Source: Urechidicola sp.
GTDB taxonomy: Bacteria; Bacteroidota; Bacteroidia; Flavobacteriales; Flavobacteriaceae
Length of the DNA: 64,000 nucleotides
Assembly (NCBI GenBank): GCA_965248525.1
Contig: CBDFJO010000003.1
Coordinates: 41,727-105,726 of the forward strand
Direction of reading: 5' to 3'
In this document: positions 1 to 64,000 of the stretch, piece after piece
Layout of the letters: every line of letters starts with the position of its first letter
Position numbering within the stretch: the stretch's first letter is position 1
The notes under the pieces: generated by a model
The model's input: only the letters and a program-made list of their open reading frames with translations
What the model was told of the DNA's origin: nothing
Databases searched by the model: none
Position numbers and translations under genes: made by a program

Positions 1-516
1 GATAGAGGAGTTACAACTTGCCAATTACATATGCGCATGTTTAATGATGGCGACACTATTTATATCGAGCCATTTAGAGCCAATGCTTTTCCTGTAATCA
101 AAGATTTGGTTGTAGATCGTACTGCTTTTGAGCGTATTCAACAATCTGGAGGGTTTATTTCTGTAAATACATCAGGAAATACACAAGATGCAAATGCAAT
201 TCCTATTGCTAAATCTGCTGCAGATGAAGCTATGGATGCAGCAACATGTATTGGTTGTGGAGCTTGTGTAGCAACCTGTAAAAACTCAAGTGCAATGTTA
301 TTTGTTTCTGCCAAAGTAAGTCAATATGCATTATTACCTCAAGGTCAAGTAGAAGCAACAGATAGAGTAATGAATATGGTTGCTCAAATGGATACTGAAG
401 GTTTTGGAAACTGTACCAATACTGGAGCATGTGAAATTGAATGTCCTAAAGGAATTTCTTTGACCAATATTGCAAGAATGAACAGAGAATATATGAAGGC
501 AACATCAAAAGGATAA
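1..516 (+). CDS. sdhB: Succinate dehydrogenase/fumarate reductase iron-sulfur subunit (5' truncated by window edge)
   Basis: Frame open from base 1; [11 protein letters not shown] and [12 protein letters not shown] ferredoxin motifs. Confidence 0.9.
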
Positions 517-523
517 TCTAATT

Positions 524-550
524 TGTCATTCTGAGCTTAGCGAAGAATCT
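524..550 (+). repeat. Short intergenic palindromic repeat (TGTCATTCTGAG...GAAGAATCT type)
   Basis: tgtcattctgagcttagcgaagaatct; partial inverted copy ctcagaatgaca at 9026-9037; followed by (aaatctt)x3 at 560-580. Confidence 0.45.
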
Positions 551-629
551 AAAATACTAAAATCTTAAATCTTAAATCTTAAAAAGGTTTGAGATTTTTT
601 GTTTCTTTGAAATAAATACATAAACAAAA

Positions 630-2259
630 GTGGAAAGTCCAATTACATTTTATAACAACCAGTTAAAAAAGCATCTACTAGAGGTTAAAGCATATAAAAA
701 GAAACTAATACAACTTAGTTTGATTCGTTTTCTTGTTTTTTTAGCGACAATTATTGGCGTGTATTTTTCTTTCAAACAAACACAAATTGCAAGCATTCTA
801 GGAATTGTAGGATTGTCCATTTTTCTTTTTTTGTTGAAGAAATATTCGAAAATTAAATCAGAAAAAGAACTGTCAGAGGCACTGATTTGTATAAACAAAG
901 AAGAATTAAAAATTGCTTCTGGAGATTATTTTGATAAAGAACAAGGATTAGAATTTCAAGACCCAAAACAATTTTATAGTTTAGATATTGACTTGTTTGG
1001 GAGAGGCTCTTTCTATCAATTTATCAATAGAACAACGATAAAAGAAGGGTCAAAAAGATTGGCAGACGAACTCACTGCTAATGATGTAAAAAATGTAGTT
1101 TTAAGACAAGAAACACTAAAAGAATTGGCTTCAATTCCAGAATGGAGACAAAATTTCTCTGCAAGTGCAAGTTTGGTACACATTGAAACTCCTGCGAGTA
1201 CAATTATCAATTGGTTGAAAAAGTACAACGTCTTTTTACCAAAAATAATGAAATGGTTGCCGTTGATTTTCGCTATTGTTTCAGCAGTACTTTTAGGACT
1301 GTATTTTATGAGCATTCTCTCTCCATTTCCTGCAATTATTTGGATGTTTTTCGGTCTGTTTATTACAGGAAGATATCTAAAAAAGATATCCGATTTATCT
1401 TCTAATTCCGATAAAATAAAAGATACTTTTAGGCAATATTCAGTGTTGTTAGATAAAATAGAAAATAAGGTTTTCACGTCTGAGATATTAAAAGAAAAAC
1501 AACAGAAAATCACATCAGAAGGAAAAAAAGCATCCATTATTTTTAGCAAATTTTCAAAACTATTAGATGCTTTAGACAGCCGAAACAATATCTTTTTTGC
1601 CATTGTAGGAAATGGCTTTTTGTTGTGGGACTGTAAGCAAAGTTATAAGATAGAGCAGTGGATTAAAGATTACAATCACAAGGTTGAAGATTGGTTTGAA
1701 GTCATCTTCTTTTTTGATGCATACAATTCGTTGGGTAACTTTGTGTTTAACCATCCAACCTATATTTTTCCTGAAATAACAGCTAACAAAACGGCAATTA
1801 ATACAGAAAAATTAGGGCATCCTTTATTGAATGTAGAAAAGCGAATTGACAATGATTTAACAATAAATCAGGAGCAGTTTTTCATCGTTACAGGCTCAAA
1901 TATGGCAGGGAAAAGTACGTTTTTAAGAACTGTTTCTCTTCATATTATAATGGCAAATGTAGGTTTGCCAGTTTGCGCAACAGAAAGTAACTATTTTCCT
2001 GTAAAACTTATTACAAGTATGCGTACTTCAGATTCGTTGACAGACGATAGTTCATATTTCTTTTCAGAATTAACACGTTTAAAATTTATCGTAGATGCCA
2101 TTCAAAAAGAACCGTATTTTATTATTCTTGATGAGATTTTAAAAGGTACAAACAGTACAGACAAAGCAATTGGTTCTCGAAAATTTGTTGAAAAATTGGT
2201 AGCATCAAACGCTACTGGAATTATTGCAACACATGATTTAAGTTTGTGTGAAATAGAAA
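630..2259 (+). pseudogene. MutS-domain-V ATPase with N-terminal TM helices (MutS-related, not canonical MutS), 5' part, interrupted by IS4
   Basis: TGSNMAGKSTFLR, DEILKGTNS, ATHD motifs; ORF runs into IS TIR at 2260. Confidence 0.85.
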
Positions 2260-3537
2260 TTAGCCATCCCCTGTTTTTTTTAGAAATTCTAAATTAAGTT
2301 GTCCGCTACTCTCTATAGGCGGTATTTTTATTATATTCCATCTGCTTTTGGTTGGCATTAGTAGTATGGAAACCACCTTTGATATTTTGTAATAAATGAA
2401 ATTGATTAGTTCCCTCACACTCTGCCTGTTTAGATAGTTATAGCCTGCATTAAGCAACAAGTTAAAATGTAACGCTTGTATTTTCTTGTAAATCATATAC
2501 ATTGCCACAGTCAAAACAGCAAGCATTGACTGTAATCCATCAAAGGTTTTTAGTTGAATATCTTCCAATTTATATTCTTGTTTTATATGTCTGTGATATT
2601 CTTCTATTTTCCATCGTAAACCATACCCTTTAAAAGCCCATTTAGCAACTTCTATAGCTGTAGAAAGTTTGCTTTTGACAAGTAAATAACAGAGACCTCC
2701 GTGTCTTACATTTCTCGAAACGACTAACCACAATGAGAGTGTAACTCCCTTTATGGTGTAATTTATTGGGATTGCTCCTAATTGATACTCTTTTAAAACA
2801 GGTTTGTTTTTCTTTACCTTGGTCACTGTTTGTGTTATTGAAAAATCTATTTTTTTAAGAAGTTGGCTTACTTGTAACTCATTCTCTTTATGGTATAATT
2901 TTGTGTTTCTCTTCAAGCGAATGATTGTTTGTGAGCATTCACTGACAAAAAAATCTTTTAAAATACCACTATCTGCTCCTCTATCAAAAACCCAACAGCC
3001 TCTATGGGCTACATATTTCTGTACTTCTCTTACGGCTTTTTTTATTTCATTATTACTGCTTAATGCCCCCATTTCAAAACTATAAGCTTTGCTATAAAGA
3101 GGTGTTATTTCTTTATGATTGCTAATCACATTTATGTTTAAGACATTATAACCAAGTCCGATTTTGCTAGTATCACCATCCTTTACAAACTCCAAGCCCT
3201 CCATATATTTAGCATATTTTTTGCTGATGTCAGTACCGTCCATAAGAATAAAATTATCTTTTGAAATACTATTTCCAACGGTTTCAAGGTGAGTAGTCAT
3301 CACTTTTTCTGCATAATCTCCCTTTAAGTATTGAGCAGAAAGGCGCTTGCAAACATCTTTCAATTTTATAGACTCTCGTAAACTAGCTGCTATTTGATTT
3401 ACAAATACAGATTTTGACTTTAAAATTCCTAAAACCATCTCTTTTAAACAACGTGTTTCTGGTTTGGTCATTTCTGAATTAGATAAAAAATAGTCACTTA
3501 ATTGGGTTTGTATCTTTTTTGTTAGTATCTTGCTCAT
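2260..3537 (-). CDS. IS4-family DDE transposase
   Basis: DGT..., DRG..., YGLRWKIEEYHRHIK (Y-R-E-K signature); stop lies inside the TIR. Confidence 0.9.
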   Translation of the reverse strand: MSKILTKKIQTQLSDYFLSNSEMTKPETRCLKEMVLGILKSKSVFVNQIAASLRESIKLKDVCKRLSAQYLKGDYAEKVMTTHLETVGNSISKDNFILMDGTDISKKYAKYMEGLEFVKDGDTSKIGLGYNVLNINVISNHKEITPLYSKAYSFEMGALSSNNEIKKAVREVQKYVAHRGCWVFDRGADSGILKDFFVSECSQTIIRLKRNTKLYHKENELQVSQLLKKIDFSITQTVTKVKKNKPVLKEYQLGAIPINYTIKGVTLSLWLVVSRNVRHGGLCYLLVKSKLSTAIEVAKWAFKGYGLRWKIEEYHRHIKQEYKLEDIQLKTFDGLQSMLAVLTVAMYMIYKKIQALHFNLLLNAGYNYLNRQSVRELINFIYYKISKVVSILLMPTKSRWNIIKIPPIESSGQLNLEFLKKTGDG

Positions 3538-3681
3538 AGAACTGTTTTTAAGGTGATTTTGCTTTTTTTACAAGAACAAAATACAACTTTTTAAACAGTT
3601 TTCCAATTTTAAATCAACCGAAATTATCAATAAATTCAATACTTAACGAAGTATTTAATTCGTTTTTCGGGGGATGGCTAA
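2260..3681 (-). mobile_element. IS4-family insertion sequence
   Basis: 12-bp perfect TIR ttagccatcccc/ggggatggctaa; 11-bp target duplication tgaaatagaaa (2249-2259, 3682-3692). Confidence 0.92.
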
Positions 3682-3833
3682 TGAAATAGAAAAGGAGTTG
3701 GAAGACGTCAAAAATTACTACTTTGACGCAGAGATACTTAATGACGAACTCTATTTTGACTACACCTTTAAAAAGGGGGGGTTGTAAAAACATGAATGCT
3801 TCTTTTTTATTAAGGAAGATGGAGATAATTTAG
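3682..3833 (+). pseudogene. 3' remnant of the MutS-related gene
   Basis: Continues EIEKELEDVKNYYFDAEILNDELYFDYTFKK; extra G in a G7 run, then CKNMNASFLLRKMEII* in shifted frame. Confidence 0.8.
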
Positions 3834-3937
3834 AAGAATGTTGTTAATCCATATTCTGTAATCTTATTTAAAGGAAAAAGATTCTTTTTAATAAAAAACC
3901 ATTAACTTCGTTCAAATTAAATTTAATCAAATAAGTT

Positions 3938-4316
3938 ATGCTTTCCAATCACATATTACCAAACAATGCGACTAAACTACAGGATTATCCAAAAGATATT
4001 CCTTTGGTTATGCTTAATATTTTAAGGTTCAAAGCCAAAACAAGCACCAACGAAACAGGACAAAAAGCCTATACTCGTTAAAAATGCATCACCATTTGTA
4101 GAAAAATCTGGCGCAAAATTAATTTGGAAAGGGCAAGTTCATAATACAGTTATTGGAAATTCAGAACTACAGCCTCATATTGTGTTTTTGGTAGAATATC
4201 CAACAGTAAATCATTTCTTTGCAATGATTACCAATCCTGAGTATCAAAAAATAGCAAATGATAGATCTCTTGCATTAGAATATGGAGGTTTAATGGCTTG
4301 TCAAAACGCACAGTAA
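3938..4316 (+). pseudogene. DUF1330-like protein, frameshifted
   Basis: MLNILRFK...AYTR* (stop 4079-4081) then KNASPFVEKSGAKLIWKG...LVEYP...EYQKIANDRSLAL in another frame. Confidence 0.7.
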
Positions 4317-6410
4317 ATGGAAAGTGTAAAAACACATTATCGCACATGCAACCTTTGTGAAGCGATGTGCGGACTAAAAATCACCTATCAAGATAAAATC
4401 ATTCTAAAAATAGAAGGAGACAAAGAAGATGAATTGAGTAAAGGACATATTTGCCCTAAAGCAGTCGCTTTACAAGATTTATATCATGACAAAGATCGGC
4501 TGAAAACACCGATAAAAAGAACTAAAAATGGTTGGATAGACATTTCTTGGGAAGATGCCTTTGATGAGATTACAGAAAAGATAAAATCTATCCAAAATAA
4601 ATATGGTAAAAATGCTATTGGTTCTTATCGAGGAAATCCAACAGTGCATAATATAGGCTTGATGTTGTTTGGTGCGCCATTTATGCAAAGTATTGGTTCT
4701 AATCAAAAATATACCGCAACTTCGGTAGATCAATTACCACATCATTTTGCTTCATTGATGATGTTTGGTCACTATTTATTATTTCCGATTCCAGATATTG
4801 ATCGTACTGACTTTATGTTGATTATGGGCGGAAATCCTGCTGTTTCTAACGGAAGTATTATGACTGCTCCTAATTTTTCTAACCGATTAAAAGCAATAAA
4901 AAAACGAGGAGGAAAAGTTGTTGTTATTGATCCAAGATTTACAGAAACTTCTAAAATAGCGAGCGAACATCACTTTATAAAACCAGGAACAGATGCTTTT
5001 TTATTATTGGCAATGATTCATGTGGTTTTTAAAGAAAATCTCGCAACTCAAGGGCACTTAGAAGGACATTTGAATGGTTGGGACACTATAAAAGAGTTGG
5101 TAAAAGAATATTCTCCAAAGAAAATAGAGAATATTGTTGGGATAGACTCAGTATCAATTACTAAATTAGCACAAGAGTTTGCAAATTCTAAAACGGCGGT
5201 TTGCTACGGAAGGTTAGGACTCTCTACACAAGAATTTGGAGGTCTATGTCAGTGGTTAGTCAATGTTTTAAATGTGATTACTGGAAATTTAGATATACAA
5301 GGAGGCGCATTATTCACTAAACCTGCAATTGATATTGTTGGGATGTCAAAAATGACAGGGAAAACAGGAAGTTTTAATAAGCGTCAATCGAGAGTTCATA
5401 AGTTGCCAGAATTTACAGGGGAATTTCCTGTTGCTACTTTGGCTGACGAAATTTTGACAGAAGGCACAGATCAGATAAAAATAATGATTACCATTGCTGG
5501 AAATCCTGTGTTATCAACTCCAAATGGTCAGCATTTGGAAAAAGCCTTTGAGTCATTAGAATATATGGTTGCGATTGATATTTATTTAAATGAAACAACC
5601 AAACATGCCGATATTATTTTGCCAACAACTACAGGTTTAGAAACACCTTTATATGATTTGGTTTTTCATCAGTTTGCGATAAGAAATACGGCTAAATATT
5701 CTGAAATTCTTTTTGAAAAAAAAGAAAATCAACGTCACGATTGGGAAATCTTAAAAGAATTATCAACACGAATAAGTGGACAAGAAAACCCATTAAATTT
5801 AGAGCAAACATTGGATTATATATTGCAATTTAGTAGTTACCAAGAACCAAAATTATCTGTTGAGGAGCTAAAAAAACATCCTCATGGAATAGATTATGGA
5901 GACTTAAAACCACAATTACCAAAACGTTTATTTACTGATGATAAAAAAGTACAATTAGCACACCCTCTTTTTGTTGCAGATTTGAAGCGTCTGTATGAGA
6001 GGTTTATACGAAAAGAAGATGTATATCCATTTTACTTAATTGGCAGAAGGCATCTGCGTTCTAACAATTCTTGGATGCATAATAGTGAACGAATGATAAA
6101 AGGTAGAGAACGCTGTACATTGCTGATTCACTCAAAAGATGCTGACACATTGAATATTAAAGAAAGTCAAAAAGTTACTGTAACATCAAATGTTGGTGAA
6201 ATAAAAATTCCCATTGAAATTACAGATACGATGATGCAAGGTGTTGTAAGTATTCCTCATGGTTGGGGACATCATAGAGAAGGGACGAATATGGAAATTG
6301 CTCAAAAAAATGCAGGAGTTAGCCTAAATGATTTGACTAATAATATGCAATTAGATACGTTAACTGGCAATGCTGATTTTAGCGGAACAAGAGTTAAAAT
6401 TGAAGCGTAA
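4317..6410 (+). CDS. Molybdopterin-dependent oxidoreductase (DMSO reductase superfamily)
   Basis: CNLCEAMCG...HICPK Fe-S motif; VVVIDPRFTET; C-terminal molydop-binding IPHGWGH. Confidence 0.88.
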   Translation: MESVKTHYRTCNLCEAMCGLKITYQDKIILKIEGDKEDELSKGHICPKAVALQDLYHDKDRLKTPIKRTKNGWIDISWEDAFDEITEKIKSIQNKYGKNAIGSYRGNPTVHNIGLMLFGAPFMQSIGSNQKYTATSVDQLPHHFASLMMFGHYLLFPIPDIDRTDFMLIMGGNPAVSNGSIMTAPNFSNRLKAIKKRGGKVVVIDPRFTETSKIASEHHFIKPGTDAFLLLAMIHVVFKENLATQGHLEGHLNGWDTIKELVKEYSPKKIENIVGIDSVSITKLAQEFANSKTAVCYGRLGLSTQEFGGLCQWLVNVLNVITGNLDIQGGALFTKPAIDIVGMSKMTGKTGSFNKRQSRVHKLPEFTGEFPVATLADEILTEGTDQIKIMITIAGNPVLSTPNGQHLEKAFESLEYMVAIDIYLNETTKHADIILPTTTGLETPLYDLVFHQFAIRNTAKYSEILFEKKENQRHDWEILKELSTRISGQENPLNLEQTLDYILQFSSYQEPKLSVEELKKHPHGIDYGDLKPQLPKRLFTDDKKVQLAHPLFVADLKRLYERFIRKEDVYPFYLIGRRHLRSNNSWMHNSERMIKGRERCTLLIHSKDADTLNIKESQKVTVTSNVGEIKIPIEITDTMMQGVVSIPHGWGHHREGTNMEIAQKNAGVSLNDLTNNMQLDTLTGNADFSGTRVKIEA

Positions 6411-7190
6411 ATGCAAGAAAAACTAAACATCACAATCATTCAATCAGATATTGTTTGGAATAATCCAACGGAAAACAGGCGTATTTTTACTAAAAAAATT
6501 ACTTCTATTTCTTCAACTATTGATATTGTTGTGCTCCCAGAAATGTTTACAACAGGATTTTCCATGCATCCAGAAAAATCTGCTGAATCAATGAATGAGA
6601 AAACTGTTCTTTGGATGAGAAAACTTGCTAAAGAACAACAACTTGCCATTATAGGAAGTTTAATCATCAAAGAAGATAAAAAATACTACAATCGCTTGAT
6701 TTTTGCACATCCAAATGGAGAAATAGACACGTATGATAAGCGCCATTTGTTTACGTATGGAGGAGAGGATAAAGTTTATATAACTGGAAATAAACGATTG
6801 ATTGTTGAGTATAAAGGATGGAAAATTTGTCCGATGATTTGTTATGATTTGCGTTTTCCTGTTTGGTCTAGAAATAATGATGATTATGATATATTAATTT
6901 ATGTTGCTAATTGGCCAAAGCCTAGAATTTCTGCTTGGGACACATTATTAAAAGCTCGAGCCATAGAAAATATGTGTTACGTAATTGGTCTCAACAGAGT
7001 AGGAGTTGACGCAAATAAGTTAGAGTATGTTGGACATTCACAAGTTCTAGATATGCTTGGAAAAAAATTAATTAATAATGATATAGAAAAAGAAACTATT
7101 TTTCAAGTTCCTCTTGATAAAAAGAAACTAATTGAAATTAGAAATAAATTCCAGTTTTTAAATGACAAAGACTCATTTTCTATAGAGTAA
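6411..7190 (+). CDS. Nitrilase-family amidohydrolase (omega-amidase YafV-like)
   Basis: LPEMFTTGF, YDKRHLF, ICYDLRFP catalytic E-K-C. Confidence 0.88.
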   Translation: MQEKLNITIIQSDIVWNNPTENRRIFTKKITSISSTIDIVVLPEMFTTGFSMHPEKSAESMNEKTVLWMRKLAKEQQLAIIGSLIIKEDKKYYNRLIFAHPNGEIDTYDKRHLFTYGGEDKVYITGNKRLIVEYKGWKICPMICYDLRFPVWSRNNDDYDILIYVANWPKPRISAWDTLLKARAIENMCYVIGLNRVGVDANKLEYVGHSQVLDMLGKKLINNDIEKETIFQVPLDKKKLIEIRNKFQFLNDKDSFSIE

Positions 7191-7214
7191 TGAGTCTTTG
7201 ATTGGTATAAATTT

Positions 7215-8207
7215 TTAAATAGGATTCATCCATTTAAAATCAAACTTTGTATCAGGAATTACAATGCGTTCAGTAATACGATACATTCTCGCAGGCAATT
7301 TCATCAAATAATCACGTGCCTTTTCAGCTTCGTCAGTTAAACCTGTAATCTTATCTATTTCCCATGATTTGTTTAATTTTTCTATAATGTTTACATAATC
7401 AAAACCAGTATATACTCCTACACGTTGTGCAACCATAGAGAATTGGTCAAACAAAGAGCCTTTTGTTTCAAAAGATTCTCTTAAATGCATTCCAGGCATT
7501 ACAATTTTATGTTTCATCATATGCTGAAAAGCCAACATCATTTCGCTTGCATCATGTTGAAAAATTTGCTTAACAAATTCTACATAAGCCAAGTGATGGC
7601 GCATTTCATCACCTGCAATAATTTTATTCATTTTAGAGAGTAATTTGAACCCTTTTTTACGTGCAATTTTAGCAACATTATTATGAGAAATATAAGTTGC
7701 TAATTCTTGAAAACTTGTATAAACAAAGTTCTTATAAGGATCGCGCGCAGTACCAATATCAAAACCATCAGCAATTAAATGTTGTGTTGTGATTTCAACT
7801 TCGCGCATGTTTATTCTTCCAGATAAATATAGTATTTTATTGAGCACATCTCCATGTCTGTTTTCTTCTGCTGTCCATGCTCTAAGCCATTTTGCCCAAC
7901 CATTATCTCCACCACTATCACTGTGTTGTGAAACGCCTTCAACGTCAAGTAGCCAAGATTCATAAGTTGGTAATGCTTCTTCGGTAATCGTATCGCCAAC
8001 CATACATACCCAAAAATCATCACCTAAATCTTTAGATATTTCTTGAATTTCTTTTACCTCTTCAATAAAGGAATCACTTTGTGAGTTTGGTAAAAAATCT
8101 GTTGGTTGCCAAATTTTTTCTGGAGTTATTAGAAATTTATTTACAAACGTTTCGATGTTCTTCTCGAGAGTTTGCATTACTTCTAATCGAATGTTGTGTA
8201 ATGACAT
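7215..8207 (-). CDS. Acyl-ACP desaturase
   Basis: TEEALPTY, WTAEENRHGD, FQELAT, DEMRH diiron motifs. Confidence 0.9.
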   Translation of the reverse strand: MSLHNIRLEVMQTLEKNIETFVNKFLITPEKIWQPTDFLPNSQSDSFIEEVKEIQEISKDLGDDFWVCMVGDTITEEALPTYESWLLDVEGVSQHSDSGGDNGWAKWLRAWTAEENRHGDVLNKILYLSGRINMREVEITTQHLIADGFDIGTARDPYKNFVYTSFQELATYISHNNVAKIARKKGFKLLSKMNKIIAGDEMRHHLAYVEFVKQIFQHDASEMMLAFQHMMKHKIVMPGMHLRESFETKGSLFDQFSMVAQRVGVYTGFDYVNIIEKLNKSWEIDKITGLTDEAEKARDYLMKLPARMYRITERIVIPDTKFDFKWMNPI

Positions 8208-8218
8208 ATTTGCTTATT

Positions 8219-8968
8219 TTAAGTCTGTAATATTACAGCATTTTTAATTGTTTGTTCCGTTTTATCAAACAAATTTTCAAAAGAGTTAAATTTAACTTCA
8301 ATTGGTTTGTGAACTTCAAAAGTTAAATGTATTCCAATCGCTAAAGGAAATGTCCTTTTTTCTAATAATTTCCATGAATTGTTAATTGTGATGGGAATAA
8401 CATAAGAAGACGGCATAAACTTGACCAATGTTTTAAAACCATTATTAGAAAATTTCTTTGGAACACCAGTTTTACTTCGTGTTCCTTCAGGAAAAATAAC
8501 TGCTGAACGGTTATTCTTCTCAAGATATTTTCCAAAGTTAATAAGTGCAGTAATGGCTTGTTTTGGATTTTTTCGATCAATTAATACAGAGCCTCCATGC
8601 TTTAGATTATAAGATATACTTGGCAGCCCTTTACCTAATTCTTTTTTTGAAACAAACTTAGGATGGTGTTTTCTAAAAAACCAAGATATAGGAGAAATAT
8701 CATACAAACTTTGATGATTAGATACAATAATTAAAGGAACATCACCAGGAATACTTTGTTTGTTGATGAAAGTTATCCTTGTTCCCAGTATATATAAACA
8801 AGAAACTAAACAAAGATTAAATACATCAACTACCTTTTTATGTGCCTTGTATCCAAATATGTTATGGGCAAACCATTGTATAGGATGAAAAATTAACAGC
8901 GTACATCCAAAGAACAAATAATAAATTATTGTCAACGGATATGCTATTGTTTTTTTAAAGAATGACAT
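8219..8968 (-). CDS. plsC: 1-acyl-sn-glycerol-3-phosphate acyltransferase
   Basis: NHQSLYD and FPEGTRS motifs. Confidence 0.85.
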   Translation of the reverse strand: MSFFKKTIAYPLTIIYYLFFGCTLLIFHPIQWFAHNIFGYKAHKKVVDVFNLCLVSCLYILGTRITFINKQSIPGDVPLIIVSNHQSLYDISPISWFFRKHHPKFVSKKELGKGLPSISYNLKHGGSVLIDRKNPKQAITALINFGKYLEKNNRSAVIFPEGTRSKTGVPKKFSNNGFKTLVKFMPSSYVIPITINNSWKLLEKRTFPLAIGIHLTFEVHKPIEVKFNSFENLFDKTEQTIKNAVILQT

Positions 8969-9041
8969 TGAAAAAGAAAAGGTTTCTATAGATCATTTTT
9001 GAGCAAAGGCGAAAATACGTTAACACTCAGAATGACAATTA

Positions 9042-9461
9042 TTACATATTAAACCATTGACTCCAAGGAATTCTTGATAAAACTAATAGCAATGCTATTC
9101 CGTAAAAAATGGCAATTTTTTTAAATTTACCGTCGTCTGTTGCTTGCTTTTTGTGTTTTGACCATCCAATAGTAACAAATACAATTGCGAGTATCATAAG
9201 TATAGGATGCTCTACTGCTAATAGACGGTTACTTGCATCAATACCGTCTGCTTTCATTGATTTATACCAAGGAGACATAAAATACCATCCAAAACCTATT
9301 AAAAGCTGTATATGCATTACTATAAGTGTGAAAAGTGAAATGCGAAGATCTTTGTCCTTAAATTCTCTTTTAGAAATATAACCCATAATAGCATTTACTG
9401 TAGCAAGAATTAAGATTATTAAAGCAAGGTATGCCCAATAAGAGTGAATCATTTTCATCAT
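9042..9461 (-). CDS. Conserved four-TM membrane protein
   Basis: Hydrophobic segments, HSYWAY...HIQLLIG...EHP; start chosen at MMKMIHS. Confidence 0.6.
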   Translation of the reverse strand: MMKMIHSYWAYLALIILILATVNAIMGYISKREFKDKDLRISLFTLIVMHIQLLIGFGWYFMSPWYKSMKADGIDASNRLLAVEHPILMILAIVFVTIGWSKHKKQATDDGKFKKIAIFYGIALLLVLSRIPWSQWFNM

Positions 9462-9562
9462 AATGTAGTTTGTTTTAGTTTTGGTAAATGTAATAAATTT
9501 TAAGCATAAAAAAACCGCCAATTATGTTGACAGTTTTAAGTATTTTAGAATATTCTAACTAA

Positions 9563-9795
9563 TTAGAATTTATAACTTGCAGTTGTTTTTAAGTAACCAT
9601 CATTTGCCATACCTCCCATTTTTGTCTGTAGATCTCATCACAAAGTTTCAGTACCACCAACAGAAGAAATAGCTAGTTTAAAGCTCCTAATCCTCTCTGT
9701 ATTTGTACAACACTTGCAATATCAAATAATCCAGACCAGTTAGACCAAAACATTTTACTATCTCCTATACTGTTAATTGGTTGACCGTTTAAAAA
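9563..9795 (-). pseudogene. Deleted remnant of a TonB-dependent receptor
   Basis: LNGQPIN...FWSNWSGLFDIASVVQIQRGLGA / ISSVGGT / NDGYLKTTASY plug-domain pieces joined directly to terminal KF*. Confidence 0.72.
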
Positions 9796-9812
9796 GTGGT
9801 GTTTTCAACAAT

Positions 9813-11384
9813 TTAATGCTGTGTATCTATTTTATAAGCCAATTCTTTACCCAATTCTACTCCAAATTGGTCAAAACTATAAATATTCCAAATAATTCCT
9901 TGAACGAATATTTTATGTTCGTACATAGCAATTAGAGTCCCTAAGTTTCTTGGAGTCAGCTTTTTAATCAAGATTGTATTTGTAGGTTTATTCCCCTCAA
10001 AAACCTTAAAAGAAAGTAGTTTTTCTATGCTTTCTGCTTTTCCTTGGAATTTTAAATCAAGATGTACTTCTTCTTTCGTTTTTCCTGTGGCAAGTGCTTG
10101 AGTTTGTGCATAAAAATTTGCCATTAATTTTTTGTGGTGTTCATTATTTCCATAAAGTGACTCTTCAAAACCGATAAAATCTGCGGGAATTAATTTTGTT
10201 CCTTGATGAATGAGTTGCATAAAAGTATGTTGTGCATTTGTTCCTGCACTCCCCCAAATGATACTTCCTGTTTGATAATCTATCTTATTTCCATTTCTAT
10301 CTACCGCTTTTCCGTTACTTTCCATACTAACCTGTTGCAAGTATGCCGGAAATTTATTTAGATATTGAGAGTATGGTAAAATTACTTCCGTTTCACTACC
10401 AAAAAAGTTGTTATACCATATTCCGATAAGTGCTAATATAACAGGAATGTTTTTGTCAAATGATGTCTTTTTGAAGTGCTCATCCATCTCTGATGCGCCT
10501 TTTAAAAGTTGATTGAAATTATCAAAACCAACAGCCAAACTAATAGATAAACCAACAGTTGACCATAATGAAAAACGTCCTCCAACCCAATTCCACATTG
10601 TAAAAATGTTTTCTTTTTCGATACCAAACGCTGTTACATCTTTTAGATTTGTAGATACGGCAACAAAATGTTTTTTGATGGCTTTTTCATCAGCAGTTTC
10701 TAAAAACCATTTTCTAATTGTTGTTACATTAGTTAGCGTTTCTTGCGTTGTAAAAGTTTTAGAAACAATCACAAAAAGTGTTGTTTCTGGATTTAATTTT
10801 TTTATAATTTCTTGAACATGATCACCATCTATATTAGAAATAAAATGAACGTTTAGGTGGTTTTTATAATATTTGAGAGCGTCAACAACCATGTCTGGAC
10901 CTAAATCAGAACCTCCAATTCCTATATTGACAATATCCGTTATTTTTTTATTTGTATAACCTTTCCAAACTCCAGAAATAACACTATTTGTAAAGTTTTT
11001 AATTTGTGAAAGTGTTTGTTTTATTTCAGGTAAAATATCAATTCCGTCAACAAGAATTAGGCTATTTTTTTGAGTTCTCAATGCTGAATGTAGTACGGCT
11101 CTTTCTTCAGTTTCGTTTATTTTTTCTCCACTAAAACACTTTTCAATAGCATCTTGCAAATCTACTTCATTGGCAAGTTCAATCAAATGATTTACAGTTT
11201 CTTGTGTGATATTGTTTTTAGAAAAATCAACAGAAAAATCATTAAAGTTGACTGTGAAATCTTCTTTTCTATGAGAATTTTCATTAAATAATTTCTTTAA
11301 ATGAATATCTTTTGTTTCAGTAAAATGTTGTGTTAATTCTTGCCAAGCATTTGTTTGAATTGGGTTTATCCTTTTTAATGTCAT
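9813..11384 (-). CDS. pgi: Glucose-6-phosphate isomerase
   Basis: [35 protein letters not shown]. Confidence 0.96.
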
Positions 11385-12661
11385 GGTTCAATTAAATTAG
11401 AGTCATTCTGAATAAAAACTATACCTTCAGCAGGAAAATCTGAAAAAGAAATAGCATCTAATTTAGATTTTATTTCGGCAATAGAATTTAAATAAATTGG
11501 TTTTGTTGCTTCTTTCATGGGTTTTGCTGCAGGAAGTTTCTGTTTTAATGGATCTACTTGTTTGCCATTTTTCCAGAAACGATAGCAAACATGTGGCCCT
11601 CCAGTATTTCCTGTCATACCAACGTAACCAATTACATCACCTTGTTTTACGACTTCGCCAACTTTAACTGCTTGTTTACTCATGTGGAGGTATTGTGTAC
11701 TGTATGTCCCATTATGACGGATTTTTACATATTTTCCGTTGCCTCCTTTTCTACGAGATTCGGTTACAGTTCCATTTGCTGTAGCAATAATTGGCGTGCC
11801 TCTTGGCGAAGCAAAGTCTGTTCCCTTATGAGGTCTAATCTTATTTCCATAATATGCAATTCGCCTTCTCAAATTATATCGTGAAGATATTCTATAATTA
11901 AATTTTATAGGTGCTTTTAAAAATTGGCGACGCAATACATTTGTATTCTCATCATAATAATCTTCTATCATATTTGTAGAATCTGCAACAAATTTAAATG
12001 CATAAAATGGTTTTTTACCATGCTCAAAATAGGCTGCTTTTATTTGATGAATTCCAGCAGAAATAGTGTCATCAATATAACGTTCTTCGTAAACTATTTT
12101 AAATCTATCTTTTTTTTGAAGTCTAAAGAAATCGATTGTCCAAGCATAAATAGTTGATAAATCATTTGAAATAACAGCACTCAATCCTTGAGAATCTAAA
12201 GTTTCTGACAGTGAACTTGTAATAATTCCTGAAGCAGTTTTTTCGACATATTTTATTGGTTTTCTATTTTTAATAGCAACAATAGAGTCTGTAAAATCAA
12301 TAACTGTACTTTCTATTTTGTTGTGATGATAGATAAATACTTGTGCTTGATTAGTAGAGTCTTTTTTTGCGAGAAGAAGATAAGGTTTTCCCGCTCTTAA
12401 GTATCTTACATCAAAAGTGTCTTTTATAGTTGTTGTAATTTTATTTATTACTGGATAGTTGACATGATTTCTATCTAAAATAACTCCAAAACTTTCTCCT
12501 TTTTTGACGGTATCTCTAATAACTATATAATCATCAAGATTGTAGCCGAATTCATATAAAGGAGTTGAAGGCTGAAGCTGTGCTACTTCAATTTTTTGAG
12601 ATTTTGTTTCGCAAGATATAAGTATTAATGTGCTAAAAACAAGCACAAGATATTTTTTCAA
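11381..12661 (-). CDS. M23-family peptidase lipoprotein
   Basis: Lipobox LISC; HKGTD and YLH...HVCY zinc motifs. Confidence 0.88.
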
Positions 12662-12717
12662 AGGATTGTATTTTTTAAGATTAAAATATTTTAAACGTCA
12701 AAAATACAATTTTATTT

Positions 12718-13485
12718 TCAAAAAATAATGTTAAAAGGATGTGCCAATCCTTTAAATTGATATAAGTCTGCTTTTAAAGAGCCAACTGATAAATCTGCTT
12801 TTATTCTAATAGGAATTTTGTTTTTATCTGCAGTAATCCAAATAGTTAAACTTTCTTTGGCTTTAAAAATACGTCCAGATTGTACCGAAGGTCTAAATTT
12901 TAAACTTTTGATTTTTCCAAACTTCGTTTTTATTACTTCTTCTCCCAAATATTTCATCTTAAATCCAAAAATTTCATAATCAAGAAACATATCTAATTCT
13001 AATTCGTCGCCAACTTTCAAAGTACTAATGTCCTGATTTCTAAGATGATAAAAAGAAGACAGGATGTCTTGAACATTGTCAATTGTCAATGTTTTTTCTG
13101 TATTTTTTTTATGATCTTTAACGAGTGCCTTTTTTGCTTTTTGATCAAAATATACATCTCTAGAAATAGTATGTCCACCTTCATCAACTCTTCTTTTAAA
13201 ATGATAAGGCTTCAGATTGTCTTTATAAAACCATGTTTGATAATTATCTTCAACCTTAAAAAACAATTTTGTAACACCTGTAGTCCAACCTTTACTAATT
13301 ACATGAAAGGCTTCTTTTTTATCTTTCTTTATTGAATTTATACTTACTGTTGCAAAACCAGCATTTATGAAACCATAATGCATACGGTATTTAAGCCATT
13401 CTCCGCTTTTAAAAACCTCTTCTTTGGATTGTGCATTTGAAATGGTTAAAGTAAAAAGTAATATTCCGAGTACTATTTTTTTCAT
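12718..13485 (-). CDS. DUF3108-like secreted protein
   Basis: Signal peptide MKKIVLG; GEWLKYRMHYG; WITADKNKIP. Confidence 0.7.
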   Translation of the reverse strand: MKKIVLGILLFTLTISNAQSKEEVFKSGEWLKYRMHYGFINAGFATVSINSIKKDKKEAFHVISKGWTTGVTKLFFKVEDNYQTWFYKDNLKPYHFKRRVDEGGHTISRDVYFDQKAKKALVKDHKKNTEKTLTIDNVQDILSSFYHLRNQDISTLKVGDELELDMFLDYEIFGFKMKYLGEEVIKTKFGKIKSLKFRPSVQSGRIFKAKESLTIWITADKNKIPIRIKADLSVGSLKADLYQFKGLAHPFNIIF

Positions 13486-13596
13486 AATTGTTTTAATAGT
13501 TTTTTCTCTTATTGTTTTTAAAATTACAATTACCATTCCAAAAATAAAAAAAGCCTGACGGTTTAACGTTAAGCTTTTCCAAAAATATAGTAAAAA

Positions 13597-14541
13597 TTAT
13601 GATTTTGTTATTATTTTACAATTTTCAAGGTTTGTGATTCCCCAATTTTTAAGTTCTTCTTCATACCATAATTCTGGGAAGAAAATACGTTTTTGATAAC
13701 GAGGATGCATATATTTTTGCCAATTACTTCCACCTGTTGCTTCAATATCTCCATCGCCAAGATACTTGTTTGCAGCATTATAGTGAGCCATCACCCATTT
13801 TACATTTACCGTATGATCGTAATGACGCATGGCATTTATTAAATCACCATTTTTTTGGGTTTCTTTAGGTAGTTGTTTGAATTTTTTTGAAAGATTTATT
13901 TCATTATAATCTTCCATAAAATCAATAAAATCTCCTATATATTTTTTTTCAAACAGTTTTAAAAGGATAGATTTTTCTCCTGTTTCATAATTCTTACCTG
14001 CTGCTTGCCAATATAAGTGATCAAAAGCATTTTTAAAAGGTGTATTTCTATCAATTGTTTTCCTGAATCGAATATCAATTAAATTAATTAATTCTGTTGA
14101 AGCAAATTCTATCTTTCTGTATTGCGCAGATTGAAAACCGCTCGCTGGAGCTAAAGTATTCCTGAATTTTAAATATTGATCTACATCCATTCCGTTCATC
14201 ATTACAGTAAATGAACTTGAAAGCATATCAAAATAACGACTTATGCGAGCTAAATGTTTGGCGAATTTTTCTGCAGTTAGATTTTCTGCCATCGCTACTT
14301 GATCAATTTCCCACAAAATCATTTTAAACAACAATTCATTAACTTGATGGTACATAATAAATACCATTTCGTCTTTTTCAGTTGTTCTGGGAGTTTGCAA
14401 TCCTAAAAGGGCATCAGTTTGTATATAATCCCAATATGTTGTTGGTGTACTCCAAAGTAATCCTTCGAGCATTGTATTAAGAGGAACTCCTAATTTCTTA
14501 TATTTTTCTTCTATTTTTTGAAGTAATTCGTCTTTTTCCAT
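13597..14541 (-). CDS. kynA: Tryptophan 2,3-dioxygenase
   Basis: YWDYIQTD, FIMYHQVNEL, PASGFQSAQYR; start at MEKDELL next to hppD stop. Confidence 0.88.
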   Translation of the reverse strand: MEKDELLQKIEEKYKKLGVPLNTMLEGLLWSTPTTYWDYIQTDALLGLQTPRTTEKDEMVFIMYHQVNELLFKMILWEIDQVAMAENLTAEKFAKHLARISRYFDMLSSSFTVMMNGMDVDQYLKFRNTLAPASGFQSAQYRKIEFASTELINLIDIRFRKTIDRNTPFKNAFDHLYWQAAGKNYETGEKSILLKLFEKKYIGDFIDFMEDYNEINLSKKFKQLPKETQKNGDLINAMRHYDHTVNVKWVMAHYNAANKYLGDGDIEATGGSNWQKYMHPRYQKRIFFPELWYEEELKNWGITNLENCKIITKS

Positions 14542-14542
14542 A

Positions 14543-15706
14543 TTAAAGTGTGCCTCTATTTTTTTGTTCCCGTTCAATAGCTTCAAAAAGTGCTTTAAAA
14601 TTTCCTACACCAAAGGATTGCGCTCCTTTTCGTTGGATAATTTCAAAGAACATTGTTGGTCTATCTACAACAGGTTTTGTAAATAATTGTAATAAATAAC
14701 CTTCGTCATCACGGTCAATAAGAATACCATGTTCTTTAAGAACCTCTACATCTTCATCAATCTTTCCAACACGTTCTAATAAATCATCATAATAAGTGTC
14801 AGGAACGTATAAAAACTCTACTCCTCTATCTCTCAACGCTGAAACAGTCTTTACTATATCATTCGTTGTAGTAGCAATGTGCTGTACGCCTGCTCCTTTA
14901 TAAAAATCTAAATATTCTTCAATTTGTGATTTCTTTTTTCCTTTTGCAGGTTCGTTTATTGGGAACTTAATTCGACCATTTCCGTTAGACATTACCTTTG
15001 ACATCAAGGCAGTATATTCCGTAGAAATATCATCATCAGTAAATGAAATAATTTGTGCGAATCCCATAACTTTAGCATAAAAGTCACACCATGTTTTCAT
15101 TTCTCCCCAACCTACATTACCAACCATATGGTCAATAAATTTCAAACCAACAGGTTCTGGATTGTAATGTGATTCCCATTTTTGATATCCTGGAAGAAAG
15201 GTTCCTTTGTAATTTTTCCGTTCTACAAAAATATGCACCGTTTCACCATACGTATAAATTCCTGAACGCACAACATAACCATCTTTGTCTTCTTCACGTG
15301 TTGGTTTCATAAAAGGCTTTGCACCTCTTTTTGTGGTTTCCTCAAATGCTTTTGTAGCATCCTCAACCCAAAGTGCAATCTCTTTTACACCATCTCCATG
15401 TTTATTAATATGCTCGTTTATTACGCCTCCTTCATCTAAAGGTGTCGTTAAAACCAATCGTATTTTATCTTGCTTCAACACATAAGAAACACGGTCTTTA
15501 ACACCAGTTTCTAATCCTGCAAAAGCATGAGATTGAAATCCAAATGCCGTTTTGTAAAAATGTGCGGATTGTTTTGCATTACCAACATATAATTCTACAT
15601 AATCAGTTCCCAAAAGCGGTAAAAAATCTTCTGCATCTTCAAATAATTTCTCTAATCCGTATTCTGTATTTTGTAAGTTTTTTAAATTTTTTATTTCTGT
15701 TGCCAT
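14543..15706 (-). CDS. hppD: 4-hydroxyphenylpyruvate dioxygenase
   Basis: HGDGV, IDHMVGNV, GVQHIA, FFEIIQR...FGVGNFKALF. Confidence 0.95.
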   Translation of the reverse strand: MATEIKNLKNLQNTEYGLEKLFEDAEDFLPLLGTDYVELYVGNAKQSAHFYKTAFGFQSHAFAGLETGVKDRVSYVLKQDKIRLVLTTPLDEGGVINEHINKHGDGVKEIALWVEDATKAFEETTKRGAKPFMKPTREEDKDGYVVRSGIYTYGETVHIFVERKNYKGTFLPGYQKWESHYNPEPVGLKFIDHMVGNVGWGEMKTWCDFYAKVMGFAQIISFTDDDISTEYTALMSKVMSNGNGRIKFPINEPAKGKKKSQIEEYLDFYKGAGVQHIATTTNDIVKTVSALRDRGVEFLYVPDTYYDDLLERVGKIDEDVEVLKEHGILIDRDDEGYLLQLFTKPVVDRPTMFFEIIQRKGAQSFGVGNFKALFEAIEREQKNRGTL

Positions 15707-15796
15707 AATTTTTATTTTTTGAATGTCATAGTGAACGAAATCAAAATACCTTTAGTTTTTAATACCCCTCACTTTATTCGGAATGATAAGTTGTCT

Positions 15797-16954
15797 TTAT
15801 TTAAACCAAGATTTATAATAGTCATCAACTTCTAATTTTAGTGCTTCTTCGGTAATCATAACAGGATTAAAAGGATCTATCATAACTGCTAACTCTCCTG
15901 TTTCTTTTTTACCAACACTTCGCTCTATTGCTCCTGGATGTGGTCCATGAGGTATTCCTCCAGGGTGCAAAGTAATTTGTCCTTTTTCGATATTATTTCT
16001 ACTCATAAAATCACCATCAACATAGTATAATAATTCTTCAGAATCTATGTTTGAGTGATGATAAGGTGCTGGAATCGCTTGTGGATGATAATCGTACATT
16101 CTTGGCACAAAACTGCAAACCACAAAACCTGCTGCTTCCCATTGTTGATGAATTGGTGGAGGCATGTGAATGCGTCCTGTTATAGGTTCGAAATCGTGAA
16201 TTGAAAATGCATAAGGATAATGAAATCCGTCCCAACCAACCACATCAAAAGGATGATTAGCATGTATATATTCCCAAAGCACACCTTGTTTTTTTGAGAT
16301 GACTTTAAATTCTCCTTTTTCGTCATGTGTTGTTAAATTTTTCGGTAATCTGAAATCACGCTCACAAAATGGCGAATGCTCTAAAAATTGACCAAAATTA
16401 TTTCGGTATCTTGAAGGCGAAAGTATTGGACTAAATGATTCTATATATAATATTCTGTTATCTTCTGTATCAAAATCTATTTGATAAGTTGTTCCTCTTG
16501 GAATAATAAGATAATCGCCATATTTAAAATCAATATTCCCATACATGGTTCGTAATGTTCCTGAACCAATGTGAATGAAGAGCATTTCGTCAGCATCAGA
16601 ATTTCTGTAAAAATAATTTTTTGAAAATTCTTTTGGTGTAGCCAAGCCAATATGTAAATCTTTATTAGTGAATAATGTTTTCCTGCTGTCTAAAAAATCT
16701 TTTTCTGGCTTTAATGAAAAACCTTTAAAACTCAAGGCTTTCATGTTTTTATCTATTGCAATTTTTGGAGATACATCTGCTCCTCTTTTAATTTCACTAA
16801 CTACAGTTGGTGAATGCAAATGATAAATTAATGAGGACATTCCTGCAAATCCTGCAGTTCCAAATAATTCTTCTTGGTATAAACTACCATCTTCTTTTTT
16901 AAAGGTAGTATGTCTTTTTGGTGGAATTTTTCCAAGTGTGTGATATCGAGGCAT
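15797..16954 (-). CDS. hmgA: Homogentisate 1,2-dioxygenase
   Basis: PFDVVGWDG, PYHHSNIDSEE, HPGGIPHGP. Confidence 0.9.
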   Translation of the reverse strand: MPRYHTLGKIPPKRHTTFKKEDGSLYQEELFGTAGFAGMSSLIYHLHSPTVVSEIKRGADVSPKIAIDKNMKALSFKGFSLKPEKDFLDSRKTLFTNKDLHIGLATPKEFSKNYFYRNSDADEMLFIHIGSGTLRTMYGNIDFKYGDYLIIPRGTTYQIDFDTEDNRILYIESFSPILSPSRYRNNFGQFLEHSPFCERDFRLPKNLTTHDEKGEFKVISKKQGVLWEYIHANHPFDVVGWDGFHYPYAFSIHDFEPITGRIHMPPPIHQQWEAAGFVVCSFVPRMYDYHPQAIPAPYHHSNIDSEELLYYVDGDFMSRNNIEKGQITLHPGGIPHGPHPGAIERSVGKKETGELAVMIDPFNPVMITEEALKLEVDDYYKSWFK

Positions 16955-17096
16955 AATTTTTTAAATTAAATGATTGAAAAATTAAATGATTAAAAAATCA
17001 AAATACCTCTATTCTGGATTCCTTTTAATTAAATGATAATTAAGATAGATTAATATGTCTTGCCAAAATGGTTTCATAATAAAACAAATATACATA

Positions 17097-17348
17097 TTAT
17101 TTTGAATGTTCTTGAGTTACTTCAATTACTTTTTCTATTTGAGGTGCATAGCGTTTAATAGTTGCTTCAACTCCATTAGTGAGTGTCATTTGATTTACAG
17201 AACAACTTGTACATGCTCCTTCTAACTGAACTCTTACAATATTATTTTTAATATTTACAAGTGAAATATTTCCTCCATCAGACAATAAAAAGGGTCTGAT
17301 TTCTTCTAAGGCTTTTTCAACATTACTTTGTGTTTCTTGTGCTGTCAT
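17097..17348 (-). CDS. NifU/NfuA-like Fe-S carrier
   Basis: IRPFLLSDGG, GACTSC. Confidence 0.88.
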   Translation of the reverse strand: MTAQETQSNVEKALEEIRPFLLSDGGNISLVNIKNNIVRVQLEGACTSCSVNQMTLTNGVEATIKRYAPQIEKVIEVTQEHSK

Positions 17349-17354
17349 TTCTTG

Positions 17355-18482
17355 TTATTTGGTGCTACAACCACTCATTGTTGTTATTCTTACTACTTCT
17401 GTTGGAGGTAAATCAGAATTTCTTTTTACCAATTCAGAAAGCACATTTTTAGTAATATTTGTAAATATTTCTTCTAACTCTGTTCCGTCTTGTAATGCCA
17501 CAGGACTTCCAAAATCTCCTGATTCTCTAATGCTTTGTACCAATGGTACTTCTCCCAAAAATTTAGTATCTAAATCTATTGCTAAATTCTTTGCACCATC
17601 TTTTCCAAAGATATAATATTTATTGTCAGGCAATTCAGCAGGAGTAAAATAACTCATATTCTCAACAATACCGAGTACAGGAACGTTGATGTTTTCTTGC
17701 TGAAACATTGCAACGCCTTTTTTAGCATCAGCCAAAGCAATGTTTTGAGGAGTACTTACAATTACTGCTCCAGTTAGAGGTAATGCCTGCACGATTGATA
17801 AATGTACATCTCCAGTTCCAGGAGGTAAATCGATAATCAAAAAATCTAATTCTCCCCAATCTGCGTCAAAAATCATTTGGTTTAGTGCCTTTGATGCCAT
17901 TGGTCCACGCCATATTACTGCTTGGTTTGATTGTGTAAAAAATCCGAGAGAAAGAATTTTAACACCATAATTTTCTACAGGTTTCATCTTAGATCTTCCA
18001 TCTATAGTTGTTGAGCGAGGTTTTGCATTAGCAACATCAAACATTAAATGTGTTGATGGACCATAAACATCGGCATCTAAAATACCAACGGCAAATCCGA
18101 TTTTTGATAACGAAACAGCTAAATTTGAAGTGATTGTAGATTTTCCTACTCCTCCTTTTCCTGAAGCAACAGCAATAATATTTTTAACTCCTGGAATTTC
18201 TCTTCCTTTTTTTTGATTTACAGGTTTTTTTGGAACTACAACGGTTACATTTACCTTAATATCTGCTTTTGGATGTACTTTTTCATGAATTATCTTTATG
18301 ATTTCAACTTCTACACGTTTTTTTGCTTGCAAAGAAGGATTCCCTATTTCTACATCAAGAATTACTTCTTTATCAAAAATAACAATGTTTTTTACTGAAT
18401 TACTTTCTACTAAACTTTTCCCTTCTCCAGGAGCAGTAATGTTTTCAAGTGCTGCTAATATATCTTTTTTGAGGATGCTCAC
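17355..18482 (-). CDS. mrp: Mrp/NBP35 (ApbC) Fe-S carrier ATPase
   Basis: SGKGGVGKST, DLPPGTGD, VENMS. Confidence 0.9.
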   Translation of the reverse strand: MSILKKDILAALENITAPGEGKSLVESNSVKNIVIFDKEVILDVEIGNPSLQAKKRVEVEIIKIIHEKVHPKADIKVNVTVVVPKKPVNQKKGREIPGVKNIIAVASGKGGVGKSTITSNLAVSLSKIGFAVGILDADVYGPSTHLMFDVANAKPRSTTIDGRSKMKPVENYGVKILSLGFFTQSNQAVIWRGPMASKALNQMIFDADWGELDFLIIDLPPGTGDVHLSIVQALPLTGAVIVSTPQNIALADAKKGVAMFQQENINVPVLGIVENMSYFTPAELPDNKYYIFGKDGAKNLAIDLDTKFLGEVPLVQSIRESGDFGSPVALQDGTELEEIFTNITKNVLSELVKRNSDLPPTEVVRITTMSGCSTK

Positions 18483-18562
18483 GCTTTTCTAAATTAAAAT
18501 GATTCTAAACAACAAATATACTGTTATTTTTGATTTTCGATGACGATTTTCAAAAGGATGAT

Positions 18563-18901
18563 TTATAAATTTAATTCCTCAGAAGGGTTCCAAAAAACCG
18601 TCTCAAAATCTTGAATTTGGTTGTCAACAACCTTAATTCCTTCACTTTCGAGTAGTTGTTGCATTAAATTTGTTCCATCAAAATGCATTTTGCCAGTCAA
18701 AAGACCTTTCCTGTTTACAACTCTATGTGCTGGAACAGTATCATCATTATGTGAAGCATTCATAGCCCAACCAACCATTCTTGCAGAACGTGCAGCGCCT
18801 ATATATGTTGCAATTGCACCATAACTTGTAACTCTTCCTAAAGGTATAAGACGTGCAACGGCATACGATTTTTCGAAGAAATTATCGTTGGTTCTTTCCA
18901 T
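18563..18901 (-). CDS. MGMT-family alkyltransferase-like protein
   Basis: SYGAIA...ARMVGWA...PAHRVV (no catalytic Cys). Confidence 0.82.
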   Translation of the reverse strand: MERTNDNFFEKSYAVARLIPLGRVTSYGAIATYIGAARSARMVGWAMNASHNDDTVPAHRVVNRKGLLTGKMHFDGTNLMQQLLESEGIKVVDNQIQDFETVFWNPSEELNL

Positions 18902-18924
18902 TGATTAAAAATACAAGTTTTATA

Positions 18925-19602
18925 CTAATAATTCAATCGAAATTTGATATAAGTAATCGCTTTGTTAGTTTCTAAATACTGACTTTCATAAAAAGTTTGC
19001 GTTTCAATCACTTCTTTTGGAGAGTGTTGCTTGTTATTATACACATCATGATGCGCATATATAACTTCATGATTTTCGCCGTGCAAAATTCCTAAAGTAT
19101 AGCCATGCATAAACTCACTATCGGTTTTTAAGTGAATAATCCCATTTGGCTTCAAAATAGCATGGTATTTTTTTAGAAATTCTTGATTCATTAATCGGTG
19201 CTTTGTTCGTGTATATTTTATTTGAGGATCAGGAAATGTAATCCAAACTTCATCGATTTCATTCTCTTCAAAACACGAGTTAATAAGTTCAATTTGAGTG
19301 CGTAGAAAACCTGCATTTGATATATTTTCTTCTAAAGCTGTCTTTGCACCTCGCCAAAAACGTGCACCTTTAATATCTACACCAATAAAATTTTTGTCAG
19401 GATTTTTTTTTGCCAATGCAAGTGTATACTCACCTTTTCCACAGCCTAATTCAAGTACAATAGGATTATCATTCTTAAAAAAAGTATTCCATTTTCCTTT
19501 TAAAAAGAAATTGTTTGATAAGATATCTTCACGAGTTGGCTGAACAACATTAGAGAAAGTATCATTTTCGCGAAATCGCTTTAATTTGTTTTTACTTCCC
19601 AC
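18925..19602 (-). CDS. trmB: tRNA (guanine-N7)-methyltransferase
   Basis: LELGCGKG, FPDPQ, HLKTD. Confidence 0.93.
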   Translation of the reverse strand: MGSKNKLKRFRENDTFSNVVQPTREDILSNNFFLKGKWNTFFKNDNPIVLELGCGKGEYTLALAKKNPDKNFIGVDIKGARFWRGAKTALEENISNAGFLRTQIELINSCFEENEIDEVWITFPDPQIKYTRTKHRLMNQEFLKKYHAILKPNGIIHLKTDSEFMHGYTLGILHGENHEVIYAHHDVYNNKQHSPKEVIETQTFYESQYLETNKAITYIKFRLNY

Positions 19603-19639
19603 GAAAAAGAGATTTTAATAAAATATGAAGAGATTGGAA

Positions 19640-19840
19640 CTATTCTGTTCCTTCATTTTTAAATTTTTTCAATTGTCCCATCCAGTAAACAATTGCAACC
19701 ATACAGATGACAGCAAGAATCCAACTAAAAGTGTTTTGCACCCACCAATTTGAAACATCGTTACGCAACCATTCAAATGGTAGAAATCCAATATTTGTGA
19801 AAAAATCACCAATAACTCTAAAAATATTGTTTGCAATCAT
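19640..19840 (-). CDS. Small conserved membrane protein (DUF6341-like)
   Basis: 66 aa, one TM helix, ends MGQLKKFKNEGTE. Confidence 0.55.
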   Translation of the reverse strand: MIANNIFRVIGDFFTNIGFLPFEWLRNDVSNWWVQNTFSWILAVICMVAIVYWMGQLKKFKNEGTE

Positions 19841-19902
19841 AATTAATTGTATTTACACTGCAAATGTATAAAAACTCATGATGACTGCAAATTTTTTTTA
19901 TG

Positions 19903-20027
19903 ACTTAAGTTAAATTAGCAAATGTAACTTTTTAAGATTCATTTAGCATATCTATTTTTATCAATATTGGAATTTAAAAAAGTATAAAAATTTGATAATT
20001 ATTGCGTATTGTAGAATTTTATTTATC
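19903..20027. repeat. Conserved array-tail element, copy 1
   Basis: Roughly 80% identical by eye to 50520-50646; both abut the last attC-like site of an array. Confidence 0.75.
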
Positions 20028-20147
20028 GGTTTTGTATAAGATTTGTGCGGCTTAAAATCCGTAGGATTTTCAGCCTATTACAAATGTTTGTTGGTTGTTT
20101 TGGTTTTCAATTTTTCTTTAAATATAGCATAAAACTTATACGTTGTT
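20025..20147 (-). other. attC-like site (terminal, GAT core)
   Basis: tgtataag...cttatac arms, inner ggct.aaaatcc/ggatttt.agcc hairpin, ends gttgttagcaaac. Confidence 0.65.
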
Positions 20148-20157
20148 AGCAAACGTT

Positions 20158-20664
20158 TTAATTTCTATCCTCAATTATATTTTCAATATTTCCGTTATCA
20201 ATTTTGACTTCATCTTTTTCAGACAGAATTGCAAGTTTTACTGTCTCCAGAATTTCTCCGTGTGTTTGATTAAATAATTTATTCAATGCATTTTCGGGAA
20301 AGTCAGATGTTTTATTTTTTATGGCGAGTTTAATGATTTCACGACTTCTCGTGCTATCACAGATTTCCATTAACATCATAGCCATACTTATTGAATCATA
20401 CTTTTTCCAATATGACTCTTCCTTTAAATAAAATTTTTCTCGTGCTTTTGAATAATATTTTTGAGCCTCTTTATTATTCTCCGATATTTCTAGGATTAAG
20501 GCTCTTTGAGCAAGATAATAATACGATTCAGGATTTTCGTTTATTAACTTTTTATTGATTTCAAGTTCATTGCCAAACTTTTCGTTTTCAGTCAACTTGG
20601 TTGTCTTTTCTTTTTGACAACTTATTGTGATAATTAATGTTAATATTAGAAGTTTAATTTTCAT
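20158..20664 (-). CDS. Cassette-borne hypothetical lipoprotein (TPR-like helices)
   Basis: Lipobox TISC; flanked by gttagcaaacgtt (20145) and aatgtttgctaat (20669-20681). Confidence 0.65.
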   Translation of the reverse strand: MKIKLLILTLIITISCQKEKTTKLTENEKFGNELEINKKLINENPESYYYLAQRALILEISENNKEAQKYYSKAREKFYLKEESYWKKYDSISMAMMLMEICDSTRSREIIKLAIKNKTSDFPENALNKLFNQTHGEILETVKLAILSEKDEVKIDNGNIENIIEDRN

Positions 20665-20668
20665 TCGT

Positions 20669-20730
20669 AATGTTTGCTAATGTTAAGATAAAGTTTCGTT
20701 TTAATGAACTTTATCTTACGATATGTAAAG
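20669..20730 (-). other. Palindromic recombination-site-like sequence upstream of the cassette gene
   Basis: taagataaagtt/aactttatctta inverted repeat next to a degenerate core (ATT for GTT). Confidence 0.5.
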
Positions 20731-20810
20731 TTAGTTCAAATAATTGAGAAAGTCAAGTTTTATCAATTCTAAAATTTTATTGAGATAAAGTTGCATTTGC
20801 TAATTGAACT

Positions 20811-21016
20811 TAAAATTTACTAGCAAAACTGTACAAACTAACAAGCAAAGACTTGCTTTTTACTTATATCAAATAAAAGAGGTGATAGTACTTCAAATAA
20901 ACAACTTTAAACCAGCTAAAAATTTAGAATTCACATAAATTTTAAAATAGGTTTTCTCTAAAAATCGCTTATGTCAACTTTTTTGGACTGATTTTATATT
21001 CTTGTGCAACGATTAC
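20811..21016 (+). mobile_element. IS1182-family right-end remnant (~205 bp)
   Basis: Matches the last ~205 bp of the element at 61721-63467; ends cttgtgcaacgattac. Confidence 0.88.
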
Positions 21017-21096
21017 CCGTGTTGTAACCAGTACTTTTCCTAACTATCTTTTTATTCGAGGTGTTGTTGTTAGAATAGTAAAATAATCAATACTAT

Positions 21097-21446
21097 TTAA
21101 GATTTTAAACAACTTCGAATATTACAAAAATGTCCAATAATTGATGTTGAGAATAGAAACATTCCATATTCAAAAATTTCGGCACGTTCTTCGAGCAATA
21201 TGGATATCACAAAACCAGTAAAAACAATCCATAAAAACAGATTAATTCCTTTGGTGAAATTTCATTTTGTAGCTTTATAAATGGAAATAAATGCTGTCAA
21301 AACAAAGCCAAAAGCAATAATTGGATTACTCAGAAAACCAATTCCCATAGCTAAAAATGTAGGAACTGCAAGGCAATGGACGATACAGAGAATAGAACTA
21401 ATAACCCCTAATTTATCTGCCCAATATATTTTTTTGTTTGTATCAT
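21097..21446 (-). pseudogene. MerC-domain membrane protein, inactivated
   Basis: WADKLGVISSILCIVHCLAVP motif; -1 slip in A7 run near start and in-frame TGA at 21262-21264. Confidence 0.7.
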
Positions 21447-22756
21447 TTATTAAATGTTTTATTGTATTCTAGGTATTTTGTTTTATCGACTTTAACGGCA
21501 TTCCAAATGTCCAAAACCATTATTTCAATGCGTTTATCAACCAAATTTTGAATATCATTTCTATACGTTTGGTAATCGTCGTAATGTGTTTCAGATAAAT
21601 GATTGAATTTATTTTGAAAATAGGTCAAAGGATTAAACCAATAGGTTTTAGAAATAAATTCATTTTTAGACTGGCTATCGTCTTCTATATTGGCAGTAGC
21701 ATTTTTCATTACAATATTAATTAACGCTTCCATAGAATTTCGTCGTGCTCTTTTAATACTAATGCTATCTTTTGCTATTTCCGTTTGTTTTAAACTTGGG
21801 TATAAATCAAAAAGTTGCTTATCGATTATTTGGCTTTCTTGTTTATAGATGTCGGCTGTTTTGTCTCTTTTAGTGTCTATAATGTCAATCATTAAATTAG
21901 TTGGTTTTTCAATAGATATCCATTGTTGTATGGCAGCAGGAATAATAAATGCAAAAAGTAACCAAATTCCTATCATTTGTAAAGTATTTGAAATTGTATT
22001 TTCCCCATATTTCAGAATTAAAAAATAAATGACTGTCCAAAATATAAGATAAACTGCTACCCAAATAAAAATATTCCAAAACGTTGTATCTGTTTCAAAA
22101 ACATTGGTAAGCATAGCTCCATAAACTAATAAACCAAACAATATCGACAAAAGTAGTATAACGTAAAACGCAGTTCGTGATAGTATCCACCAATTTTTAG
22201 CCCCTGTTTGTACAAATACGAGTGGTAAAAAACCTTGCTCTGCTTCTAAACCTTTTATATTGTATAATAAAATCAGTAATAAAAGCGGTAATAGAAATAG
22301 GACTACAAATGAAAAATCTAATGTACCTGACTGAATACGCTCTGGATTGGCAATTTCTTTTGCCATATCTGAATCATAAGGACTACTTGATGTGCTAATT
22401 GCTTTATAGAACCCGTATTGTTCTGCTTGACCAATATTATAAACGATAGCTGGCGACGGTTTTTTATAATGGTAGGTTGGCGTATTCCAAATAGCCCAAA
22501 ATGGCTTTGTATTATCTACCCAAGGTCTATCTTTTGGTCCTTTTTCTCCGTTTTCGAAATAAGAGACTATAATTTCTTTTTTGGTTTCTGCTTCTTTAGT
22601 TATCCTTTCGATTTCGGCATTTTGCTTTTCATATAAATCTGCTCCATTTTGTAAACCATAAATACTTGCAATGATAAAAAGTATTAGTGCTACAATTTTA
22701 AAAGGACTACGGACAAAATGTTTATATTCGTATAAAAATATGTTTAAAGGTCTCAT
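21443..22756 (-). CDS. ABC-2 permease-like / DUF3526 membrane protein
   Basis: Multiple TM helices, LDFSFVVLFLLPL, operonic with 22753-24162. Confidence 0.75.
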   Translation of the reverse strand: MRPLNIFLYEYKHFVRSPFKIVALILFIIASIYGLQNGADLYEKQNAEIERITKEAETKKEIIVSYFENGEKGPKDRPWVDNTKPFWAIWNTPTYHYKKPSPAIVYNIGQAEQYGFYKAISTSSSPYDSDMAKEIANPERIQSGTLDFSFVVLFLLPLLLLILLYNIKGLEAEQGFLPLVFVQTGAKNWWILSRTAFYVILLLSILFGLLVYGAMLTNVFETDTTFWNIFIWVAVYLIFWTVIYFLILKYGENTISNTLQMIGIWLLFAFIIPAAIQQWISIEKPTNLMIDIIDTKRDKTADIYKQESQIIDKQLFDLYPSLKQTEIAKDSISIKRARRNSMEALINIVMKNATANIEDDSQSKNEFISKTYWFNPLTYFQNKFNHLSETHYDDYQTYRNDIQNLVDKRIEIMVLDIWNAVKVDKTKYLEYNKTFNK

Positions 22757-24162
22757 CCGTTTTCAATTTTTTTAGTTCCGAAATGAATAAGTATTATAAC
22801 CAGCACTGACCAAAAAGCTAGTAATACCAAGTCTAATAGATAGTTTGGTAAAACTTTGGAAAGCTTAGTGGGTTTATAATCAAAGTCAGGAACAGATTTA
22901 AAAAATCCGTTATCTTCTTTCCAACCCCAATCTCCTGTTTTAGAACCTCCGAAGGTTTGCTTATCGTTCAACATTTTAATAAAAACACGTCTATAATTTT
23001 CTACTTGCAACAAAAATTCTTGATGATGTAAGTTGTCACTAGCCATAAAACCCATACTGGTGTTTTGTAATGAGATAAATGGATTAACAATTCCTCCTAA
23101 TTGAAAGCTTTGCTTTTGTTCACGAAGAATCTTACGATTATTCCCAAAATGCTTGTCCCAAACACTATTTCCGTATTCTTCATCGGCTTGCATACGTATA
23201 CCATCAAAATTTATGGGTAGTTGCGATAAGTCATCTACATCATACTCTTTAAGTACTTTTTCTTTTAATGCTAAGCCTCTTTTGTCTCTTGGGTTGTGAC
23301 CGTCTATACCTGCAGAGCGGTCTTCTTTCATTGCGGTTTGAAATTGGTTTCTACTAGGAAGTGGATGCCATTTTTCTGCAGAACTCATTAAAATATTGGG
23401 TAAAAAAATCGTCCAAATTATCCAAATACCTAACATTGAAGTTAAAGCAAGTGTCGCGTTTTGCCATCGAGCAGAAAAGAAAACAGTAAGTCCACTAATA
23501 GTAAAATAGTATAAGGCGTAGGATAAAAAGAACAATCCTGTTCTGGTTAAAATTTCAGAAGTGATACTTTTAAGATTTAAAATGCCATAAACCACAACAA
23601 CAAAGCTTAATAGCAACAAACTATACAGCCAAACAGAAAGGGTTTTAGATAAAATAATTTGTAATGGTTTTGCACCTTGTAGTATGAGTAATTTTAGTCT
23701 TCCGCTTTGTTTTTCGCTACTAACTGAATTAAAGGCTAAAAAAATGAGTAAAAGTGGAACTATATATTGTAGTAGAAGTGAAGACTTTAATTTTCCAAAT
23801 CTTGAAATCGCCTGCATTTGCGATGCTTCAGAATGTATAATTTCATTTTGCACGTGTCCTTCAACACGAAGTACATTTCCTGTAACACTATTAACACCTT
23901 CATCTAAACTGCTCAATAAATTAGCAGGTTTAAACACATACGTGCCATAATGTGCTGCACTGTGAGGATTCATTTCGTCAATGCTTACCCATTGCTGACG
24001 TACATGGTCTTTAGCACTTTGATGTGTTTGTTCTTGCTTTTGTGTTTGATAATTTCCTAAAAAAACAGAGACTAACAAGATGGAAATAAAAGCAATGCTG
24101 ATACCTAAAAAAATACGACTACGGACTAAAAATCGCCATTCGTTTTTGATGATTTGCAACAT
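22753..24162 (-). CDS. ABC-2 permease-like / DUF3526 membrane protein
   Basis: NPHSAAHYGTYVFKP, SSEKQSGRLKLL. Confidence 0.78.
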   Translation of the reverse strand: MLQIIKNEWRFLVRSRIFLGISIAFISILLVSVFLGNYQTQKQEQTHQSAKDHVRQQWVSIDEMNPHSAAHYGTYVFKPANLLSSLDEGVNSVTGNVLRVEGHVQNEIIHSEASQMQAISRFGKLKSSLLLQYIVPLLLIFLAFNSVSSEKQSGRLKLLILQGAKPLQIILSKTLSVWLYSLLLLSFVVVVYGILNLKSITSEILTRTGLFFLSYALYYFTISGLTVFFSARWQNATLALTSMLGIWIIWTIFLPNILMSSAEKWHPLPSRNQFQTAMKEDRSAGIDGHNPRDKRGLALKEKVLKEYDVDDLSQLPINFDGIRMQADEEYGNSVWDKHFGNNRKILREQKQSFQLGGIVNPFISLQNTSMGFMASDNLHHQEFLLQVENYRRVFIKMLNDKQTFGGSKTGDWGWKEDNGFFKSVPDFDYKPTKLSKVLPNYLLDLVLLAFWSVLVIILIHFGTKKIENG

Positions 24163-24172
24163 AACATTCTTA

Positions 24173-24874
24173 TTAGTTTTGCATAAATTTTAAATACAAA
24201 TTTTCGAGTTCATTAGCACTTACATCTTCACTATTTAGTTCTTTAACTAAAATTCCATTTTTAAGAATACCAATGTGATTACATACCTCACGTACACGAA
24301 AAATATCATGTGAAGCCATTAAAATAGTTGCACCTTCTGAAGCTAATTTTTTTAGAAGAATAGAAAGTTCATTACTCGCTAAAGGGTCTAAACCACTCGC
24401 AGGTTCATCTAATAAATAGACCTTTGCTTTTTTTGCGTAAGCAATAGCAATGCCTACTTTCTGTCTCATTCCTTTGGAATATCCACTTACTTTTTTGGTA
24501 TGTTCCTTAGTTTCTAATCCGCAAATCGTTAGGTAGTTTTCAAGTTCATTTTTAGAATATTTTAATCCTGCTAACTTGCAGAAATAATCTAAATTTTCTG
24601 ATCCAGATAAATAAGGATATAGATTTACATTTTCAGGAATATAGCCAATAAGTTTTCTAGTCTCTTTTGAATTATGGATAGAGTCTATATCATTGATACG
24701 TATCTTTCCAAAATCTGGATTAAGAAACCCCAATAACATATTTATAGTAGTAGATTTTCCTGCACCATTTGCACCCAAAAGTCCTAAAATCTGACCTTTA
24801 TCGACTTCTAAATCTAAGTTTTGAATAGCGATATTTCCTTTAAATGACTTGCTAACGTTTTGTAATTGTATCAT
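24173..24874 (-). CDS. ABC transporter ATP-binding protein
   Basis: GANGAGKST, YSKGMRQ, LDEP, SHD. Confidence 0.92.
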   Translation of the reverse strand: MIQLQNVSKSFKGNIAIQNLDLEVDKGQILGLLGANGAGKSTTINMLLGFLNPDFGKIRINDIDSIHNSKETRKLIGYIPENVNLYPYLSGSENLDYFCKLAGLKYSKNELENYLTICGLETKEHTKKVSGYSKGMRQKVGIAIAYAKKAKVYLLDEPASGLDPLASNELSILLKKLASEGATILMASHDIFRVREVCNHIGILKNGILVKELNSEDVSANELENLYLKFMQN

Positions 24875-24890
24875 AAAAATAGCTTGTTAA

Positions 24891-24944
24891 TGCAACCAAG
24901 TTGCGAAAATAGAAAATAAAATTTGCAATTGCAACACAGTTGCA
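24891..24944. promoter_or_regulatory. Two palindromic TGCAAC-N3-GTTGC operator-like boxes
   Basis: tgcaaccaagttgcg (24891-24905) and tgcaacacagttgca (24930-24944) between divergent ABC and Fur-like genes. Confidence 0.55.
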
Positions 24945-24959
24945 TTAATTTTGTCATTA

Positions 24960-25263
24960 ATAAAAATTATTAGAAAAACAAAAGCTGTAACTATAGTACT
25001 CCAAATTTTTGAAGAGAGAAACGAAGCCAAATTAGTAGTGCGTCTCATAGAACTTTTAATGGAAAAGATGGTTTAAAGTGGTATGCTAAATGTGAGGGAT
25101 GTTCTGCTAATCATCATTCGGACAAGCATCCACATTTCCAATGCACTAAATGCGATAAAGTCGAGTGTTTGTCTTTAGATATTAAAATTCCTACCATAAA
25201 AATCATAAAGTAGATTCTTCAGACATTCTCTTAATGGGGCAATGTGAAGTTTGTAGTTTGTGA
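24960..25263 (+). pseudogene. Fur-family metalloregulator, decayed
   Basis: IIRKTKAV start without ATG; KWYAKC...HPHFQCTKC...GQCEVC; internal deletion and frameshifts. Confidence 0.72.
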
Positions 25264-25274
25264 GTATTGGTTAC

Positions 25275-25327
25275 AACATATGGATAACCCTATTGTGGTT
25301 ATATTTTATATTCTTGTCAACGATTAC
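25275..25327 (-). other. attI-like head fused to IS1182 terminal remnant
   Basis: aac-atatggataaccctattgtggttatat then tattcttgt(g)caacgattac. Confidence 0.7.
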
Positions 25328-25600
25328 TTGTGTTAGCAAAAGTGCTTATAAATTACAATGTTCAGCTTTCTCTCTTTTTTCTTCTGTAAAACGAAAGGTA
25401 AATTCAAATTCTAGTTCACTGATTTCTTTTCTATTTTCATAGTTTTCAATTTCAGTTAAACCAAGTTCACACTCTGAATTATTACCATAAATAAAAACAC
25501 GACTACCACTAATCTCTACAAATGGATCATAATTATTTATTAAAGGTTTTTTACCGTATTCATAAGCATTAAATAAGCGATTTAAAATTATTTCGGATGT

Positions 25601-26623
25601 TTAAATACCTAAGCTATTAAACAACTCTTTTAATTCCTTCATAGAAGGCCTAGGCGCATTAGGAGTTATGATATTTCCTTTTGGATCGATTAAAATGAAT
25701 CTTGGAATCCCTTCTATCTTATAGTTTTTTATAAACTCAGATTTCCCTGCTTTGTCAGCTAATAATTGAATTCCCCCTAGTTTTTTTTCTTTAATCATCG
25801 TTTTCCATTTGTCATAATCTTTAGGTTTGTCTATAGAAAGACTTACAAACTCAATGTTTTTACCGTGGTAAGCTTTCTCTACTTCTTTTAAGTAAGGAAT
25901 TTCAGCTAGACAAGGACGGCACCAAGTAGCCCAAACATCAATATAGACATACTTTCCTTTTAAATCATCTAAAGAAGTCTTTCCACCAGCATTGTTTTCA
26001 TATGCTATAAATTTTGGAGAGGTTTTTCCTTTTCCTAAAGCAGTTTTTATGTAAGATGCCTTTTCTTGAAGACTTCCTAGATATTTCTTTAATCTGGCAA
26101 ATCCTAATTTCTCGTTTGCAACAAAAGCAGTATCTAAACCAGATACTCCATCAAGGTTTTTCATGAAATCACTTTCAACAGTTTCTAATTTTGCAACGAA
26201 ATTTTCTTTGCTCATCTCAAACATAGTTTTATTTGCAAGAAGAGCCTCTTGGTTTAATATTTTTTTAGCTAAATAGTTATTAGCCTCAGCACCACTTCCA
26301 GTATAAACAATAGTTTCATCAAACTGCTTCGTGTCTAAAGTTAAATGTACATCTTGACCATTTTTAAGGTAAAGATCAGTATCTTCTGTCCCATCGGATA
26401 ACCAAAAACCACCAGTTACTACTTTTAAAGTATCACTAAAAGCACCATCAGTAGCAACAGTAATTCGCTTTTTAAAGTTTCCGTCTGTATCTGATATGAC
26501 TAAGGAGTCAGAATTTTGATTTGTTATTTTTCCTGAAAACGTAACATAGTCCTTAGCCTCTTGTTTACAGGCAACTACTATTAAAGCAGCAATAGTCAAG
26601 TACATTAATTTTTTTATTTTCAT
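25601..26623 (-). CDS. TlpA-family thioredoxin-like lipoprotein, copy 1
   Basis: Lipobox VVAC; WATWCRPC; IPRFILIDPKG. Confidence 0.88.
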   Translation of the reverse strand: MKIKKLMYLTIAALIVVACKQEAKDYVTFSGKITNQNSDSLVISDTDGNFKKRITVATDGAFSDTLKVVTGGFWLSDGTEDTDLYLKNGQDVHLTLDTKQFDETIVYTGSGAEANNYLAKKILNQEALLANKTMFEMSKENFVAKLETVESDFMKNLDGVSGLDTAFVANEKLGFARLKKYLGSLQEKASYIKTALGKGKTSPKFIAYENNAGGKTSLDDLKGKYVYIDVWATWCRPCLAEIPYLKEVEKAYHGKNIEFVSLSIDKPKDYDKWKTMIKEKKLGGIQLLADKAGKSEFIKNYKIEGIPRFILIDPKGNIITPNAPRPSMKELKELFNSLGI

Positions 26624-26666
26624 AATTTTTTGTTTTAAAGGTTAATGTTCATTTTACATTTTTACT

Positions 26667-26720
26667 AACATATGTATAACCCTATTGTGGTTATATTTTA
26701 TATTCTTGTGCAACGATTAC
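26667..26720 (-). other. attI-like head fused to IS1182 terminal remnant
   Basis: aac-atatgtataaccctattgtggttatat then tattcttgtgcaacgattac. Confidence 0.7.
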
Positions 26721-26990
26721 TTGTGTTAGCAAAAGTGCTTATAAATTACAATGTTCAGCTTTCTCTCTTTTTTCTTCTGTAAAACGAAAGGTAAATTCAA
26801 ATTCTAGTTCACTGATTTCTTTTCTATTTTCATAGTTTTCAATTTCAGTTAAACCAAGTTCACACTCTGAATTATTACCATAAATAAAAACACGACTACC
26901 ACTAATCTCTACAAATGGATCATAATTATTTATTAAAGGTTTTTTACCGTATTCATAAGCATTAAATAAGCGATTTAAAATTATTTCGGA

Positions 26991-28013
26991 TTAAATACCT
27001 AAGCTATCAAACAACTCTTTTAATTCCTTCATAGAAGGCCTAGGCGCATTATGAGTTATGATATTTCCTTTTGGATCGATTAAAATGAATCTTGGAATCT
27101 CTTCTATCCTATAGTTTTTTAAAAACTCAGATTTCCCTGTTGTTGTTCTGTCAGCTAATAATTGAATTCCCCCTAGTTTTTTTTCTTTAATCATCGTTTT
27201 CCATTTGTCATGATCTTTAGGTTCGTCTATAGAAAGACTTACAAACTCAATGTTTTTACCGTGGTAAGCTTTCTCTACTTCTTTTAAGTAAGGAATTTCA
27301 GCTAGACAAGGACGGCACCAAGTAGCCCAAATATCAATATAGACATACTTTCCTTTTAAATCATCTAAAGAAGTCTTTCCACCAGCATTGTTTTCATATG
27401 CTATAAATTTTGGAGAGGGTTTTCCTTTTCCTAAAACAGTTTTTATGTAAGATGCCTTTTCTTGAAGAATTCCTAGAAATCTCTTTAATCCGACAAATCC
27501 TAATTTCTCGCTTGCAACAAAAGCAGTATCTAAACCAGATACTCCATCAAGGTTTTTCATAAAATCACTTTCAATAGTTTCTAATTTTGCATCGAAATCT
27601 TCTTTGCTCATCTCAAGCAGAGTTTTATTTGTAAAAAGATCTCCTTGGTTTAATACTTTTTTAGCTAAATAGTTATTAGCCTCAGCACCACTTCCAGTAT
27701 AAACAACAGTTTCATCAAACTGCTTCGTGTCTAAAGTTAAATGTACATCTTGACCATTTTTAAGGTAAAGATTAGTCTGTTCTTTCCCATCTTGTAACCA
27801 AAAACCACCAGTTACTACTTTTAAAGTATCACTAAAAGTACCATCAGCAGCAACAGTAATTCGCTTTTTAAAGGTTCCGAATCCTATGAGTAAGGAGTCA
27901 GAATTTTGATTTGTTATTTTTCCTGAAAACGTAACATAGTCCTTAGCCTCTTGTTTACAGGCAACTACTATTAAAGTAGCAATAGTCAAGTACATTAATT
28001 TTTTCATTTTCAT
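26991..28013 (-). CDS. TlpA-family thioredoxin-like lipoprotein, copy 2
   Basis: Paralog of 25601-26623; WATWCRPC. Confidence 0.88.
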   Translation of the reverse strand: MKMKKLMYLTIATLIVVACKQEAKDYVTFSGKITNQNSDSLLIGFGTFKKRITVAADGTFSDTLKVVTGGFWLQDGKEQTNLYLKNGQDVHLTLDTKQFDETVVYTGSGAEANNYLAKKVLNQGDLFTNKTLLEMSKEDFDAKLETIESDFMKNLDGVSGLDTAFVASEKLGFVGLKRFLGILQEKASYIKTVLGKGKPSPKFIAYENNAGGKTSLDDLKGKYVYIDIWATWCRPCLAEIPYLKEVEKAYHGKNIEFVSLSIDEPKDHDKWKTMIKEKKLGGIQLLADRTTTGKSEFLKNYRIEEIPRFILIDPKGNIITHNAPRPSMKELKELFDSLGI

Positions 28014-28078
28014 AATTTTTTGTTTTAAAGGTTTAAAGGTTAATGTTCAAAGGTTAATGTTCATTTTATATTTTTACT

Positions 28079-28127
28079 AACATACGTATAACCTATTGTG
28101 GTTATATTTTATACGTCCGCAAATGTA
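28079..28127 (-). promoter_or_regulatory. Array head: attI-like site with TAnnTTTG promoter box firing into the array
   Basis: Minus strand tacatttg (28120-28127) ... tataaccacaataggttata-cgtat-G|TTAGT. Confidence 0.68.
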
Positions 28128-28431
28128 CAATTAATTTCTATTAATTCAAGTACTGTTTAATTTATTTTTTAGATGTACAATTATATTACGAATAAGGCAA
28201 AAAATAGAAGCTTATTACAGGGCAAACTCACACTTTATATTTCAAGAAAGTTATCTTGCTGAATATAAAGAGGTTATTATTTTTCAAATTCTTGATTTTA
28301 GAAATCTTACATTTTTAACACATTAATTATCAGCAAAATTTAAAAAGGTATGAGTTTGCCCTGGGTTTATTATGATATGGCATATCTGTCTTTGCAAGAA
28401 GAACAAAGATATAATTTTAAAAACAACTTTT

Positions 28432-29094
28432 CTATTTTCTATTCTCAATAAACGTATCCATCTTTTCTTGAGGAATAAACCCTTTTGAAACAAGTGCCAA
28501 TCCTAATATTATTAATATAATTCCTATTCCTCGTTTTATTTTAAGGATTACGTTTGGTGTGAGTTTTTCCCGTAGTTGTTTTGCAAGGACGATTTTACCA
28601 ATATCAGTAATGAAATATGAAATAAGAATAGCGGCAAAAAACCAAAAAATTCGGAATTCATCCATATCGAGTGACGGACCAATCCCAACAATAAGCAATA
28701 GCCAAAAAGTAAGCACTCCAACATTGATAAAATTCAAGAAAAACCCTTTTATAAACAATCCAAAATAATTATTTTTTTTAGGGAGTTCATCGAGTTCTTT
28801 TATAGTAGTTTTTGTTACTTTTTTTTGAAGAAAAGTTCCTAATCCATAAACAAAAAGAATTCCGCCACCAATAAAAAAAAGGTTAGGATCATCTTTGATT
28901 TTTAGCAATATTTGATGACTTCCATAATAAGCAAATAAAATAAAAACAATATCGGCTAAAATAACTCCTAAATCAAATAGTATTGCAGCCCTTACACCTT
29001 TTAAGATACTTGTTTGAATAAGCACAAAAAAGACAGGTCCAATCATAAATGCGAGTCCGAAACCAATAGGAATTGCTTTGAGAATATCTTCCAT
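28432..29094 (-). CDS. LysE-family translocator
   Basis: GFGLAFMIGPVFF, KGFFLNFIN. Confidence 0.82.
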   Translation of the reverse strand: MEDILKAIPIGFGLAFMIGPVFFVLIQTSILKGVRAAILFDLGVILADIVFILFAYYGSHQILLKIKDDPNLFFIGGGILFVYGLGTFLQKKVTKTTIKELDELPKKNNYFGLFIKGFFLNFINVGVLTFWLLLIVGIGPSLDMDEFRIFWFFAAILISYFITDIGKIVLAKQLREKLTPNVILKIKRGIGIILIILGLALVSKGFIPQEKMDTFIENRK

Positions 29095-29100
29095 TATTTG

Positions 29101-30144
29101 TTATACATCATCAAAATCAATAGTAATTTTTGCGGTTGTTGGGTATGCTTGACATGCCAAAATCAATCCTTCTTCTAGTTCATCATCAGTTAAAATTTCG
29201 TTTTTCATCATTGTTGCCGCCCCTTCTGTAACACGACAGAGACAACTACTACAAACGCCTCCTTGACAAGAATATGGAGCATCCAAATTTTTATTTAAAG
29301 CAACTTCTAAAATGTTTTTCTTTTGCGACATTACAAAAGTCGTTTCATCTTCATCAAGCACAACTGTTATTTCGGTATTTCCTTCAAGAAGGTCAGTTTT
29401 TTCATCATTTTCATTATCTAAAGGTACAGAAAATAACTCATAATGTATATTTTCTTTACTGATATTGTTACTAATAAGCGTTTCAGTAACTTCTTTAATC
29501 ATACTTTCAGGACCACACAAAAAGGCTTCGTCAAAAGAAGTGTTTTTATACTTATTTTTTAGAAAATAATTTACATTTCCAGTATCACATCGACCAAAAA
29601 GTGTGTCATCAGCATTTTCTTGACTGTAGATATAATGAACATTTAAATTGCTATTGTTTTTTGCTAAAGCATCTAATTCTGACTTAAAAATAGTTTCTTT
29701 TGCTGATTTATTTCCGTAAATCAATGTAAAATTACAAGCGGTTTTTAAAGCAGATTTTAACATTGCCATTACAGGAGTTATTCCACTTCCTGCAGCAAAT
29801 GCAATATAGTTTTTATTTGGTTGAGGTTCTAAAATGAATCTCCCTTCAGGTTTGGAAACCTCTAAAATAGCACCTTCTTTTAAAATCGTTGTTGCATAGA
29901 TTGAAAATGCACCGTTTTTTACTGCTTTTACTGCAACCTTAAATTCGTTGTTATTTGGTTCAGAGCATATAGAATAGGCTCTTCGAACTTCTTTTCCATT
30001 CAGTGCTTTTTTGATAGTTATGTATTGTCCTGCAATAAATTTAAAATCTGATTTTAAATTTTCTGGGACATCAAACGTAATAGAAACAGCACTTTCAGTT
30101 TCTTTTTTGATGTTTTTTATAGTGAGTTTGTGAAATTGCGCCAT
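29101..30144 (-). CDS. Ferredoxin-NADP reductase-like flavoprotein with C-terminal 2Fe-2S domain (PaaE-like)
   Basis: RAYSICS, AAGSGITP, CGP, CQGGVCSSC. Confidence 0.88.
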   Translation of the reverse strand: MAQFHKLTIKNIKKETESAVSITFDVPENLKSDFKFIAGQYITIKKALNGKEVRRAYSICSEPNNNEFKVAVKAVKNGAFSIYATTILKEGAILEVSKPEGRFILEPQPNKNYIAFAAGSGITPVMAMLKSALKTACNFTLIYGNKSAKETIFKSELDALAKNNSNLNVHYIYSQENADDTLFGRCDTGNVNYFLKNKYKNTSFDEAFLCGPESMIKEVTETLISNNISKENIHYELFSVPLDNENDEKTDLLEGNTEITVVLDEDETTFVMSQKKNILEVALNKNLDAPYSCQGGVCSSCLCRVTEGAATMMKNEILTDDELEEGLILACQAYPTTAKITIDFDDV

Positions 30145-30246
30145 TAAAATATATATTTACACTGCAAAAGTAAGAAACGAATAATACAATTTTGTAACAA
30201 ATTCATAACTTTGCCTACTAATTAAAAGAAATTAACAACAACTAAG

Positions 30247-30723
30247 ATAATTAAACACTTTTTAAGCCTTGAATGGGAACAGTTTTTCCGTTCTGCACAT
30301 TGGCAAAAAAGCAGGTCTTATTAAAAACATCAATGCTTTAGAAATTCTAAAAGACAAAGCCTTGGATTGGTTGGAAATAATGGCACAGGAAAAACATTTT
30401 TTTAATTTACTATTAGATTTAACCCAACCAACAACAGGAACTATTACTTCAAACAACATTCAAGTTGATCTAAGTGAAGATTGGAAATCCAGAAGTGATA
30501 ATTTTAGATGAGCCTTTTGCAAATTTGGATTCAACAACACAAATTAGATTAAAAAAGATGCTAAAAGAATTGGTTGATAACAAAGATGTTACAGTACTGA
30601 TTTCAAGCCACGATTTAGGACATGTAACTGAAGTTTGTGAGCAGTATTGTTGTGCTTGACAAAGGATGTTGTTAAACATTTGAAGCAACTTTAAAAGAAT
30701 TGGAAGCACATTTTGCGTTGTAA
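30247..30723 (+). pseudogene. Deletion chimera: 5' end of a DUF5687-like membrane gene fused to pieces of an ABC ATPase
   Basis: IIKHFLSLEWEQFFRS, then GLVGNNG.GK Walker A, then a jump to GNPEVIILDEPFANLD...SSHDL; several frameshifts. Confidence 0.72.
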
Positions 30724-30840
30724 GAAACCTAATAAACCAGCAACAAAACAACATATTCTGAATTAATTTGTATTTTTACAGCCCTTTAACAATATATACA
30801 AGGGAATTTAGTTAAAAACGAATACAAATTATATTCAAAT

Positions 30841-33027
30841 TTGAAAAAGATACTAAATACATATATTCTTTTGTTTGTAGTACTGTTTGCTATCAGTTGC
30901 TCTACAAAAAAAGATGCTTTTCTAAATCGAGGTTTCCATTCGGTAAACACAAAATTTAATGTGCTTTATAATGGTGATATTGCACTTCAAAAAGGACTTA
31001 AAGAACTCAATTCAAGATACAAAGATGATTATTGGAAACGACTTCCGATAGAACCGTTGAAGGTCGAAGAATTAGCAATTCCTGGAATAGATGTAAAAGG
31101 CGACAATTCTAATGAATCTTTTGAAAAAGCAGAAGAAAAAGCAGTAAAAGCAGTTCAAAAACACTCCATGAATATTGTGGGAAAAGAACGTAATAATCAA
31201 ATTGATGATGCATATTTATTATTAGGAAAGTCACGTTATTATTCACAACGATTTGTTCCTGCGCTCGAAGCATTTAACTATGTCTTAGAAAAATATCCAA
31301 CAGCAGATTTAATTCACGAAACAAGAATTTGGAAAGCAAAATCTCAGTTGAGATTAAATAATGAAGAGCAAGCACTTCAATTATTGCAGTTTATGCTAAA
31401 AAAAGAAGACCTTCTTGAAGATGATATTCTTGAAAAGGCACATACAGCAATTGCAATGGTTTATACAGAATTAGACAGTACAGATTTGGTTGTACATCAT
31501 CTAAAAAAAGCAATAATTACTGATAACAATAAAGAACAAAGAGCACGAAACCTATTTATTTTAGGGCAATTATATCGTGAGCGAAACGATATTGATTCTT
31601 CTCAAACAGCATTTCAGCAAGTGATAGAGATGAAGAAAATTCCGTATAAATACAGAATTCATTCACAAATAGAAAAAGCGAAAAACATATCAGATAGTAC
31701 AGACACAAAAGCACTTATCGAAACATTAGATAAGTTAATCAAGGATAGAGACAATCGCCCTTATTTAGATGAATTGCATTATCAAATAGGATTGGTACAT
31801 AATAAATTGGGAAGAACTGCCATTGCAGAAGAGCATTTTATAAAATCTGTTCATACAAGAAGTGCAAAACAATTTCAGCAGGTACTTTCTTATGAAGAAT
31901 TAGGAAATATATATTTTGACAAAGCAAAGTTTTTAGATGCTGGAGCATATTATGACAGTGTGCTTTCGATTCCTGTAGCGAACAAAAACACAAAACGATT
32001 ACGCAGATTAAAAAGAAAACGTGAGAACCTACAAGAAGTTATTTCGTTTGAAGAAACTTCTCAAAAAACAGACAGTATTTTAAATATTGTTGCAATGAGT
32101 AAAGACGAGCAAACAGCATTTTTTCAATCACATATTGATGCTTTAAAAGAGGCAGAAGAAAAAGCCAATCAAGAAATATTAAATGCAGGTTTTGGGTCGT
32201 TTGACGACACCAAAAACCAAGCGAATGGATCTGGAAAATGGTATTTTTATAATACACAAGTTGTAGGTTTTGGAGCACAAGAATTTCAACGAGTTTGGGG
32301 GAATAGACCTCTCGAAGATAATTGGCGTTTGTCTGATAAATCTGTTTTTAGAGCTGATGAAGAAGAGGAGAACGCAGAAGTTGCTACTGACGACGTAATT
32401 GAAGATTCAAAAAAGTATGAAATTGGATCTTATTTAGAAAGAATACCAACAGAAAAAAGGGTTATAGATAGTATAAAATCAGTTAGGAATGATGCGTATT
32501 ATAATTTAGGATTGATTTATAAAGAACAGTTTAAAGTATATAAATTAGCGATTGATAAATTAGAAAAACTCCTTACTTTTTCTCCTGACAAAAAATTAAT
32601 TCTTCCAACCAAATACCATTTATACAAATCATATTTAGCGATGAATTCCCCAAAGGCACCAAGCTACAAAAAAGACATTACAACCAATTATGCTGATTCA
32701 AAATACGCAAAACTTATTTTAAATCCGCAGTCAATAATTGCTGAGGCAAATGATGAAAACTCTCCAGAAAACACATACAAAAAAGTGTATTACGAGTTTG
32801 AAGATAAAAAATATTACGAAGTAATTTCTAAAACTGATAAAGCGATTATTAAATATGAAGATTTGCCAATCTTACCTAAATTTGAACTATTAAGAGCATA
32901 CGCTATTGGTAAAAAAGAGGGAATTGAGGCATTTAAAACAGCATTAGAATTTGTAAAATTAAATTATTCAAACACCGAAGAAGGAAAAAAAGCCGCGCAA
33001 GTTATAGAAACAATAAGCGCACAATAA
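30841..33027 (+). CDS. porW: T9SS TPR lipoprotein PorW/SprE
   Basis: Lipobox AISC, STKKDAFLNRGFH...FNVLYNG, TPRs; position upstream of bactofilin-atp genes. Confidence 0.75.
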   Translation: MKKILNTYILLFVVLFAISCSTKKDAFLNRGFHSVNTKFNVLYNGDIALQKGLKELNSRYKDDYWKRLPIEPLKVEELAIPGIDVKGDNSNESFEKAEEKAVKAVQKHSMNIVGKERNNQIDDAYLLLGKSRYYSQRFVPALEAFNYVLEKYPTADLIHETRIWKAKSQLRLNNEEQALQLLQFMLKKEDLLEDDILEKAHTAIAMVYTELDSTDLVVHHLKKAIITDNNKEQRARNLFILGQLYRERNDIDSSQTAFQQVIEMKKIPYKYRIHSQIEKAKNISDSTDTKALIETLDKLIKDRDNRPYLDELHYQIGLVHNKLGRTAIAEEHFIKSVHTRSAKQFQQVLSYEELGNIYFDKAKFLDAGAYYDSVLSIPVANKNTKRLRRLKRKRENLQEVISFEETSQKTDSILNIVAMSKDEQTAFFQSHIDALKEAEEKANQEILNAGFGSFDDTKNQANGSGKWYFYNTQVVGFGAQEFQRVWGNRPLEDNWRLSDKSVFRADEEEENAEVATDDVIEDSKKYEIGSYLERIPTEKRVIDSIKSVRNDAYYNLGLIYKEQFKVYKLAIDKLEKLLTFSPDKKLILPTKYHLYKSYLAMNSPKAPSYKKDITTNYADSKYAKLILNPQSIIAEANDENSPENTYKKVYYEFEDKKYYEVISKTDKAIIKYEDLPILPKFELLRAYAIGKKEGIEAFKTALEFVKLNYSNTEEGKKAAQVIETISAQ

Positions 33028-33056
33028 GTAAACTAACCATAAATACCTTTATAATT

Positions 33057-33458
33057 ATGTTTTCAGAGAAAAAAAAGAATTCAAATCAAGTTTTAGAACG
33101 AAATATTATAGCAAAAAACACTTCAATTGTAGGAGATATAATTTCAGAAGGAGACTTTAGAATTGATGGAATCGTTGAAGGAACGATCAAAACAACAGGA
33201 AGAGTTGTTATTGGCAGTCAAGGCACCGTAAAAGGAACGATAGAATGCACAAATGCAGATATTGAAGGAATGTTTTCTGGAAAATTAGTTGTTAGCAAAT
33301 TATTATCTTTAAAAGCAACAGCTAAAATTGAAGGAGAAGTCTTTATAAACAAACTTTCGGTTGAGCTAAACGCAGCATTCAACGCAACATGTAATATGAA
33401 AACAGGCGTAAAAGAATTGAAGACTAATGGAAGAGCAAAAGCCGAAAAAACCGCTTAA
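33057..33458 (+). CDS. Bactofilin (polymer-forming cytoskeletal protein)
   Basis: GDIISEGDFRIDGIVEGTI beta-helix repeats. Confidence 0.85.
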   Translation: MFSEKKKNSNQVLERNIIAKNTSIVGDIISEGDFRIDGIVEGTIKTTGRVVIGSQGTVKGTIECTNADIEGMFSGKLVVSKLLSLKATAKIEGEVFINKLSVELNAAFNATCNMKTGVKELKTNGRAKAEKTA

Positions 33459-33657
33459 TAAATTTTTACAATTTTCGAGCATGGTTTTTCAGATGATTGC
33501 AGTAATTGTAGCAGGAACTTATATTGGGACGAAACTTGATCAAAGATACCCGAATAATCACCAAATTTTTACGGTAATTCTGTCCATTGTCTTTGTGTCG
33601 GCATATATGTTTTTAATTATCAAAAAAATAATAAAAAACTTACAGAATGACGAATAA
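33427..33657 (+). CDS. AtpZ/AtpI-family protein
   Basis: Two TM, GTYIGTKLD, upstream of atpB. Confidence 0.7.
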   Translation: MEEQKPKKPLNKFLQFSSMVFQMIAVIVAGTYIGTKLDQRYPNNHQIFTVILSIVFVSAYMFLIIKKIIKNLQNDE

Positions 33658-34054
33658 CGATTTTATGCTATTAAATGTAAAAAAGACAGGATTACAACTT
33701 TTCCTTTTTACAACGATTTTATTCTTACTACATTTATTTATTAATAAAAAGTATTTTTTTTCAATTGAATTTTATTTTGACCTTTGGAAAATTTATGCTT
33801 TTCATTTTATTACCGTTGCAACGGTAATTTTAATTTTAACAAGGCAGAGCATAATAAAACCAAAATCAACATTTTATATTTTTATTGTGCTTAGCGTGTT
33901 GAAAATGCTTGCCGCACTATTGTTTTTATCACCTCTTTTTTATAATAAAGAGTTAAAACCAATTCCTTCAGTATTTAGTTTTTTCATTCCATATTTTTCA
34001 TTTTTGATCTTTGAATCTGTGATAGCGGTTCGTGTTTTAAACCCAAAAAAATGA
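33647..34054 (+). CDS. Four-TM membrane protein upstream of atpB
   Basis: Hydrophobic, LSVLKML...FFIPYF. Confidence 0.55.
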   Translation: MTNNDFMLLNVKKTGLQLFLFTTILFLLHLFINKKYFFSIEFYFDLWKIYAFHFITVATVILILTRQSIIKPKSTFYIFIVLSVLKMLAALLFLSPLFYNKELKPIPSVFSFFIPYFSFLIFESVIAVRVLNPKK

Positions 34055-34123
34055 TTGTTTTCTGTTGTTTTTTATAATATCAAAATTACTGATAATTAGT
34101 GTTTTTTTTCATAATAAAATTAG

Positions 34124-34131
34124 TACCTTTG
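34124..34131 (+). promoter_or_regulatory. Bacteroidota -7 promoter box
   Basis: TACCTTTG matches TAnnTTTG just upstream of atpB. Confidence 0.55.
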
Positions 34132-34166
34132 CAGTCGAAAATTAGGACAAAAAAAGTTATTAAAAT

Positions 34167-35333
34167 TTGACACTTATGAGAGTAAGAAAATATATTGAAA
34201 AGATATTACTTATTTTAGTATTATTAATTTCGTTTTCAGGAACTATTCTTGCCCAAGAAACTCCTCACACTCAAATTGTAGAAGAAGTTGAGGTCGAAGA
34301 AAAACTCGATATTACTGGGATGATACTTCATCACGTCGGGGATTCTCATAATTTTCATGTATATGGGAGTAATGAAGATCACTTTCCAAAAGCCCTTTCA
34401 ATTCCGTTGCCAATAATTTTATGGACAGAAAACGGATTTGTTTCCTTTATGTCGAGTGAATTTCAACATGACGAAGAAGGTAAAATAATTGTTGAAAAAA
34501 AAGGTCAAAAATTTACTATGTATCACGGTAAGATATATTATGCTAATGAGACAGTAAACAGCCATGGAGAATATGTGAGTGTTGATGAAGAGCATCACGT
34601 AATAAATAAAAGAATGCTTGACTTTTCAATCACTAAAAATGTATTCACCCTGTTTCTTTCTTTGATTGTTTTGTTACTCATATTTATATTCTCGGCAAGA
34701 TCGTATAAGAAATCAGAAAACAATTTGCCTTCTGGAATTGCTAAATTTACTGAACCACTAATTTTATTTGTAAAAGACGATATTGCAATACCGAATATTG
34801 GTGAAAAAAAATACAAACGGTTTTTACCATATTTATTAACAATATTTTTCTTTATATGGTTGAACAATATTTTTGGACTTATACCATTTTTTCCATTCAG
34901 TGCAAACTTAACGGGAAATATAGCTTTCACGATTACCTTAGCAGTAATTACTTTTATAATTACTAATGTAAATGGAAATAAAAATTATTGGAAGCATATT
35001 TTTTGGATGCCAGGAGTTCCGGTGCCTATGAAAATATTTCTGGCTCCTATTGAATTGATAGGTGTTATAACCAAGCCAGTTTCGTTATTTATCCGTCTTT
35101 TTGCTAATATTACTGCAGGACATATTGTGGTTTTAGCCTTAATAAGTTTAATCTTTGTATTTAAAAATATGTATGGAGATATAGCAGGGTATATTGCAGC
35201 TCCAGTGTCTATAGCGTTTGTAGTTATGATAAGTCTTATTGAGATATTAGTAGTAGCGATACAAGCTTATATATTTACAATATTATCAGCACTTTATATT
35301 GGGATGGCAACTGCGGAACATGAAGAACATTAA
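34167..35333 (+). CDS. atpB: ATP synthase subunit a
   Basis: IRLFANITAGH, IQAYIF. Confidence 0.95.
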   Translation: MTLMRVRKYIEKILLILVLLISFSGTILAQETPHTQIVEEVEVEEKLDITGMILHHVGDSHNFHVYGSNEDHFPKALSIPLPIILWTENGFVSFMSSEFQHDEEGKIIVEKKGQKFTMYHGKIYYANETVNSHGEYVSVDEEHHVINKRMLDFSITKNVFTLFLSLIVLLLIFIFSARSYKKSENNLPSGIAKFTEPLILFVKDDIAIPNIGEKKYKRFLPYLLTIFFFIWLNNIFGLIPFFPFSANLTGNIAFTITLAVITFIITNVNGNKNYWKHIFWMPGVPVPMKIFLAPIELIGVITKPVSLFIRLFANITAGHIVVLALISLIFVFKNMYGDIAGYIAAPVSIAFVVMISLIEILVVAIQAYIFTILSALYIGMATAEHEEH

Positions 35334-35355
35334 TAAGAGAACACGTTTAATTTAA

Positions 35356-35583
<228 letters not shown>

Positions 35584-35593
35584 TCAAATCATT

Positions 35594-35626
35594 AATTAAG
35601 GTGCAACGGTTGGTTGCACCTTAATT
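35594..35626. other. Intergenic hairpin between atpE and atpF
   Basis: aattaaggtgcaac/gttgcaccttaatt 14-bp stem. Confidence 0.6.
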
Positions 35627-35656
35627 ACAGTTATTTTAAAATTAAATTTAAAAATT

Positions 35657-36145
35657 ATGTTAACACCTGAAATAGGATTAATTGTTTGGACAACAATAGC
35701 TTTTGGAGTATTGTTTTTTATTTTGAGCAAATATGCTTGGAAACCGATTCTTAATTCAGTTAATGAAAGAGAGCAAGGAATTAAAAACGCATTAGCATCA
35801 GCAGAAGAAGCGCGTAAAGAAATGCAAAACTTAAATGCAGATAATGAGCGTATTTTAAAAGAAGCTCGTGCAGAACGAGAAGGAATGATGAAAGAAGCTC
35901 GTGAAATAAAAGAAGCAATGATTACTGAAGCGAAGGATGAAGCAAAATCTGAAGCAACTAAAATCATGTCTCAAGCACAAGCAGCAATACAATCAGAAAA
36001 ACAAGCAGCAATTGCAGACATTAAAAGTCAAGTTGCAGAATTATCAGTTGGTATTGCAGAAAAAGTTGTGAGAAAAGAATTGGCTAACGATAAAGATCAA
36101 TCGCAATTAATAGCGCAATTATTAAAAGAAGTTACAATCAGCTAA
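35657..36145 (+). CDS. atpF: ATP synthase subunit b
   Basis: KYAWKPIL, coiled coil. Confidence 0.93.
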   Translation: MLTPEIGLIVWTTIAFGVLFFILSKYAWKPILNSVNEREQGIKNALASAEEARKEMQNLNADNERILKEARAEREGMMKEAREIKEAMITEAKDEAKSEATKIMSQAQAAIQSEKQAAIADIKSQVAELSVGIAEKVVRKELANDKDQSQLIAQLLKEVTIS

Positions 36146-36155
36146 AAAAATAGCA

Positions 36156-36692
36156 ATGAGTAATAATAGAGTAGCAATACGATACGCAAAAGCAACTTTA
36201 GAATTGTCTGAAGAACAAAACTCTTCAGACGAAACGTACAGCAACATGCAATTAATTGAAGCAACCGTTACCACAAGTGATGAGTTGCAAACTGTTTTAA
36301 ACAGTTCAATTATAAAATCAGATGTAAAGAAAAACGCATTATTAGCTATTTTTGATGGAAAATTAAATGCTATTTCTAAAGGAATGATGGCTATTTTAGT
36401 TACCAATAAAAGAATTGCAGAATTTGGTGCTGTTGCATCACAATACATTGTACTATACGATGCGATGAAAGGAAAGCAAATTGCTAAAGTAACAACAGCA
36501 ATCCCTTTAACTGCTGATTTAAAAACAGCAGTACTATCAAAAGTAAAAGAATTAACAGGAAAAGAAGCAATACTTGAAAATACTATAAATCCAGATATTT
36601 TAGGAGGATTTATTTTACGTGTTGGAGATATACAATATGACGCAAGTATTTCAAACAAGTTAAATGTTATCAAAAGACAGTTTAGCGCATAA
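36156..36692 (+). CDS. atpH: ATP synthase subunit delta
   Basis: AIRYAKA, ILGGFILRVGD. Confidence 0.93.
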   Translation: MSNNRVAIRYAKATLELSEEQNSSDETYSNMQLIEATVTTSDELQTVLNSSIIKSDVKKNALLAIFDGKLNAISKGMMAILVTNKRIAEFGAVASQYIVLYDAMKGKQIAKVTTAIPLTADLKTAVLSKVKELTGKEAILENTINPDILGGFILRVGDIQYDASISNKLNVIKRQFSA

Positions 36693-36725
36693 TAAGTAAG
36701 AATAGCAGTTTTAAAAAATAAATAA

Positions 36726-38303
36726 ATGGCATCAATAAAACCAGCTGAAGTATCAGCAATTTTAAAGCAACAATTATCAGGATTTGACGGAAGCGCATCT
36801 CTTGATGAAGTAGGAACAGTATTAGAAATCGGTGATGGTATCGCACGTGTTTATGGTCTTGCAAATGTTCAATACGGTGAGTTAGTTCAATTTGAAAACG
36901 GACTGGAAGGAATCGTTTTGAATCTTGAAGAAGACAATGTAGGAGTTGTATTGTTAGGATCATATTTAGACGTTAAAGAAGGGTCAACAGTAAAACGTAC
37001 GGAGCGTATAGCCTCATTAAATGTTGGTGAAGGGATTGTTGGTCGTGTTGTAAATACACTAGGTCAACCAATTGATGGTAAAGGACCAATTCAAGGAGAA
37101 ACTTTTGAAATGCCATTAGAACGTAAAGCTCCTGGAGTTATATACCGTGAGCCAGTTACCGAGCCTTTGCAAACAGGAATTAAAGCAATTGATGCAATGA
37201 TTCCAGTTGGTAGAGGACAACGTGAGTTGATTATTGGTGACCGTCAAACAGGAAAATCTACTGTTGCGATTGATACTATTATCAACCAAAAAGAATTTTA
37301 TGATGCAGGTGAGCCTGTTTTTTGTATCTATGTAGCAATTGGTCAAAAAGCATCTACTGTTGCAGGAATTGTAGCATTATTTGAAGAAAAAGGAGCATTA
37401 GCATACACAACAATTGTTGCAGCTAATGCATCTGATCCAGCGCCAATGCAAGTATATGCACCAATGGCTGGAGCAGCAATTGGAGAATATTTTAGAGATA
37501 CTGGTCGTCCAGCATTAATTGTTTTTGATGATTTATCAAAACAAGCAGTTGCATACCGTGAAGTATCATTATTATTAAGAAGACCTCCAGGACGTGAGGC
37601 ATATCCAGGAGATGTATTTTATCTTCACTCTCGTTTATTAGAGCGTTCTGCAAAGGTAATCAACGATGATAAGATTGCTTCTGAGATGAATGACGTTCCT
37701 GATTCATTAAGAGGAAAAATAAAAGGAGGAGGATCATTAACTGCATTGCCAATTATTGAAACGCAAGCAGGAGATGTATCAGCATATATTCCAACAAACG
37801 TAATTTCAATTACTGATGGGCAAATTTTCTTAGACGGAGATTTATTTAATTCAGGTGTTCGTCCAGCAATTAATGTAGGTATTTCTGTATCTCGTGTTGG
37901 AGGAAATGCACAGATTAAATCAATGAAAAAAGTGTCAGGAACATTAAAATTAGATCAAGCACAATACCGTGAATTAGAAGCGTTTGCGAAGTTTGGTTCT
38001 GATTTAGATGCAGCAACTATGAATGTAATCTCCAAAGGACAACGTAATGTTGAAGTCTTGAAACAAGCACAAGCAAGCCCTTTAACAGTTGAAAATCAAG
38101 CAGCAATTATTTATGCAGGATCTAAAAACTTGTTAAAAGATGTTCCTGTGAATAAAGTAAAAGAATTTGAAGCAAACTATTTAGAGTATTTAAATCTAAA
38201 GCATAGAGATACTTTAGATACATTAAAAGCAGGAAAATTAACTGACGATGTTACTGATGTGTTAACTACTGCAGCGAAAGAAATCTCAGCACAGTATGTA
38301 TAG
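36726..38303 (+). CDS. atpA: ATP synthase subunit alpha
   Basis: [29 protein letters not shown]. Confidence 0.97.
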
Positions 38304-38396
38304 TTAATTAGGAATTAGTCTTCAGTTATATCAGTCCACAGTTAGCAGTAAAAAGCAGACTGAATACTGAAAACTGTTTACTGAAAACTTAAAGGA

Positions 38397-39257
38397 ATGG
38401 CAAATTTAAAAGAAATACGTAACAGAATTACATCTATCGGCTCAACAATGCAGATTACAAGTGCCATGAAAATGGTATCTGCTGCAAAGTTAAAAAAGGC
38501 GCAAGATGCAATTACTCAAATGCGTCCCTATGCTGAAAAGTTGACTGAACTTTTACAGAGTTTAAGTGCAAGTTTAGATGCGAATGCTGGAGGAACCTTT
38601 GCTGAAGAACGTGAAGTCTCAAAAGTATTGCTAGTTGCAATTACTTCAAACAGAGGTTTGTGTGGAGGTTTTAACTCATCAATAATTAAGGGAGCAACAA
38701 ATCATATTGCCAATAATTATATTGGAAAAAAAGTTGAAATTTTAGCAATTGGAAAAAAAGGAGCAGATATCTTAACTAAAAACTTCACTGTTATTGAAAG
38801 AAATACAGAAGTTTTTGATAATTTAACATTCGATAATGTTGCGGAAATTGCTCAAAGAGTAATGGATTTATATCTTGATGGAACGTATGATAAAATAGAA
38901 GTTATTTACAATCAATTTAAAAATGCAGCAACTCAAATTGTACAAATTGAGCAGTTTTTACCTGTCGAAAAGACAGAAGGGGCGGCAAATACAAATGTAG
39001 ATTACATTTATGAGCCCTCAAAGTCAGCCATTGTTTTACAATTGATTCCTAAGTCATTAAAAACACAACTATATAAAGCGGTAAGAGATTCTTACGCTTC
39101 TGAGCATGGAGCACGTATGACAGCAATGCATAAGGCTACAGACAATGCAAATGATTTACGTGATGAATTATTACTAACCTATAACAAAGCACGTCAAGCT
39201 GCGATTACTAATGAAATTTTAGAAATTGTTGGGGGAGCGGAAGCGTTGAATAATTAG
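38397..39257 (+). CDS. atpG: ATP synthase subunit gamma
   Basis: QITSAMKMVSAAKL, RQAAITNEILEIVGG. Confidence 0.97.
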   Translation: MANLKEIRNRITSIGSTMQITSAMKMVSAAKLKKAQDAITQMRPYAEKLTELLQSLSASLDANAGGTFAEEREVSKVLLVAITSNRGLCGGFNSSIIKGATNHIANNYIGKKVEILAIGKKGADILTKNFTVIERNTEVFDNLTFDNVAEIAQRVMDLYLDGTYDKIEVIYNQFKNAATQIVQIEQFLPVEKTEGAANTNVDYIYEPSKSAIVLQLIPKSLKTQLYKAVRDSYASEHGARMTAMHKATDNANDLRDELLLTYNKARQAAITNEILEIVGGAEALNN

Positions 39258-39307
39258 ACGAAGCAAAGTCAAATTTTCATTCCTGTAAAGAAAGGAGTCT
39301 AAGAATA

Positions 39308-39338
39308 AAAAATTATCTTCAAATTTGAAGATAATTTT
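39308..39338. terminator. Bidirectional intrinsic terminator
   Basis: aaaaattatcttc/gaagataattttt between convergent atpG and hflX. Confidence 0.7.
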
Positions 39339-39344
39339 TTAGTT

Positions 39345-40598
39345 TTAAAGATCATTCCCATTTTCATCATATTCATAATACAAGAAATCATTGTATGGAA
39401 AACGTTTTATGTGAATCTTTTTAACTTCTTCAAATATCTTTTTACGGAAGACTTCCATATTTTCTTTTTCTAATGCTGATATAAACAAACAATTTTCACC
39501 AAGTTCATTCACCCAAGTGTTTTTCCAATCATCAAGAGAATAATGCTCTTTAGCTTTTTCAGTTGCTATATCATCATTATCTATCGTTTTGTGAGTGTAC
39601 GCATCAATCTTATTAAAAACGAGAATAGAAGGCTTGTTAAGGCTATCTATTTCATCCAAAACTTTATTTACTGATGCAATATGATCTTCAAAATTAGTAT
39701 GTGAAATATCAACAACATGTAATAACAAGTCTGCTTCACGCACTTCATCAAGTGTAGATTTAAATGATTCTACCAATTGCGTTGGCAGTTTTCTAATAAA
39801 GCCAACAGTATCGGTCAATAAGAAAGGGATGTTTTTAATAACCACTTTCCGTACTGTTGTGTCGAGCGTTGCAAAGAGTTTGTTTTCGGCAAATATATCA
39901 CTTTTACTCACTACATTCATCAAAGTCGATTTTCCTACATTTGTATAGCCAACTAAAGCAACACGTACCATTTTCCCTCTGTTTTTTCGTTGGATAGCCA
40001 TTTGCTTATCAATAGTAACCAATTTCTTTTTTAAGAGTGAAATTTTATCACGGACAATACGTCTATCTGTTTCAATTTCTGTTTCTCCAGGACCTCTCAT
40101 TCCTATTCCTCCTTTTTGACGACTAAGGTGTGTCCATAAACGAGTTAAACGAGGTAAAAGGTATTGGCATTGTGCTAATTCAACTTGAGTTCTTGCATAA
40201 GACGTTTGTGCTCTTTGTGCGAAAATATCAAGAATTAAATTTGTTCTATCTAAGATTTTACAATCCAAGACCTTTTCAATGTTTCGCAATTGAGCAGGAG
40301 ATAGTTCGTCATCAAAAATAGCCGTACCTATGTTATGACTTTCTACATAACGCTGCACATCTTCCAATTTTCCTGTACCAATAAACGTTTTTGGATGAGG
40401 TTTTTCTAATTTTTGTGTAAATCGTTTTACAGCAACTCCTCCAGCAGTTGTAGTTAAAAATTCTAACTCATCTAAATATTCTTTGGTTTTTTCTTCGTTT
40501 TGTTGTTGTGAAATTACAGCGATTAAAACTGCTTTTTCTGATATTGCTTTTTTCTCATCAATCATGCTACAAAGGTACGGAAAAGACTGAAGAGACAA
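39345..40598 (-). CDS. hflX: GTPase HflX
   Basis: GYTNVGKS, LFATLDTT, DTVGFI, NKID. Confidence 0.95.
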   Translation of the reverse strand: MSLQSFPYLCSMIDEKKAISEKAVLIAVISQQQNEEKTKEYLDELEFLTTTAGGVAVKRFTQKLEKPHPKTFIGTGKLEDVQRYVESHNIGTAIFDDELSPAQLRNIEKVLDCKILDRTNLILDIFAQRAQTSYARTQVELAQCQYLLPRLTRLWTHLSRQKGGIGMRGPGETEIETDRRIVRDKISLLKKKLVTIDKQMAIQRKNRGKMVRVALVGYTNVGKSTLMNVVSKSDIFAENKLFATLDTTVRKVVIKNIPFLLTDTVGFIRKLPTQLVESFKSTLDEVREADLLLHVVDISHTNFEDHIASVNKVLDEIDSLNKPSILVFNKIDAYTHKTIDNDDIATEKAKEHYSLDDWKNTWVNELGENCLFISALEKENMEVFRKKIFEEVKKIHIKRFPYNDFLYYEYDENGNDL

Positions 40599-40674
40599 AG
40601 ATTCAAAGGAAAAAGGTTAAGAGAGGTAAACTCCGCAGAAAATATGTTGTAATTTTGGATTTTAAAATTACTCG

Positions 40675-41643
40675 ATGTTTTCATATTTTAAATCAAAAGA
40701 AAAAAATAGAAATGCTTTTACAATTGCATTTTATAACCTCGAAAATCTATTTGATACCGTTGATGACCCAAAAACGTTTGATGATGATTTTACTTCAGGC
40801 GGAAAATTGAAATGGAATAAAAAAAGATATTTTAAGAAAATTAGTAAGTTGAGCTATGTAATAAAACAATTGGGAACAGAAAAATCGTTTGTTCCTCCAG
40901 TACTTGTTGGTGTTGCAGAAGTTGAAAACAAAAAAGTTTTAGAAGATTTAGTTCGTTCTAAAAACCTACAAAAATTTCATTATAATTATGTGCATTATGA
41001 TTCTCTAGACGACAGAGGAATTGATGTAGGATTGCTATACAACAAGCAATTATTTGAGTTACTACATTCTGAACGATTCTCTCTGTATATAGAAAATGAA
41101 GAAGGTGAGCAAGACTTTACTCGTGATGTCTTATTAGTCAAAGGAAACTTTAATGGTGAATTGATGTATATACTTGTCAATCATTGGCCTTCGCGAAGAC
41201 AAGGTACGGAAGAGTCAGAATATAAACGTGTAAAAGCATCAGAATTAAATAGAGAAATTATTGATAAAATACGCCTTGAAGATGAAAAAGCAAAAATTGT
41301 TGTCATGGGTGATTTTAATGACAATCCAACAAATAAGAGCATTCAAAATCTAATCAAAGAGGACTTTTACAATCCTATGCAAAGTTTGCTTTCAAAAAGA
41401 AAAGGTACACTAAAGCATAAAGATGATTGGTACTTGTTTGACCAAATTATTTTTTCTAAAAACTTTATAGAAGTTAAAGAGCACCAACATTCGTTTAAAT
41501 ATGCCGAGGTTTTTGACCGTGATTTTCTAAAAGTTTTTAAAGGGAAAAACAAAGGGAAACCTTTTAGAACATTTATTGGACCTTGGTATCAAGGAGGTTT
41601 TAGCGATCATTTTCCTGTATATGTGTATTTGAAGAAAAATTAG
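40675..41643 (+). CDS. Endonuclease/exonuclease/phosphatase (EEP) family protein, no signal peptide
   Basis: FYNLENLFDT, NHWPSR, GDFND, SDHFP. Confidence 0.88.
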   Translation: MFSYFKSKEKNRNAFTIAFYNLENLFDTVDDPKTFDDDFTSGGKLKWNKKRYFKKISKLSYVIKQLGTEKSFVPPVLVGVAEVENKKVLEDLVRSKNLQKFHYNYVHYDSLDDRGIDVGLLYNKQLFELLHSERFSLYIENEEGEQDFTRDVLLVKGNFNGELMYILVNHWPSRRQGTEESEYKRVKASELNREIIDKIRLEDEKAKIVVMGDFNDNPTNKSIQNLIKEDFYNPMQSLLSKRKGTLKHKDDWYLFDQIIFSKNFIEVKEHQHSFKYAEVFDRDFLKVFKGKNKGKPFRTFIGPWYQGGFSDHFPVYVYLKKN

Positions 41644-41647
41644 GCAT

Positions 41648-41679
41648 AAAAAAACCGAAGCAATGCTTCGGTTTTTTTT
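41648..41679. terminator. Bidirectional intrinsic terminator
   Basis: aaaaaaaccgaagca-a-tgcttcggttttttt. Confidence 0.8.
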
Positions 41680-41701
41680 ATGTTTAATTTAAAAGGAAAT
41701 T

Positions 41702-43159
41702 TTACATTCCAGTAACTTTCACATCGTCAATGTGATATCTTGTTTCTGATACGCCAGCAGCACCTTTATATTTGAACGCTACATTTACATTTCCACTTAA
41801 ACAAGAAATATTAGTGTTTAATGTTATAAAGCTACCAAAACCTCCTCCTCCAACAGGAATATCAACATCTAATTGAGTCCATTCAGTTGTGGTTGGGTCT
41901 CCCGTATAATTTTCTGTAATAAGAGCTGTTAATACTTGCCCTGTTTCAAAATTTGCAGAAATTTCAAAACTCAATTCTTCTTGTATTGTGCCATCTAAAT
42001 TAATTGATGGTGAAACTAACCATGTTTGCATTGGATTTTCTCCTGTTCCAAAAGCAGAAATTTTCATATATCTATCTCCACTAAATGAATTGCTTTCAAA
42101 AAGTTCACTTCCTCCAGATACATTAACATTTGTCCACCCAAGAGCAGTTAAATCACCATTATTAAATACGGCTTGAAAATCTTCATTAAAAATTGTCATT
42201 GCTGTTGAAGTTGCTCCATCACAATCTAAAATTACAGGGTCACATCTGTCTGTACTTGAAAATTCTAAATCCGTTGGACTATTAACAATAAACACTAAAA
42301 AATCTGCACGGAAATCTTTTGCTAATACGGCATTCATATTTCCTACTTGTTCAGGTAAAGTATAAGAACTAAAATCTGCAAATGTACTAGTTTGTAAAGT
42401 TACTCCAGATTCATCTGCACAACTAATTAAGTTTCTAAACCCATTAAAAGAATCATTTGCTTCTCCAGAAAATGTTTTTCCCAATTCGTTGACTTCAAAT
42501 TGCATATTACTTAATTGAACAAATGTATTAATATGTTTTTCGGTAATATCAGCAGTTGTGATAGCGGTTGGCACTATTGTTGCCGTTTCTGTAGAGCGTA
42601 GAATACTGTTTAAATATGAATTTAAAGGAACTTCGTTTAAACCAAAGCCTCCTGCATCAATACCAACTGAATATCTTCCAATATTATCATCGGCATTAGA
42701 AGAACCTGCAGCAGTTAATCCAAAAGGAACATTATCTTCACCATCTTCATAAGAAATACTTAATCCAGCCATTTTTACGTAAACTTTTCTACCTATTTCA
42801 TAACTTTCAAATAATGATGATTTATCAATTAAGACTTCAATTCCATGCGTTGGATTATTTGGGCTATCTTGAATTACAATTGATTCAAAAAAGTTACCAG
42901 CATAATCACTTGAAACCACATATCCTGTAAATACTACATTAGAATCTCCCTCAAATGTCATTTTAGACTCTCCTTCGTCATTAAAGTGTTGCTTTAAAGC
43001 ACTTTTTACATTTTGAATAGTTGAAGTTACAGTAACACTTGGCTCAACTTGGTCTGCTATTGGAGGCACATCATATTCATCTGAATCAACACAAGACGCA
43101 ACAACTGTAATAGTTACGATTGCTACTAATATTAGTTTTAAAAATTTAATTGTTTTCAT
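41702..43159 (-). CDS. DUF5689-like surface lipoprotein
   Basis: Lipobox VASC; GYVVSSD..GNF; C-terminal beta-sandwich. Confidence 0.7.
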   Translation of the reverse strand: MKTIKFLKLILVAIVTITVVASCVDSDEYDVPPIADQVEPSVTVTSTIQNVKSALKQHFNDEGESKMTFEGDSNVVFTGYVVSSDYAGNFFESIVIQDSPNNPTHGIEVLIDKSSLFESYEIGRKVYVKMAGLSISYEDGEDNVPFGLTAAGSSNADDNIGRYSVGIDAGGFGLNEVPLNSYLNSILRSTETATIVPTAITTADITEKHINTFVQLSNMQFEVNELGKTFSGEANDSFNGFRNLISCADESGVTLQTSTFADFSSYTLPEQVGNMNAVLAKDFRADFLVFIVNSPTDLEFSSTDRCDPVILDCDGATSTAMTIFNEDFQAVFNNGDLTALGWTNVNVSGGSELFESNSFSGDRYMKISAFGTGENPMQTWLVSPSINLDGTIQEELSFEISANFETGQVLTALITENYTGDPTTTEWTQLDVDIPVGGGGFGSFITLNTNISCLSGNVNVAFKYKGAAGVSETRYHIDDVKVTGM

Positions 43160-43171
43160 TTTTCTTTTTAA

Positions 43172-46027
43172 TTAAAATTTGTAATATACATTTAGGTAAT
43201 ATGTAGTTCCGTATCCGTTCCAATATTTAGATCCAAATAAAGGAGTGTCACGTGATTTATCTTCTAATAACCTTCTATAATTAGCGTTTCGAGATTGTTC
43301 ATAACCTCCTGTTTTATATTTTGTGTTTAATATATTTCCGATAGTTGCAAAAAAGCCGATATAATTATCATCAATTTTCCAAGATTTTCCACCAACAGCA
43401 TTTACTAAGAAATAATCGTCAAACTGCTCTTGCGCTAATAATTCTCTTGCAATTGCAGGGTCATAATCATTAAATACTTGACCGTCTATTGGATCGCTAC
43501 TAAAATTATTTGTTCTTGTTATTGGTGCAATATCTACATAACCATTAGAAAAATAGTTTGTTGTTGCTCCAAACCACCAATAGTTAGGGTCTCTATATTC
43601 AAAACCTATAGAAACAGCTCTTTGTGGACCACCTGCAACATGGTAGTTTTTTAATGCTGATTCTCCAAATTCGATATTATTATCAAAATCATCTGATGCT
43701 AAATATAAGTTTGGATTGCTGTCATAAACATAATCTCCAATTGCTGCTGCACCTTTCAATTTAATTGTTGATGTTATTTGATATTCTATTCCAAGTTCTA
43801 ACCCTATATTACGTTTATCAACACCTGTTAAAACTTCTTGTACAAATCCAGCCGTTTCAGTTTCATCAACTTCAGTACTTCCATTAAGATTAATAGTTGT
43901 ATTCGTAATACCGCTAATTCCATCAGCATAGAAGAATGAAATATCAGTTGCATCTTCAAACTTGGTATAATATCCTGTTAAACGCCCTTTTATTTTAGGT
44001 GTTCTAACAATGTAACTTGCATCAAATGAAGTTATTTTCTCATCAGTTAAATCAATTACAATATCATTATTTTCTCTTGAATTTGAGAAAGTATTTCTAA
44101 TTGTTGGCGCCTTTGTTAAATATCCTGTATTGAAATCTAATAGATGACGACCAGAAATTTTATAAGTCAAACCTGCTTTTGTACTGAAATTAGTAAAGTC
44201 AACTTTTTCGCTTTTCCCAAAAGAATTATCTTCAAAACGACCATTTTTATATAATCCATTTCTTTGATAATCTGTCATTGAAATTTTTCCTGCTAAGTAA
44301 AAATCTACCTTATTGTATTTAAACTGCGCTTGTGTAAAGGCATCTAAAATATTCGCATCAATTTCAAAGTTGTATTTATATTTTTCTCCTACTTGTACCA
44401 ATCTATTAGGATTGTTTAAATCATTTTGCGCTTGATTGAATGTTTCAGAAAAAGAATCAACATTTAAATAACCATTACCTCCTAATACATCTAATATATT
44501 TGCAAAATTTTCAGATTTCAAATTACGGTAAGAAACAGAAGCATTTAAATCAATATTGTCATTTAATTCTGTACGGAAAATCGAATTTATAGAGAATTGA
44601 TTGTCATCATTTCTATCTTCGTATAAAGCATAAACTGAATTTCCACCAAACGAAGTAGAGGTTAAGTTTGCTTGGTATAAAGAATTCCAATTTATTTGAC
44701 CATCATTTCTAAAGTTTTGATCTGCTTCGTATGCTCTTGCGAGGTCAAAATCATTAGAACTGGGATGACGCAAAAAATAACTTGGCAATTTTTGGAAATA
44801 TGTTGGGTCTGGGTTTGAACCACCTCCAATAATAAAATCATTTCCAGAAGTATCAGTAACAATACTTGTTCCTCCATAATCTAAACGACTATTTCCTATT
44901 TTTCCTGTTTGATACGCAATATTCGTATTCAATGTAGTTTTATCACTGATATCCCAATAATGGTTTAACATAAACACAGGCTCTTCAATTTCTCTCACTC
45001 TTGAGTTTCTCTTGTTCCCATCTTGATACCCCCAATAAGCGTTGTAAGTTATTCCTTTTAAATCATACACTTCTTGAGTATTTGGTGAAGATTTACCTCT
45101 TCTGTTTGGCGTATAAAAAGCAGTTAAATTTAAACTATGATTCTCGTTTATTTTTTTCTCTACTGATGCAAAAAACGAATTGGAATCATATAATGTAGCG
45201 TCGTTATACCCTTCATTCCCATAACGTCTTGAAGCCAAGACTGAATAAGCCCAACCTTTTTCATTCATTCCTGAAGTATAACTTGCCATCACACGACCAA
45301 CATAACTTCTGTTAGATGAAGCATAAGAAACTTTTCCACCTTGTTTTAATTCTGAAGCCCTCATAGAAACGTTGTTAGAACCTCCTATTCCACCAAAAGT
45401 GTATTCTGATGGTGCCAAACCATTAGATAATGATTGGTTACGCATTACATCATTTAATCCTCCCCAATTACTCCATTGCGGACGACCATTGTAGATTTTG
45501 TTCATTTCAATTCCGTTGATTAAGAGTTTTCCGTTTTCAGAATTATATCCTCTTGCTCTAAAAAATGTAGCACTAAACTCATAAGCGGCAGTACTTGAAA
45601 AAATATCTCTTGACGCCTGTAATAAACCAGCAGTGTTATCTGCACCACCTTCGTCATCATTTAATTCATCTTCAGAAAGAGAAATAACACTTAAATCTTC
45701 TTGCGCTGTTTCATCTTTGTACATAAAAATAGCACCTAGATCAACCGTAGTGTTTTCAACTACAGTAACAGGAAAAATTTGTGTTTCATATCCTTCAACT
45801 TGAATTTTTACCAACTGACTTCCTGTTGGAACGTTTGATACTATAAAATTCCCACTCTCGTCAGTTACTTGTTTAATAGTTGTTCCTTCAACGGTTATAG
45901 CAACTCCACTTATTGAGTTCGTGCTATCACCATCAGAAACATTTCCTTTAACAACACCTTGTGATTGAGCATTTGTCGCAAAGACAAACAGTATTCCCAA
46001 AAGCAGTGCGCTAGTAAATTTTCTCAT
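43172..46027 (-). CDS. TonB-dependent receptor with carboxypeptidase-regulatory N-terminal domain
   Basis: Signal peptide; NGRPQWSNWGGLND plug; terminal YYKF. Confidence 0.88.
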   Translation of the reverse strand: MRKFTSALLLGILFVFATNAQSQGVVKGNVSDGDSTNSISGVAITVEGTTIKQVTDESGNFIVSNVPTGSQLVKIQVEGYETQIFPVTVVENTTVDLGAIFMYKDETAQEDLSVISLSEDELNDDEGGADNTAGLLQASRDIFSSTAAYEFSATFFRARGYNSENGKLLINGIEMNKIYNGRPQWSNWGGLNDVMRNQSLSNGLAPSEYTFGGIGGSNNVSMRASELKQGGKVSYASSNRSYVGRVMASYTSGMNEKGWAYSVLASRRYGNEGYNDATLYDSNSFFASVEKKINENHSLNLTAFYTPNRRGKSSPNTQEVYDLKGITYNAYWGYQDGNKRNSRVREIEEPVFMLNHYWDISDKTTLNTNIAYQTGKIGNSRLDYGGTSIVTDTSGNDFIIGGGSNPDPTYFQKLPSYFLRHPSSNDFDLARAYEADQNFRNDGQINWNSLYQANLTSTSFGGNSVYALYEDRNDDNQFSINSIFRTELNDNIDLNASVSYRNLKSENFANILDVLGGNGYLNVDSFSETFNQAQNDLNNPNRLVQVGEKYKYNFEIDANILDAFTQAQFKYNKVDFYLAGKISMTDYQRNGLYKNGRFEDNSFGKSEKVDFTNFSTKAGLTYKISGRHLLDFNTGYLTKAPTIRNTFSNSRENNDIVIDLTDEKITSFDASYIVRTPKIKGRLTGYYTKFEDATDISFFYADGISGITNTTINLNGSTEVDETETAGFVQEVLTGVDKRNIGLELGIEYQITSTIKLKGAAAIGDYVYDSNPNLYLASDDFDNNIEFGESALKNYHVAGGPQRAVSIGFEYRDPNYWWFGATTNYFSNGYVDIAPITRTNNFSSDPIDGQVFNDYDPAIARELLAQEQFDDYFLVNAVGGKSWKIDDNYIGFFATIGNILNTKYKTGGYEQSRNANYRRLLEDKSRDTPLFGSKYWNGYGTTYYLNVYYKF

Positions 46028-46169
46028 ATTATTTTAACTATTTAATGCGAACTTTTTCGCGAAGCAAAAATAACGATTTTTATAGTAATTTTATGGTTAA
46101 TCTAACATTGTTGTTGCTTTGGCTTAACTTTTGTACTTATTTTTGTAGTACCTAATAAATCAATATTAT

Positions 46170-47216
46170 ATGAAACATATTTCCCTTTTTGCCACAACTT
46201 TTTTTCTTGTCGGAAATATGACCTTTTCACAAGATAAAAACTACCAAATAAGAACACTTGCTTTTTATAACCTTGAGAATCTTTTTGATACGATTGACAA
46301 CACAGCAAAGAATGATGAGGCGAGTCCGATGATGGAGTTGAAGGGTAATAAGTCAAAAGTTTATTGGGATAAAATTGATAAACTTGGAAGTGTCCTTTCT
46401 AAAATAGGTGTTGAAAAAGCAAAGAACAGTCCTGCAATAATTGGAGTTGTAGAGATTGAAAATGATACAGTTTTAAGAGATCTGGTTGCTGGAAAGTTTC
46501 TAAAAGATAAGCGATACAGTATTATACATTATGAATCTCCAGACAAAAGGGGAATTGATGTAGGACTGTTATATCAGCCACGTTATTTTAAGCCTGTAAA
46601 TCATGAAAGCTTTGAATTATTGATTTATGATAATGAAGGAGAACGAATTTTCACAAGAGATCAACTATTAGTTTCAGGGTATTTAGATGGAGAAATGATA
46701 CACGTAATCGTTAATCATTGGCCATCAAAAAGAGGAGGAACAAGAAGCATCCCTTTTAGAGAAAAAGCTGCAGCATTGAATTTGAAAATCATAGAACAGA
46801 TTCGTGAAAACGAACCAAATGCTAAAATTATAACGATGGGAGATTTTAATGATGATCCTATTGAAAGCAGTTTTAAGAAAATAATGAAAACAAAGAAGAA
46901 AAAGAAGAATGTAAAAGAAAATGATATTTACAATCCTTTTGAAAACATGTTTATAAGAGGTTTTAATACCGCAGGTTATAGAGATAATATCAATCTGTTT
47001 GACCAAATCCTTATTAGTTCTCAATTATTAACAACGACCAAAGAATTTTCTACTTACAAAATGTTAAAAGCGGGAATTTACAATCCTAAATACTTAATAA
47101 ACAGCAAAGGAAGGTATAAGGGCTACCCTTTTAGAAGTTTTTCTTGGGGGATATACACAGGAGGTTATAGCGATCACTATCCTTCTTACATGTACCTTAT
47201 CAAAGAGAAAAAATAA
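46170..47216 (+). CDS. Secreted EEP-family nuclease/phosphatase
   Basis: Signal peptide; FYNLENLFDT, NHWPS, GDFND, SDHYP. Confidence 0.88.
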   Translation: MKHISLFATTFFLVGNMTFSQDKNYQIRTLAFYNLENLFDTIDNTAKNDEASPMMELKGNKSKVYWDKIDKLGSVLSKIGVEKAKNSPAIIGVVEIENDTVLRDLVAGKFLKDKRYSIIHYESPDKRGIDVGLLYQPRYFKPVNHESFELLIYDNEGERIFTRDQLLVSGYLDGEMIHVIVNHWPSKRGGTRSIPFREKAAALNLKIIEQIRENEPNAKIITMGDFNDDPIESSFKKIMKTKKKKKNVKENDIYNPFENMFIRGFNTAGYRDNINLFDQILISSQLLTTTKEFSTYKMLKAGIYNPKYLINSKGRYKGYPFRSFSWGIYTGGYSDHYPSYMYLIKEKK

Positions 47217-47287
47217 TTCCCTCAATAATTTATTATATATTTGAAGGTACTTAAAGTACATACTTTAAGACCTATAAATTGCTATAG

Positions 47288-48328
47288 ATGAAACATTTTT
47301 TAAGTACGCTTGTAGTATTATTTTTCGTTTTATTTTCTTTTTCTCAACAAAAAGAATATAAAATTAAAACGATTGCTTTTTACAATCTCGAAAATTTATT
47401 TGACACGATTGATAATCCTGATAAAAAGGATGAATATAGTCCTATTCTTCAAATGAAGTCAGGAAAAGAGACTGCTTACACTCAAAAGAGCGATAATATG
47501 GCAAAGGTAATTTCTGAAATAGGAAAAGAGAAAACTAGGAAAAGCCCTTCAATTATTGGTGTTTGTGAAATTGAAAATAGTGATGTGCTTGATGATTTAT
47601 TGAAAAACAAGAATTTAAAAAATGAAGGTTACAACTATGTTCATGTTGATTCTCCAGATTGGCGGGGAATTGACGTTGCATTGATTTATAAAGAATCTGA
47701 TTTTAGTGTTTCAAATTTTAAAACATACGAACTCAAAGCATGGAATAGTGAAGGATACCGTGTTAAAACTCGCAGTCAATTATTGGTTTCAGGATATTTA
47801 GACGGCGAATTAATCCATATTATAGTTAATCATTGGCCATCACAACGTGGAGGCGCAAAAAAATCGGAATATTTAAGAGTAAAATCAGCAGAGTTAAACC
47901 TTAAAATTATTGAAGATATCTATTTTGAAGAGCCAAATGCTAAAATAATTACGCTAGGTGATTTTAATGACAATCCAGATGCAAAAAGCATCAAAAAAAC
48001 CTTAGATTCTAAAGAGAAAAAGATAAACGCAGGGAATTTATACAATCCTTTCGCGAATATGTATAAAAGAGGTTTTGGCTCGTTAGGTTTTCTTGACAAT
48101 ATGAATTTGTTTGATCAAATCTTATTTACATCTAATTTTTTATCAGAAGATGTTAGAGATTATGATTCGTATAAATTTTACAAAACAACTATTTTCAACC
48201 CAAATTATTTAACCACACGAAAAGGAAGGTATAAAGGCTATCCGTTTAGAAGCTGGTCAAACGGAAAATTTACGGGAGGATATAGCGATCATTATCCTGT
48301 TTATGTATATTTGATTAAAGAGAAGTAA
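47288..48328 (+). CDS. Secreted EEP-family nuclease/phosphatase (paralog)
   Basis: Signal peptide; same motifs. Confidence 0.88.
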   Translation: MKHFLSTLVVLFFVLFSFSQQKEYKIKTIAFYNLENLFDTIDNPDKKDEYSPILQMKSGKETAYTQKSDNMAKVISEIGKEKTRKSPSIIGVCEIENSDVLDDLLKNKNLKNEGYNYVHVDSPDWRGIDVALIYKESDFSVSNFKTYELKAWNSEGYRVKTRSQLLVSGYLDGELIHIIVNHWPSQRGGAKKSEYLRVKSAELNLKIIEDIYFEEPNAKIITLGDFNDNPDAKSIKKTLDSKEKKINAGNLYNPFANMYKRGFGSLGFLDNMNLFDQILFTSNFLSEDVRDYDSYKFYKTTIFNPNYLTTRKGRYKGYPFRSWSNGKFTGGYSDHYPVYVYLIKEK

Positions 48329-48332
48329 AATT

Positions 48333-50030
48333 TTACTCTGCCTGAATATCTTTCAACAACAATTGTAGTGAAGTATTTCCGTTCCAATGGTTTTCATCAA
48401 TATTAAAAACGGCTTTGAAAGAAGTTCCGTTGGTTGCTAAATTGTATTTATCTCCCAACCCAAAACCAATAGCATTGTAGGTTTTTTTGTCAGCACCACT
48501 AATTATGTTGAGTTTTAAGTGGCTTTTATCAGCACCAACTTGCTTGCCGTAACCATTATCTCTCAATCCGTTTGCCATAAATGTTGGGCGCATATTTTGA
48601 GGACCAAAAGGTGCAAACTGGCTTAATATCCTGAAAAATTTAGGCGTAATATCTCCTAATTCTATTTCAGAATTAATAGTGATTTCTGGAGTTCTTAACG
48701 CTTTAGGAAGTGTTTTTTTGACAACTTCTTCAAATTTCGCTTTAAACTTTTCATAATTTTTTGGTAACAACGTTAATCCTGCAGCATATTTATGCCCGCC
48801 AAATTGTTCTATAAATTCTGAACATTTTTCTAAAGCGTCATAAACATCAAATCCTTTCACAGATCGCGCAGATGCTGCCAGTTTATCACCACTATTGGTA
48901 AATACAAGCGTTGGTCGATAGTGTTTTTCAATCAATCGAGAAGCCACAATACCAATAACACCTTTATGCCAATTTTCGTTATAAACAACAGTTGAAAAGT
49001 CCTGTTCTTTATTAGTTGTTTTAATTTGTTTAAGTGCTTCATCTGTTATTTTTTTATCAAGTTCTTTTCTATCGGCATTATAATTCTCAATAGCAATAGC
49101 TATTTGCTGTGCTTTTTCAAAATCGGTTTCCGTCATTAATTCAACAGCGTGTAAACCGTGTTTCATTCTTCCGGCAGCATTAATTCGAGGTGCAATTACA
49201 AAAACAACATCTGTAATCGTTAATTTTTTTGTGTGTAACTGATGGATAAATGTTTTAAAACCAATTCTTGGAGCCTTATTGATAACAATCAAACCATAAT
49301 AAGCCAAAATTCTATTTTCTCCTGTGATTGGAACTATATCTGCTGCAATTGCTGTTGCTACTAAATCTAGATATGGCAACAAATCATCCATTGTTTGATT
49401 TTTGTTTTTTGACAATGCCTGAATCAGTTTAAAACCAATACCGCAACCACACAATTCATCATATGGATACTTACAATCTTCACGTTTAGGATCTAAAACT
49501 GCGATTGCCTTCGGAATTTCATTTCCAGGTCTGTGATGATCACAAATAATAAAATCAATTTTCTTTTTTGATGCATAAGCAACCTTGTCAATAGCTTTAA
49601 TACCACAATCTAAAGCAATAATCAGTGAAAAATTATTGTTTTCTGCAAAATCAATTCCTTGATAAGAAATTCCATAACCTTCACCATATCTATCTGGAAT
49701 GTAAGTTGCAACATTTGGATAAAAACTTTTTAGATAAGACGAAACCAATGCAACGGCAGTTGTGCCATCTACATCGTAATCACCATAAATAAGAATGTTT
49801 TCGTTGTTAGAAATTGCTTTTTCTATACGTTCAACAGCCAACCCCATATCTTTCATTAAGTACGGATTGTGCAAATCGCTTATATCAGGACGAAAGAATT
49901 TTTTCGCTTCATCAAAAGTTTCAATTCCTCGCTGCAAGAGCAACTTCGAAATCAAAGAGTCAACGTGTAATTCTTGAGATAATTTTGAAATTTTCTCTTT
50001 TTTAGGCTGTGGTTTAAATATCCAACGCAT
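48333..50030 (-). CDS. recJ: ssDNA exonuclease RecJ
   Basis: YGDYDVDG, DHH, PRINAAGR, GGHKYAAG. Confidence 0.96.
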   Translation of the reverse strand: MRWIFKPQPKKEKISKLSQELHVDSLISKLLLQRGIETFDEAKKFFRPDISDLHNPYLMKDMGLAVERIEKAISNNENILIYGDYDVDGTTAVALVSSYLKSFYPNVATYIPDRYGEGYGISYQGIDFAENNNFSLIIALDCGIKAIDKVAYASKKKIDFIICDHHRPGNEIPKAIAVLDPKREDCKYPYDELCGCGIGFKLIQALSKNKNQTMDDLLPYLDLVATAIAADIVPITGENRILAYYGLIVINKAPRIGFKTFIHQLHTKKLTITDVVFVIAPRINAAGRMKHGLHAVELMTETDFEKAQQIAIAIENYNADRKELDKKITDEALKQIKTTNKEQDFSTVVYNENWHKGVIGIVASRLIEKHYRPTLVFTNSGDKLAASARSVKGFDVYDALEKCSEFIEQFGGHKYAAGLTLLPKNYEKFKAKFEEVVKKTLPKALRTPEITINSEIELGDITPKFFRILSQFAPFGPQNMRPTFMANGLRDNGYGKQVGADKSHLKLNIISGADKKTYNAIGFGLGDKYNLATNGTSFKAVFNIDENHWNGNTSLQLLLKDIQAE

Positions 50031-50043
50031 AGCAATACATTTT

Positions 50044-50457
50044 TTATTGTTCTATATACTCAACATTCACAGTAACAACAGTAAATTTACGAAACATTTC
50101 TATGACACCACAATATTTTTCTATTGATAAATCTACAGCTTTTTGAATTTTATCTTTTTTAAATTCTTTCCAAAAAAAACGATACGTTACAATTACATTT
50201 TTATAAATTTTAGGGTGCTCATCCGTTAAATCTGCAGTAACATCAATCTTAAAATCATCTACTTCTGCACGCATTTTTTTTAATAAAAGTACAATGTCTA
50301 AACCGCCACATCTAGCCAAAGAACTCAGCATTAATGCTTTGGGACTCATTCCTCTGCTTTTAGACCCATCAATTGGATTGTCAATCATAAAACTGCCATC
50401 ATCGTGTTTGGATTCAAATAACATATTGTCTTTCCAAGTTAATTCTACTTTTGCCAT
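50044..50457 (-). CDS. OsmC-family protein
   Basis: SPKALML...CGG...KYC. Confidence 0.82.
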   Translation of the reverse strand: MAKVELTWKDNMLFESKHDDGSFMIDNPIDGSKSRGMSPKALMLSSLARCGGLDIVLLLKKMRAEVDDFKIDVTADLTDEHPKIYKNVIVTYRFFWKEFKKDKIQKAVDLSIEKYCGVIEMFRKFTVVTVNVEYIEQ

Positions 50458-50519
50458 ATTTTTAGTATTTATTAAGTTTCAAATTTAAGCATTTCATATC
50501 AACTTCATTTTTTAATTTA

Positions 50520-50646
50520 ACTTAAGTTCAATTAGTAAATGCAACTTTTTAGGATACGGTCAGCGTATCTATTTTTATGAATATTGAAGTTCAAAAAAAG
50601 TATAAAAATTTGAGAGCTATTGTGTATTGTAGAATTTTATATTATC
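50520..50646. repeat. Conserved array-tail element, copy 2
   Basis: Homologous to 19903-20027. Confidence 0.75.
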
Positions 50647-50680
50647 CCCGGCCAAAAAGCGTTGTTGTCCCGCAGGGCAA

Positions 50681-51178
50681 CTATGGTTTTTTAGCCATTA
50701 TTAGCATTCGTTTTAGTTCTTCTTTATTCGGTATTTTTCCTTTTAATTTTTCAGGTAAATTGTGTGTCAGTTTATATTCCGAAACGCCAATAGGTTTAGA
50801 ACTCGTTCTTAAAGCATATTCTACTTCAACATCATCTTTTTCAGGACAAAGAATTATTCCGATTGTTGGGTTATCGTCCTCTATTTTTACTTGTTCGTCC
50901 AAAAGTTCCAAATAGAAATTCATCTTTCCTGCAAATTCAGGTTCAAATTCGACTGTTTTTAACTCAATTGCTACTAAACATTTTAATATTCTGTGATAGA
51001 ACAGTAAATCAATAAAATATTCTTTTTCATTTAGTTTTAACTTATATTGATTACCAATAAAGCAAAAACCATATCCAAGTTCCATTATTAAATTTCGGAT
51101 ATTCTCTATTAACTTGTTTTCTAGTTGTCTTTCCAATATTGGAGAAGTGATTCCTAGAAAATCTAAGTTGTATTCCTC
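50681..51178 (-). pseudogene. DUF1016/YhcG PD-(D/E)XK nuclease, 5'-truncated
   Basis: YNLDFLG...IDLLFYHR..LVAIELK...GKMNFYL; frame starts without ATG at a REP-like repeat. Confidence 0.78.
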
Positions 51179-51312
51179 GTTGGCGCAAGCGTCACGCTTG
51201 TGCCGTTAACCAAACTCAAACCATTTATTATCTTATTATAATTTCTACTCATTATTTTTTTATCTTCTTAATCTTGCTGTCACGAGCAAAAGATGCTCGC
51301 GCTAGCGAGGGG
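51175..51312. repeat. Divergent pair of REP-like palindromes
   Basis: cctcgttggcgcaagcgtcacgcttgtgc (51175-51203) and cacgagcaaaagatgctcgcgctagcgagggg (51281-51312). Confidence 0.6.
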
Positions 51313-51393
51313 AATTTTAAAATAGGGTTTCTCTAAAAAAATCGCTTAGGTCAACTTTTTTGGATTGATTTTATATTCTTGTGCAACGATTAC
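51312..51393 (+). mobile_element. IS1182-family right-end remnant (~80 bp)
   Basis: Near-identical to the end of 61721-63467. Confidence 0.88.
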
Positions 51394-51411
51394 CGGTGTT
51401 GGTGGCAGTAT

Positions 51412-52326
51412 TTATTTACTCGGAATTGGAGGAGGAGCTGCTTGTTCGATATATGCAATACCATTGTGATTTTCAATTATTTTCACACAATGTGTACTTG
51501 AAAATGTATGCATAAAAGCGTGATGTGTAGTAAGAACAGCATCTTGAAGTTCTTGGTTTTCTTCTAGGTCAGAAATTACTAAACCAACATCTAAACATTC
51601 CTTTTTTGAAATATGTCTTGCGTGTGATTTTTGGACATTATGGTTAGAGAAAGTATCAACTATTTTTTTTACTTTTTCTTTGTCTCCATTACACATATTA
51701 TTTTCTAACCATTCAAAGACCATTTTTTCAGACCATTCAATTGCTTGTTGACAAGCTCCTAAAAAAGTTGGATGATATTTACTAATAATTACTTGCCATA
51801 AAGAAGCTGAATGTGGATTTTGTTTAATGTCCGCTTTTGCTTGTTCAAATTCATTTAAAACTGCTTGACAAGCTAAACCTCCCATTTGTGGGTCTATAGG
51901 ACCTAAATTTGAATGTTTCCCCATAACGATTTCTTTCGAAGCGAAGGCAATCATTGTACCTGCAGACATTGATATTTGTGGAACTATAACTCGAATATCT
52001 TTCCCATACATTGAATAAAGGTAATCAACTAAAGATTCTGTAGCTGCAATGTCTCCGCCAGGAGTATGTAGAATTAAATCTAAACCTTGACTTCTGTCAA
52101 GTTTGTTAATTCCTAACATAAATCCAGATTTATCTTTGTCTCCCACTGCAGTTCCAGGAGCTTGAGGTTTTTGAAGCCAACCTGAATAATAAGCTATCGT
52201 GTTTCTGCCTGTAATTTCTGACACCTTTTTAAGGTACTTTCTTCTTACAGTATCTAACGCATTAACTTTAGGGTTTTTTCTTTGTTCTAGTTGAATTTCA
52301 ACAATGACTTCATTCCAATTCGGCAT
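51412..52326 (-). CDS. ClpP/SDH-like serine peptidase (cassette-borne)
   Basis: LHTPGG, SMSAGTMIA, LGPIDPQ, SHARHI. Confidence 0.8.
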   Translation of the reverse strand: MPNWNEVIVEIQLEQRKNPKVNALDTVRRKYLKKVSEITGRNTIAYYSGWLQKPQAPGTAVGDKDKSGFMLGINKLDRSQGLDLILHTPGGDIAATESLVDYLYSMYGKDIRVIVPQISMSAGTMIAFASKEIVMGKHSNLGPIDPQMGGLACQAVLNEFEQAKADIKQNPHSASLWQVIISKYHPTFLGACQQAIEWSEKMVFEWLENNMCNGDKEKVKKIVDTFSNHNVQKSHARHISKKECLDVGLVISDLEENQELQDAVLTTHHAFMHTFSSTHCVKIIENHNGIAYIEQAAPPPIPSK

Positions 52327-52333
52327 AATTTAT

Positions 52334-52570
52334 TTAGCTAATCAATGTTGTTCCTCCAAGAGTTGGAATAGAAGTGTAATTATTATCATACATTGATAGC
52401 TTTTGGAAAAAATCACCATCGTTCGTCCATTCAGATTCTACTACAACAGACGTTTCAGAAGAACTGATGATTTCATTATATTCTTTCGTAAAATTCTGTT
52501 TATCAATTGATTCTACTTTTTTTGTTCCGTTTTCCATATCACAAATATACATTTTTTTAATTAAACGCAC
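52334..52570 (-). CDS. Small acidic hypothetical protein co-cassette with the peptidase
   Basis: 78-aa ORF ending 7 bp upstream of the peptidase, inside the same cassette ends. Confidence 0.5.
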   Translation of the reverse strand: MRLIKKMYICDMENGTKKVESIDKQNFTKEYNEIISSSETSVVVESEWTNDGDFFQKLSMYDNNYTSIPTLGGTTLIS

Positions 52571-52592
52571 GATTTTCGTTCATATTGCCACC

Positions 52593-52653
52593 AACATATG
52601 GATAAGTGCAGTAATTTTTCCTTCAGAAAAATTATTGTCATTTATCTGATGTT
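52593..52653 (-). other. attC-like site
   Basis: aac-atatg-gataagtgcagtaatttttc/gaaaaattattgtcatttatc-tgat-gtt. Confidence 0.72.
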
Positions 52654-53061
52654 GTGTTTAGTCTTTCTATTTTGCTTTTCTTATTATTTTCAAATATAAG
52701 CAAAATAGAAAGACGTAGTCCAAAAAATGAAGCAATAGTATCAAAGGAATTAACTATAAATTTGTTTGTAAATAAGATAGGTCATTATATTTGTATAATT
52801 AATGTCTTATTTGCAAAATTATAGAAAATTTAAATCGATTATTTTATTTTTTGCTTTAAAACTTGATTTTCTCAAAAAAAATCAGTTTCTTTACTTAAGT
52901 TTTATAACATTCACAATGTTTGAAAGAGCAATCTTTCACAGTGTAACTGTCAAACTTAATGTAGAATTTGTTTCTAAAAATTCTAAAGCAAAAAAATAAA
53001 ATTTTCCTGCTATAATTAAAATTTGTAGTTAGTTTCAAACTTCATTTTTGGATTAAATCAC

Positions 53062-53119
53062 AACGGTGAGTATATGCGTAGTGCGACCGTTTAGGGAGCA
53101 TTATCGCATATACATTGTT
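53062..53119 (-). other. attC-like site
   Basis: aac-ggtga-gtatatgcg...cgcatatac-att-gtt. Confidence 0.8.
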
Positions 53120-53138
53120 CTCTGCTGGCTTTCTTTCG

Positions 53139-53435
53139 TTATTTATTTTTATTCATAATCAGGGTTCCAATTAATACTATCGCCCAAATTACATCAATTA
53201 AATTCCATAATTCTCTACCGAGTGAAATCTTAACAATTGGGTTTATCAATATTGCACTACCGATATAAAATATTACCCAATTATTATTTTCCAATCCATA
53301 TTCTCTGAATGCCAAATATCCGAAACCTATCATTGCTAAAAATCTTACAATCTGAAAATAGCCATAAGGCATATCAGCCAAGCAAATCAGGAATAATACC
53401 GAAAGCACAATCTTTATTATTGTAGTTTCTTTCAT
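53139..53435 (-). CDS. DUF6804-like membrane protein
   Basis: CLADMPYGYFQIVRF...LINPIVKI. Confidence 0.65.
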   Translation of the reverse strand: MKETTIIKIVLSVLFLICLADMPYGYFQIVRFLAMIGFGYLAFREYGLENNNWVIFYIGSAILINPIVKISLGRELWNLIDVIWAIVLIGTLIMNKNK

Positions 53436-53788
53436 TGTATAGCAAGTCCAATTACCAAGGCAATAATTCCTGCAACAAAAGCAGTTAACATATCTTTACC
53501 AAGTCCTTTGCCACTCGCAAAACGAACTAAAAACCCTTTAGTTAGCCAAGGTCCTAAAATCCAAACAACTGCAAGGTTAATAAAGAACAATGCTATCCAA
53601 TGAAATTCGGTAATGTTCGCCCAAGCAATAACTGGAAAAATAAAACCACTAATCCAAGGAATTGCGGACATTAATGGATTTGAAGTATACATTGGTTTAT
53701 CAATTTCACTTCCATTCGAAATGGTTGAATGGATACCAAATGCAGAAATTAGCAATACTGCTCCAATAACTAATAATACTGTTGCCAT
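53432..53788 (-). CDS. Hypothetical membrane protein
   Basis: Three to four TM helices; overlaps the next gene by ATGA. Confidence 0.6.
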   Translation of the reverse strand: MATVLLVIGAVLLISAFGIHSTISNGSEIDKPMYTSNPLMSAIPWISGFIFPVIAWANITEFHWIALFFINLAVVWILGPWLTKGFLVRFASGKGLGKDMLTAFVAGIIALVIGLAIQ

Positions 53789-53801
53789 AATTTATTATCT
53801 T

Positions 53802-54224
53802 TTAAAATGCTCCTCCAATTGTGTTGTTTTTATGATTTTCTACGACTTGTGTCATCTCCATAATCATTCTATCAGCTATCTTTTGTTGTTCAAAAATGCT
53901 TAGGTTTCGGACATCGTTAAATTGTTTTTCGTGAACTACTTCTTTTTGAAAATATTTATAACGCCAAGTTATAGTCAAATGACCTGTTCCGTATTGAAAG
54001 TTAATTATCTGATTTTGTCCATTTTCATAAAGATTAAAACCTCTTTTGTCAAGAGTTGTAATACTTCCACCACCATTAAAGGCAGCGTCATTGATTGCTG
54101 CTACTATTACCGCAAATTTTTCATTTAAGTTTTGACCTTGAAGGTCGTAATTATCTTTATTCAAGTCAGAAAAGAACCTAAACAAGATAAAGCCAATAAT
54201 TCCAATTACAATTACCCAAATCAT
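53802..54224 (-). CDS. Hypothetical protein with N-terminal TM anchor
   Basis: MIWVIVIGIIGFILF; first gene after the cassette core. Confidence 0.6.
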   Translation of the reverse strand: MIWVIVIGIIGFILFRFFSDLNKDNYDLQGQNLNEKFAVIVAAINDAAFNGGGSITTLDKRGFNLYENGQNQIINFQYGTGHLTITWRYKYFQKEVVHEKQFNDVRNLSIFEQQKIADRMIMEMTQVVENHKNNTIGGAF

Positions 54225-54257
54225 ATGTTATTTGTTTTTTTGTTTTTGCTTGCAGAG

Positions 54258-54316
54258 AACGGTGAGTATATGAATCGTAGCATCCCGCAGGGTGCTATGA
54301 TTTCATATACATTGTT
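54258..54316 (-). other. attC-like site
   Basis: aac-ggtga-gtatatgaa-tcgtagcatccc/gggtgctatga-ttcatatac-att-gtt. Confidence 0.82.
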
Positions 54317-54326
54317 AGTGGTCGTG

Positions 54327-55427
54327 TTATATTTGCTCAAGTAGCTTTTTAGCTGTTATACATTTATGGACTCCGTTTTCGAATTTATGTCTTGTATCAA
54401 TTGGTGCTTCCGCAGCAAAAAAGCCATCGCAATAACCAAAATATTTACATGAAACACAATTCCATGCCATGCGTTCATTCGCATTATTTATTGAGTTCTG
54501 GCATTTTTCTGATTTTAAAAGGACTTCTAAGTTTTCATTGAATATATTCCCATAAACATATCTTTCATCACCATATGGGTCACCATATCCTTGACAGTTA
54601 CCATTAGTGTTAACTATTAGAACGGAAGGGAATTCTTTTTTGTTATAAAAATTATCTCTAACTAATGATTCTTTAAAGTTATAAGAAATGGCCTCTAATT
54701 TATTCAAAGGATCAATATCTATTTGTTTCCCATCTGCTTGCCAGAGTATATTTAACTCATTCAGAAATTGATATATTTGATTTGAGGTGATTTGGAATTC
54801 GTTATGTTGATCTTCAAATGCACCATCAAAAAGAGGTAATATCCTAAAGCTCGTATTAGTATCTTTGAAGAAATTGTATATTTCATTATGAAATTGAATG
54901 TTCTTCTTGGTCAACACTACTATACATCTAAATTCTATTTTCTCAATTTTCAACGTGTTCATGTTTTTTAAAACAAGTTGATCCATGATTTTCGAATTTA
55001 TGTTTTCCCTTAATTCACCAAATACGTCAAATGAAACTCCCAAATTAATTTTATTGTTTTTTAGAAACAAAAGAAGTTTATCATTTAATTTGGTCAAATT
55101 AGTCTGAATAGAATTACTTAATCTAATTCTTGAATTGAAATGTTTAGATTGTAATTTAAAGGCTGTTTCTAAATACTCAATTGGGCAAAGAAAAGGTTCT
55201 CCTCCATGCCATATAAAGTTAACTATAGTGCTTTTATTGTCCTGCTTGTCCCTTTTGGAAACAAATTGACTAACATTCTTATAAAGTAATTCCAAGTTAT
55301 CTAAACTTATTCTTTCTTTATCCCCTAATTCTTTAAATTCATAACAATATTTACATCTTAGATTACATAGTTTAGAAATTTTTACAACTAAATCTAATCT
55401 TCTTTGATTATTTTTTTCTTTTGTCAC
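54327..55427 (-). CDS. Radical SAM protein with SPASM/twitch-type C-terminus
   Basis: CNLRCKYC, WHGGEP, QTN, CVSCKYFGYC...C. Confidence 0.88.
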   Translation of the reverse strand: MTKEKNNQRRLDLVVKISKLCNLRCKYCYEFKELGDKERISLDNLELLYKNVSQFVSKRDKQDNKSTIVNFIWHGGEPFLCPIEYLETAFKLQSKHFNSRIRLSNSIQTNLTKLNDKLLLFLKNNKINLGVSFDVFGELRENINSKIMDQLVLKNMNTLKIEKIEFRCIVVLTKKNIQFHNEIYNFFKDTNTSFRILPLFDGAFEDQHNEFQITSNQIYQFLNELNILWQADGKQIDIDPLNKLEAISYNFKESLVRDNFYNKKEFPSVLIVNTNGNCQGYGDPYGDERYVYGNIFNENLEVLLKSEKCQNSINNANERMAWNCVSCKYFGYCDGFFAAEAPIDTRHKFENGVHKCITAKKLLEQI

Positions 55428-55728
55428 TCTTTGCTGATTTCATTGCAGAAATAAAGTCAAGTACATCCTTTGGATTCGGGTTTTTATGATTCAAAAATTG
55501 TAGGATTGGAATTTCGTAAAATGTTGATTCTGGCCAAGCCCAATAAAATGGATTTCCTATATTATCTCCAAGATTACCACTTTGACTTAAGAATTTTTTA
55601 AAATCCGAAATCGCTTTTTTTGTCTCATCAAGACTTTCTCCATTTTTTAAAGAAGCTTTAGCACTCGTATACAATTTTTCCGCTAATTCTGTTAGTTCTT
55701 CTAAATGTTTGTTGTTTGAATTTTCCAT
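55408..55728 (-). CDS. Hypothetical 106-aa protein, candidate substrate/precursor of the radical SAM enzyme
   Basis: Overlaps the rSAM start; aromatic-rich FYWAWPESTFY segment. Confidence 0.55.
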   Translation of the reverse strand: MENSNNKHLEELTELAEKLYTSAKASLKNGESLDETKKAISDFKKFLSQSGNLGDNIGNPFYWAWPESTFYEIPILQFLNHKNPNPKDVLDFISAMKSAKSDKRKK

Positions 55729-55779
55729 TGTTTAAATTTATAGTTTAAAAATAAGTATTTAATTTTTCTCATGACCACT

Positions 55780-55899
55780 AACGTTGCCTGTATGGTTAGT
55801 GGCGTTTTAAAATTACTGTACTTTCGGTTAAGCACAAACTTTGTTTTAAGTATTGAACTTTGAACTTAGCACTATGTAGCCATTAACTATACAGATTGT
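55780..55899 (-). other. Long attC-like site, split by the group II intron
   Basis: aac-gttgcc-tgtatggttagtggc...gccattaactataca-gatt-gt|t; homologous to 60766-60887. Confidence 0.82.
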
Positions 55900-56420
55900 G
55901 TGTGCCTTGAATGGTAAATATACTAAAAGTTCTTTAAAAAGAAGTATTTATTTAAGAGAAAGTCCAAAGGGTGTAAGTCCCTTATGCGCAGGAGTAACAT
56001 TTTGAAGCCAAGTAAGTCGCAAGGGTGCTAACTGCGAAGTTATATCTGAAGTAAGCGAGACTACGTTGTCTGAACTGACGAACAGAAACGGGATACGAGG
56101 CATAGTTATTTAGGATAAGTAAGCACACCATTGCAAAGTCCTACGAATACCAAAAGAATAACTATGTAGATTCCGCAGGCTTAGACAAAAGGACATTTAC
56201 CTTACCAAGGGAGGTCTCTGTAATCACGAGATGATATAGCAGAGAAGTCAGCAGAAGTCATAGTACTTGTAGGAAAACGAGCCATAAAACAAATGGAGGT
56301 CTCACAAGCAAGCAAGGACAGAACATTAAACGTTTGCGTGAATTTGAATTCATAGGTTAAACAACGTACAGTAGTATAGGGGACTTCTAAAATTTAATTC
56401 ATTGTTAATCAGATAATTAT

Positions 56421-57503
56421 ATGTATCTTTCGTACTATAATCAAAACTGTAATAAAATGTATAAACCCAGAGGGAAAAAAGGATTATTTGATGAAGAATT
56501 TACAAAAGATCGCTTATCATCAATAGGCAATCCATTAGAAAACATAAGTAAAGTTATTGATTTTGAATTATTTAGAGAATTGCTAGAGCATAAGTTACTC
56601 AACACTAACAAAAAAAGCAATGCAGGAGCAAAACCTTATGACTTGGTAATGATGTTTAAAATATTGATACTTCAACGTTATTATGGTTTAGGAGATAGTC
56701 AAGTTGAATATCAAATATTAGATAGAATGAGTTTTAAAACATTTTTAGGATTAGAGACTGGCGATAAAGTACCAGATGAAAAAACCGTATGGAGTTTTAG
56801 AGAACGTGTAACAAAAACAGGTTTAGTAGAAGAATTATTTGAGCAGTTTACTTTCTTTTTAGAAGAAAAAAAACTCATATTTAATGAAGGACAATTGATT
56901 GATGCCAGTTTTACAGTAGCACCACGCCAAAGAAACACAAGGAAAGAAAACAAGAAAATAAAAGACGGTAAGGGTAATGAATTATGGAATGACAAACCCA
57001 ACAAGAAAAAACATAAAGATATTGATGCACGTTGGACAAAGAAAAATGGTGAAACTTTCTTTGGTTATAAAAATCACGCAAAGGTAGGCACTAAAAGTAA
57101 ATTCATTAACACTTACACAGTAACAGACGCCTCGGTTCACGACTCACAAGCTTTGGATGACTTGCTTACCGAAAAAGATAAAAACCAAGATTTACACGCA
57201 GATAGTGCATACACAGGCAAAGAGCAAGATAAGATTATCAAAAAATATGAAATGAAAAATAAAGTACACGAAAAAGGCTATCATAATAAACCATTGACAG
57301 AGAAACAAAAAGCAAGCAACACTAAAAAATCAAAAATTAGAGCAAGAGTAGAGCATGTATTTGGCTTTATGGAGCAAAGTATGAAAGGTTTAGTTTTAAA
57401 ATCAGTAGGAATTATAAGAGCATCAGGAATAATTGGTTTAATCAACTTAACCTACAATTTATTTAGGTATGAACAAATCAAAAGATTAAACATAACTTAC
57501 TGA
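56421..57503 (+). CDS. IS5-family transposase
   Basis: PDEKTVWSFRE, IDASF, DIDARW, ADSAY, RARVEHVFG; likely start at MYKPRG. Confidence 0.9.
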   Translation: MYLSYYNQNCNKMYKPRGKKGLFDEEFTKDRLSSIGNPLENISKVIDFELFRELLEHKLLNTNKKSNAGAKPYDLVMMFKILILQRYYGLGDSQVEYQILDRMSFKTFLGLETGDKVPDEKTVWSFRERVTKTGLVEELFEQFTFFLEEKKLIFNEGQLIDASFTVAPRQRNTRKENKKIKDGKGNELWNDKPNKKKHKDIDARWTKKNGETFFGYKNHAKVGTKSKFINTYTVTDASVHDSQALDDLLTEKDKNQDLHADSAYTGKEQDKIIKKYEMKNKVHEKGYHNKPLTEKQKASNTKKSKIRARVEHVFGFMEQSMKGLVLKSVGIIRASGIIGLINLTYNLFRYEQIKRLNITY

Positions 57504-57574
57504 TAGACGGATAGATTGGATAGATGGATAGATGGATAGATGGATAGATGGATAGATGGATAGATGGATAGATG
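57502..57574 (+). repeat. 8-bp tandem repeat (GATAGATG) inside IS5
   Basis: 7 perfect copies at 57519-57574 plus 2 degenerate copies. Confidence 0.95.
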
Positions 57575-57756
57575 GAATTTGATGTTTTGTGTATCAAAAT
57601 CAAAAAATATTACTACCTTTGTAGTGTTAATCTTTTTTCTAAAAAAGATAAAAAAGGGTTCTCATCTTTTTTAGAAAACTGAAAAACCAATTTTTAGAAC
57701 TCCCCTATAGTTTAACTTAACGGACAGAGGAGCAATAACAAAGTAACAATTTAATT

Positions 57757-58156
57757 ATGGAATTAATAACAAAAGTTTTAGAGTATTCAAATATCAAGGC
57801 TCACTATTTTTGTACGTGGTTGGGTAAACTATTATAAGTATGCCAATATGACTACAAAGTTAAAATCGTTAGATACTTGGGTTCGTAGTAGGTTGCGTTA
57901 CTGCATTTGGAAACATTGGAAAAAGCCCAACAAACGTATGCGTAGTTATATCCGTTTGGGTATTGCTAAAGGTCAGGCTTATGCTTGGTCACGTTCACGG
58001 ATGGGTGGCTGGGCAACGGCATTAAGCCCAATAATGAAAACCACAATAACAGTCGAAAGACTATTAAAACGTGGTTATCTTTCTTTTTCTGCTCAATTTC
58101 AAATGTCGTTTAGGTTAATACCAAAAGACATTCAATTAAAATTATCTTTTGTTTAA
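57757..58156 (+). pseudogene. Intron-encoded protein with the RT domain deleted
   Basis: MELITKVLEYSNIKA N-terminus, then out-of-frame jump to RGWVNYY...RSRLRYCIWKHWKK (maturase X domain); no YADD. Confidence 0.82.
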
Positions 58157-58248
58157 TGAACCGCCAAGTACGAGAACCGTACGCTTGGTGGTGTGAGAGG
58201 CGCACTCTCCTCAAGATTGAGGAGAGCCGCCTACTCGATTAGCAAACG

Positions 58249-59286
58249 TTATTTTTTATTTTCTTCTATTATCTCTTTTCTTTTTTGAGATATTTCTAAA
58301 TTGTATTTCCACTTTTTATTGTAATCAACATTTTCTCTCATTTTTGCATACTCAATCGCTTTGTCATAATTACCAAGAGCATAATTCACTCCAGAAATAT
58401 TGCTCAATATACTCCAGTAAACCTTTTTTTGTTTTTTATCAGTTTTATCCTTTATTTTTTTTAGTTCGTTTTCAAAATGAGTTAAACTCTCTTTTGCAAT
58501 GCTCTTTAAGTTTTCTTTATAGGTATCGCTAAATTTCAATTTATTCATTTCGATTAATTTTTCAACTTGGTCATTGTTTTTTATTCCAAATTTTTCTTCC
58601 TTTTTAATAAAAAATAAATTTATTCTTTTGGCTTCATAATAAGTAGAAAATTTTGATTTTAAAGATTTAGAAATATCTCCTATTACATAATCTGCTTGGT
58701 TCATGTTTTTACTAGAACGATATTCAATTGCATTTGCATTATACTGCTTTTTGATTTGAGATAATGCTATTCCATTAGATTTTATGGATGCATTATTAAA
58801 AACTTCAGCACTTTCTGTTTTGCTTTTTTGTGTAAAAACTTTATCAAAAAGAATATTTTTTTTGGTGTCTGTTACTACGACCTTAATTGATGAAGATATT
58901 TCAACAATACCTGTATAAGTGTTTTTTGCATCTTTACCATAGTTTTTTTTCTCTTTTACACTTAATATGTGTTTTATACCTAAATCAGTTAATTCTATAA
59001 TGAAATCAGGATTTTCTGATTTTGTAAAACCAGGGATTTTTAATGAACGGTCAATAAGGATCGAAATATTTGTGTTCTTAAATGAAGAAGACTTTTGTTC
59101 TCCGTTTATTATTAATCTTACATTATCACTATTAGAATTTACTTTTACAGCGTAATTTTGATACTCAACAGGTAATTTAATTTCTGGGTAATGTTTTTCT
59201 TCAATATACCAACCTTTATTTTTTGCGTTTTGTGCTGATAAATTGATACTTACTAATGTTAATAGTAATAAAATGAATTTTTTCAT
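58249..59286 (-). CDS. Cassette-borne secreted hypothetical protein (C-terminal TPR-like)
   Basis: Signal peptide MKKFILLLL...SA; ends match gt|tagcaaac and gtttgctaac. Confidence 0.7.
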   Translation of the reverse strand: MKKFILLLLTLVSINLSAQNAKNKGWYIEEKHYPEIKLPVEYQNYAVKVNSNSDNVRLIINGEQKSSSFKNTNISILIDRSLKIPGFTKSENPDFIIELTDLGIKHILSVKEKKNYGKDAKNTYTGIVEISSSIKVVVTDTKKNILFDKVFTQKSKTESAEVFNNASIKSNGIALSQIKKQYNANAIEYRSSKNMNQADYVIGDISKSLKSKFSTYYEAKRINLFFIKKEEKFGIKNNDQVEKLIEMNKLKFSDTYKENLKSIAKESLTHFENELKKIKDKTDKKQKKVYWSILSNISGVNYALGNYDKAIEYAKMRENVDYNKKWKYNLEISQKRKEIIEENKK

Positions 59287-59308
59287 ATTTTTTGTTTTAA
59301 TGTTTGCT

Positions 59309-59357
59309 AACGTATGGATAACCCTATTGTGGTTATATCTTATATGTCTGCAAGTTA
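59309..59357 (-). promoter_or_regulatory. Array head: attI-like site with degenerate promoter box
   Basis: Minus strand taacttg...ataaccacaatagggttatccatac-G|TTAGC; matches 28079, 26667 and 25275. Confidence 0.65.
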
Positions 59358-59497
59358 CTATTTTTTAATTCATCCAAAGGACTGCTAATATTTTTATGAA
59401 ATAAAAGTTATAGTTGCTATTTAAAGTTGCGTAATACGATATTAGAAAGTTAAGTTGGTATTGTGTTTTTTTTTGTACTATTGTTTACAAAAAAAAT

Positions 59498-59697
59498 ATG
59501 CCTTTAGTACAACCTTTAGCTGCCGATGCAAATCCTGATGTAAAAAAATTAGCCGAATTCTTTAACGAAACACTCGGTTTTTGTCCAAATTCGGTTTTAA
59601 CAATGCAAATTCGACCAGAAATTGCACGCTCATTTATAAATATGAATATGGCAGTAATGGATAATCAAGGTAGCGTAACATCAGCTTTAAAAAGAAT
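59498..59697 (+). pseudogene. AhpD/carboxymuconolactone decarboxylase family, 3'-truncated
   Basis: FFNETLGFCPNSVLTM...TSALKRM then unrelated sequence; CxxC region missing. Confidence 0.72.
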
Positions 59698-59796
59698 GAC
59701 CATTAACAATTCCGTGCTATTGAGTGCTTCCACTCCTTTAGCTGCCAATTTTTCTCTTGGTTTGTCATTATTGGGTATTTCTGATATTTTTCTCAC
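59692..59796 (-). pseudogene. radC: RadC N-terminal fragment
   Basis: GTG-RKISEIPNNDKPREKLAAKGVEALNSTELLMVIL, truncated against the ahpD remnant. Confidence 0.72.
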
Positions 59797-60314
59797 TTCT
59801 TTTTGGCATCCGTTTTAAAACCTATCCGTTCTCTGTTCTTGTGTTCTATTTGAGTTTTATCTTTTTTTAGCAAGTAATTAATGGCTTCATAAACATCCTT
59901 GAATTGTTTATTATACTTGGCTTCTAAGGCTTTGAGTTTTTCACCCATATCGCTGTATTGCATAGCGAATTGCTTAAGTGTAATAAAAGCACGAACTATG
60001 GCAATACTGGTTTGGCGAGCTTTTTTACTCTTGAGTACGTTGGCGAGCATTGTAACTCCGTGTTCAGTAAAGGCAAGTGGCAAGGCAGTTTTGGGTCGTT
60101 TTGCTGGGTATGTCATCACAATTTGTGATAACATCTCCCATTCGGTTTTAGAGAGCTTAAACATAAAATCTTCTGGAAAAATATCAGCGTTACGCTTTAC
60201 GGCCTGATTGAGTACTCTGGTTTCTACTTCGTATAACTCGGCCAGATCGAAGTCGAGCATTATTCGTTGTCCGCGTATTTCATAAATTCTATTTTGTATA
60301 ACTTGTAAATCCAT
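59793..60314 (-). CDS. ORF6N (KilA-N-like) domain protein
   Basis: IRGQRIMLDFDLAELYEVET..LNQAVKRN...FTEHG. Confidence 0.88.
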   Translation of the reverse strand: MDLQVIQNRIYEIRGQRIMLDFDLAELYEVETRVLNQAVKRNADIFPEDFMFKLSKTEWEMLSQIVMTYPAKRPKTALPLAFTEHGVTMLANVLKSKKARQTSIAIVRAFITLKQFAMQYSDMGEKLKALEAKYNKQFKDVYEAINYLLKKDKTQIEHKNRERIGFKTDAKKK

Positions 60315-60596
60315 CTATTTTTTTCTTACTCTTTTTAGGGTTAATTCAAGACAATCTTCGGCCAATTTTTCGCCATTTACAGTATCAAATACCTTGTCTG
60401 AGAGCCAAAGAATAAGCAATTGCTTTTCACTCGTTTTGAAAAGTTTAGCAAGTTTGGGCAGATAAGTTCTACTTATAGGCTTTTCTCTGCTTTCCATCTT
60501 GCTAATGTATGCCGTATCCACTTCCAATTTAGCGGCTACTTCTCTTTGCTTGAGCCCATTTTGCTCTCTCAATTCTTTGAGTTTTTGGCTCAACAT
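60315..60596 (-). CDS. XRE-family HTH regulator
   Basis: LKELRE...QREVAAKLEVDTAYISKMES. Confidence 0.85.
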   Translation of the reverse strand: MLSQKLKELREQNGLKQREVAAKLEVDTAYISKMESREKPISRTYLPKLAKLFKTSEKQLLILWLSDKVFDTVNGEKLAEDCLELTLKRVRKK

Positions 60597-60765
60597 ATGA
60601 CCAAATTATTCTTGTCCATTATTGGGCAAATATACAATTATCATACAGAAATTCAATTCGTTTTTGTAAAAGCAAAATTAGGCTCTTTTGGTTTTTTGAG
60701 CGTTGGCTTTTGTTATTGGCAAAAACCAAATGTGTCTGATGTGGGTGGGCTTCTATATGCCCTAC

Positions 60766-60887
60766 AACGATTTCTGTATGGTTAGTGGCGTTTTAAAGAA
60801 CCGAAATTTTCGGTTTATCACAGAACTTTATTAAAAGAATTGAACTTCAAATTTAGTACTTTGTAGCCATTAACTATACAGATTGTT
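60766..60887 (-). other. Long attC-like site
   Basis: aac-gatttc-tgtatggttagtggc...gccattaactataca-gatt-gtt. Confidence 0.82.
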
Positions 60888-60997
60888 ACAAGCCCTTTAT
60901 TGTATTTCAGTCAACAAGTTAAACTCCATTCGCGTTAGCATCTTTTTCATTTTGATTGATTTTTCCGTTGATTAAGATTTCTGCAAATAGTTATTTA

Positions 60998-61621
60998 TCA
61001 TAGAGAATAATTAAAACTTATTTGGAATACGGAACTTTTTGTATTATCTCTTTCAATTATTGCATAATTATAGCGTAATCCAATTTGATAATCATTTGAA
61101 AATGAGTAACCAATTCCTAAATTAACAGCCATTTCAAATTTATCAAAACTACCATTTCCATATGATAAATTATCATTATTATCAGTTACATTTTGATTTA
61201 CTACATATCCTGCTTGTGGCCCAATCTCAATACTGATATTGTTATTAAAATGGTAATCCAACATAATTGGGAGTAAAATTAAATTTTGTTTTATATCTGC
61301 TTTATAATTAATATTATTAAGTGGCTCATCAGAACCAATTAAACCTGTTTTAAGTTCATATTCTGCACTCTGAGTAGAGAAAAGTAATTCAGGGTTCAAT
61401 ATTAAATTATTAGTTAAATTTAAACTTAAAAACCCACCAATATGAAAACCAATTTTTCCATTAAAATCTGCCGGAAATTCATTAGGTATATCTTTTCCTA
61501 AAATAAAAGTTGAATAATTAATTCCTGCTTTTATTCCAAACTTAATTTTGTTATCTTGTGAGTTAGCATTAAGACTAAACAGCAGTATTAATATTCCAAA
61601 AAGTAATATGTTTTTTTTCAT
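60998..61621 (-). CDS. PorT-like outer-membrane beta-barrel protein (cassette-borne)
   Basis: Signal peptide; FGIKAGINYS; terminal FNYSL; ends gttacaagcc/ggcttgtaac. Confidence 0.78.
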   Translation of the reverse strand: MKKNILLFGILILLFSLNANSQDNKIKFGIKAGINYSTFILGKDIPNEFPADFNGKIGFHIGGFLSLNLTNNLILNPELLFSTQSAEYELKTGLIGSDEPLNNINYKADIKQNLILLPIMLDYHFNNNISIEIGPQAGYVVNQNVTDNNDNLSYGNGSFDKFEMAVNLGIGYSFSNDYQIGLRYNYAIIERDNTKSSVFQISFNYSL

Positions 61622-61664
61622 TTTTAAATTTATTATGTTAATTTTTATTCGTTTTATGGCTTGT

Positions 61665-61720
61665 AACGTTCCGTGTATGGTGTCGTAGCATCCCGAAGGG
61701 TGCTATGCACTATACACATT
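61665..61720 (-). other. attC-like site split by IS1182
   Basis: aac-gttccg-tgtatggtg-tcgtagcatccc/gggtgctatg-cactataca-catt|IS|catt-gtt. Confidence 0.82.
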
Positions 61721-63467
61721 GTGCCTGTTGCACAAGATACAATTAATTTCACAAAAATAATAATAATAAGGTTTTAAATTATTTTGTTAATCCATTGATA
61801 TTAAGTATCTTTATACATGCAAGGAAAGAAAATATACCAAGAAAAGTTGTTTGCTAATTTTCAGTTAAGCGACCGAGTTCCCAAGAACAATTTTTATCGA
61901 AGATTACATAAAGTTTTAGATTTAGACTTTTTGTATAAACTCACAAGACCATTTTATGGAGAGAGTGGACAGGAGAGTATTGATCCTATAGTTTTCTTTA
62001 AACTTTGTTTAGTAGGATATTTAGAAAACATCATAAGCGATCGCAAATTAATCTCTCATTGTGCAATGCGGTTAGATATTTTGTATTTTATAGGTTATGA
62101 TATTGATGAGCCATTACCTTGGCATTCTACCATAAGTCGTACCCGACAATTATATACAGAAGCAGTATTTGAAGAATTTTTTACCAAAGTATTACAAATG
62201 TGTATAAACAAAGGGATGGTTTCTGGTCATACCCAAGCCATAGATTCTGCACCTATAAAAGCCAATGCTTCTATGGATACATTGGAACTAAAAGTACCTG
62301 CCGAAGAACTAGAAGATTATTTACTCAAGGTTCGTCATATTAGCGATGTAGATAAACCCAAGAATACACGTAAAGCAAAAGAGAATAAGGCAAGTAAGGA
62401 GCAACAAACTGTTACTGCAAAGCCAAGTGAATTACAAGCCATAAAAAGCAGAAATAAAAAATGGTCTAAAGACCAGAATTATCGTCCAGGGGCAGGAAAT
62501 AAGGGATCTAAATATACATCCAACAAAACCCATTATAGTCCAACCGATCCAGATGCTCGGATAAGTGTCAAGCCAGGCAAAGCTAGGAAGCTCAACTATA
62601 GTAGTCAACTAAGTGTAGATACGGGTCATCATGTGATAACAGATATTAAAGCCTATCATGCAGATAAAAAAGACAGTCAATGTTTAGAAGATATCACTGT
62701 TCGATTAAAAAAGCGCTTAGATAAAAACGGATTACTTTGGCAAAACATATTGGCAGATACAGGCTATAGTGATGGTAGCAATTATGCCTTTTTAGAAACC
62801 GAAGCCTTAGAAAGTTATATCCCACCACATGGAACTTACAAAGGAGGACCAGAAGGTTTTTTATATGATAAAGAACAAGATTGTTATATATGTCCACAAG
62901 GAAAAACAATACCGTTTAAAAAAGTGTTTAGAGATTATAAAACAGGTACAAAAAAGAAAGAATATAGATGTTCATCACTAATTTGTAAGACTTGCCCTAT
63001 AAAGCAACAATGTTTGGGCAAAACTGCACAAGAAAAGAAGTTTACTGTAACCTATTATCGAGAAGAATATGAACGCAATAACAAAAGAGTAAACTCCAAA
63101 CAAGGACGTTATATGAAATACAAACGCAGTAGTACTGTTGAGCCTGTTTTTGGGACCCTCACTCAATTTATGGGACTCCGTAAAATAAATACGATTGGTA
63201 TTCAACAAGCCAACAAGGTCATGCATATGGCTGCAATTGCTTATAATATCAAGAAATACCTAAAATTCACTAGCAAAACTGTACAAACTAACAAGCAAAG
63301 ACTTGCTTTTTACTTATATCAAATAAAAGAGGCAATAGTACTTCAAATAAGCAACTTTAAACCAGTTAAAAATTTAGAATTTGTATGAATTTTAAAATAG
63401 GGTTTCTCTAAAAAATCGCTTAGGTCAACTTTTTTGGATTGATTTTATATTCTTGTGCAACGATTAC
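61721..63467 (+). mobile_element. IS1182-family element, complete
   Basis: 16-bp imperfect TIR GTgcctGTTGCACAAG / rc GTaatcGTTGCACAAG; 4-bp CATT duplication. Confidence 0.88.
61817..63388 (+). CDS. IS1182-family transposase
   Basis: GQESIDP, PWHSTISR, AIDSAP, TDPDAR, LADTGY, CxxCP..C, RSSTVEPVFG. Confidence 0.9.
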   Translation: MQGKKIYQEKLFANFQLSDRVPKNNFYRRLHKVLDLDFLYKLTRPFYGESGQESIDPIVFFKLCLVGYLENIISDRKLISHCAMRLDILYFIGYDIDEPLPWHSTISRTRQLYTEAVFEEFFTKVLQMCINKGMVSGHTQAIDSAPIKANASMDTLELKVPAEELEDYLLKVRHISDVDKPKNTRKAKENKASKEQQTVTAKPSELQAIKSRNKKWSKDQNYRPGAGNKGSKYTSNKTHYSPTDPDARISVKPGKARKLNYSSQLSVDTGHHVITDIKAYHADKKDSQCLEDITVRLKKRLDKNGLLWQNILADTGYSDGSNYAFLETEALESYIPPHGTYKGGPEGFLYDKEQDCYICPQGKTIPFKKVFRDYKTGTKKKEYRCSSLICKTCPIKQQCLGKTAQEKKFTVTYYREEYERNNKRVNSKQGRYMKYKRSSTVEPVFGTLTQFMGLRKINTIGIQQANKVMHMAAIAYNIKKYLKFTSKTVQTNKQRLAFYLYQIKEAIVLQISNFKPVKNLEFV

Positions 63468-63605
63468 CATTGTTGTGTTTTCGTTTTTTATTTTCATTTC
63501 GTTTTAACGTTGGGGCAAACATACTCTTTGGCAAGTTTTGGCTCGTGTGGTTGGTTTTTGAGCGACTTGACAATGTGTATGGTTGCTGGGTGATGGAATT
63601 CATCT

Positions 63606-64000
63606 TCAAATTTTTGCTACGTTGATTAATTTATTGTTCATTAGGACTGAATCCTCATATTTTGATCTGGTTAATTTCTTTTGAAGAAACAAATCCTTCT
63701 CAACAGCTTTAATCTGTTCTAATCCACTTTCGGAAACTGTAACAAACCACCCTTCTCCAACCTCTCCATCCTTACGTGGTGTCATGTTAGTATTTCCATT
63801 TGACCAATAAATAGATTGTGCCATTAATTCACCTTCAGAGTTTTTCCATGCAAATTGCTTGGTTGCTTCAGGCTTCCACCCTAGATGTCTTGCCAAAACA
63901 GGGTTAATAGCAATCCATTTAGATTTTAAATCAAATTGATCGAATCTATGATCCCTGACTACAACAATAAAATGCCCACCACCTTTCAAATCATGATAGT
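63606..64000 (-). CDS. C-terminal end of a larger protein running off the window
   Basis: INPVLARHLGW...SIYWSNG...GEVGEGWFV; frame appears open to the window edge. Confidence 0.55.
   Translation of the reverse strand, partial: YHDLKGGGHFIVVVRDHRFDQFDLKSKWIAINPVLARHLGWKPEATKQFAWKNSEGELMAQSIYWSNGNTNMTPRKDGEVGEGWFVTVSESGLEQIKAVEKDLFLQKKLTRSKYEDSVLMNNKLINVAKI

Follow-up and report, generated by a model that had tools for sequence, protein, structure and literature searches.

Fragments of integron-like cassette arrays in a Flavobacteriaceae genome, likely from a Bacteroidota-specific recombination platform

What are the hairpins that separate minus-strand gene modules in this Flavobacteriaceae DNA, from a Lutibacter-like chromosome, and do they belong to a recombination system? 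In the 64-kb stretch that was analysed (the window), ten AAC...GTT hairpin sites separate such modules (Table 1), and we conclude that the window likely carries three fragments of cassette arrays (20025–28116, 51398–59347 and 59700 to beyond 64000) from a Bacteroidota-specific, integron-like recombination platform. All seven hairpins listed in an earlier note on this DNA exist: four are intact, that at 55780 is cut by an intron, that at 61665 is cut by an IS and that at 20025 is degenerate. Four more short-type sites, at 25275, 26667, 28079 and 59309, lie behind module ends given in the same note. Its interpretation is partly supported: the central inference, a cassette system with its own recombinase, stands firmly on evidence from outside the window, and a link to the Flavo-1 RNA motif falls.

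Table 1. Sites, cassettes and inserted elements in the window, with scores against covariance model R1 and DNA folding energies; strands in brackets.
Feature	Position	Strand	Description	R1 (bits)	Fold (kcal/mol)
Site	20025–20148	+	Degenerate long-type attC-like, ATC replaces AAC; distal end of fragment 1; 124 nt (~123-nt size class); GTATAAG/CTTATAC stems, then gtt-GTT	Only 13.9 (E 0.86)	−14.4 (z −3.7)
Site	25275–25334	+	Short-type attC-like; contains 17-nt scar of IS right end (repeat family D6)		
Site	26667–26727	+	Short-type attC-like; IS scar as at 25275–25334		
Site	28079–28116	+	Short-type attC-like, cut after GT; proximal end of fragment 1		
Site	52593–52653	+	attC-like, intact AAC...GTT; bottom strand read on +	49.5	−12.2 (+), −10.1 (−)
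Site	53062–53119	+	attC-like, intact AAC...GTT	64.3	−11.4 (+), −9.5 (−)
Site	54258–54316	+	attC-like, intact AAC...GTT	71.1 (+), 29.4 (−)	−13.5 (+), −11.2 (−)
Site	55780–55899	+	Long-type attC-like, broken after ...GATTGT by group II intron; missing T is 58240	53.6	
Site	59309–59347	+	Short-type attC-like, cut after GT; end of fragment 2a		
Site	60766–60887	+	Long-type attC-like, intact AAC...GTT	61	−17.1 (+), −15.1 (−)
Site	61665–61722	+	attC-like, broken after ...CATTGT by IS	55.7	
Group II (IIC-type) intron	55900–58239	+	Degenerate; on attC bottom strand, between C8 gene and its attC		
IS1182-family element	61723–63466	+	Intact; transposase 61817–63388 (Pfam DUF772, DDE_Tnp_1_6)		
IS1182-family right-end remnant	20808–21020	+	Abuts GTT of C1; 93% identical to 63258–63476		
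IS1182-family right-end remnant, second	51312–51397	+	Abuts GTT of C4; 97% identical to 63387–63475		
Cassette C0	20146–20681	−	ORF 20158–20664, 168 aa, no family, no significant Pfam match; ends GTTAGCAAAC / GTTTGCTAAT, read from sequence		
Cassette C1	21021–25277	−	Three-gene ABC-2 transporter, ORFs 21443–22756, 22753–24162, 24173–24874 (Pfam ABC_tran, ABC2_membrane, DUF3526); ends GTTGTAACCA/TGGTTACAAC, 7/7		
Cassette C2	25332–26669	−	Thioredoxin/peroxiredoxin-like protein, ORF 25601–26623 (Pfam Redoxin, AhpC-TSA); ends 6/7		
Cassette C3	26725–28081	−	ORF 26991–28013; tandem duplicate of C2, 97–100% identical (repeat families D1, D2, D8, D9)		
Cassette C4	51398–52595	−	ClpP-like SDH-type serine protease, ORF 51412–52326 (Pfam); ends 7/7		
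Cassette C5	52651–53064	−	Non-coding; ends 5/7		
Cassette C6	53117–54260	−	Three small ORFs: DUF6804 (Pfam) and two without family; ends 6/7		
Cassette C7	54314–55782	−	Radical SAM protein (Pfam) and 106-aa ORF; ends 7/7		
Cassette C8	58240–59311	−	ORF 58249–59286, 345 aa, no family		
Truncated cassette	59700–60768	−	XRE-type HTH 60315–60596 and ORF6N protein 59793–60314 (Pfam); start of fragment 2b; no GTT partner found for its ...CCCTACAAC end		
Cassette C9	60885–61667	−	Outer-membrane beta-barrel protein, ORF 60998–61621 (Pfam); ends 7/7		
Next cassette	63467–64000	−	Begins GTT-GTGTTTT...; runs off window toward expected recombinase-proximal side; ORF open at window end		

The reading of a lineage-specific, integron-like cassette system that works through ssDNA hairpins and has its own recombinase is strongly supported: homologous arrays are headed by a recombinase and attI, the sites covary and favour one strand, and strains begin to differ at attI.

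First, the window sites fold well, and better on one strand. As ssDNA they reach z-scores between −3.7 and −5.8 relative to shuffled sequence; at each of them the fold of the + strand is the more stable by 1.9–3.6 kcal/mol, and R1 matches them on + only. When the 64 kb were scanned without a model on both strands, the four intact sites were the only dense AAC...GTT hairpins (dG/nt ≤ −0.3), and 12 further candidates folded more weakly (dG/nt between −0.06 and −0.24). The 2-nt spacer asymmetry noticed earlier is present as 5/3 in five of six full sites; the spacers at 52593 differ by one nucleotide (4/3 by the scanner, 5/4 by eye).

Second, the two ends of each module are complementary to one another, as the earlier note had seen. 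Over the 7 nt beyond GTT/AAC, nine modules match at 7, 6, 6, 7, 5, 6, 7, 7 and 7 positions, a mean of 6.4/7 against 2.1/7 for mismatched pairings (n = 70), and only 6 of 100,000 permutations reach the observed sum. In C8 the match (T-AGCAAAC/GTTTGCT-AAC, 7/7) holds across the intron. The flanks of a single hairpin, said to be unmatched beyond AAC/GTT, agree at just 1–3 of 7 positions, except between the tandem duplicate cassettes. Each attC is part of the cassette on its high-coordinate side, so the exchange point would be the AAC end in + coordinates; the crossover claimed at G|TT would be right for the coding minus strand and not for the GTT of the + strand. Cassettes of 2–5 genes, also claimed, are represented by C1 (three genes), C6 (three ORFs) and C7 (two), the others holding one or none. 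C5, in which no ORF of at least 80 aa was found, holds a 54-nt near-perfect palindrome (52661–52714); its segment 52863–52954 is 80% identical to 12420–12513 of Kordia sp. L015, which lies 3′ of the predicted attI junction and 5′ of the first attC-like site there.

Third, a covariance-model scan of Bacteroidota, proposed as a check, bore out a structured site family, with R1 matches at 89 sites near IS copies in 77 loci. An alignment of 74 sites, drawn from many Bacteroidota genomes, has 96.8% of its pair positions paired, against 78.7% for shuffled sequence; compensatory changes occur at 15 of the 19 pairs, and two G·T wobbles are kept in 66 and 69 sites, so that the non-coding strand folds better. 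The consensus on that strand is AACG-N4-GTRTATG...CATAYAC-N3-GTT, and site lengths are bimodal or trimodal (~60, ~123 and ~187 nt). In other genomes, 15 of 23 pairs of neighbouring sites that lie within 2 kb of each other follow the 7-nt end rule; among random pairs, 1.2% do.

Fourth, the co-occurring tyrosine recombinase that was to be sought is present: a Xer/IntI-like enzyme adjoins arrays in Kordia (three species), Aureivirga, Chitinophagales and metagenomes, the arrays lying directly downstream of its gene and co-directional with it. The reported absence of an integrase thus holds for the window, where neither a tyrosine recombinase (Pfam, all sizeable ORFs) nor an attI was found, and not for the system; a recombinase acting in trans is not established, because the recombinase adjoins arrays in other genomes. 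The last fragment leaves the window at its recombinase-proximal end. The enzyme has the full catalytic set and two to three N-terminal repeats of ~60 aa, has no IntI additional domain and aligns colinearly with XerA; it scores 195 bits against TIGR02249 (cut-off 265) and 223 bits against NF040815 (cut-off 220). Its repeats may be HARP-like, a likeness drawn from weak scores (E 0.014, PDB; Pfam 23.9 bits, cut-off 25), and a Foldseek search with a confident model gave nothing significant. In five of six loci the end rule puts the first cassette boundary 85–180 nt past the recombinase stop codon; a conserved palindrome and TATAC-N4 come before each such boundary, and a candidate hairpin-type attI (TATAC-N4-G|TT) sits where the rule predicts. 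Across 84 recombinase loci, the hairpins that a model-free scan located downstream were all on the opposite strand (38, against none on the same strand), and 8 others lay upstream.

Fifth, genomes differ at the expected points. Two near-identical strains (L082 and L083) show 3 differences in 11,810 nt and then diverge completely, exactly from the attI junction; the first letters of L082 past this breakpoint are not GTT. The window and Flavivirga share the 61665 attC together with 115 nt of its cassette; the homology begins precisely at AAC, and Flavivirga has a different cassette next to it.

On this reading a cassette comprises one gene or a few on the minus strand and, after them, an attC-like site whose non-coding strand (+ here) folds as a hairpin, and related genomes have complete platforms in which a recombinase gene heads the array, is co-directional with it and precedes a hairpin-type attI. 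Integrons offer an analogy for the mechanism: the recombinase would bind the bottom strand in its folded form and carry out a single-strand exchange at AA|C, which corresponds to G|TT of the coding strand. Recombination of attC with attC would release the cassette as a circle, its own two ends pairing in a 10–14 bp stem, and recombination of attI with attC would insert the circle just 3′ of the recombinase gene. Our verdict is of a putative integron-like system with a non-canonical recombinase; no earlier description of one with such a recombinase was found in the searched literature.

Group IIC-type introns and IS are known kinds of attC parasites, and here the intron and the IS1182-family element share one insertion point, TTGT|T, at two window sites. 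The element, whose ends were set by comparison with L001 and the L066 empty site, has a 4–6 bp target duplication; the uninterrupted homologue of its site lies in Flavivirga amylovorans L066 (14659–14832), and 63469–63586 is 88% identical to the DNA immediately past that homologous attC. The intron matches Rfam RF02001 (108 bits, 56028–56200), begins with GTGTG and keeps a maturase tail in ORF 57848–58156, its reverse-transcriptase ORF having been lost to an IS5-like insertion at 56375–57709 (inverted repeats; transposase by Pfam). Its placement and orientation agree with those of published IIC-attC introns (PMC3001079).

Short, dispersed arrays, earlier taken as a feature of the system, turn out to be fragments, with IS remnants and illegitimate junctions at their edges. 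Just past fragment 1, 28117–28140 resembles the IS left end (13-nt match). Core DNA picks up again at 59432, after fragment 2a, and an illegitimate junction connects fragment 2b with a truncated CMD gene (59432–59699), with the breakpoint at 59699/59700 by comparison with Lutibacter sp. L165. The 8.9 kb from 50517 to 59431 are absent from the syntenic OsmC–CMD interval of a related Lutibacter MAG (88–91% nucleotide identity). The attC-targeting IS1182-family element and illegitimate recombination broke up the fragments and probably also moved them, and since they end in IS remnants and at an illegitimate junction within the CMD gene they may be inert relics. That they are dead relics of the Bacteroidota platform, moved by IS-mediated or illegitimate events and with no recombinase now acting, is possible if somewhat doubtful: it would fit the right-end remnants at the low-coordinate ends of fragments 1 and 2a, the IS-like sequence at 28117, the scar in two sites, the degenerate 20025 site, the junction at 59699/59700, the decayed intron and the lack of a recombinase within 64 kb, whereas the four intact sites remain well conserved (R1 50–71 bits), the 97–100% tandem duplication and the intact IS suggest recent activity, and fragment 2b extends past the window toward the side expected for a recombinase.

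It is unlikely that the window holds ordinary integron remnants (CALIN), with canonical attC sites and a canonical IntI, additional domain included, encoded elsewhere in the genome. The sites do share AAC/GTT ends, an unpaired spacer, variable terminal structure, own-end complementarity and IIC-type intron targeting with canonical attC, their bimodal or trimodal lengths also fit, and reviews list Bacteroidota among phyla with detected integrons. However, every related locus that has an array-adjacent recombinase has one without the additional domain, the site geometry is unlike the canonical attC layout, and IntegronFinder surveys of complete Bacteroidetes genomes gave only In0 elements and one Salinibacter integron. 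REP-like palindromes or transcription terminators with no recombination role are very improbable: the hairpins are intergenic, stable stem-loops 3′ of genes, but such elements would not yield 7-nt complementarity between both ends of a module, their stems would not be expected to have invariant AAC/GTT, G·T wobbles of the non-transcribed strand (C·A mismatches in mRNA), exclusive association and polarity with a recombinase or strain divergence beginning at attI, and no T-run follows them here. Finally, there is next to no chance that the hairpins are the Flavo-1 RNA motif (Rfam RF01705, widespread in Flavobacteriaceae, without a known function or a preferred strand with respect to transcripts) or another non-coding RNA, a resemblance that the earlier note had suggested: Rfam searches of the window gave no Flavo-1 match even when the gathering threshold was relaxed to E ≤ 10, and six array loci (129 kb, ~35 sites) had none above the gathering threshold.

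The Bacteroidota platform that we favour differs from known integrons in both site and enzyme. Against the canonical attC layout, the sites here have a 5/3 spacer, an uninterrupted 9–10 bp stem, conserved G·T wobbles and AACG/TTGTT cores. The recombinase has 26 aa where VchIntIA has 69, and a 42-aa gap against IntI1 at the additional domain. Canonical integrons cannot recombine attC without that domain (Messier and Roy 2001, as cited in PMC9668308), so the action on these hairpins of an enzyme lacking it is hypothetical. The intron and IS at the attC-like sites resemble the attC-targeting elements of integrons. Arrays built like integrons occur here in a phylum regarded as nearly integron-free, and in related Bacteroidota they are headed by a recombinase without the domain thought to define integron integrases.

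The hairpins listed by the earlier note are all present in the window sequence, and read along the plus strand they begin with AAC and a 5-nt spacer, pass through a long stem, a variable centre and the return stem, and close with a 3-nt spacer and GTT. They show AAC/GTT ends, an asymmetric spacer, single bulges and a variable centre, but depart from the canonical attC layout in spacing, stem length and conserved G.T pairs. The claim that each module's own ends are complementary also stood: in the nine modules, 7, 6, 6, 7, 5, 6, 7, 7 and 7 of the 7 nt after GTT are complementary to the 7 nt before the next AAC of the same module (hereafter the end rule). The mean is 6.4/7 versus 2.1/7 for mismatched pairings, and the observed sum was reached by only 6 of 100,000 permutations. 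The note saw no match between the two ends of one hairpin beyond AAC/GTT, and the two flanks of any single hairpin match at just 1–3 positions. A cassette's own ends pair because the site in the array is chimeric, and the window sites show the cassette boundaries at G|TT, with own ends pairing, that characterize integrons. Folded as single-stranded DNA, the sites are more stable than shuffled sequences (z scores of −3.7 to −5.8), and the plus strand is more stable than the minus strand by 1.9–3.6 kcal/mol in 5/5 tested pairs; the cassette genes are all on the minus strand.

Sites and interrupting elements in the window
Feature	Position	Strand	Remark
Intact attC-like sites	52593-52653, 53062-53119, 54258-54316, 60766-60887	+	
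Sites broken immediately after GT	55780-55899, 61665-61722	+	
Decayed long-type copy	20025-20148	+	ATC replaces AAC
Short-type sites behind remaining module ends	25275-25334, 26667-26727, 28079-28116, 59309-59347		
Group II intron	55900-58239	+	5′ end GTGTG; Rfam RF02001, 108 bits
IS5-like element inside intron	inverted repeats 56375-56395, 57689-57709		transposase 56421-57503
Intact IS1182-family element	61723-63466		DUF772 + DDE_Tnp_1_6
IS right-end remnants	20808-21020, 51312-51397		abut GTT at 21021 and 51398

A covariance model of these sites (R1), seeded with the six full window sites, matches only the seed sites within the window, at 50–71 bits on the plus strand and at most 29 bits on the minus strand. 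Scanned over 77 Bacteroidota loci that a search of GTDB representative genomes with the IS transposase had brought up (Kordia, Flavivirga, Wocania, Polaribacter, Maribacter, Aequorivita, Aquimarina, Bizionia, Marinifilum and others), it found 89 sites, nearly all of which share their strand with the IS and at least 12 of which terminate directly at the IS left end. In a 74-site alignment with the consensus AACG-N4-GTRTATG...CATAYAC-N3-GTT, 96.8% of pair positions are paired, versus 78.7% in column shuffles and 28–51% with slid partners, and compensatory changes occur at 15/19 pairs. Two G.T wobbles are conserved, in 66 and 69 of the 74 sites; the coding strand turns them into C.A mismatches, and therefore selection on the fold acts through the non-coding strand, not at the level of mRNA. 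Site lengths cluster at about 60, 123 and 187 nt. Across the 74 sites, which come from the window and the loci, these three classes (58–61, 121–126 and 184–192 nt) lie about 63 nt apart, as though an inner module were present zero times, once or twice in the variable centre.

The end rule extends to other genomes: of 23 pairs of neighbouring sites separated by less than 2 kb, 15 obey it, versus 1.2% of random pairs. Pairing typically continues past these 7 nt with a T.G wobble and another two or three pairs, which would give an excised circle a restored stem of 10–14 bp. The proposal that the hairpins are the Flavo-1 RNA motif (RF01705) is refuted: it shares only the host family, and it gave no Rfam match in the window at the gathering threshold or at E ≤ 10, nor any gathering-threshold match in six array loci.

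The orientation of the sites can be read from an alignment with another genome. Homology between the window and a Flavivirga amylovorans locus begins exactly at the AAC of the site at 61665 and runs through GTT into the right-hand cassette; the left-hand cassette differs between the two. Each attC therefore goes with the gene that precedes it on the minus strand, an arrangement shared with integrons. On this alignment strands would be exchanged, in plus-strand coordinates, at the AAC end, which is G|TT when read on the coding strand. The end of the site opposite to this exchange point is where the intron and the IS are inserted.

Across the intron the exons rejoin to GTT-AGCAAAC, and the intron sits between the gene at 58249-59286 and the attC of that gene. 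Group IIC-attC introns insert in the attC bottom strand, against cassette transcription (PMC3001079); the window intron has this position and orientation, as judged from its ribozyme and placement, its protein being mostly lost. The IS5-like element replaces the reverse-transcriptase part of the decayed intron, leaving the maturase tail alone, and just past the transposase stop, still within that IS, lie about nine 8-bp tandem units (TGGATAGA) at 57509-57584. Several Marinifilum loci (L051 and L052 among them) have introns akin to that of the window (71% identity along 366 nt of the window intron), and in another of the retrieved loci (L048, 17590-17710) a related intron starts directly after an attC-like site. 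These placements suggest a Bacteroidota branch of attC-targeting group II introns.

The intact IS1182-family element has the DDE transposase, terminal inverted repeats and target duplication of its family. Comparison with a metagenome contig whose copy is 99.9% identical fixed its ends, and the uninterrupted counterpart of the target site in Flavivirga amylovorans, where the attC runs straight on into the next cassette, confirmed them; the element inserts specifically at TTGT|T, with a 4–6 bp duplication. Elsewhere in Bacteroidota, at least 12 of 77 copies of the IS come immediately after such an attC-like site. The window further holds a 17-nt IS scar within each of the sites beginning at 25275 and 26667. 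A whole cassette encoding a thioredoxin-like lipoprotein is tandemly duplicated at 25332-28081, the copies being 97–100% identical with attC and IS scar included.

The arrays lie in the window as fragments of 4–6 sites each with no recombinase, structurally in the manner of CALIN elements (clusters of at least two attC sites without a nearby integron integrase), a class that is formally delimited with the IntegronFinder attC model. By housekeeping proteins, the closest named relatives of this genome are Lutibacter sp. metagenome-assembled genomes (MAGs). Synteny with a Lutibacter MAG (88–91% DNA identity) runs from 42176 to 50516 (OsmC) and then stops; it resumes only at 59432-59699, a stretch covering the 5′ flank and initial ~200 nt of a CMD-family gene, and ends again at 59699/59700. 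Synteny is thus broken in such a way that 50517-59431, comprising fragment 2a (51398-59347), an IS remnant and the intron, is an insertion in the OsmC–CMD spacer. The 268 bp at 59432-59699 form an island of core DNA caught between two array fragments, with the CMD-family gene truncated at 59699. Fragment 2b (59700 to beyond 64000) starts at an illegitimate junction within that gene and leaves the window on the side where the recombinase is expected. Fragment 1 (20025-28116) lies 23 kb away between trmB and a LysE-family gene, bordered by an IS right-end remnant and by sequence resembling the IS left end. Decay of a composite IS–cassette–IS unit would leave the order IS right end, cassettes, attC-GT, IS left end, and the fragments of the window would on this evidence have been dispersed by the IS1182-family element.

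A 140-nt repeat (19891-20027 and 50507-50646, 84% identity) lies at the core junction on the low-coordinate edge of fragments 1 and 2a, and in fragment 2a it starts exactly where the Lutibacter synteny stops (50516). An inverted 27-nt copy lies at 20787-20813; among 78 loci searched, only a 40-nt partial match in one (L046) was found, making the repeat essentially window-specific. It could be a transposon end or a MITE. Between this repeat and the IS remnant, a minus-strand open reading frame (ORF) for a YhcG-type PD-(D/E)XK nuclease (50681-51136) covers profile positions 21–157 only and is probably 5′-truncated. A non-coding cassette at 52651-53064 contains a 54-nt near-perfect palindrome (52661-52714) and a stretch (52863-52954) that is 80% identical to nucleotides 12420-12513 of a Kordia sp. 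locus (L015), downstream of the predicted attI junction there; this cassette could be a regulatory or promoter cassette. Three paralogous Exo_endo_phos_3 genes (40675-41643, 46170-47216 and 47288-48328) flank a SusC-like/DUF5689 pair, and the Lutibacter relative has conserved two of these paralogues. A further DDE transposase gene (DDE_Tnp_1; 2260-3537, minus strand) stands in the core region beside a MutS2-like gene.

The earlier note had described the arrays as lacking an adjacent integrase. Within the 64-kb window this is so, no tyrosine recombinase being present; in related arrays a recombinase is adjacent. The co-occurring tyrosine recombinase that the note had envisaged takes the form, in two Kordia species, of proteins of 428–432 residues at the array edge, found by phmmer among the retrieved loci with an IntI1 query sequence. 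Recombinases of PF00589 stand next to the array in Kordia, Aureivirga, Chitinophagales and metagenome contigs. There are thousands of homologues, and every named one comes from Bacteroidota.

Three comparisons concern the IntI-specific additional domain (AD) around patch III, which belongs to integrons as IntegronFinder and Messier and Roy (2001) define them. First, set against solved structures, the recombinase is colinear with XerA and has 26 residues where VchIntIA has 69. Second, in a MAFFT alignment a 42-residue gap falls exactly at the AD of IntI1; the catalytic residues R, K, H-x-x-R, H and Y are retained. Third, the Kordia-type recombinase scores 195 bits against the integron-integrase model TIGR02249, below the cut-off of 265 and matched in two pieces; its score against the NCBIfam model NF040815 ('XerA/integron integrase') is 223 bits, for a cut-off of 220. 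By structure alignment, IntI1 gap and TIGR02249 score, the array-adjacent recombinases lack the AD that marks IntI.

These recombinases carry instead an extra 140–280 N-terminal residues made up of two or three repeats of ~60 residues, which AlphaFold predicts (pLDDT 90) as tandem beta-beta-alpha-beta-beta-alpha units. The best match of a PDB profile search is the SMARCAL1 HARP domain, at an E value of only 0.014; one homologue reaches 23.9 bits against Pfam HARP (cut-off 25), and Foldseek with the pLDDT 90 model gave no significant match. Given these weak HARP scores and the empty Foldseek search, a role of the repeats in structure-specific DNA binding is no more than a lead.

Complete platforms were found in Kordia algicida OT-1 (DS544873.1, 4.22–4.24 Mb), an Aureivirga sp. 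and two Chitinophagales contigs, in which the recombinase is followed by co-directional small, mostly family-less genes; the R1 matches (E below 0.1) are all downstream, intergenic and on the strand opposite to the genes. Applied to the first site, the end rule places the first cassette boundary 85–180 nt past the recombinase stop codon in 5 of 6 loci, and each time the predicted boundary is preceded by a conserved palindrome and TATAC-N4, for example atataccgaattcggtatatacgtac|GTTGCCCACA. The palindrome with TATAC-N4-G|TT at this junction is a candidate attI, so that the related loci have, at sequence level, the attI expected of integrons. A search of the window itself for an attI-like motif brought up nothing beyond a resemblance in the short-type attC sites.

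The two Chitinophagales contigs amount to a strain comparison at this junction. They encode an identical recombinase, differ at 3 positions in their first 11,810 nt and diverge fully from position 11811, which is exactly the predicted attI junction. The cargo that follows is a LinB-like gene with small ORFs in one contig, and a type I restriction-modification system with DarT/Macro in the other.

The arrangement extends to more distant recombinases. In 80 further metagenome loci, with recombinases 35–51% identical, R1 gave only 10 matches, all downstream and on the opposite strand. R1 is family-specific, and therefore a model-free hairpin scanner was used, its threshold set on the window; over 84 loci it returned 38 hairpins downstream on the opposite strand, 0 downstream on the same strand and 8 upstream. 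A 250-kb plasmid of Fulvitalea axinellae with Rep3/ParAB encodes a KAP NTPase downstream of a recombinase homologue, and its attC matches are weak. Given this plasmid and the restriction-modification/DarT/Macro cargo, the platforms may carry defence genes and may be plasmid-borne.

The earlier interpretation of the arrays as integron-like keeps its core, with several of its details corrected. We infer that the AD-less recombinase catalyses single-strand hairpin recombination. The broader proposal, which we would call an even bet, is that Bacteroidota have their own widespread integron lineage, in which an AD-less Xer-like recombinase with tandem N-terminal, possibly HARP-like structure-binding repeats would recombine folded single-stranded attC with a hairpin-type attI, carrying metabolic, envelope and defence cargo and missed by standard finders. 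Standard integron finders would miss such a platform because they require the AD. Complete-genome IntegronFinder surveys report in Bacteroidetes only In0 elements and a single Salinibacter integron (PMC9024848), and a 2024 preprint still has Bacteroidota among the clades previously found without integrons. Tyrosine recombinases near attC without intI_Cterm were dismissed as 'not IntI' by Cury et al., and Smyshlyaev et al. found the insertion to be not fully conserved within their 'integron-like' subgroup. Our search of the open-access literature and bioRxiv found no description of AD-less array-associated recombinases or of attC arrays in Flavobacteriaceae.

Integrons are the model for structure-specific single-strand site-specific recombination and for cassette-based adaptation, and the AD of IntI is regarded as both defining and indispensable. 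If the proposal is true, hairpin-cassette recombination evolved, or persists, without its canonical recognition module; the system would be a natural experiment on the recognition of folded DNA, and marine, soil and gut Bacteroidota would hold a large unseen reservoir of mobile cassettes. It predicts circles with a 10–14 bp cassette-end stem, bottom-strand dependence and insertion at TATAC-N4-G|TT.

Among other known systems, the pdif sites of Acinetobacter plasmids are 28-bp duplex XerC/XerD sites in alternating orientation. Like the arrays described here, pdif modules are discrete gene modules bounded by Xer-family sites and shuffled between replicons, but their sites are not hairpins and they have neither a dedicated recombinase nor an attI. 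Insertion sequences that target attC are known from the IS1111-attC group of the IS110 family; the window element likewise enters attC, at TTGT|T, the same point as that used by the window intron, but belongs to the IS1182 (DDE) family and not to IS110/IS1111. The CTX phage has an attP(+) hairpin of folded single-stranded DNA that is integrated at dif by the host XerC/D. An AD-less Xer-type tyrosine recombinase, a one-strand hairpin and exchange of a single strand pair would be common to both systems, whereas CTX is one phage genome without cassette arrays, a dedicated recombinase or attI.

Integrons are among the closest known systems, particularly the sedentary chromosomal ones of the 'inverted integrase' group, such as that of Treponema, together with CALIN elements. 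Integrons and the system described here both have arrays in one orientation of promoter-poor cassettes, each ending in a structured AAC/GTT site whose spacer is unpaired and asymmetric and whose terminal structure varies, a single preferred folding strand opposite the coding strand and, here in related loci, an attI with G|TT beside a tyrosine recombinase. Cassette duplications, IIC-attC-type introns, attC-targeting IS and integrase-less fragments (CALIN elements) are shared as well. Unlike that of integrons, the recombinase here has no AD, falls below the TIGR02249 cut-off, bears two or three N-terminal repeats of ~60 residues and is co-directional with the cassettes. Compared with the canonical attC layout, the sites differ in their 5/3 spacers, their uninterrupted 9–10 bp stem and their two conserved G.T wobbles; the circle stem formed from the cassette ends would be 10–14 bp here and 7 in integrons, the attI is itself a hairpin, and several cassettes hold 2–3 genes. 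The system would work as integrons do, yet it departs from integrons in the defining feature examined, the AD, and also in attC geometry and in its hairpin attI.

Follow-up and report, generated by a model that had tools for sequence, protein, structure and literature searches.

Two non-coding sequences of about 125 bp in a 64,000-nucleotide stretch of a Urechidicola sp. contig (the whole stretch analysed here, hereinafter the window) lie at the ends of cassette-type DNA, next to core genes that have nothing in common. They raise the question of what these "tails" are, and whether they had a part in bringing cassette arrays to their present sites. We favor, and hold to be reasonably probable, a reading in which the tail makes up the left-end half of a small non-autonomous element that descends from an insertion sequence (IS) of the IS30/IS4351 type and carries cassettes between its halves.

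The earlier note on this DNA, made from the letters alone, had described tails that are about 80% identical and lie upstream of unrelated core genes, and the repeat is borne out by global alignment, in which tail A (19903-20027) and tail B (50520-50646) agree in 108/127 columns (85%). Their local alignment score is 87, whereas ~2000 random 127-mers from the window average 13 and reach at most 26. Outside the ends of the tails, identity falls to 61% and 48% (60 bp on each side), so that the repeat is sharp-ended. Each tail sits between a cassette-type hairpin and one of the following core genes:

19640-19840, minus strand (19840→19640): DUF6341 gene (Pfam E 1.1e-16), beside tail A
50044-50457, minus strand (50457→50044): osmC, encoding OsmC (Pfam E 1.3e-14), beside tail B

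The cassette strand is the minus strand, and on it both tails open with GATAA(A/T)ATAAAATTCTACAATAC, the start that had been pointed out before; tail B starts 3 nt past the 3' arm of the last palindrome and tail A starts 21 nt past its hairpin. The inverted 27-bp recurrence reported by the earlier note is likewise real: the 27-mer AAAGTTGCATTTGCTAATTGAACTTAA is found three times with at most 2 mismatches (19905-19931 and 50522-50548 on the minus strand and, inverted, 20787-20813 on the plus strand), the chance expectation being zero. The claim that the tail closes two arrays holds for B, where the cassette region covers at least 13 kb and has its far end beyond the window, and needs a qualification for A, where the "array" amounts to one cassette-like ORF (20158-20664). 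No tail is present at a third array of the window (25260-28120); in this tail-less array, at 25318-28033, a cassette for a 340-aa thioredoxin/TlpA-like protein is tandemly duplicated (97-100% identical, 1.39-kb period). Rfam and tRNA scans detected nothing at either tail, the sole Rfam match in the window being a group II intron at 56028.

Judging by sequence similarity, the outer 29 bp of the tail is a left terminal inverted repeat (IR), of the IRL type, of an IS30/IS4351-type IS:

19904-19932, minus strand: outer part of tail A, IRL-type IR; 26/29 to the IRL consensus CTTAAGTTCAATTAGTAAATGCAACTTTT and 23/30 to the IS4351 IRL; tip toward the native DUF6341 promoter region
50521-50549, minus strand: outer part of tail B, IRL-type IR; 29/29 to the IRL consensus and 26/30 to the IS4351 IRL

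This consensus was built from full-length IS30 copies in other Bacteroidota; the inverted copy in locus A (20786-20814) matches it at 26/29 positions. The tail B IR has its tip 63 bp ahead of the osmC start codon, with TAA (50518-50520, plus strand) outside it, and, as seen in the alignment with relatives, native sequence resumes beside the tip. A scan of one genome per species for the motif AAGTTNCATTTNCTAATTNAACTT (a 24-mer core) yielded at least 110 loci in Bacteroidales, Flavobacteriaceae, Lentimicrobium and Ignavibacteria/Chlorobiota MAGs, and among the matches listed, a Tenacibaculum chromosome and another Flavobacteriaceae chromosome contain at least eight copies of the motif each. When the motif loci are aligned, one side is conserved within subfamilies and every sequence differs beyond …AACTTA, which is the signature of an element terminus.

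The element that belongs to this terminus is seen in other Bacteroidota. At one of the loci, L044, a 1160-bp element has the motif as its left IR and a right IR that overlaps the stop codon; the 323-aa ORF of this element encodes an IS30-family transposase (Pfam HTH_38 and rve; NF033563 E 5e-82). Full copies, 1058-1161 bp long, consist of an IS30 transposase flanked by IRL CTTAAGTTC… and IRR GGTAGATTC…; six of these, with the ends CTTAAGTTCAATTAGTAAATGCAACTTTT and GGTAGATTCAACTAGCAAATGCAACTTTTT, were examined for duplications, and five of the six show 3-bp target duplications. Outward-facing IR pairs 1058-1430 bp apart occur at nine loci among the matches listed in other Bacteroidota, and transposase-less IR pairs only 88-187 bp apart at five loci in other Bacteroidota. 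The best named relative is IS4351, whose IRL reads CTTGAGTTCAACTTATAAATGCAACTTTTT in a copy beside ermF on a Riemerella plasmid (26/30 to tail B). The earlier note had stated that its reading would fall if the tail were a fragment of a known IS, and this is the case for the outer 29 bp only, which are an IS30/IS4351 IR.

The remaining, inner part of the tail is of a different kind:

19933-20027, minus strand: inner part of tail A, a lineage-specific subterminal segment that stops sharply on its inner side, at 20027/20028; contig depth 41-73 vs ~4-6 in unique sequence
50550-50646, minus strand: inner part of tail B, the same module as in tail A, with the inner boundary at 50646; contig depth 32-57 vs ~3-4 in unique sequence

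The inner parts of the two tails are 83.5% identical. A profile of 88 IS30 left ends aligns with just the last 34-36 bp of either tail, and nothing past the IR is conserved in the alignment with the best BLAST candidates; with similarity ending ~35 bp from the tip in both comparisons, we rejected the possibility that the whole tail is an IS30 leader. Metagenomes scanned with a 23-mer from the inner part returned one chance match, in a contig otherwise unlike the tail; two scans of viral collections with tail k-mers gave seed-length chance matches only, and searches of plasmid DNA with the tail gave low-complexity matches only. The inner ~95 bp appears to be without a relative outside the source sample in the collections searched. 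Single-strand folding detects no significant fold in tail A (z +0.18), and the value for tail B (z -2.35) comes from a hairpin that is present in B only; with the fold insignificant in one copy and the hairpin unshared in the other, no attC-like or RNA-like structure is seen in the tail. We also rejected the view that the tail by itself makes up a 125-bp MITE whose inner IR has degenerated, there being no significant inner IR and no duplication.

The distribution of the tail beyond the two copies in the window was assessed in four public runs (X1-X4) that contain the window sequence and whose contigs were placed on the window at a likeness of at least 80%. The source sample is complex (10-22 million contigs) and copies are assigned to one genome by depth alone, so that some of the tail copies could belong to other strains. 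Contig depth is ~3-6 in unique sequence, including the 168-aa ORF of locus A, 33-73 in the tail (up to ~117 in X2) and ~120 in the IR; the tail, at ~10 times the unique depth, corresponds to roughly ten copies in the sample's assemblies. The inner end is the same base in all tail copies (20022-20028; 50646), beyond which they run into at least nine different sequences, several of which are …CGCTTTTTRGCC palindrome/hairpin ends like that before tail B, or other intercassette-type sequence. The same inner end against differing sequences indicates that the tail is a discrete module, as opposed to the product of independent deletions. Among the copies that this sample yielded, the tail does close arrays. 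Furthermore, sample contigs with ~82% identity to the IS30 of L044 span the transposase gene at a depth of 20-25, which is 5-6 times the unique depth, and from this depth a source of transposase is probably present in the same genome. The leader of these IS30 contigs is L044-like and not tail-like, so that the tail is not simply the resident IS with its middle deleted.

Locus A provides a candidate for the other half of the element. On the minus strand, its order is head (21016→20815), inverted 27-mer (20813→20787), 168-aa ORF (20664→20158), hairpin (20075→20049), tail (20027→19904) and DUF6341 gene (19840→19640), and the segment between head and tail is made up of two features:

20679-20814, plus strand: partner ("right") module of 136 bp, with a hairpin (20683-20718), a decayed transposase 3' end and the inverted IS30 IR (20786-20814)
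20028-20678, minus strand: single-copy cargo between the IS30-type modules (unique depth, ~4), with the ORF 20158-20664 and a terminal hairpin (20049-20075)

The partner module retains ~10 codons of a transposase C-terminus, …KFY*DKVAFAN*, to be compared with …KFVNQKIAFAS* in L044. Its depth of 100-220 is about 25-50 times that of unique sequence, its inner boundary (~20674-20679) joins at least four different sequences, and most of its copies end in the IRR-type tip …GAATCTACC (loose end at 20808). At locus A, both tips are of the IRL type (…GAACTTAA) and do not form a pair of IRL and IRR; the inverted IR partner of tail A is 855 bp away. The hairpin 20683-20718 has a 12-bp stem, TTAAGATAAAGTT…AACTTTATCTTA, and occurs in the sample at ~40-60 times the unique depth; in another MAG of the Flavobacteriaceae, a motif similar to it adjoins a solo IS30 IR (L007 1790-1830).

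The cargo ORF, 20158-20664, has no Pfam or NCBIfam match and is followed, directly past its stop codon, by the R''-like box GTTTGCTAAC; the junction of a circular form of this 168-aa cassette would read …CTTATACA + AGCAAAC…. No IS30-type DDE transposase gene is present at 19904-20814, where the only ORF is that of 168 aa, on the opposite strand. The earlier note had proposed a search for empty junctions and for target duplications. Target duplications are lacking at locus A, where the flanks of the two tips read TGA vs ATT and the right flank is another repeat, not native DNA. Empty junctions do exist in the same sample, as joins of the tail to the partner module 20679-20814: two contigs from three runs join 20028 or 20032 straight to 20679, skipping 20029/20033-20678, and have no cargo. 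The resulting "empty" form measures ~265 bp between IR tips and is known as junction unitigs only, with 27-28 nt on the shorter side. Another contig omits just the ORF (20151→20675).

The earlier note had assigned the role of the tail's partner to another repeat, the "head":

20815-21016, minus strand: head A, 93% identical to 63258-63414; depth 95-480; cut off by the IS30-type module
51314-51393, minus strand: head B, the 80-bp end of the head repeat, directly past the stop codon of ORF 51412-52326
63258-63468, minus strand: head C, abutting an IS1182-family element; assembly break at 63259; head depth 125-265, body 22-40

The head is a high-copy repeat distinct from the tail, at ~40-100 times the unique depth vs ~10 times for the tail. 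Its core, ATCGTTGCACAAGAATATAAAAT / GTAATCGTTGCACAAGAATATAAAAT, occurs four times in the window (20991-21013, 26695-26717, 51368-51390 and 63442-63464), each time just past the …AACA… box of an intercassette site. The difference in depth and the position inside intercassette sites speak against the head as partner, a place that at locus A belongs to 20679-20814. One contig (runs X1 and X2) joins the head at 20850 to the tail at 20022, five bases inside the tail; these are odd break points.

Next to head C lies an IS1182-family element (~61790-63257; NF033551 E 2e-102), present in ~6-8 copies by depth, the 523-aa ORF of which runs 40 codons on into the adjacent head repeat; the NF033551 model spans aa 6-483 only. 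We rejected an assignment of the head to the IS1182 element as its right end, given that the transposase model stops at aa 483 and that the depths differ ~six-fold. An inverted copy of GTTGCACAAGATA at 61727-61740 suggests that the head is part of a ~270-bp element with terminal repeats, which targets intercassette sites and carries a nested IS1182.

At locus B, the order on the minus strand is SDH-protease-like ORF, short head (51393→51314), YhcG_C nuclease ORF (51136→50681), 47-nt palindrome, tail (50646→50521) and osmC (50457→50044). Two features lie on either side of the tail:

50647-51313, minus strand: last cassette beside tail B, with a truncated YhcG_C PDDEXK nuclease ORF (50681-51136) and the 47-nt palindrome (50650-50696)
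50480-50487, minus strand: native osmC -7 box TAAATTTG, downstream of the tail, in a block kept in the loci of all four relatives (…TAAATTTGAA…)

The nuclease ORF matches PF06250 (E 4e-58) at model positions 21-157 only; the Bacteroidota -7 consensus is TAnnTTTG. By its RecJ, the organism falls near Urechidicola and Lutibacter. In three relatives with RecJ proteins 83-89% identical (four loci, L112/L113, L114 and L116, with L112 and L113 having the same RecJ), a CMD-family gene is divergent from osmC, and the CMD|osmC spacer of these different species-level relatives is 39-80 bp long and contains no tail and no IS30 IR. The tail together with at least 13 kb of cassette DNA is accordingly an insertion into this spacer, and the tail, which the earlier note had made part of a mobile platform, is indeed the outer edge of inserted DNA. 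For locus A no empty site can be defined, as the relatives have the fur|ABC|ABC2|DUF3526|merC operon but diverge downstream of it. Within the operon region, the merC-like gene (21103-21441) has an in-frame TGA vs GGA in a relative; the fur gene (24929-25260), upstream of the ABC operon, aligns to the relative's Fur in two pieces only and looks degraded, and an array (array 2) begins right after it.

With respect to the putative attC sites, several intercassette sequences are imperfect palindromes that fold well (z -3.5 and -4.5 for two of them) and have AACAATG…CCGTT ends. No intI or Phage_integrase-type match was detected among the ~55 window ORFs scanned; the ORFs at 35-48 kb were judged to be core by synteny with L111. 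A GAT-for-GTT core at the start of the tail, as suggested by the earlier note, is not demonstrable: the bases to the left of GATAA differ from copy to copy, no att-like fold is common to the tails, and the ORFs scanned include no integrase. We do not claim an integron-type G|TT crossover at the tail at the level of single bases, as the junctions fit only to within 2 nt.

In the reading that we favor, the left half of the element would consist of the 29-bp terminal IR, a putative transposase binding site, and ~95 bp of element-specific sequence; the other half would be the ~136-bp module that ends in the inverted IR (20679-20814 in locus A), and the halves joined would make up the ~265-bp empty element. 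Cassette-type DNA would lie between the halves, one ORF in locus A and at least 13 kb in locus B, which would place the tail at the downstream end of the array and bring its IR tip up to native DNA. The resident IS30 transposase is predicted to move such IR-bounded units in trans to new intergenic sites, and some recombinase might insert cassettes at, or excise them from, a fixed position midway along the element, with capture taking place at this center. The idea of a mobile platform that was initially empty, put forward in the earlier note, survives in that the tail is multi-copy, has a fixed inner boundary, was inserted at osmC and takes part in empty junctions; it has to be revised in that the platform is IS30-derived and that its other half is not the head.

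A further step can be offered only tentatively, and we consider it doubtful as a whole: the miniature IS30-derived element could be a mobile landing pad, the center of which (…CTTTATCTTAACATT | (AAAC)CGATAAAT…) would be an attI-like point of cassette entry without a linked integrase, and copies of the pad, moved by the resident IS30 transposase, could have seeded the ~ten arrays on one Flavobacteriaceae chromosome. If this were true, the system would amount to a two-enzyme, fully trans-acting "distributed integron".

Several other explanations of the tails have to be weighed. IS30-type elements prefer palindromic hot spots and IRs as targets, and the tails could conceivably be dead relics, that is, IS30-type elements that inserted beside the terminal hairpins of existing arrays and decayed there, with no role in the movement or building of arrays. 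Such an origin would agree with the assignment of the IR to the IS30 family, with the IS-rich genome (IS1182, two further DDE transposases and the group II intron) and with the lack of a target duplication at locus A. We nevertheless regard it as unlikely: independent decay would not yield one inner boundary in at least nine copies that abut different sequences, and the leader of the resident IS30 is unlike the tail interior. Moreover, at osmC it is the IR tip and not the array hairpin that abuts native DNA, which implies that the array came in as a whole, the tail forming its outer edge. An improbable alternative takes the tail for the constant flank of a single ancestral array, spread by homologous recombination, segmental duplication or gene conversion, with the IR being incidental. 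The ~15% difference between tail copies with completely different neighbors can be accommodated by such a history, and the contig that joins head and tail (20850 to 20022) suggests an illegitimate or homologous rearrangement between repeats; the history would, however, leave unexplained why, at two loci with nothing in common, the homology stops precisely where an IS30 IR tip meets native DNA, and why an inverted IR closes locus A.

The tail might also be a regulatory module, an outward promoter or an insulator acting on the core gene downstream, a role that IS4351-type elements can have in Bacteroides. Outward promoters borne by IS elements have been reviewed (PMC9330008), and the tail A IR holds TACATTTG, a perfect Bacteroidota -7 box that reads toward the DUF6341 gene. 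This explanation seems very improbable to us, as the tail B IR has TGCATTTA in place of the -7 box, both core genes keep their own TAnnTTTG boxes downstream of the tail (19861-19868; 50480-50487), and the osmC box lies in a block that is conserved among relatives without the tail.

The element proposed here, of which the tail would be the left half, shares features with several known systems. It resembles the IS4351 group of the IS30 family in the terminal IR (26/30 to IS4351; 29/29 to the consensus built from full copies of other Flavobacteriaceae), in the orientation of the IR tip toward target DNA and in the decayed transposase 3' end of the partner module, and differs from it in that locus A has no transposase or 3-bp duplication, its cargo ORF is unrelated and on the opposite strand, and the tail interior is unlike the resident IS30 leader. 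Like MITEs and mobile insertion cassettes, it has no transposase and, at locus A, has passenger DNA between IRs that are probably those of a resident autonomous IS, and it is probably also short and multi-copy; unlike in these, the passenger is of the cassette type and lies at a single fixed position inside the element, array B covers at least 13 kb, and no target duplication is seen at locus A. In MITE-flanked class 1 integrons of Acinetobacter and in the 288-bp Integron Mobilization Unit (IMU) of Enterobacter cloacae, transposase-less IS-derived IR elements bracket cassette DNA, and the IMU, which shows no target duplication in the natural isolate, transposed when transposase was supplied (PMC3575428). 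Here too, DNA with cassettes is bracketed by IR elements, which could mobilize it with a transposase acting in trans. However, those integrons lie between two complete MITE copies and contain intI1, whereas in this marine flavobacterial host (Flavobacteriaceae) no linked integrase is present among the ORFs scanned and the cassettes seem to split one element into unlike halves. Finally, the arrays appear similar to integrons and CALINs in their same-strand small ORFs between imperfect palindromes with …AAC…/…GTT… ends and, as in CALINs, have no integrase nearby among the ORFs scanned, and the tail itself is neither attC nor attI, with no shared hairpin and no demonstrable core.

Integrase-less cassette arrays are usually regarded as immobile leftovers, and to our knowledge integron biology has barely been described in Bacteroidota. 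If arrays ride inside an IS30-derived miniature element, there would be a concrete route for the spread of whole arrays within a genome, which would also explain the presence of many small arrays beside unrelated core genes instead of one large array. The 29-bp IR together with the GATAA boundary could be used as a marker for array ends in related genomes.

Several additional observations were made in the course of this analysis. The window is rich in IS and includes an ORF of 425 aa for a DDE_Tnp_1 transposase at 2260-3537. The group II intron (56028-57584; RF02001, 108 bits) lies inside array B on the strand opposite to the cassettes, contains an ORF of RT/maturase size (56421-57503) and is followed by seven copies of the 8-bp tandem repeat TGGATAGA. 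Three paralogous ORFs (40675-41643, 46170-47216 and 47288-48328) share DNA repeats of the families D3, D11, D13 and D14; their syntenic counterparts in L111 and L112 are Exo_endo_phos_3 nucleases, and the number of paralogues varies among relatives. In other genomes, outward-facing IS30-type IR pairs surround non-transposase ORFs, namely a DUF6495 ORF in a Tenacibaculum MAG (L077 2289-3718) and a Wzi-like ORF with a 238-aa ORF (L098 3754-6696); these pairs may be further cargo-carrying IS30-bounded units.

Follow-up and report, generated by a model that had tools for sequence, protein, structure and literature searches.

Two kinds of mobile element have been described as homing to attC sites in the cassette arrays of integrons. 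IS1111-attC elements such as ISPa21, ISPst6 and ISKpn4 insert into attC close to its 5' (R''/L'') end, in the direction opposite to that of the cassettes (PMC3001079, PMC11187229), and group IIC-attC introns, e.g. S.ma.I2, enter the bottom strand of attC and hence likewise lie opposite to cassette transcription (PMC3001079). Hairpin or inverted-repeat targets, often situated just downstream of genes, are furthermore known from IS1272 and TnSha1 of the IS1182 family, and in the account given by the same two papers palindromic targets in this family are credited to Siguier 2015 (PMC5678879, PMC4923244). ISPa11, an IS1111 element, in turn targets REP sequences (PMC11187229), and REP targets are documented for IS elements in general (PMC3971601).

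The window, by which we mean the whole 64-kb stretch of DNA analysed, contains an insertion of another kind. We conclude, with a probability of about 0.85, that a Bacteroidota clade of IS1182-family (DDE) elements homes to attC-like recombination sites of cassette arrays. This reading is drawn from sequence comparison, and direct observations comprise where and in which orientation the copies are inserted, the duplication, the assignment to the family, the way in which the target is conserved and covaries, and the arrays around it. The intact element has the following parts:

61721-63467, + strand: intact IS1182-family insertion sequence, 1747 bp, ending in imperfect terminal inverted repeats and flanked by a 4-bp duplication
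61817-63388, + strand: transposase ORF, 523 aa, matching NCBIfam NF033551 and Pfam families
61721-61737, + strand: left terminal inverted repeat GTGCCTGTTGCACAAGA, 13/17 against the reverse complement of the right end
63451-63467, + strand: right terminal inverted repeat TCTTGTGCAACGATTAC, with the tip GRYTAC, unlike the left tip
61717-61720, + strand: left CATT copy of the 4-bp target duplication
63468-63471, + strand: right CATT copy, followed by the R''-type core GTTGTGT at 63472-63478

The single transposase ORF matches the IS1182-family model NF033551 with 343.5 bits (cut-off 270) over model positions 4-487 of 488, and also scores above the cut-offs of DUF772 (PF05598), DDE_Tnp_1_6 (PF13751) and DDE_Tnp_1 (PF01609); all its matches are to DDE and DUF772 families, and no match to a DEDD (IS110/IS1111-type) family was found. 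Members of the IS1182 family are about 1.3-1.95 kb in size and carry terminal inverted repeats (ISfinder), and the 1747-bp element is within this expectation in both respects. These results support the assignment to the IS1182 family made in a preliminary description of this DNA. The element ends, GTGCCTGTTGCACAAGA and GTAATCGTTGCACAAGA, match at 13 of 17 positions, the core of the left repeat, GTTGCACAAG, is kept in relatives, and the asymmetry of the left and right tips is kept in the homing relatives. Furthermore, at 6 nt from its tip each repeat has the heptamer GTTGCAC, which resembles an R'' core. The transposase is encoded on the + strand and the adjoining cassette ORFs on the - strand.

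When the intact copy (61721-63467) was compared with the window by blastn, four further right-end pieces were found, all on the + strand:

20808-21016, + strand: truncated IS copy, last 209 bp, 93% identical to IS positions 1538-1747, then CCGT GTTGTAA
25290-25327, + strand: right-end remnant, clearly IS only in its last ~25 nt, then TTGT GTTAGCA
26682-26720, + strand: right-end remnant that duplicates the junction at 25327, its last 26 nt being the IS end, then TTGT GTTAGCA
51312-51393, + strand: truncated IS copy, last 82 bp, 98.8% identical by blastn, then CGGT GTTGGTG

Blastn and the reading of the flanks agree with the preliminary description in that the window holds five co-oriented right ends, opposite to the cassettes and each placed 4 nt before GTT, and the duplication of CATT around the intact copy is likewise present as described. 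The right ends of the two short remnants, at 25327 and 26720, also stand, but only their last 25-26 nt are convincingly IS. These two ends lie within a tandem duplication (25328-26720 versus 26721-28113, 95.5% identical over about 1.3 kb), with a third vestige of the junction, GGTTATATTTTATA, at 28100-28113, and the five right ends therefore amount to four independent events, as had been claimed. N4+GTT follows all five (CATT GTTGTGT in the intact copy), and since GTT makes up 0.0217 of the + strand trinucleotides, four out of four are expected by chance with a probability of ~2e-7. The left break of the copy at 20808-21016 is fused directly to the upstream region of the cassette ORF 20158-20664. 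To the left of 51312-51393 follow a short ORF with only a C-terminal YhcG nuclease domain and then OsmC and RecJ genes, and this copy marks the distal edge of the array. The surplus of solo right ends is local to the window, there being no such excess across all loci (15 right versus 14 left).

Foreign loci, gathered by transposase similarity alone (63-80% identity), number 77 and come from dozens of marine Bacteroidota genomes, more than 40 besides the source. Among the 77 unique right flanks, position +5 is G in 74, +6 is T in 75 and +7 is T in 77; the probability of at least 74 of 77 by chance is ~5e-119. Exact N4+GTT is found at 73 of the 77 unique right ends, with GTT counted in flanks of at least 40 nt. 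The 72 unique left flanks have the consensus ATKAWTTWTANM-YNTT, and the pattern also fits three more metagenome copies. A perfect 4-bp duplication surrounds 32 of the 54 complete copies, whereas pairing the flanks at random would give 11.7%, and in the remaining 22 the flanks are mismatched with a distribution resembling random pairing. The orientation relative to the site is uniform except for one insertion, an inverted copy inside a bona fide site (L015 1650-3330). That insertion into the hairpins between cassettes is specific for site and orientation is thus well supported, both for the window and for over 40 further genomes. One lineage of relatives, from Aquimarina and with repeat tips that are symmetric, has TATA duplicated and GTT ignored, and homing is therefore a trait of the clade and not of the family. 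A conserved outward promoter of the Bacteroidetes type (TAnnTTTG) was looked for at the IS left end and not found (6 of 65 left ends).

Sites rebuilt to their empty state fold into hairpins of the type RYYYAAC-spacer-stem...stem-spacer-GTTRRRY with lengths of about 66, 130 or 190 nt. Integron attC sites span about 57-141 nt, so that the ~66 and ~130 nt classes are within this range and the ~190 nt class is beyond it. According to RNAalifold, 20 aligned sites share 21 pairs, of which 14 show compensatory changes; G-T wobbles are conserved as well, and all 20 sites have AAC and GTT without variation. A covariance model, R1, was built exclusively from foreign sites, none from the window, and in the window it gives seven sites, all on the + strand:

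20021-20151, + strand: unoccupied attC-like site, ~130-nt class, R1 43.2 bits, E 3e-8
52589-52657, + strand: unoccupied attC-like site, short class, R1 18.2 bits, E 0.03, also in the duplex scan
53058-53123, + strand: unoccupied attC-like site, short class, R1 29.2 bits, also in the duplex scan
54254-54320, + strand: unoccupied attC-like site, short class and paralogous to the site holding the IS, R1 37.1 bits, also in the duplex scan
55776-55899, + strand: attC-like site with a group II intron, R1 69.7 bits
60762-60891, + strand: unoccupied attC-like site, ~130-nt class, R1 96.2 bits, E 5e-21
61661-61720, + strand: 5' part of the site holding the IS (R' core TTGTAAC, spacer, both arms), R1 34.4 bits, E 4e-6

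The last of these, when rebuilt empty, folds as a short-class hairpin. Across 953 kb of loci R1 finds 157 sites, 141 of them on the IS strand, and GTT is at its expected position in 96 of 110 unoccupied matches. An R1 match abuts 38 of the 67 unique left junctions, mostly at one offset, albeit with some circularity, as 20 of those 38 matches are R1's own seed sequences. The 29 junctions without a significant match include many of the ~190-nt class or with a lost 5' arm, and in 39 of 66 left flanks the partner arm is stronger than the controls' 5th percentile. Occupied sites have no extra sequence requirement over empty ones, the base composition around GTT being matched. The strict duplex scan for AAC/GTT returned only three window sites and an equal number of chance matches on the other strand, and a loose regular expression for the 3' end of the site was rejected as uninformative in such AT-rich DNA. 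At gathering threshold Rfam gave no attC-type match in the window, its sole match being the group II intron.

In the intervals between sites the longest ORF is antisense to the site (folded) strand in 56 of 58 cases, with a median spacing of 769 bp, and the arrangement is that of integron arrays, i.e. co-oriented ORFs each followed by one site. The group II intron (Rfam RF02001 at 56028-56200) is inserted after ATTGT, at GT|T of the R'' core, in the 55776-55899 site, and its 3' exon restarts with TAGCAAACGTT at 58240; this is 2 nt downstream of the IS insertion point, on the same strand of the same kind of site. No tyrosine recombinase was found in the window. In other loci such recombinases adjoin some arrays, and two of these (Kordia L022 and L015) score 195 and 188 bits on TIGR02249, below its cut-off of 265, and pass only NF040815, with 223 and 221 bits against 220; the L022 enzyme lacks about 45 residues opposite the additional domain of IntI1, for which an approximate query sequence was used. 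A canonical integron integrase was accordingly not found beside attC-like sites in the window or among the array-adjacent Kordia recombinases. The targets are attC-like by their inverse cores, imperfect hairpin and array layout, but the defining domain of integron integrases is missing from the recombinases nearby, as judged from the L022 enzyme.

Each target consists, on the non-coding, better-folding strand, of 5'-RYYYAAC, a 5-nt spacer, an imperfect stem of ~16 bp, a variable centre, the stem, a 3-nt spacer and GTTRRRY-3', and in the homing mechanism that we propose the transposase would cut it with a stagger of 4 bp. The duplicated nucleotides (consensus YNTT) correspond to the last base pair of the stem and the 3-nt spacer, and adjoin the GTT core on its 5' side. 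On the stem side the site is joined to the left IS end and on the GTT side to the right one, which places the transposase gene antisense to the cassettes. The end products of insertion point to either cut-and-paste or copy-out DDE chemistry with this 4-bp stagger. Recognition probably proceeds via the local L''-spacer-R'' junction, at least its T-GTT core, and may be assisted by the DNA distortion of the palindrome; since the GTTGCAC heptamer is found near both tips, IS ends and target may be contacted through a single DNA-binding surface. An insertion shifts the R'' core 1.7 kb from the remaining site, which should disable the site and fuse two neighbouring cassettes, and because copies are co-oriented, recombination between them would delete the intervening cassettes. 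The locking of cassettes and seeding of deletions that had been suggested are thus plausible, and are consistent with the mismatched flanks of complete copies and with the fact that truncated copies in the window adjoin deletions.

It had also been suggested that recognition is structure-guided, and in its pure form this would mean that the transposase recognises an extruded or single-stranded hairpin whose sequence has no real role. Indeed IS1272 and TnSha1 of the same family enter hairpins of little sequence conservation (PMC4923244, PMC5678879), compensatory changes maintain the target stem, the insertion point is the unpaired spacer at the stem base in all three size classes, and of 153 sites 125 fold more stably on the site strand than on the opposite one, a figure partly biased by the construction of the model. 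Nonetheless we find it unlikely that structure acts alone, as position and orientation are nucleotide-exact beside an invariant T-GTT, unlike in IS1272. Five insertions were furthermore found outside canonical hairpins (L007, L048, L049, L053 and L071) and four of these keep N4+GTT, which argues for at least a sequence readout of the GTT core, and on the complete Marinifilum chromosome N4+GTT is found at 9 of 10 copies, an attC-like hairpin for only 6. The site family conserves both sequence and structure, and comparative data therefore cannot separate the two. The converse, that a short duplex motif (about TTATAN-YNTT-GTTR) within the attC-like repeat is read and the hairpin is irrelevant, is possible though short of an even chance in our estimate. 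It agrees with the off-hairpin insertions, with the near invariance of T at -1 and GTT, with the GTTGCAC heptamers, which fit one surface reading ends and target, and with the use of the different and simple target TATA by the relative with symmetric tips. However, N4+GTT by itself is much too common a sequence to account for why the copies reside almost exclusively in attC-like sites, the consensus of the left flanks falls on the L'' arm, and a preference for hairpins is documented for the IS1182 family.

Random insertion followed by survival only in harmless spacers between cassettes is on the other hand highly improbable. Intergenic hairpins are plausible safe havens in which IS remnants do accumulate, but selection cannot fix one nucleotide and one orientation over more than 70 independent sites in more than 40 genomes, and other intergenic DNA of the same loci is unused. 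An equally slight chance is given to the notion that the IS moved as a cassette or by the tyrosine recombinase of the array, so that the 4-nt repeats would be a shared crossover core. The AAC/GTT heptamers of the IS ends do resemble R cores and tyrosine recombinases do adjoin some arrays, but the repeats differ between copies (CATT, TGTT, CGTT, CGGT, TTTT, TACT, TAAT, GTGT) and hence derive from the target, insertion takes place 4 nt ahead of GTT and not at the G|TT crossover, and the element encodes a full-length DDE transposase and has terminal inverted repeats. A more far-reaching extension of homing we regard as doubtful, namely that the DDE enzyme reads the R''-type core (GTTRRRY), present as GTTGCAC in both repeats of the element too, at the base of a folded or cruciform hairpin, as the integron integrase does, and that the hundreds of sites marked by it belong to an integron-like cassette system spread across Bacteroidota and hitherto overlooked, in which an IntI/XerA-like recombinase without the IntI-specific domain would act and which would have homing parasites of its own, the IS clade and the group II intron.

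In the literature on IS1182, attC, integrons and Bacteroidota/Flavobacteria we found no paper linking IS1182 to attC, and as far as we found, attC-type homing has been described only for unrelated mobile elements. The two lineages known for it rely on RNA, i.e. the seekRNA of IS1111-attC elements and the RNA pairing of group IIC-attC introns, and the clade homing to attC-like sites would constitute a third, in which a protein-only classical DDE transposase lands no more than 2 nt from where the intron does and is likewise antisense to the cassettes; this junction would then be a strongly favoured niche. The clade would, as a simple system, lend itself to studying how targeting by a DDE transposase can be both oriented and precise to the nucleotide. 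In addition, the IS flanks serve as a probe, at no extra cost, for attC-like cassette arrays of Bacteroidota, a phylum in which surveys have recorded almost no integrons, and the co-oriented copies point to a concrete way in which the cassettes of such arrays could be fixed or lost.

With IS1111-attC elements the present ones share insertion near the R''/L'' end and antisense to the cassettes, and this is shared behaviour, not membership. IS1111-attC is a clade defined by its target, with known hosts in Proteobacteria and not, as here, Bacteroidota, and to our knowledge no target duplication has been reported for it. IS1111-attC elements have a DEDD transposase guided by seekRNA, subterminal repeats and a circular intermediate (PMC11187229), whereas the present element has a DDE transposase of the IS1182 type, terminal repeats and a 4-bp duplication (32/54 copies). 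In the window a group II intron occupies a site like that of the IS and lies on the strand of the IS, but group IIC-attC introns are retroelements that read a stem-loop and short exon-binding sequences by RNA-DNA pairing and, unlike the IS, have neither transposase nor duplication. The outcome of insertion resembles that of both systems (PMC3001079). A fresh convergent invention, which had also been suggested, is not supported, since targeting of hairpins or palindromes is already documented for IS1272 and TnSha1 (PMC5678879, PMC4923244). Of the traits of IS1272-type, stem-loop-replacing insertion, the hairpin target is found here, and loss of target, lack of duplication and use of either orientation are not. 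IS1272, which is hardly sequence-specific, enters in either orientation and removes part of the hairpin without duplication, whereas the present clade is confined to a single defined repeat family, with a fixed nucleotide position and a fixed orientation, duplicates 4 bp and leaves the target intact. Finally, homing to a structured intergenic repeat family at a fixed position is reminiscent of REP/BIME-targeting IS elements, and IS1397 and ISKpn1 of the IS3 family target palindromic units, but these belong to other IS families and use other repeats, not the recombination sites of cassette arrays.

The element in the window is an intact member of the IS1182 family, with one open reading frame between imperfect terminal inverted repeats (GTGCCTGTTGCACAAGA / GTAATCGTTGCACAAGA, 13/17 positions matching). 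Its transposase matches NCBIfam NF033551 (IS1182 family) nearly end to end at 343.5 bits against a cut-off of 270, in agreement with the family given in the preliminary description, and carries the Pfam domains DUF772, DDE_Tnp_1_6 and DDE_Tnp_1. With the intact element as blastn query, four extra pieces were found in the window, all of them right ends on the + strand, and the ORFs neighbouring the IS copies lie on the - strand.

61721-63467, + strand: intact IS1182-family element
61817-63388, + strand: transposase ORF, 523 aa (NF033551 and Pfam matches)
20808-21016, + strand: IS right-end piece (blastn)
25290-25327, + strand: IS right-end remnant (blastn), clear IS sequence in the last 25-26 nt only
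26682-26720, + strand: IS right-end remnant (blastn), clear IS sequence in the last 25-26 nt only
51312-51393, + strand: IS right-end piece (blastn)

An unrelated DDE transposase ORF (2260-3537, - strand, 425 aa, matching PF01609 only) is found in the left, non-array part of the window.

Every IS right end in the window is directly followed by any four nucleotides and then the GTT of an R''-type core (N4+GTT), just as had been read from the sequence, and the reported duplication of the 4-nt spacer around the intact copy is likewise present (CATT at 61717-61720 and 63468-63471). The junctions at 25327 and 26720 sit in a tandem duplication (25328-26720 versus 26721-28113, 95.5% identical), the unit of which is a cassette for a 340-aa thioredoxin/AhpC-like protein plus the site bearing the IS remnant, and a third, partial vestige of the junction is seen at 28100-28113. 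Only four independent insertion events can therefore be counted, as previously proposed, and since GTT makes up 2.17% of the + strand trinucleotides in the window, four independent matches would arise by chance with a probability of about 2e-7.

The same pattern recurs in 77 loci obtained by scanning one genome per prokaryotic species with the transposase as query (63-80% amino-acid identity) and selected on transposase similarity alone, ignoring context; the hosts are mostly Flavobacteriaceae, with Marinifilum, Labilibaculum and a small number of further lineages besides, and among the carriers with complete genomes are Kordia sp. NZ_CBDIPG010000001.1 and Marinifilum NZ_OZ246019.1. The conserved core of the repeats, extended by 6 nt, was used to locate IS ends; 77 right ends and 72 left ends were unique. 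The right flanks have T at +4 in 76/77, G at +5 in 74/77, T at +6 in 75/77 and T at +7 in 77/77, with an exact GTT at +5 to +7 in 73 when flanks of at least 40 nt are considered, and the common pattern of the unique left flanks is ATKAWTTWTANM-YNTT. Pairing of ends yielded 54 complete copies whose flanks could be read on either side; of these, 32 have a perfect 4-bp repeat, where random flank pairing would give 11.7%. The other 22 show a flank mismatch spectrum like that of random pairings, which fits the pattern expected after exchange between copies, point mutation being an alternative. An identical IS on a metagenome contig has the flanks ...TATACATT|IS|CTTT GTTGGCA, and the pattern also holds for three more metagenome copies (84-89% identical), one of them being a clean CTTT|IS|CTTT GTTGTAA in a short hairpin. 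Orientation specificity is strong, yet not absolute, as a sole inverted copy was found within a bona fide site (L015 1650-3330, duplication CGGT, overlapping a match at 1523-1656 to R1, a covariance model of attC-like sites). We conclude that site- and orientation-specific homing of this IS1182 clade is strongly supported, and the observation made in the preliminary description is confirmed.

Near-identical family members also occur on short contigs (L011, L013, L040, L063, L075, L077) binned as Campylobacterota, Desulfobacterales, Planctomycetota, Thermodesulfobacteriota and a Woesearchaeota MAG, reflecting either mis-binning or horizontal spread past Bacteroidota.

The empty site can be rebuilt by fusing each left flank to its right flank beyond the 4-nt repeat, and most sites rebuilt in this way fold as RYYYAAC, spacer, long imperfect stem, spacer and GTTRRRY. 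Grouped by how far away the partner arm lies, they form three classes (about 49, 109-117 and 165-179 nt), with site lengths of approximately 66, 130 and 190 nt. In 39/66 left flanks this arm was below the 5th percentile set by random controls, with AAC correctly placed in 33 of the 39. A structural alignment of 20 sites, all from the 130-nt class, has a consensus of 21 pairs, 14 with compensatory changes, conserved G-T wobbles at two positions and invariant AAC and GTT, and the duplicated 4 nt occupy columns 130-133, namely the last stem pair and the 3-nt spacer immediately 5' of GTT. R1, seeded with sites outside the window only, matches seven sites in it, all on the + strand:

20021-20151, + strand: attC-like site (R1)
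52589-52657, + strand: attC-like site (R1)
53058-53123, + strand: attC-like site (R1)
54254-54320, + strand: attC-like site (R1)
55776-55905, + strand: attC-like site, intron-occupied (R1)
60762-60891, + strand: attC-like site (R1, 96 bits)
61661-61726, + strand: attC-like site, IS-occupied (R1)

Run on 953 kb of loci, the model detects 157 sites; 141 share the strand of the IS, and many are grouped in arrays of 8-15. Of 58 inter-site intervals (median spacing 769 bp), 56 have their longest ORF antisense to the site strand, and the site strand has a more stable fold than its complement in 125/153 sites. A match abuts 38/67 unique left junctions, at an identical offset in 33 of the 38, evidence that is partly circular because 20 of the 38 are seed sequences and 18 are not. 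Base composition from -4 to +23 around GTT is equal in occupied and unoccupied sites, and the IS therefore samples the site family with no further requirement.

Across species of different orders, the sites of about 190 nt share an internal hairpin that is conserved (GCCAAATTT...AAATTTGGCGGACTTGG), as seen in the IS left flanks of L001, L004, L010, L038, L046, L050 and L054-L058, and an internal GGAAAATCCGCAGGATTTTCC hairpin is common to many 130-nt sites; the site centre is thus not freely variable. A conserved GT and T-run (GTTRNNNNNNGTTTTTT) is furthermore found at +10 to +19 after GTT in occupied and empty sites of both window and loci, and the repeat therefore reaches about 15 nt past the R'' core, toward the upstream cassette.

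Sites of all three sizes share an identical junction, and recognition is therefore localised to the region of the L'' stem arm, spacer and R'' core. Of five insertions that do not sit in canonical hairpins (L007, L048, L049, L053, L071), four keep N4+GTT, while on a complete Marinifilum chromosome N4+GTT is found at 9/10 copies and an attC-like hairpin at 6/10, which argues that the GTT core is probably read as sequence. The stem may be required as well, as the structure-guided targeting proposed in the preliminary description would have it. Aquimarina relatives (L067 9959-11645; L068 117-1803; 64% identical) have symmetric tips, GTGCCT at both ends, duplicate TATA, ignore GTT and lie outside attC-like sites, which suggests that target specificity has switched inside the clade. 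The tips of the homing clade differ (GTGCCT versus GTAAYC), and the IS repeats contain an R''-type heptamer, GTTGCAC, 6 nt from each tip. Together with the Aquimarina case, this heptamer and the tip asymmetry are hints, not evidence, for a model where a single DNA-binding surface would serve both IS ends and target.

The inverse cores, imperfect hairpin, strand bias and cassette arrays are all attC-type features, and the targets are attC-like sites of integron-like arrays. We use the name attC-like because the defining integrase was not found and because integrons are almost absent from Bacteroidetes according to the IntegronFinder 2.0 paper; indeed a search for a tyrosine recombinase within the window found none. 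Recombinases related to IntI/XerA, with an N-terminal extension of about 156 aa, do head arrays in other loci:

L022 13432-14718, - strand: tyrosine recombinase, 428 aa, head of cassette-like array, co-oriented with cassettes
L015 12716-14002, - strand: tyrosine recombinase, 428 aa, head of cassette-like array, co-oriented with cassettes
L017 13400-14526: tyrosine recombinase fragment, same group
L059 15383-15985: tyrosine recombinase fragment, same group

The two Kordia enzymes (L022 and L015) score 195 and 188 bits with TIGR02249, below its cut-off of 265, and pass only NF040815 ('tyrosine recombinase/integron integrase') at 223 and 221 bits versus 220. The alignment to IntI1, made for the L022 enzyme, shows it to be short of about 45 residues where IntI1 has its additional domain. 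The recombinase-headed arrays could represent a distinct integron-like system of Flavobacteriia.

Insertion of the IS shifts the R'' core 1.7 kb from the remaining site, and the paired R box should then not form. Recombination between copies would remove intervening cassettes, since the insertions are co-oriented, and three observations agree in fitting such deletion, the first being the 22 copies with hybrid-looking flanks. The second is the 20808 break, where IS position 1538 runs straight into the region upstream of a cassette ORF. Solo IS ends are frequent in other loci also (15 right, 14 left). The third observation, the break at 51312, looks like a deletion at the array edge, the truncated IS lying directly beside this ORF, to the left of which are OsmC and RecJ genes:

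50681-51136, - strand: ORF for a YhcG-like nuclease, C-terminal PDDEXK domain only

A group II intron occupies another site of the same kind, where it shares the strand of the IS and is inserted at GT|T, 2 nt deeper into the site:

55900-58239, + strand: group II intron (Rfam RF02001 match at 56028-56200)
56421-57503: IS5-family transposase ORF inside the intron (NF033581, 270 bits)

The 5' exon ends with ...ATTGT at 55899 and the 3' exon restarts at 58240 with TAGCAAACGTT. The intron is probably without an intact intron-encoded protein, because a 102-aa ORF (57848-58156) is the only one between the IS5 gene and the intron 3' end; after the IS5 ORF comes a tandem repeat of GGATAGAT (about 57510-57575). 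Its behaviour matches that described for group IIC-attC introns, which, like IS1111-attC elements, insert near the 5' end of attC and antisense to cassettes (PMC3001079).

In the openly accessible full-text papers searched, we found no link between IS1182 and attC; the homing described here is relevant to integron and transposition research. The IS1111 elements rely on a DEDD enzyme and a seekRNA (PMC11187229). For the IS1182 family, palindromic targets have been noted (Siguier 2015, cited in PMC5678879 and PMC4923244), and IS1272/TnSha1 insert into hairpins in either orientation, with no duplication and with partial loss of the target (PMC5678879, PMC4923244). Hairpin targeting is thus a known tendency of the family, to which the present clade adds a new specificity for attC-like sites that is oriented and exact to the nucleotide.

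Follow-up and report, generated by a model that had tools for sequence, protein, structure and literature searches.

A probable attI-equivalent attachment site in an integron-like cassette platform of Flavobacteriaceae

Classical integrons, such as those of class 1 and the chromosomal integron of Vibrio cholerae, possess a unique cassette entry site next to the recombinase gene, attI, where crossover occurs at G|TT. Their cassettes are closed by imperfect palindromes of the type xxxxAAC/GTTxxxx, and the R' box of a cassette is complementary to R'' at its own end. The intI gene is divergent from attI, and its product carries an inserted, IntI-specific domain thought to be necessary for attC recombination. 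The attC sites recombine in single-stranded, folded form and are recognised by their extrahelical bases, and transcription of the cassettes starts from a promoter, Pc, within or close to intI/attI. In addition, the arrays are colonised by insertion sequences (IS) and group II introns targeting attC. In Flavobacteriaceae, surveys by IntegronFinder have reported essentially nothing (PMC9024848).

The repeated motif studied here lies in a 64-kb window, the whole stretch of DNA that was analysed. It is highly probable, in our view, that an integron-like cassette platform of Flavobacteriaceae uses this motif as its attachment site next to the recombinase, here called the 'head' and functionally an attI. 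The platform shares with classical integrons the entry site adjacent to the recombinase gene, the G|TT junction, the attC-like palindromes with complementary R' and R'', and the colonising elements. In contrast, its recombinase lacks the IntI-specific domain and bears an additional N-terminal domain, and the gene is located upstream of the head and is co-directional with the array. The head is itself a stem-loop whose arms covary; the crossover would fall 6 nt beyond the stem, and, unlike in classical attI, there is no L box. A conserved divergent zinc-ribbon-like partner gene is likewise not a feature of classical integrons. The system is an integron-like variant and not a classical integron.

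Head motif, junction and upstream box

The exact 13-mer ATAACCACAATAG occurs four times in the window, on the minus strand only (25290-25302, 26682-26694, 28093-28105 and 59324-59336); allowing up to two mismatches, 10 matches were found against 2.76 expected, and 10 were reached in no shuffle. The full motif reads ATATAACC-ACAATA(G)-GGTTAT(A/C)C(A/G)TA(T/C)G and is followed by TTAGT at 28.1 and 26.7 kb, by TTGTA at 25.3 kb and by TTAGC at 59.3 kb. The repeat and its sharp stop at G|TT are as described in the original prediction, in which a fifth, truncated head, TTATCCATATG|TTGGTGGCA, had been missed. Five exact matches to TTATMCRTAYGTT are present, and seven with at most one mismatch against 0.99 expected, seven being reached in no shuffle. 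In total, the window contains four full heads and one truncated head, all on the minus strand and each with conservation ending at G|TT:

28081-28127, minus strand: head 28.1, first site of array A; box TACATTTG at 28120-28127, arms ATAACC (28100-28105) and GGTTAT (28088-28093), junction G at 28081
26669-26702, minus strand: head 26.7, TATAAAATATAACCACAATAGGGTTATACATATG; junction G at 26669
25277-25310, minus strand: head 25.3; junction G at 25277, then a different, 4.26-kb cassette
59311-59357, minus strand: head 59.3; TAACTTG at 59351-59357, arms at 59331-59336 and 59318-59323, junction G at 59311
52595-52605, minus strand: truncated head 52.6, TTATCCATATG; junction G at 52595, preceding a cassette with an SDH-type protease

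An invertible promoter or shufflon was rejected as all five copies have the same orientation. The motif had also been said to lack an upstream AAC core; however, AAC is present in the left arm (ATATAAC|C).

Bacteroidota sigma-A promoters consist of a -33 TTTG and a -7 TAnnTTTG element. The boxes of this kind that had been noted about 40 bp upstream at 28.1 and 59.3 kb were located 38-39 nt before the junction. Head 28.1 has a perfect box and a -33-like TTG 19 nt upstream (28147-28149), and at head 59.3 the box TAACTTG is one T short, with TTTG 17 nt upstream. At a fixed distance of 12-13 nt before the stem, the heads conserve a TAnnTT(T)G-like element, also where this region is non-coding. Scoring for strict TAnnTTTG gave no enrichment over shuffled sequence. 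Judged from these elements, a Pc-type promoter upstream of the head is plausible.

Cassettes and attC-like sites in the window

The cassettes and sites that bear on the junction are the following:

26725-28080, minus strand: TlpA/redoxin lipoprotein cassette 1; ORF 26991-28013, start TTAGTAAAA, R'' box TTTTGCTAAC at 26725-26734
25332-26668, minus strand: TlpA cassette 2, a tandem paralogue (unit ~1392-1412 bp); ORF 25601-26623, R'' box at 25332-25341
21021-25276, minus strand: multi-gene cassette of 4.26 kb; start TTGTAACC, end GGTTACAAC (21021-29), then ACGG and an IS-end remnant
58240-59310, minus strand: cassette behind head 59.3; ORF 58249-59286, start TTAGCAAAC
55780-55899, minus strand: attC-like remainder of the 59.3 cassette, AC AATC TGTATAG...CCATACAGGCAACG|TT
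60766-60895, minus strand: attC-like site GGGCTTGTAAC AATC TGTATAG ... CCATACAGAAATCG|TT, closing an OMP beta-barrel cassette (60998-61621); z = -2.85
54258-54323, minus strand: short attC-like site closing a radical-SAM cassette; start GTTAGTGGTC, end GACCACTAAC; z = -4.1
53062-53125, minus strand: short attC-like site closing a three-ORF cassette; start GTTCTCTGCAA, end TTGCAGAGAAC; z = -3.0
20025-20154, minus strand: final attC-like site in array A, GTTTGCTAAC AACG TATAAG ... CTTATAC AAAACC G|AT

Every head of the window obeys the G|TT and reverse-complement rule (n=5). The start of the head-proximal cassette matches its far end at 9/10 positions with one G-T pair for TlpA, at 9/9 for the 25.3 cassette and at 10/10 for the 52.6 cassette (start GTTGGTGGCA, end TGCCACCAAC). 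In the 59.3 cassette, a group II intron interrupts the R'' box (GTTTGCTA|AC), and with the intron taken out the match is 10/10. The R'/R'' rule is also kept at the window sites at 60.8, 55.8, 54.3 and 53.1 kb. On the 4.26-kb cassette, genes for an ABC ATPase (24173-24874) and for two ABC-2/DUF3526 permeases are accompanied by a small MerC-like ORF and by remnants of Fur-like pseudogenes. The 345-aa secreted protein of the 59.3 cassette had no match in Pfam. The TlpA cassette is also found in a relative (locus L143) in a different array context: the array around it is a normal one, and its attC-like site is intact.

Some cassettes of the window are flanked by a head, as the TlpA units end in a head and an 11-nt truncated head is present at 52.6 kb. 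This resembles Delta-attI cassettes and attI x attI recombination in mobile integrons, where attC on the downstream side of a cassette is replaced by attI, either complete or truncated; published units of the Delta-attI type remain recombination-competent (PMC12901181; PMC4792948).

The attC-like sites of the window are predicted to fold well (z = -2.7 to -4.1). For the head stems of this genome, only weak folding of the single strand is predicted, with -3.1 to -3.7 kcal/mol and z of 0 to -2.2, which counts against the preferred reading. In the mechanism we propose, the recombinase would cut between G and TT twice, once in the head and once in a circular cassette where its attC-like site has its 3' end; the cassette would thereby be inserted at the head, and the upstream -7-type promoter could then transcribe it. 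The strand-exchange chemistry, the use of folded versus duplex sites and the activity of the promoter are what we infer here.

The flank of ~130 nt distal to array A (19892-20022) has a second copy at 50509-50640, where array B ends.

The platform and its recombinase in related Flavobacteriaceae

In relatives, the same head directly follows the 3' end of a gene for a conserved tyrosine recombinase of 365 aa, which, together with the complementarity of the cassette ends, strongly supports the equivalence to attI that had originally been proposed. The motif lies 25 nt after a recombinase stop codon in UBA2765 (Flavobacteriaceae), and Aureibaculum algae has a nearly identical head, CTTGCAGACATATACGATATAACCACAATAGGGTTATACATATG|TT. 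Nearly all of ~80 recombinase loci (54-100% identity) share the head layout and diverge after G|TT, with five lacking a clear junction by the pattern used. Intact loci start with a divergent small zinc-ribbon-like gene, present beside the recombinase at 75 of ~83 loci, followed by the recombinase gene and by TAnnTT(T)G at or just past its stop codon. After 12-13 nt comes the stem-loop (TATAAC..CAAT..GTTATA), and after 6 nt more G|TT and the co-directional cassettes. In all loci examined, the recombinase gene is co-directional with the array and has the head at its 3' end. Each cassette starts with G|TTnnnnnn and is closed by an attC-like imperfect palindrome (xxxxAAC ... GTTxxxx); as in classical integrons, the ORFs of the arrays are mostly small and on the same strand, and their functions, where known, are mixed, with glyoxalase, GNAT and defence-like genes among them.

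The first 9 nt return as their exact reverse complement at the end of 27 of 32 first cassettes, there with an attC half-site behind them, compared to 15 of 160 controls. All eight cassette junctions of Aureibaculum conchae (L057) and also locus L058 follow the R'/R'' rule. In a comparison among strains, which had been suggested to reveal variable cassettes beside the head, 9 of 14 identical heads had different DNA after G|TT in different contigs, showing that the first cassette is replaced at the strain level. As identity stops at G|TT, the R'/R'' rule is obeyed and identical heads are followed by differing first cassettes, the attI-like reading is well supported.

Within the head, compensatory changes affect four of the seven stem pairs, a covariation that is equally compatible with co-evolving binding of a dimer. 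The stems comprise 6-15 bp with loops of 3-25 nt, and, of 59 unique heads tested, most have a 3' arm ending at -6 from the junction. This fixed register bears on the possibility that the stem-loop is the 3' end signal of the recombinase gene, a terminator or stabiliser carried along passively, and that the true site is a short GTT box. Such a signal would fit a stem that is always positioned 12-25 nt past the recombinase stop codon and an exchange point 6 nt outside the stem instead of within it. However, the stem is not followed by a T-run, it is kept in at least five orphan heads lacking the gene (of the window and of the UBA2765 loci L013 and L036), and a truncated head with the 3' arm alone is still found at a cassette boundary. 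We regard this explanation as very unlikely.

Alternatively, the motif could be a cis-regulatory element of a secreted or envelope regulon, acting as an operator to which a transcription factor binds as a dimer or as a hairpin in the 5' leader of the RNA, with G|TT being incidental. Its palindrome with 6-7-bp arms lies just 3' of a -7-type box and 40-65 nt before the ATG of genes for lipoproteins or secreted proteins, and the covariation of the arms would suit an RNA hairpin. The motif tracks, however, one recombinase gene in ~80 loci and no functional gene class, the genes 3' of it are mutually unrelated, and behind copy 25.3 lies pseudogene DNA in antisense; a search of Rfam gave no match for the motif. 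A regulatory role, which leaves the R'/R'' complementarity without explanation, appears highly improbable.

The best match of the recombinase is XerA (4a8e, E = 1e-33), with 180-190 bits for NF040815 (XerA), which is below the cut-off of 220 bits. Integron integrases are second best among both PDB and NCBIfam matches (TIGR02249, 174-177 bits versus a cut-off of 265; PRK15417, 110-117 versus 435), and the recombinase has the C-terminal SPLD motif in common with them. The alignment to VchIntIA (2a3v) falls into two stretches that leave out IntI residues ~213-245, and an extra domain of ~90 aa is present at the N-terminus. By sequence, the enzyme is closest to XerA and IntI, is devoid of the IntI-specific domain and is not a classical integron integrase. 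Although Xer recombinases (XerA, XerC/D) are the best match in sequence and fold, the sites here are not dif-like cores of the 11-6-11 type, and the gene is linked to variable cassette arrays and not to chromosome dimer resolution.

A published description of this cassette platform was not found in the literature searched. We see roughly even chances for a broader, joint reading, by which marine Flavobacteriaceae would carry a widespread chromosomal system of integron-like cassette capture, undescribed in that literature, that either arose independently of integrons or branched off early from them. It would combine a XerA/IntI-related enzyme without the IntI-specific domain, an attI equivalent in the form of a stem-loop where the recombinase gene has its 3' end, and a dedicated zinc-ribbon-like partner protein. 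Its heads would be duplicable and would persist as orphan insertion and expression points upon loss of the recombinase, and thousands of recombinase homologues, typically one per genome, would be annotated just as 'XerD' or 'tyrosine recombinase'.

Orphan heads and mobile elements

No recombinase gene is encoded in the 64-kb window as determined by tblastn, and the heads of the window are therefore orphans. A trace of the gene and two mobile elements are the following:

59358-59395, minus strand: 3' remnant of the recombinase gene with the last codons (..NISSPLDELKK and stop), directly upstream of head 59.3; the remaining gene is missing
55900-58239, plus strand: group II intron with 5' end GTGTG, inserted in antisense and splitting R'' in the attC-like site that closes the 59.3 cassette
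61721-63467, plus strand: IS1182-family IS (transposase 61817-63388) in an attC-like site after R''+4 nt; target-site duplication AATG

Head 59.3 keeps ~40 nt of the recombinase 3' end, with 10 codons being 90% identical (tblastn) and 95 nt 80% identical to locus L011 (blastn). It sits within array B and not, as had been assumed, at the border to core genes; upstream of head 28.1, the core gene LysE lies at a distance of ~350 nt. Head 28.1 opens array A, and synteny with relatives breaks off at the LysE stop codon. In the nearest relatives carrying this locus, no head was found there, so that the platform is not conserved at the position of head 28.1, a finding that counts against the preferred reading.

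Heads 26.7 and 25.3 have no promoter upstream but 25-26 nt from the end of an IS: head 26.7 is fused to 26 nt (26695-26720) with an overlap at TATAAAAT, and head 25.3 to 25303-25327 with one base deleted. These 25-26 nt of the IS1182-family end lie in the tails of both TlpA cassettes, and remnants of the same end also occur at 20808-21016 and ~51314-51393. As this IS end is similar to what lies upstream of the head (TTGCA...TATAAAAT), and as two copies adjoin nucleotides identical to it, the motif might belong to the sub-terminal region of an IS or MITE that spread it by transposition. Complete IS copies in the window and in A. algae have, however, defined ends and 4-bp duplications, and neither contains the motif. 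Moreover, the IS end is absent at heads 28.1 and 59.3 and at every head in relatives, and an inverted partner end was not found. Spread by transposition is scarcely credible. The joining of the TlpA-unit heads via an IS-end fragment at an 8-nt microhomology rather points to illegitimate or homologous recombination than to an integrase. Heads 26.7 and 25.3 probably arose in two steps: an IS inserted into the attC-like site of the TlpA cassette, and recombination between this IS and the DNA upstream of the head, at the TATAAAAT that they share, then amplified the unit head-TlpA-IS end in tandem. The third head of the series, 25.3, now precedes a different cassette, which would fit a later exchange between head and attC.

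The attachment-site reading is also in line with the way in which the arrays are colonised. IS1111-attC elements and group IIC-attC introns target attC at a fixed position and orientation, and the insertions here are likewise fixed: the IS1182-family IS occurs at R''+4 nt in three genomes, has a 4-bp duplication and is antisense to the cassettes, as is the group II intron. The IS differs from the classical attC-targeting IS, which belong to IS110/IS1111, in being a member of the IS1182 family (DUF772 and DDE_Tnp_1_6); the attC halves flanking it are at 63468-63478 and 61665-61720. The group II intron, which matches Rfam RF02001 (108 bits) and also RF01998, is itself broken by an IS (transposase 56421-57503).

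Head copies and cassette ends in the window

Reading all four full copies of the attI-like head bore out the original description of its motif. The head, which carries a conserved TTGCAGACATAA region, reads ATATAACC-ACAATA(G)-GGTTAT(A/C)C(A/G)TA(T/C)G and is followed by TTAGT, TTAGT, TTGTA or TTAGC, with the junction at G|TT; about 38 nt upstream of it stands TACATTTG at head 28.1 and TAACTTG at head 59.3 (heads are named by their position in kb). The 13-mer ATAACCACAATAG occurred four times exactly in the whole window, on the minus strand only, and with up to two mismatches 10 matches were obtained (2.76 expected), a number reached by no shuffle. A search with TTATMCRTAYGTT, the motif's 3' portion, gave five exact matches and, with up to one mismatch, seven (0.99 expected; again reached by no shuffle). 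An invertible promoter was rejected as all copies share the same orientation. No Rfam family matched the head or the attC-like sites.

Heads, cassettes and arrays in the window
25290-25302, minus: head 25.3, exact ATAACCACAATAG copy (motif search)
26682-26694, minus: head 26.7, exact ATAACCACAATAG copy (motif search)
28093-28105, minus: head 28.1, exact ATAACCACAATAG copy (motif search)
59324-59336, minus: head 59.3, exact ATAACCACAATAG copy (motif search)
52595-52605, minus: truncated fifth head 52.6, fifth exact TTATMCRTAYGTT match
TlpA cassettes, minus: start G|TTAGTAAAA, end TTTTGCTAAC
Cassette after head 25.3, minus: ABC transporter operon, start G|TTGTAACC, end GGTTACAAC at 21021-21029, 4.26 kb away
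Cassette after head 52.6, minus: start G|TTGGTGGCA, end TGCCACCAAC at 51398-51407
Cassette after head 59.3, minus: start G|TTAGCAAAC, far-end box GTTTGCTA|AC interrupted by a group II intron
28.1 to about 20.0 kb, minus: array A
At least 63.5 to about 50.6 kb, minus: array B

At all five heads the start of the adjoining cassette (the R' box, G|TTnnnnnn) recurred as its reverse complement at the cassette's far end (the R'' box). For head 59.3, removing the group II intron in silico regained GTTTGCTAAC AATC TGTATAG, which matches the cassette start at 10 of 10 positions. Heads 28.1 and 26.7 each lie upstream of one of two tandem paralogous genes for 340-aa TlpA/redoxin lipoproteins, head 25.3 forms the closing end of this tandem, and head 59.3 precedes the gene of a 345-aa secreted protein without a Pfam match. 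On the minus strand at 53-63.5 kb, imperfect palindromes were found that follow the attC-like pattern xxxxAAC-N4-TGTATA ... CATACA-N6-G|TTxxxx, and these fold well as single strands (z = -2.85 to -4.1). Searching the whole window for GTTnnnnnnn plus its reverse complement with one mismatch produced far too much noise, the DNA being AT-rich. With a rule-based attC scanner the three intact sites were recovered, but at a background equal to shuffled counts, and nhmmer profiles of attC half-sites detected the strongest sites alone.

Between the two arrays lie core genes (LysE, the ATP synthase operon, RecJ and OsmC). The arrays share a distal flank of about 130 nt (19892-20022 and 50509-50640, 81-91% identical), possibly the sequence that originally bordered the platform on its downstream side. 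This flank lies directly before the core genes and includes a TACATTTG/TGCATTTA-type box; a partial inverted copy of the flank is located at about 20790-20830. Synteny with the nearest genomes that were available (LysE 82-87% identical) extends from position 37.5 kb as far as the end of LysE and breaks off at its stop codon; at the following position these relatives carry a peptidase gene and no head. The 350-nt stretch from LysE to head 28.1, missing from the syntenic relatives, contains a 13-bp inverted repeat, CAGGGCAAACTCA / TGAGTTTGCCCTG, at about 28215-28227 and 28355-28367 around some 130 nt. Within the core region, three paralogous genes for proteins of about 320-350 aa (40675-41643, 46170-47216 and 47288-48328, plus strand) have segments repeated among all three.

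Heads and recombinase genes in related genomes

A motif scan over one genome per species returned mostly chance matches, together with three loci from a single Flavobacteriaceae MAG, UBA2765, in one of which the motif lies 25 nt downstream of the end of a reading frame for a 364-aa tyrosine recombinase. In Aureibaculum conchae, the recombinase gene is followed by ATATAACCGCAATGCGGTTATACAGTTG|TTGGCAAC and then by eight small co-directional ORFs (glyoxalase, GNAT, RidA and unknowns) with attC-like sites of 120-220 nt between them; at all eight junctions the cassette start G|TTnnnnnn had its exact reverse complement opening the next site. The A. algae head, CTTGCAGACATATACGATATAACCACAATAGGGTTATACATATG|TT, is nearly identical to those of the window, and Algibacter displays the same layout with defence-like cassettes. 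Head 59.3 retains the recombinase's final codons (NISSPLDELKK*); the remainder of the gene was not found in the window. Orphan heads also occur at two UBA2765 loci, each with about 40-45 nt of decayed recombinase 3' end, and at one of them the cassette follows the R'/R'' rule (GTTAGCACCA start, TGGTGCTAAC end). As a second genome possesses them, orphan heads are recurrent beyond the window. A plus-strand ORF (59498-59818) that separates the ORF6N/HTH cassette genes from the remnant at head 59.3 marks the site of recombinase gene loss; judged by eye, its product looks like the N-terminal portion of a protein of the AhpD/carboxymuconolactone-decarboxylase type.

The head was then analyzed across eighty metagenomic loci plus genome loci, five of which had no clear junction by the pattern used. 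In nearly all, the recombinase stop codon was followed by TAnnTT(G/A), 12-13 nt, a stem-loop, 6 nt and G|TT, past which the loci diverge in sequence. The 9 nt immediately past the junction recurred as an exact reverse complement within 6 kb, with A(A/C)(C/T)G and TGTAT-type half-sites coming next, at 27 of the 32 loci where the downstream sequence was long enough, as compared to 15 of 160 control 9-mers. The original prediction had proposed a strain comparison for cassettes next to the head. No exact matches to window proteins were found in protein look-ups, and the comparison was made in relatives: among 14 heads identical over 46 nt and present in more than one contig, nine had different DNA directly past G|TT. 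In addition, several metagenomic contigs stop 40-200 nt past the head, which suggests that assemblies break at variable arrays. The data show the junction to lie at G|TT and the DNA beyond it to follow the cassette logic. A Fur/Zur-type operator, an idea raised by a Fur-like remnant beside head 25.3, was rejected, since the head follows one recombinase gene in about 80 loci and an operator leaves the R'/R'' complementarity unexplained. The remnants themselves, frameshifted pieces of a Fur-family regulator (..GCSANHHSDKHPHFQCTKCDKVECL..), lie at 24951-25215 on the plus strand, where the 4.26-kb cassette begins, in antisense orientation.

The recombinase and the putative mode of head usage

Integrons, the textbook case of gene capture in bacteria, have as their defining feature an integrase with a dedicated domain for attC DNA in its folded form; in surveys they are almost missing from Bacteroidota. 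The conserved recombinase upstream of the head belongs to a family of 5971 proteins (E <= 1e-20), shows 65-82% identity between genera (Aureibaculum, Algibacter, Lacinutrix, Polaribacter and Galbibacter, among others), and carries no annotation more specific than XerD or tyrosine recombinase. The best matches were to archaeal XerA (PDB 4a8e, E = 1e-33; NF040815, 180-190 bits against a cut-off of 220), followed by integron integrases (VchIntIA 2a3v, E = 9e-26; TIGR02249, 174-177 bits against a cut-off of 265). A fold search with the low-confidence AlphaFold model (pLDDT 71, pTM 0.44) confirmed this ranking and added nothing beyond it. The C-terminal SPLD motif is common to the recombinase and classical integron integrases, but the alignment with VchIntIA leaves out residues ~213-245, the IntI-specific domain. 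As this domain is skipped and the scores stay under the cut-offs, the enzyme is not an integron integrase by the usual definition. The system nevertheless works like an integron. It shares the cassette logic but differs from classical integrons in that the recombinase, which has an extra N-terminal domain of about 90 aa, is located upstream of and co-directional with the array, in the structured attI-like head, and in a partner gene for a candidate accessory protein. This divergent ORF of about 115 aa (MKCKICKK..CKNYYH..YVYDFAWMEFSDDEILI) directly precedes the recombinase in 75 of about 83 loci and combines an N-terminal zinc-ribbon-like motif (CxxC...CxxxxH) with a C-terminal YVYDFAWMEFSDDEILI. 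It had no match in Pfam or NCBIfam and no homologue was found in the window; it may encode an accessory factor or regulator.

Examples of the partner ORF (found at 72 other loci as well)
L055, 9482-9847
L057 (A. conchae), 9504-9848
L059, 9495-9845

We infer that strand exchange occurs at G|TT: the XerA/IntI-like recombinase would cleave the head there, at a distance of 6 nt from the 3' arm of its stem, as well as the equivalent G|TT in the attC-like site of a circular cassette, which would thereby be inserted at the head. In most of 59 unique heads, the 3' arm of the stem (6-15 bp, with loops of 3-25 nt) ends at -6 from the junction G. Inner stem bases covary (TATAACTGC/GCAGTTATA, TATAAGTGC/GCACTTATA, TATATGCG/CGCATATA, AATATCGGC/GTCGATATT), and RNAalifold predicted seven pairs for 22 short-loop heads, four of them with compensatory changes. 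This arm covariation and the variation in loop length argue for usage of the head as a folded strand. However, the stems of the window heads are weak (-3.1 to -3.7 kcal/mol), their single-strand folding energies were not significant, and a co-evolving dimer site could covary as well.

The distance of the TAnnTT(T)G element is fixed even where the stop codon is located upstream of it (L056, L057, L060) and in orphan heads, indicating selection on the DNA itself. A -7-type promoter, as in the original prediction, is the simplest reading of this element, which in head 28.1 takes the perfect form TACATTTG, with TTG 19 nt upstream. Alternatively, the element could be a recombinase-binding site; strict scoring of TAnnTTTG upstream of heads gave no enrichment over shuffles.

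For Bacteroidetes, IntegronFinder 2.0 reported In0 elements only, plus one complete integron in Salinibacter (PMC9024848), and reviews list Bacteroidota among the integron-bearing phyla without giving detail (PMC8618304). The full-text literature searched, the coverage of which is incomplete, yielded no account of such an integron-like platform in Flavobacteriaceae or Bacteroidota, so that an earlier description is possible. If confirmed, the platform would extend the range of integron-like systems to a major marine bacterial group and expose a large unannotated cassette pool including defence-like genes. It would also provide natural tests of whether the IntI domain is truly needed for attC-type recombination and of integron evolution from Xer-like enzymes (compare PMC4792948).

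Insertions at attC-like sites and the tandem heads

Several mobile elements were identified at attC-like sites of the window.

Inserted elements
61721-63467, antisense to the cassettes: IS1182-family IS within an attC-like site, after R'' plus 4 nt, target duplication AATG; transposase at 61817-63388 (Pfam DUF772 and DDE_Tnp_1_6)
20808-21016: IS-end remnant near 20.99 kb
~51314-51393: IS-end remnant near 51.37 kb
55900-58239, plus: group II intron (Rfam 108 bits, D1-D4; GTGTG 5' end), antisense inside the R'' box of the 59.3 cassette

The same IS family occupies the same attC-like position in A. algae (L058 17140-18900; 4-bp duplication ACCG) and in a further relative, L062 (~8130), with one IS end on the contig. 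Both complete copies, in the window and in A. algae, have 4-bp target duplications, and the IS is always antisense to the cassettes. The R''-type flanks of the window remnants and the shared position in both relatives indicate that this IS targets attC-like sites. IS1111-attC elements of integrons likewise insert at a fixed position and orientation in attC, but the transposase family differs. The group II intron is broken by a second IS (DDE_Tnp_1 transposase, 56421-57503), followed by an 8-nt tandem repeat, TGGATAGA, at 57509-57584.

According to a repeat search, heads 26.7 and 25.3 are immediately preceded by GTAATCGTTG(C)ACAAGAATATAAAAT, which is identical to the end of the IS1182-family element. 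That the head is itself an IS terminal repeat or a MITE was rejected, as both complete IS copies, in the window and in A. algae, lack the motif. In the relative L143, whose TlpA is 82% identical, the gene forms a regular cassette within an array, with a normal attC-like site before it (..CCATAGCCAAAACCG|TTAGCAAAAATGTAAAATGAACAT) and an intact one after it (TTTTGCTAAC ACAA TATATAAAAAATAG...GATATACAAAACG|TT). The different contexts in different genomes are direct evidence that the TlpA cassette moves. In the window, the IS is inserted exactly after ACAA of the TlpA attC-like site, and the IS-end/head junction falls in TATAAAAT, common to IS end and head. Unequal recombination at this microhomology may have amplified the unit head-TlpA-IS end, and the third head would later have acquired the 4.26-kb cassette through an exchange between head and attC. 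Cassettes ending in full or truncated attI exist and recombine in class 1 and 2 integrons (PMC12901181), and IntI1 efficiently recombines attI with attI (PMC4792948). Simple tandem duplication plus chance was rejected as an explanation. Within the window, the platform explains two variable regions, the tandem TlpA amplification and the targeting by IS and group II intron. The two TlpA paralogues differ by an indel near residues 43-50, and the leader of TlpA cassette 1 (28030-28060, minus strand) harbors a short tandem duplication (GAACATTAACCTTT twice) that is missing in copy 2.
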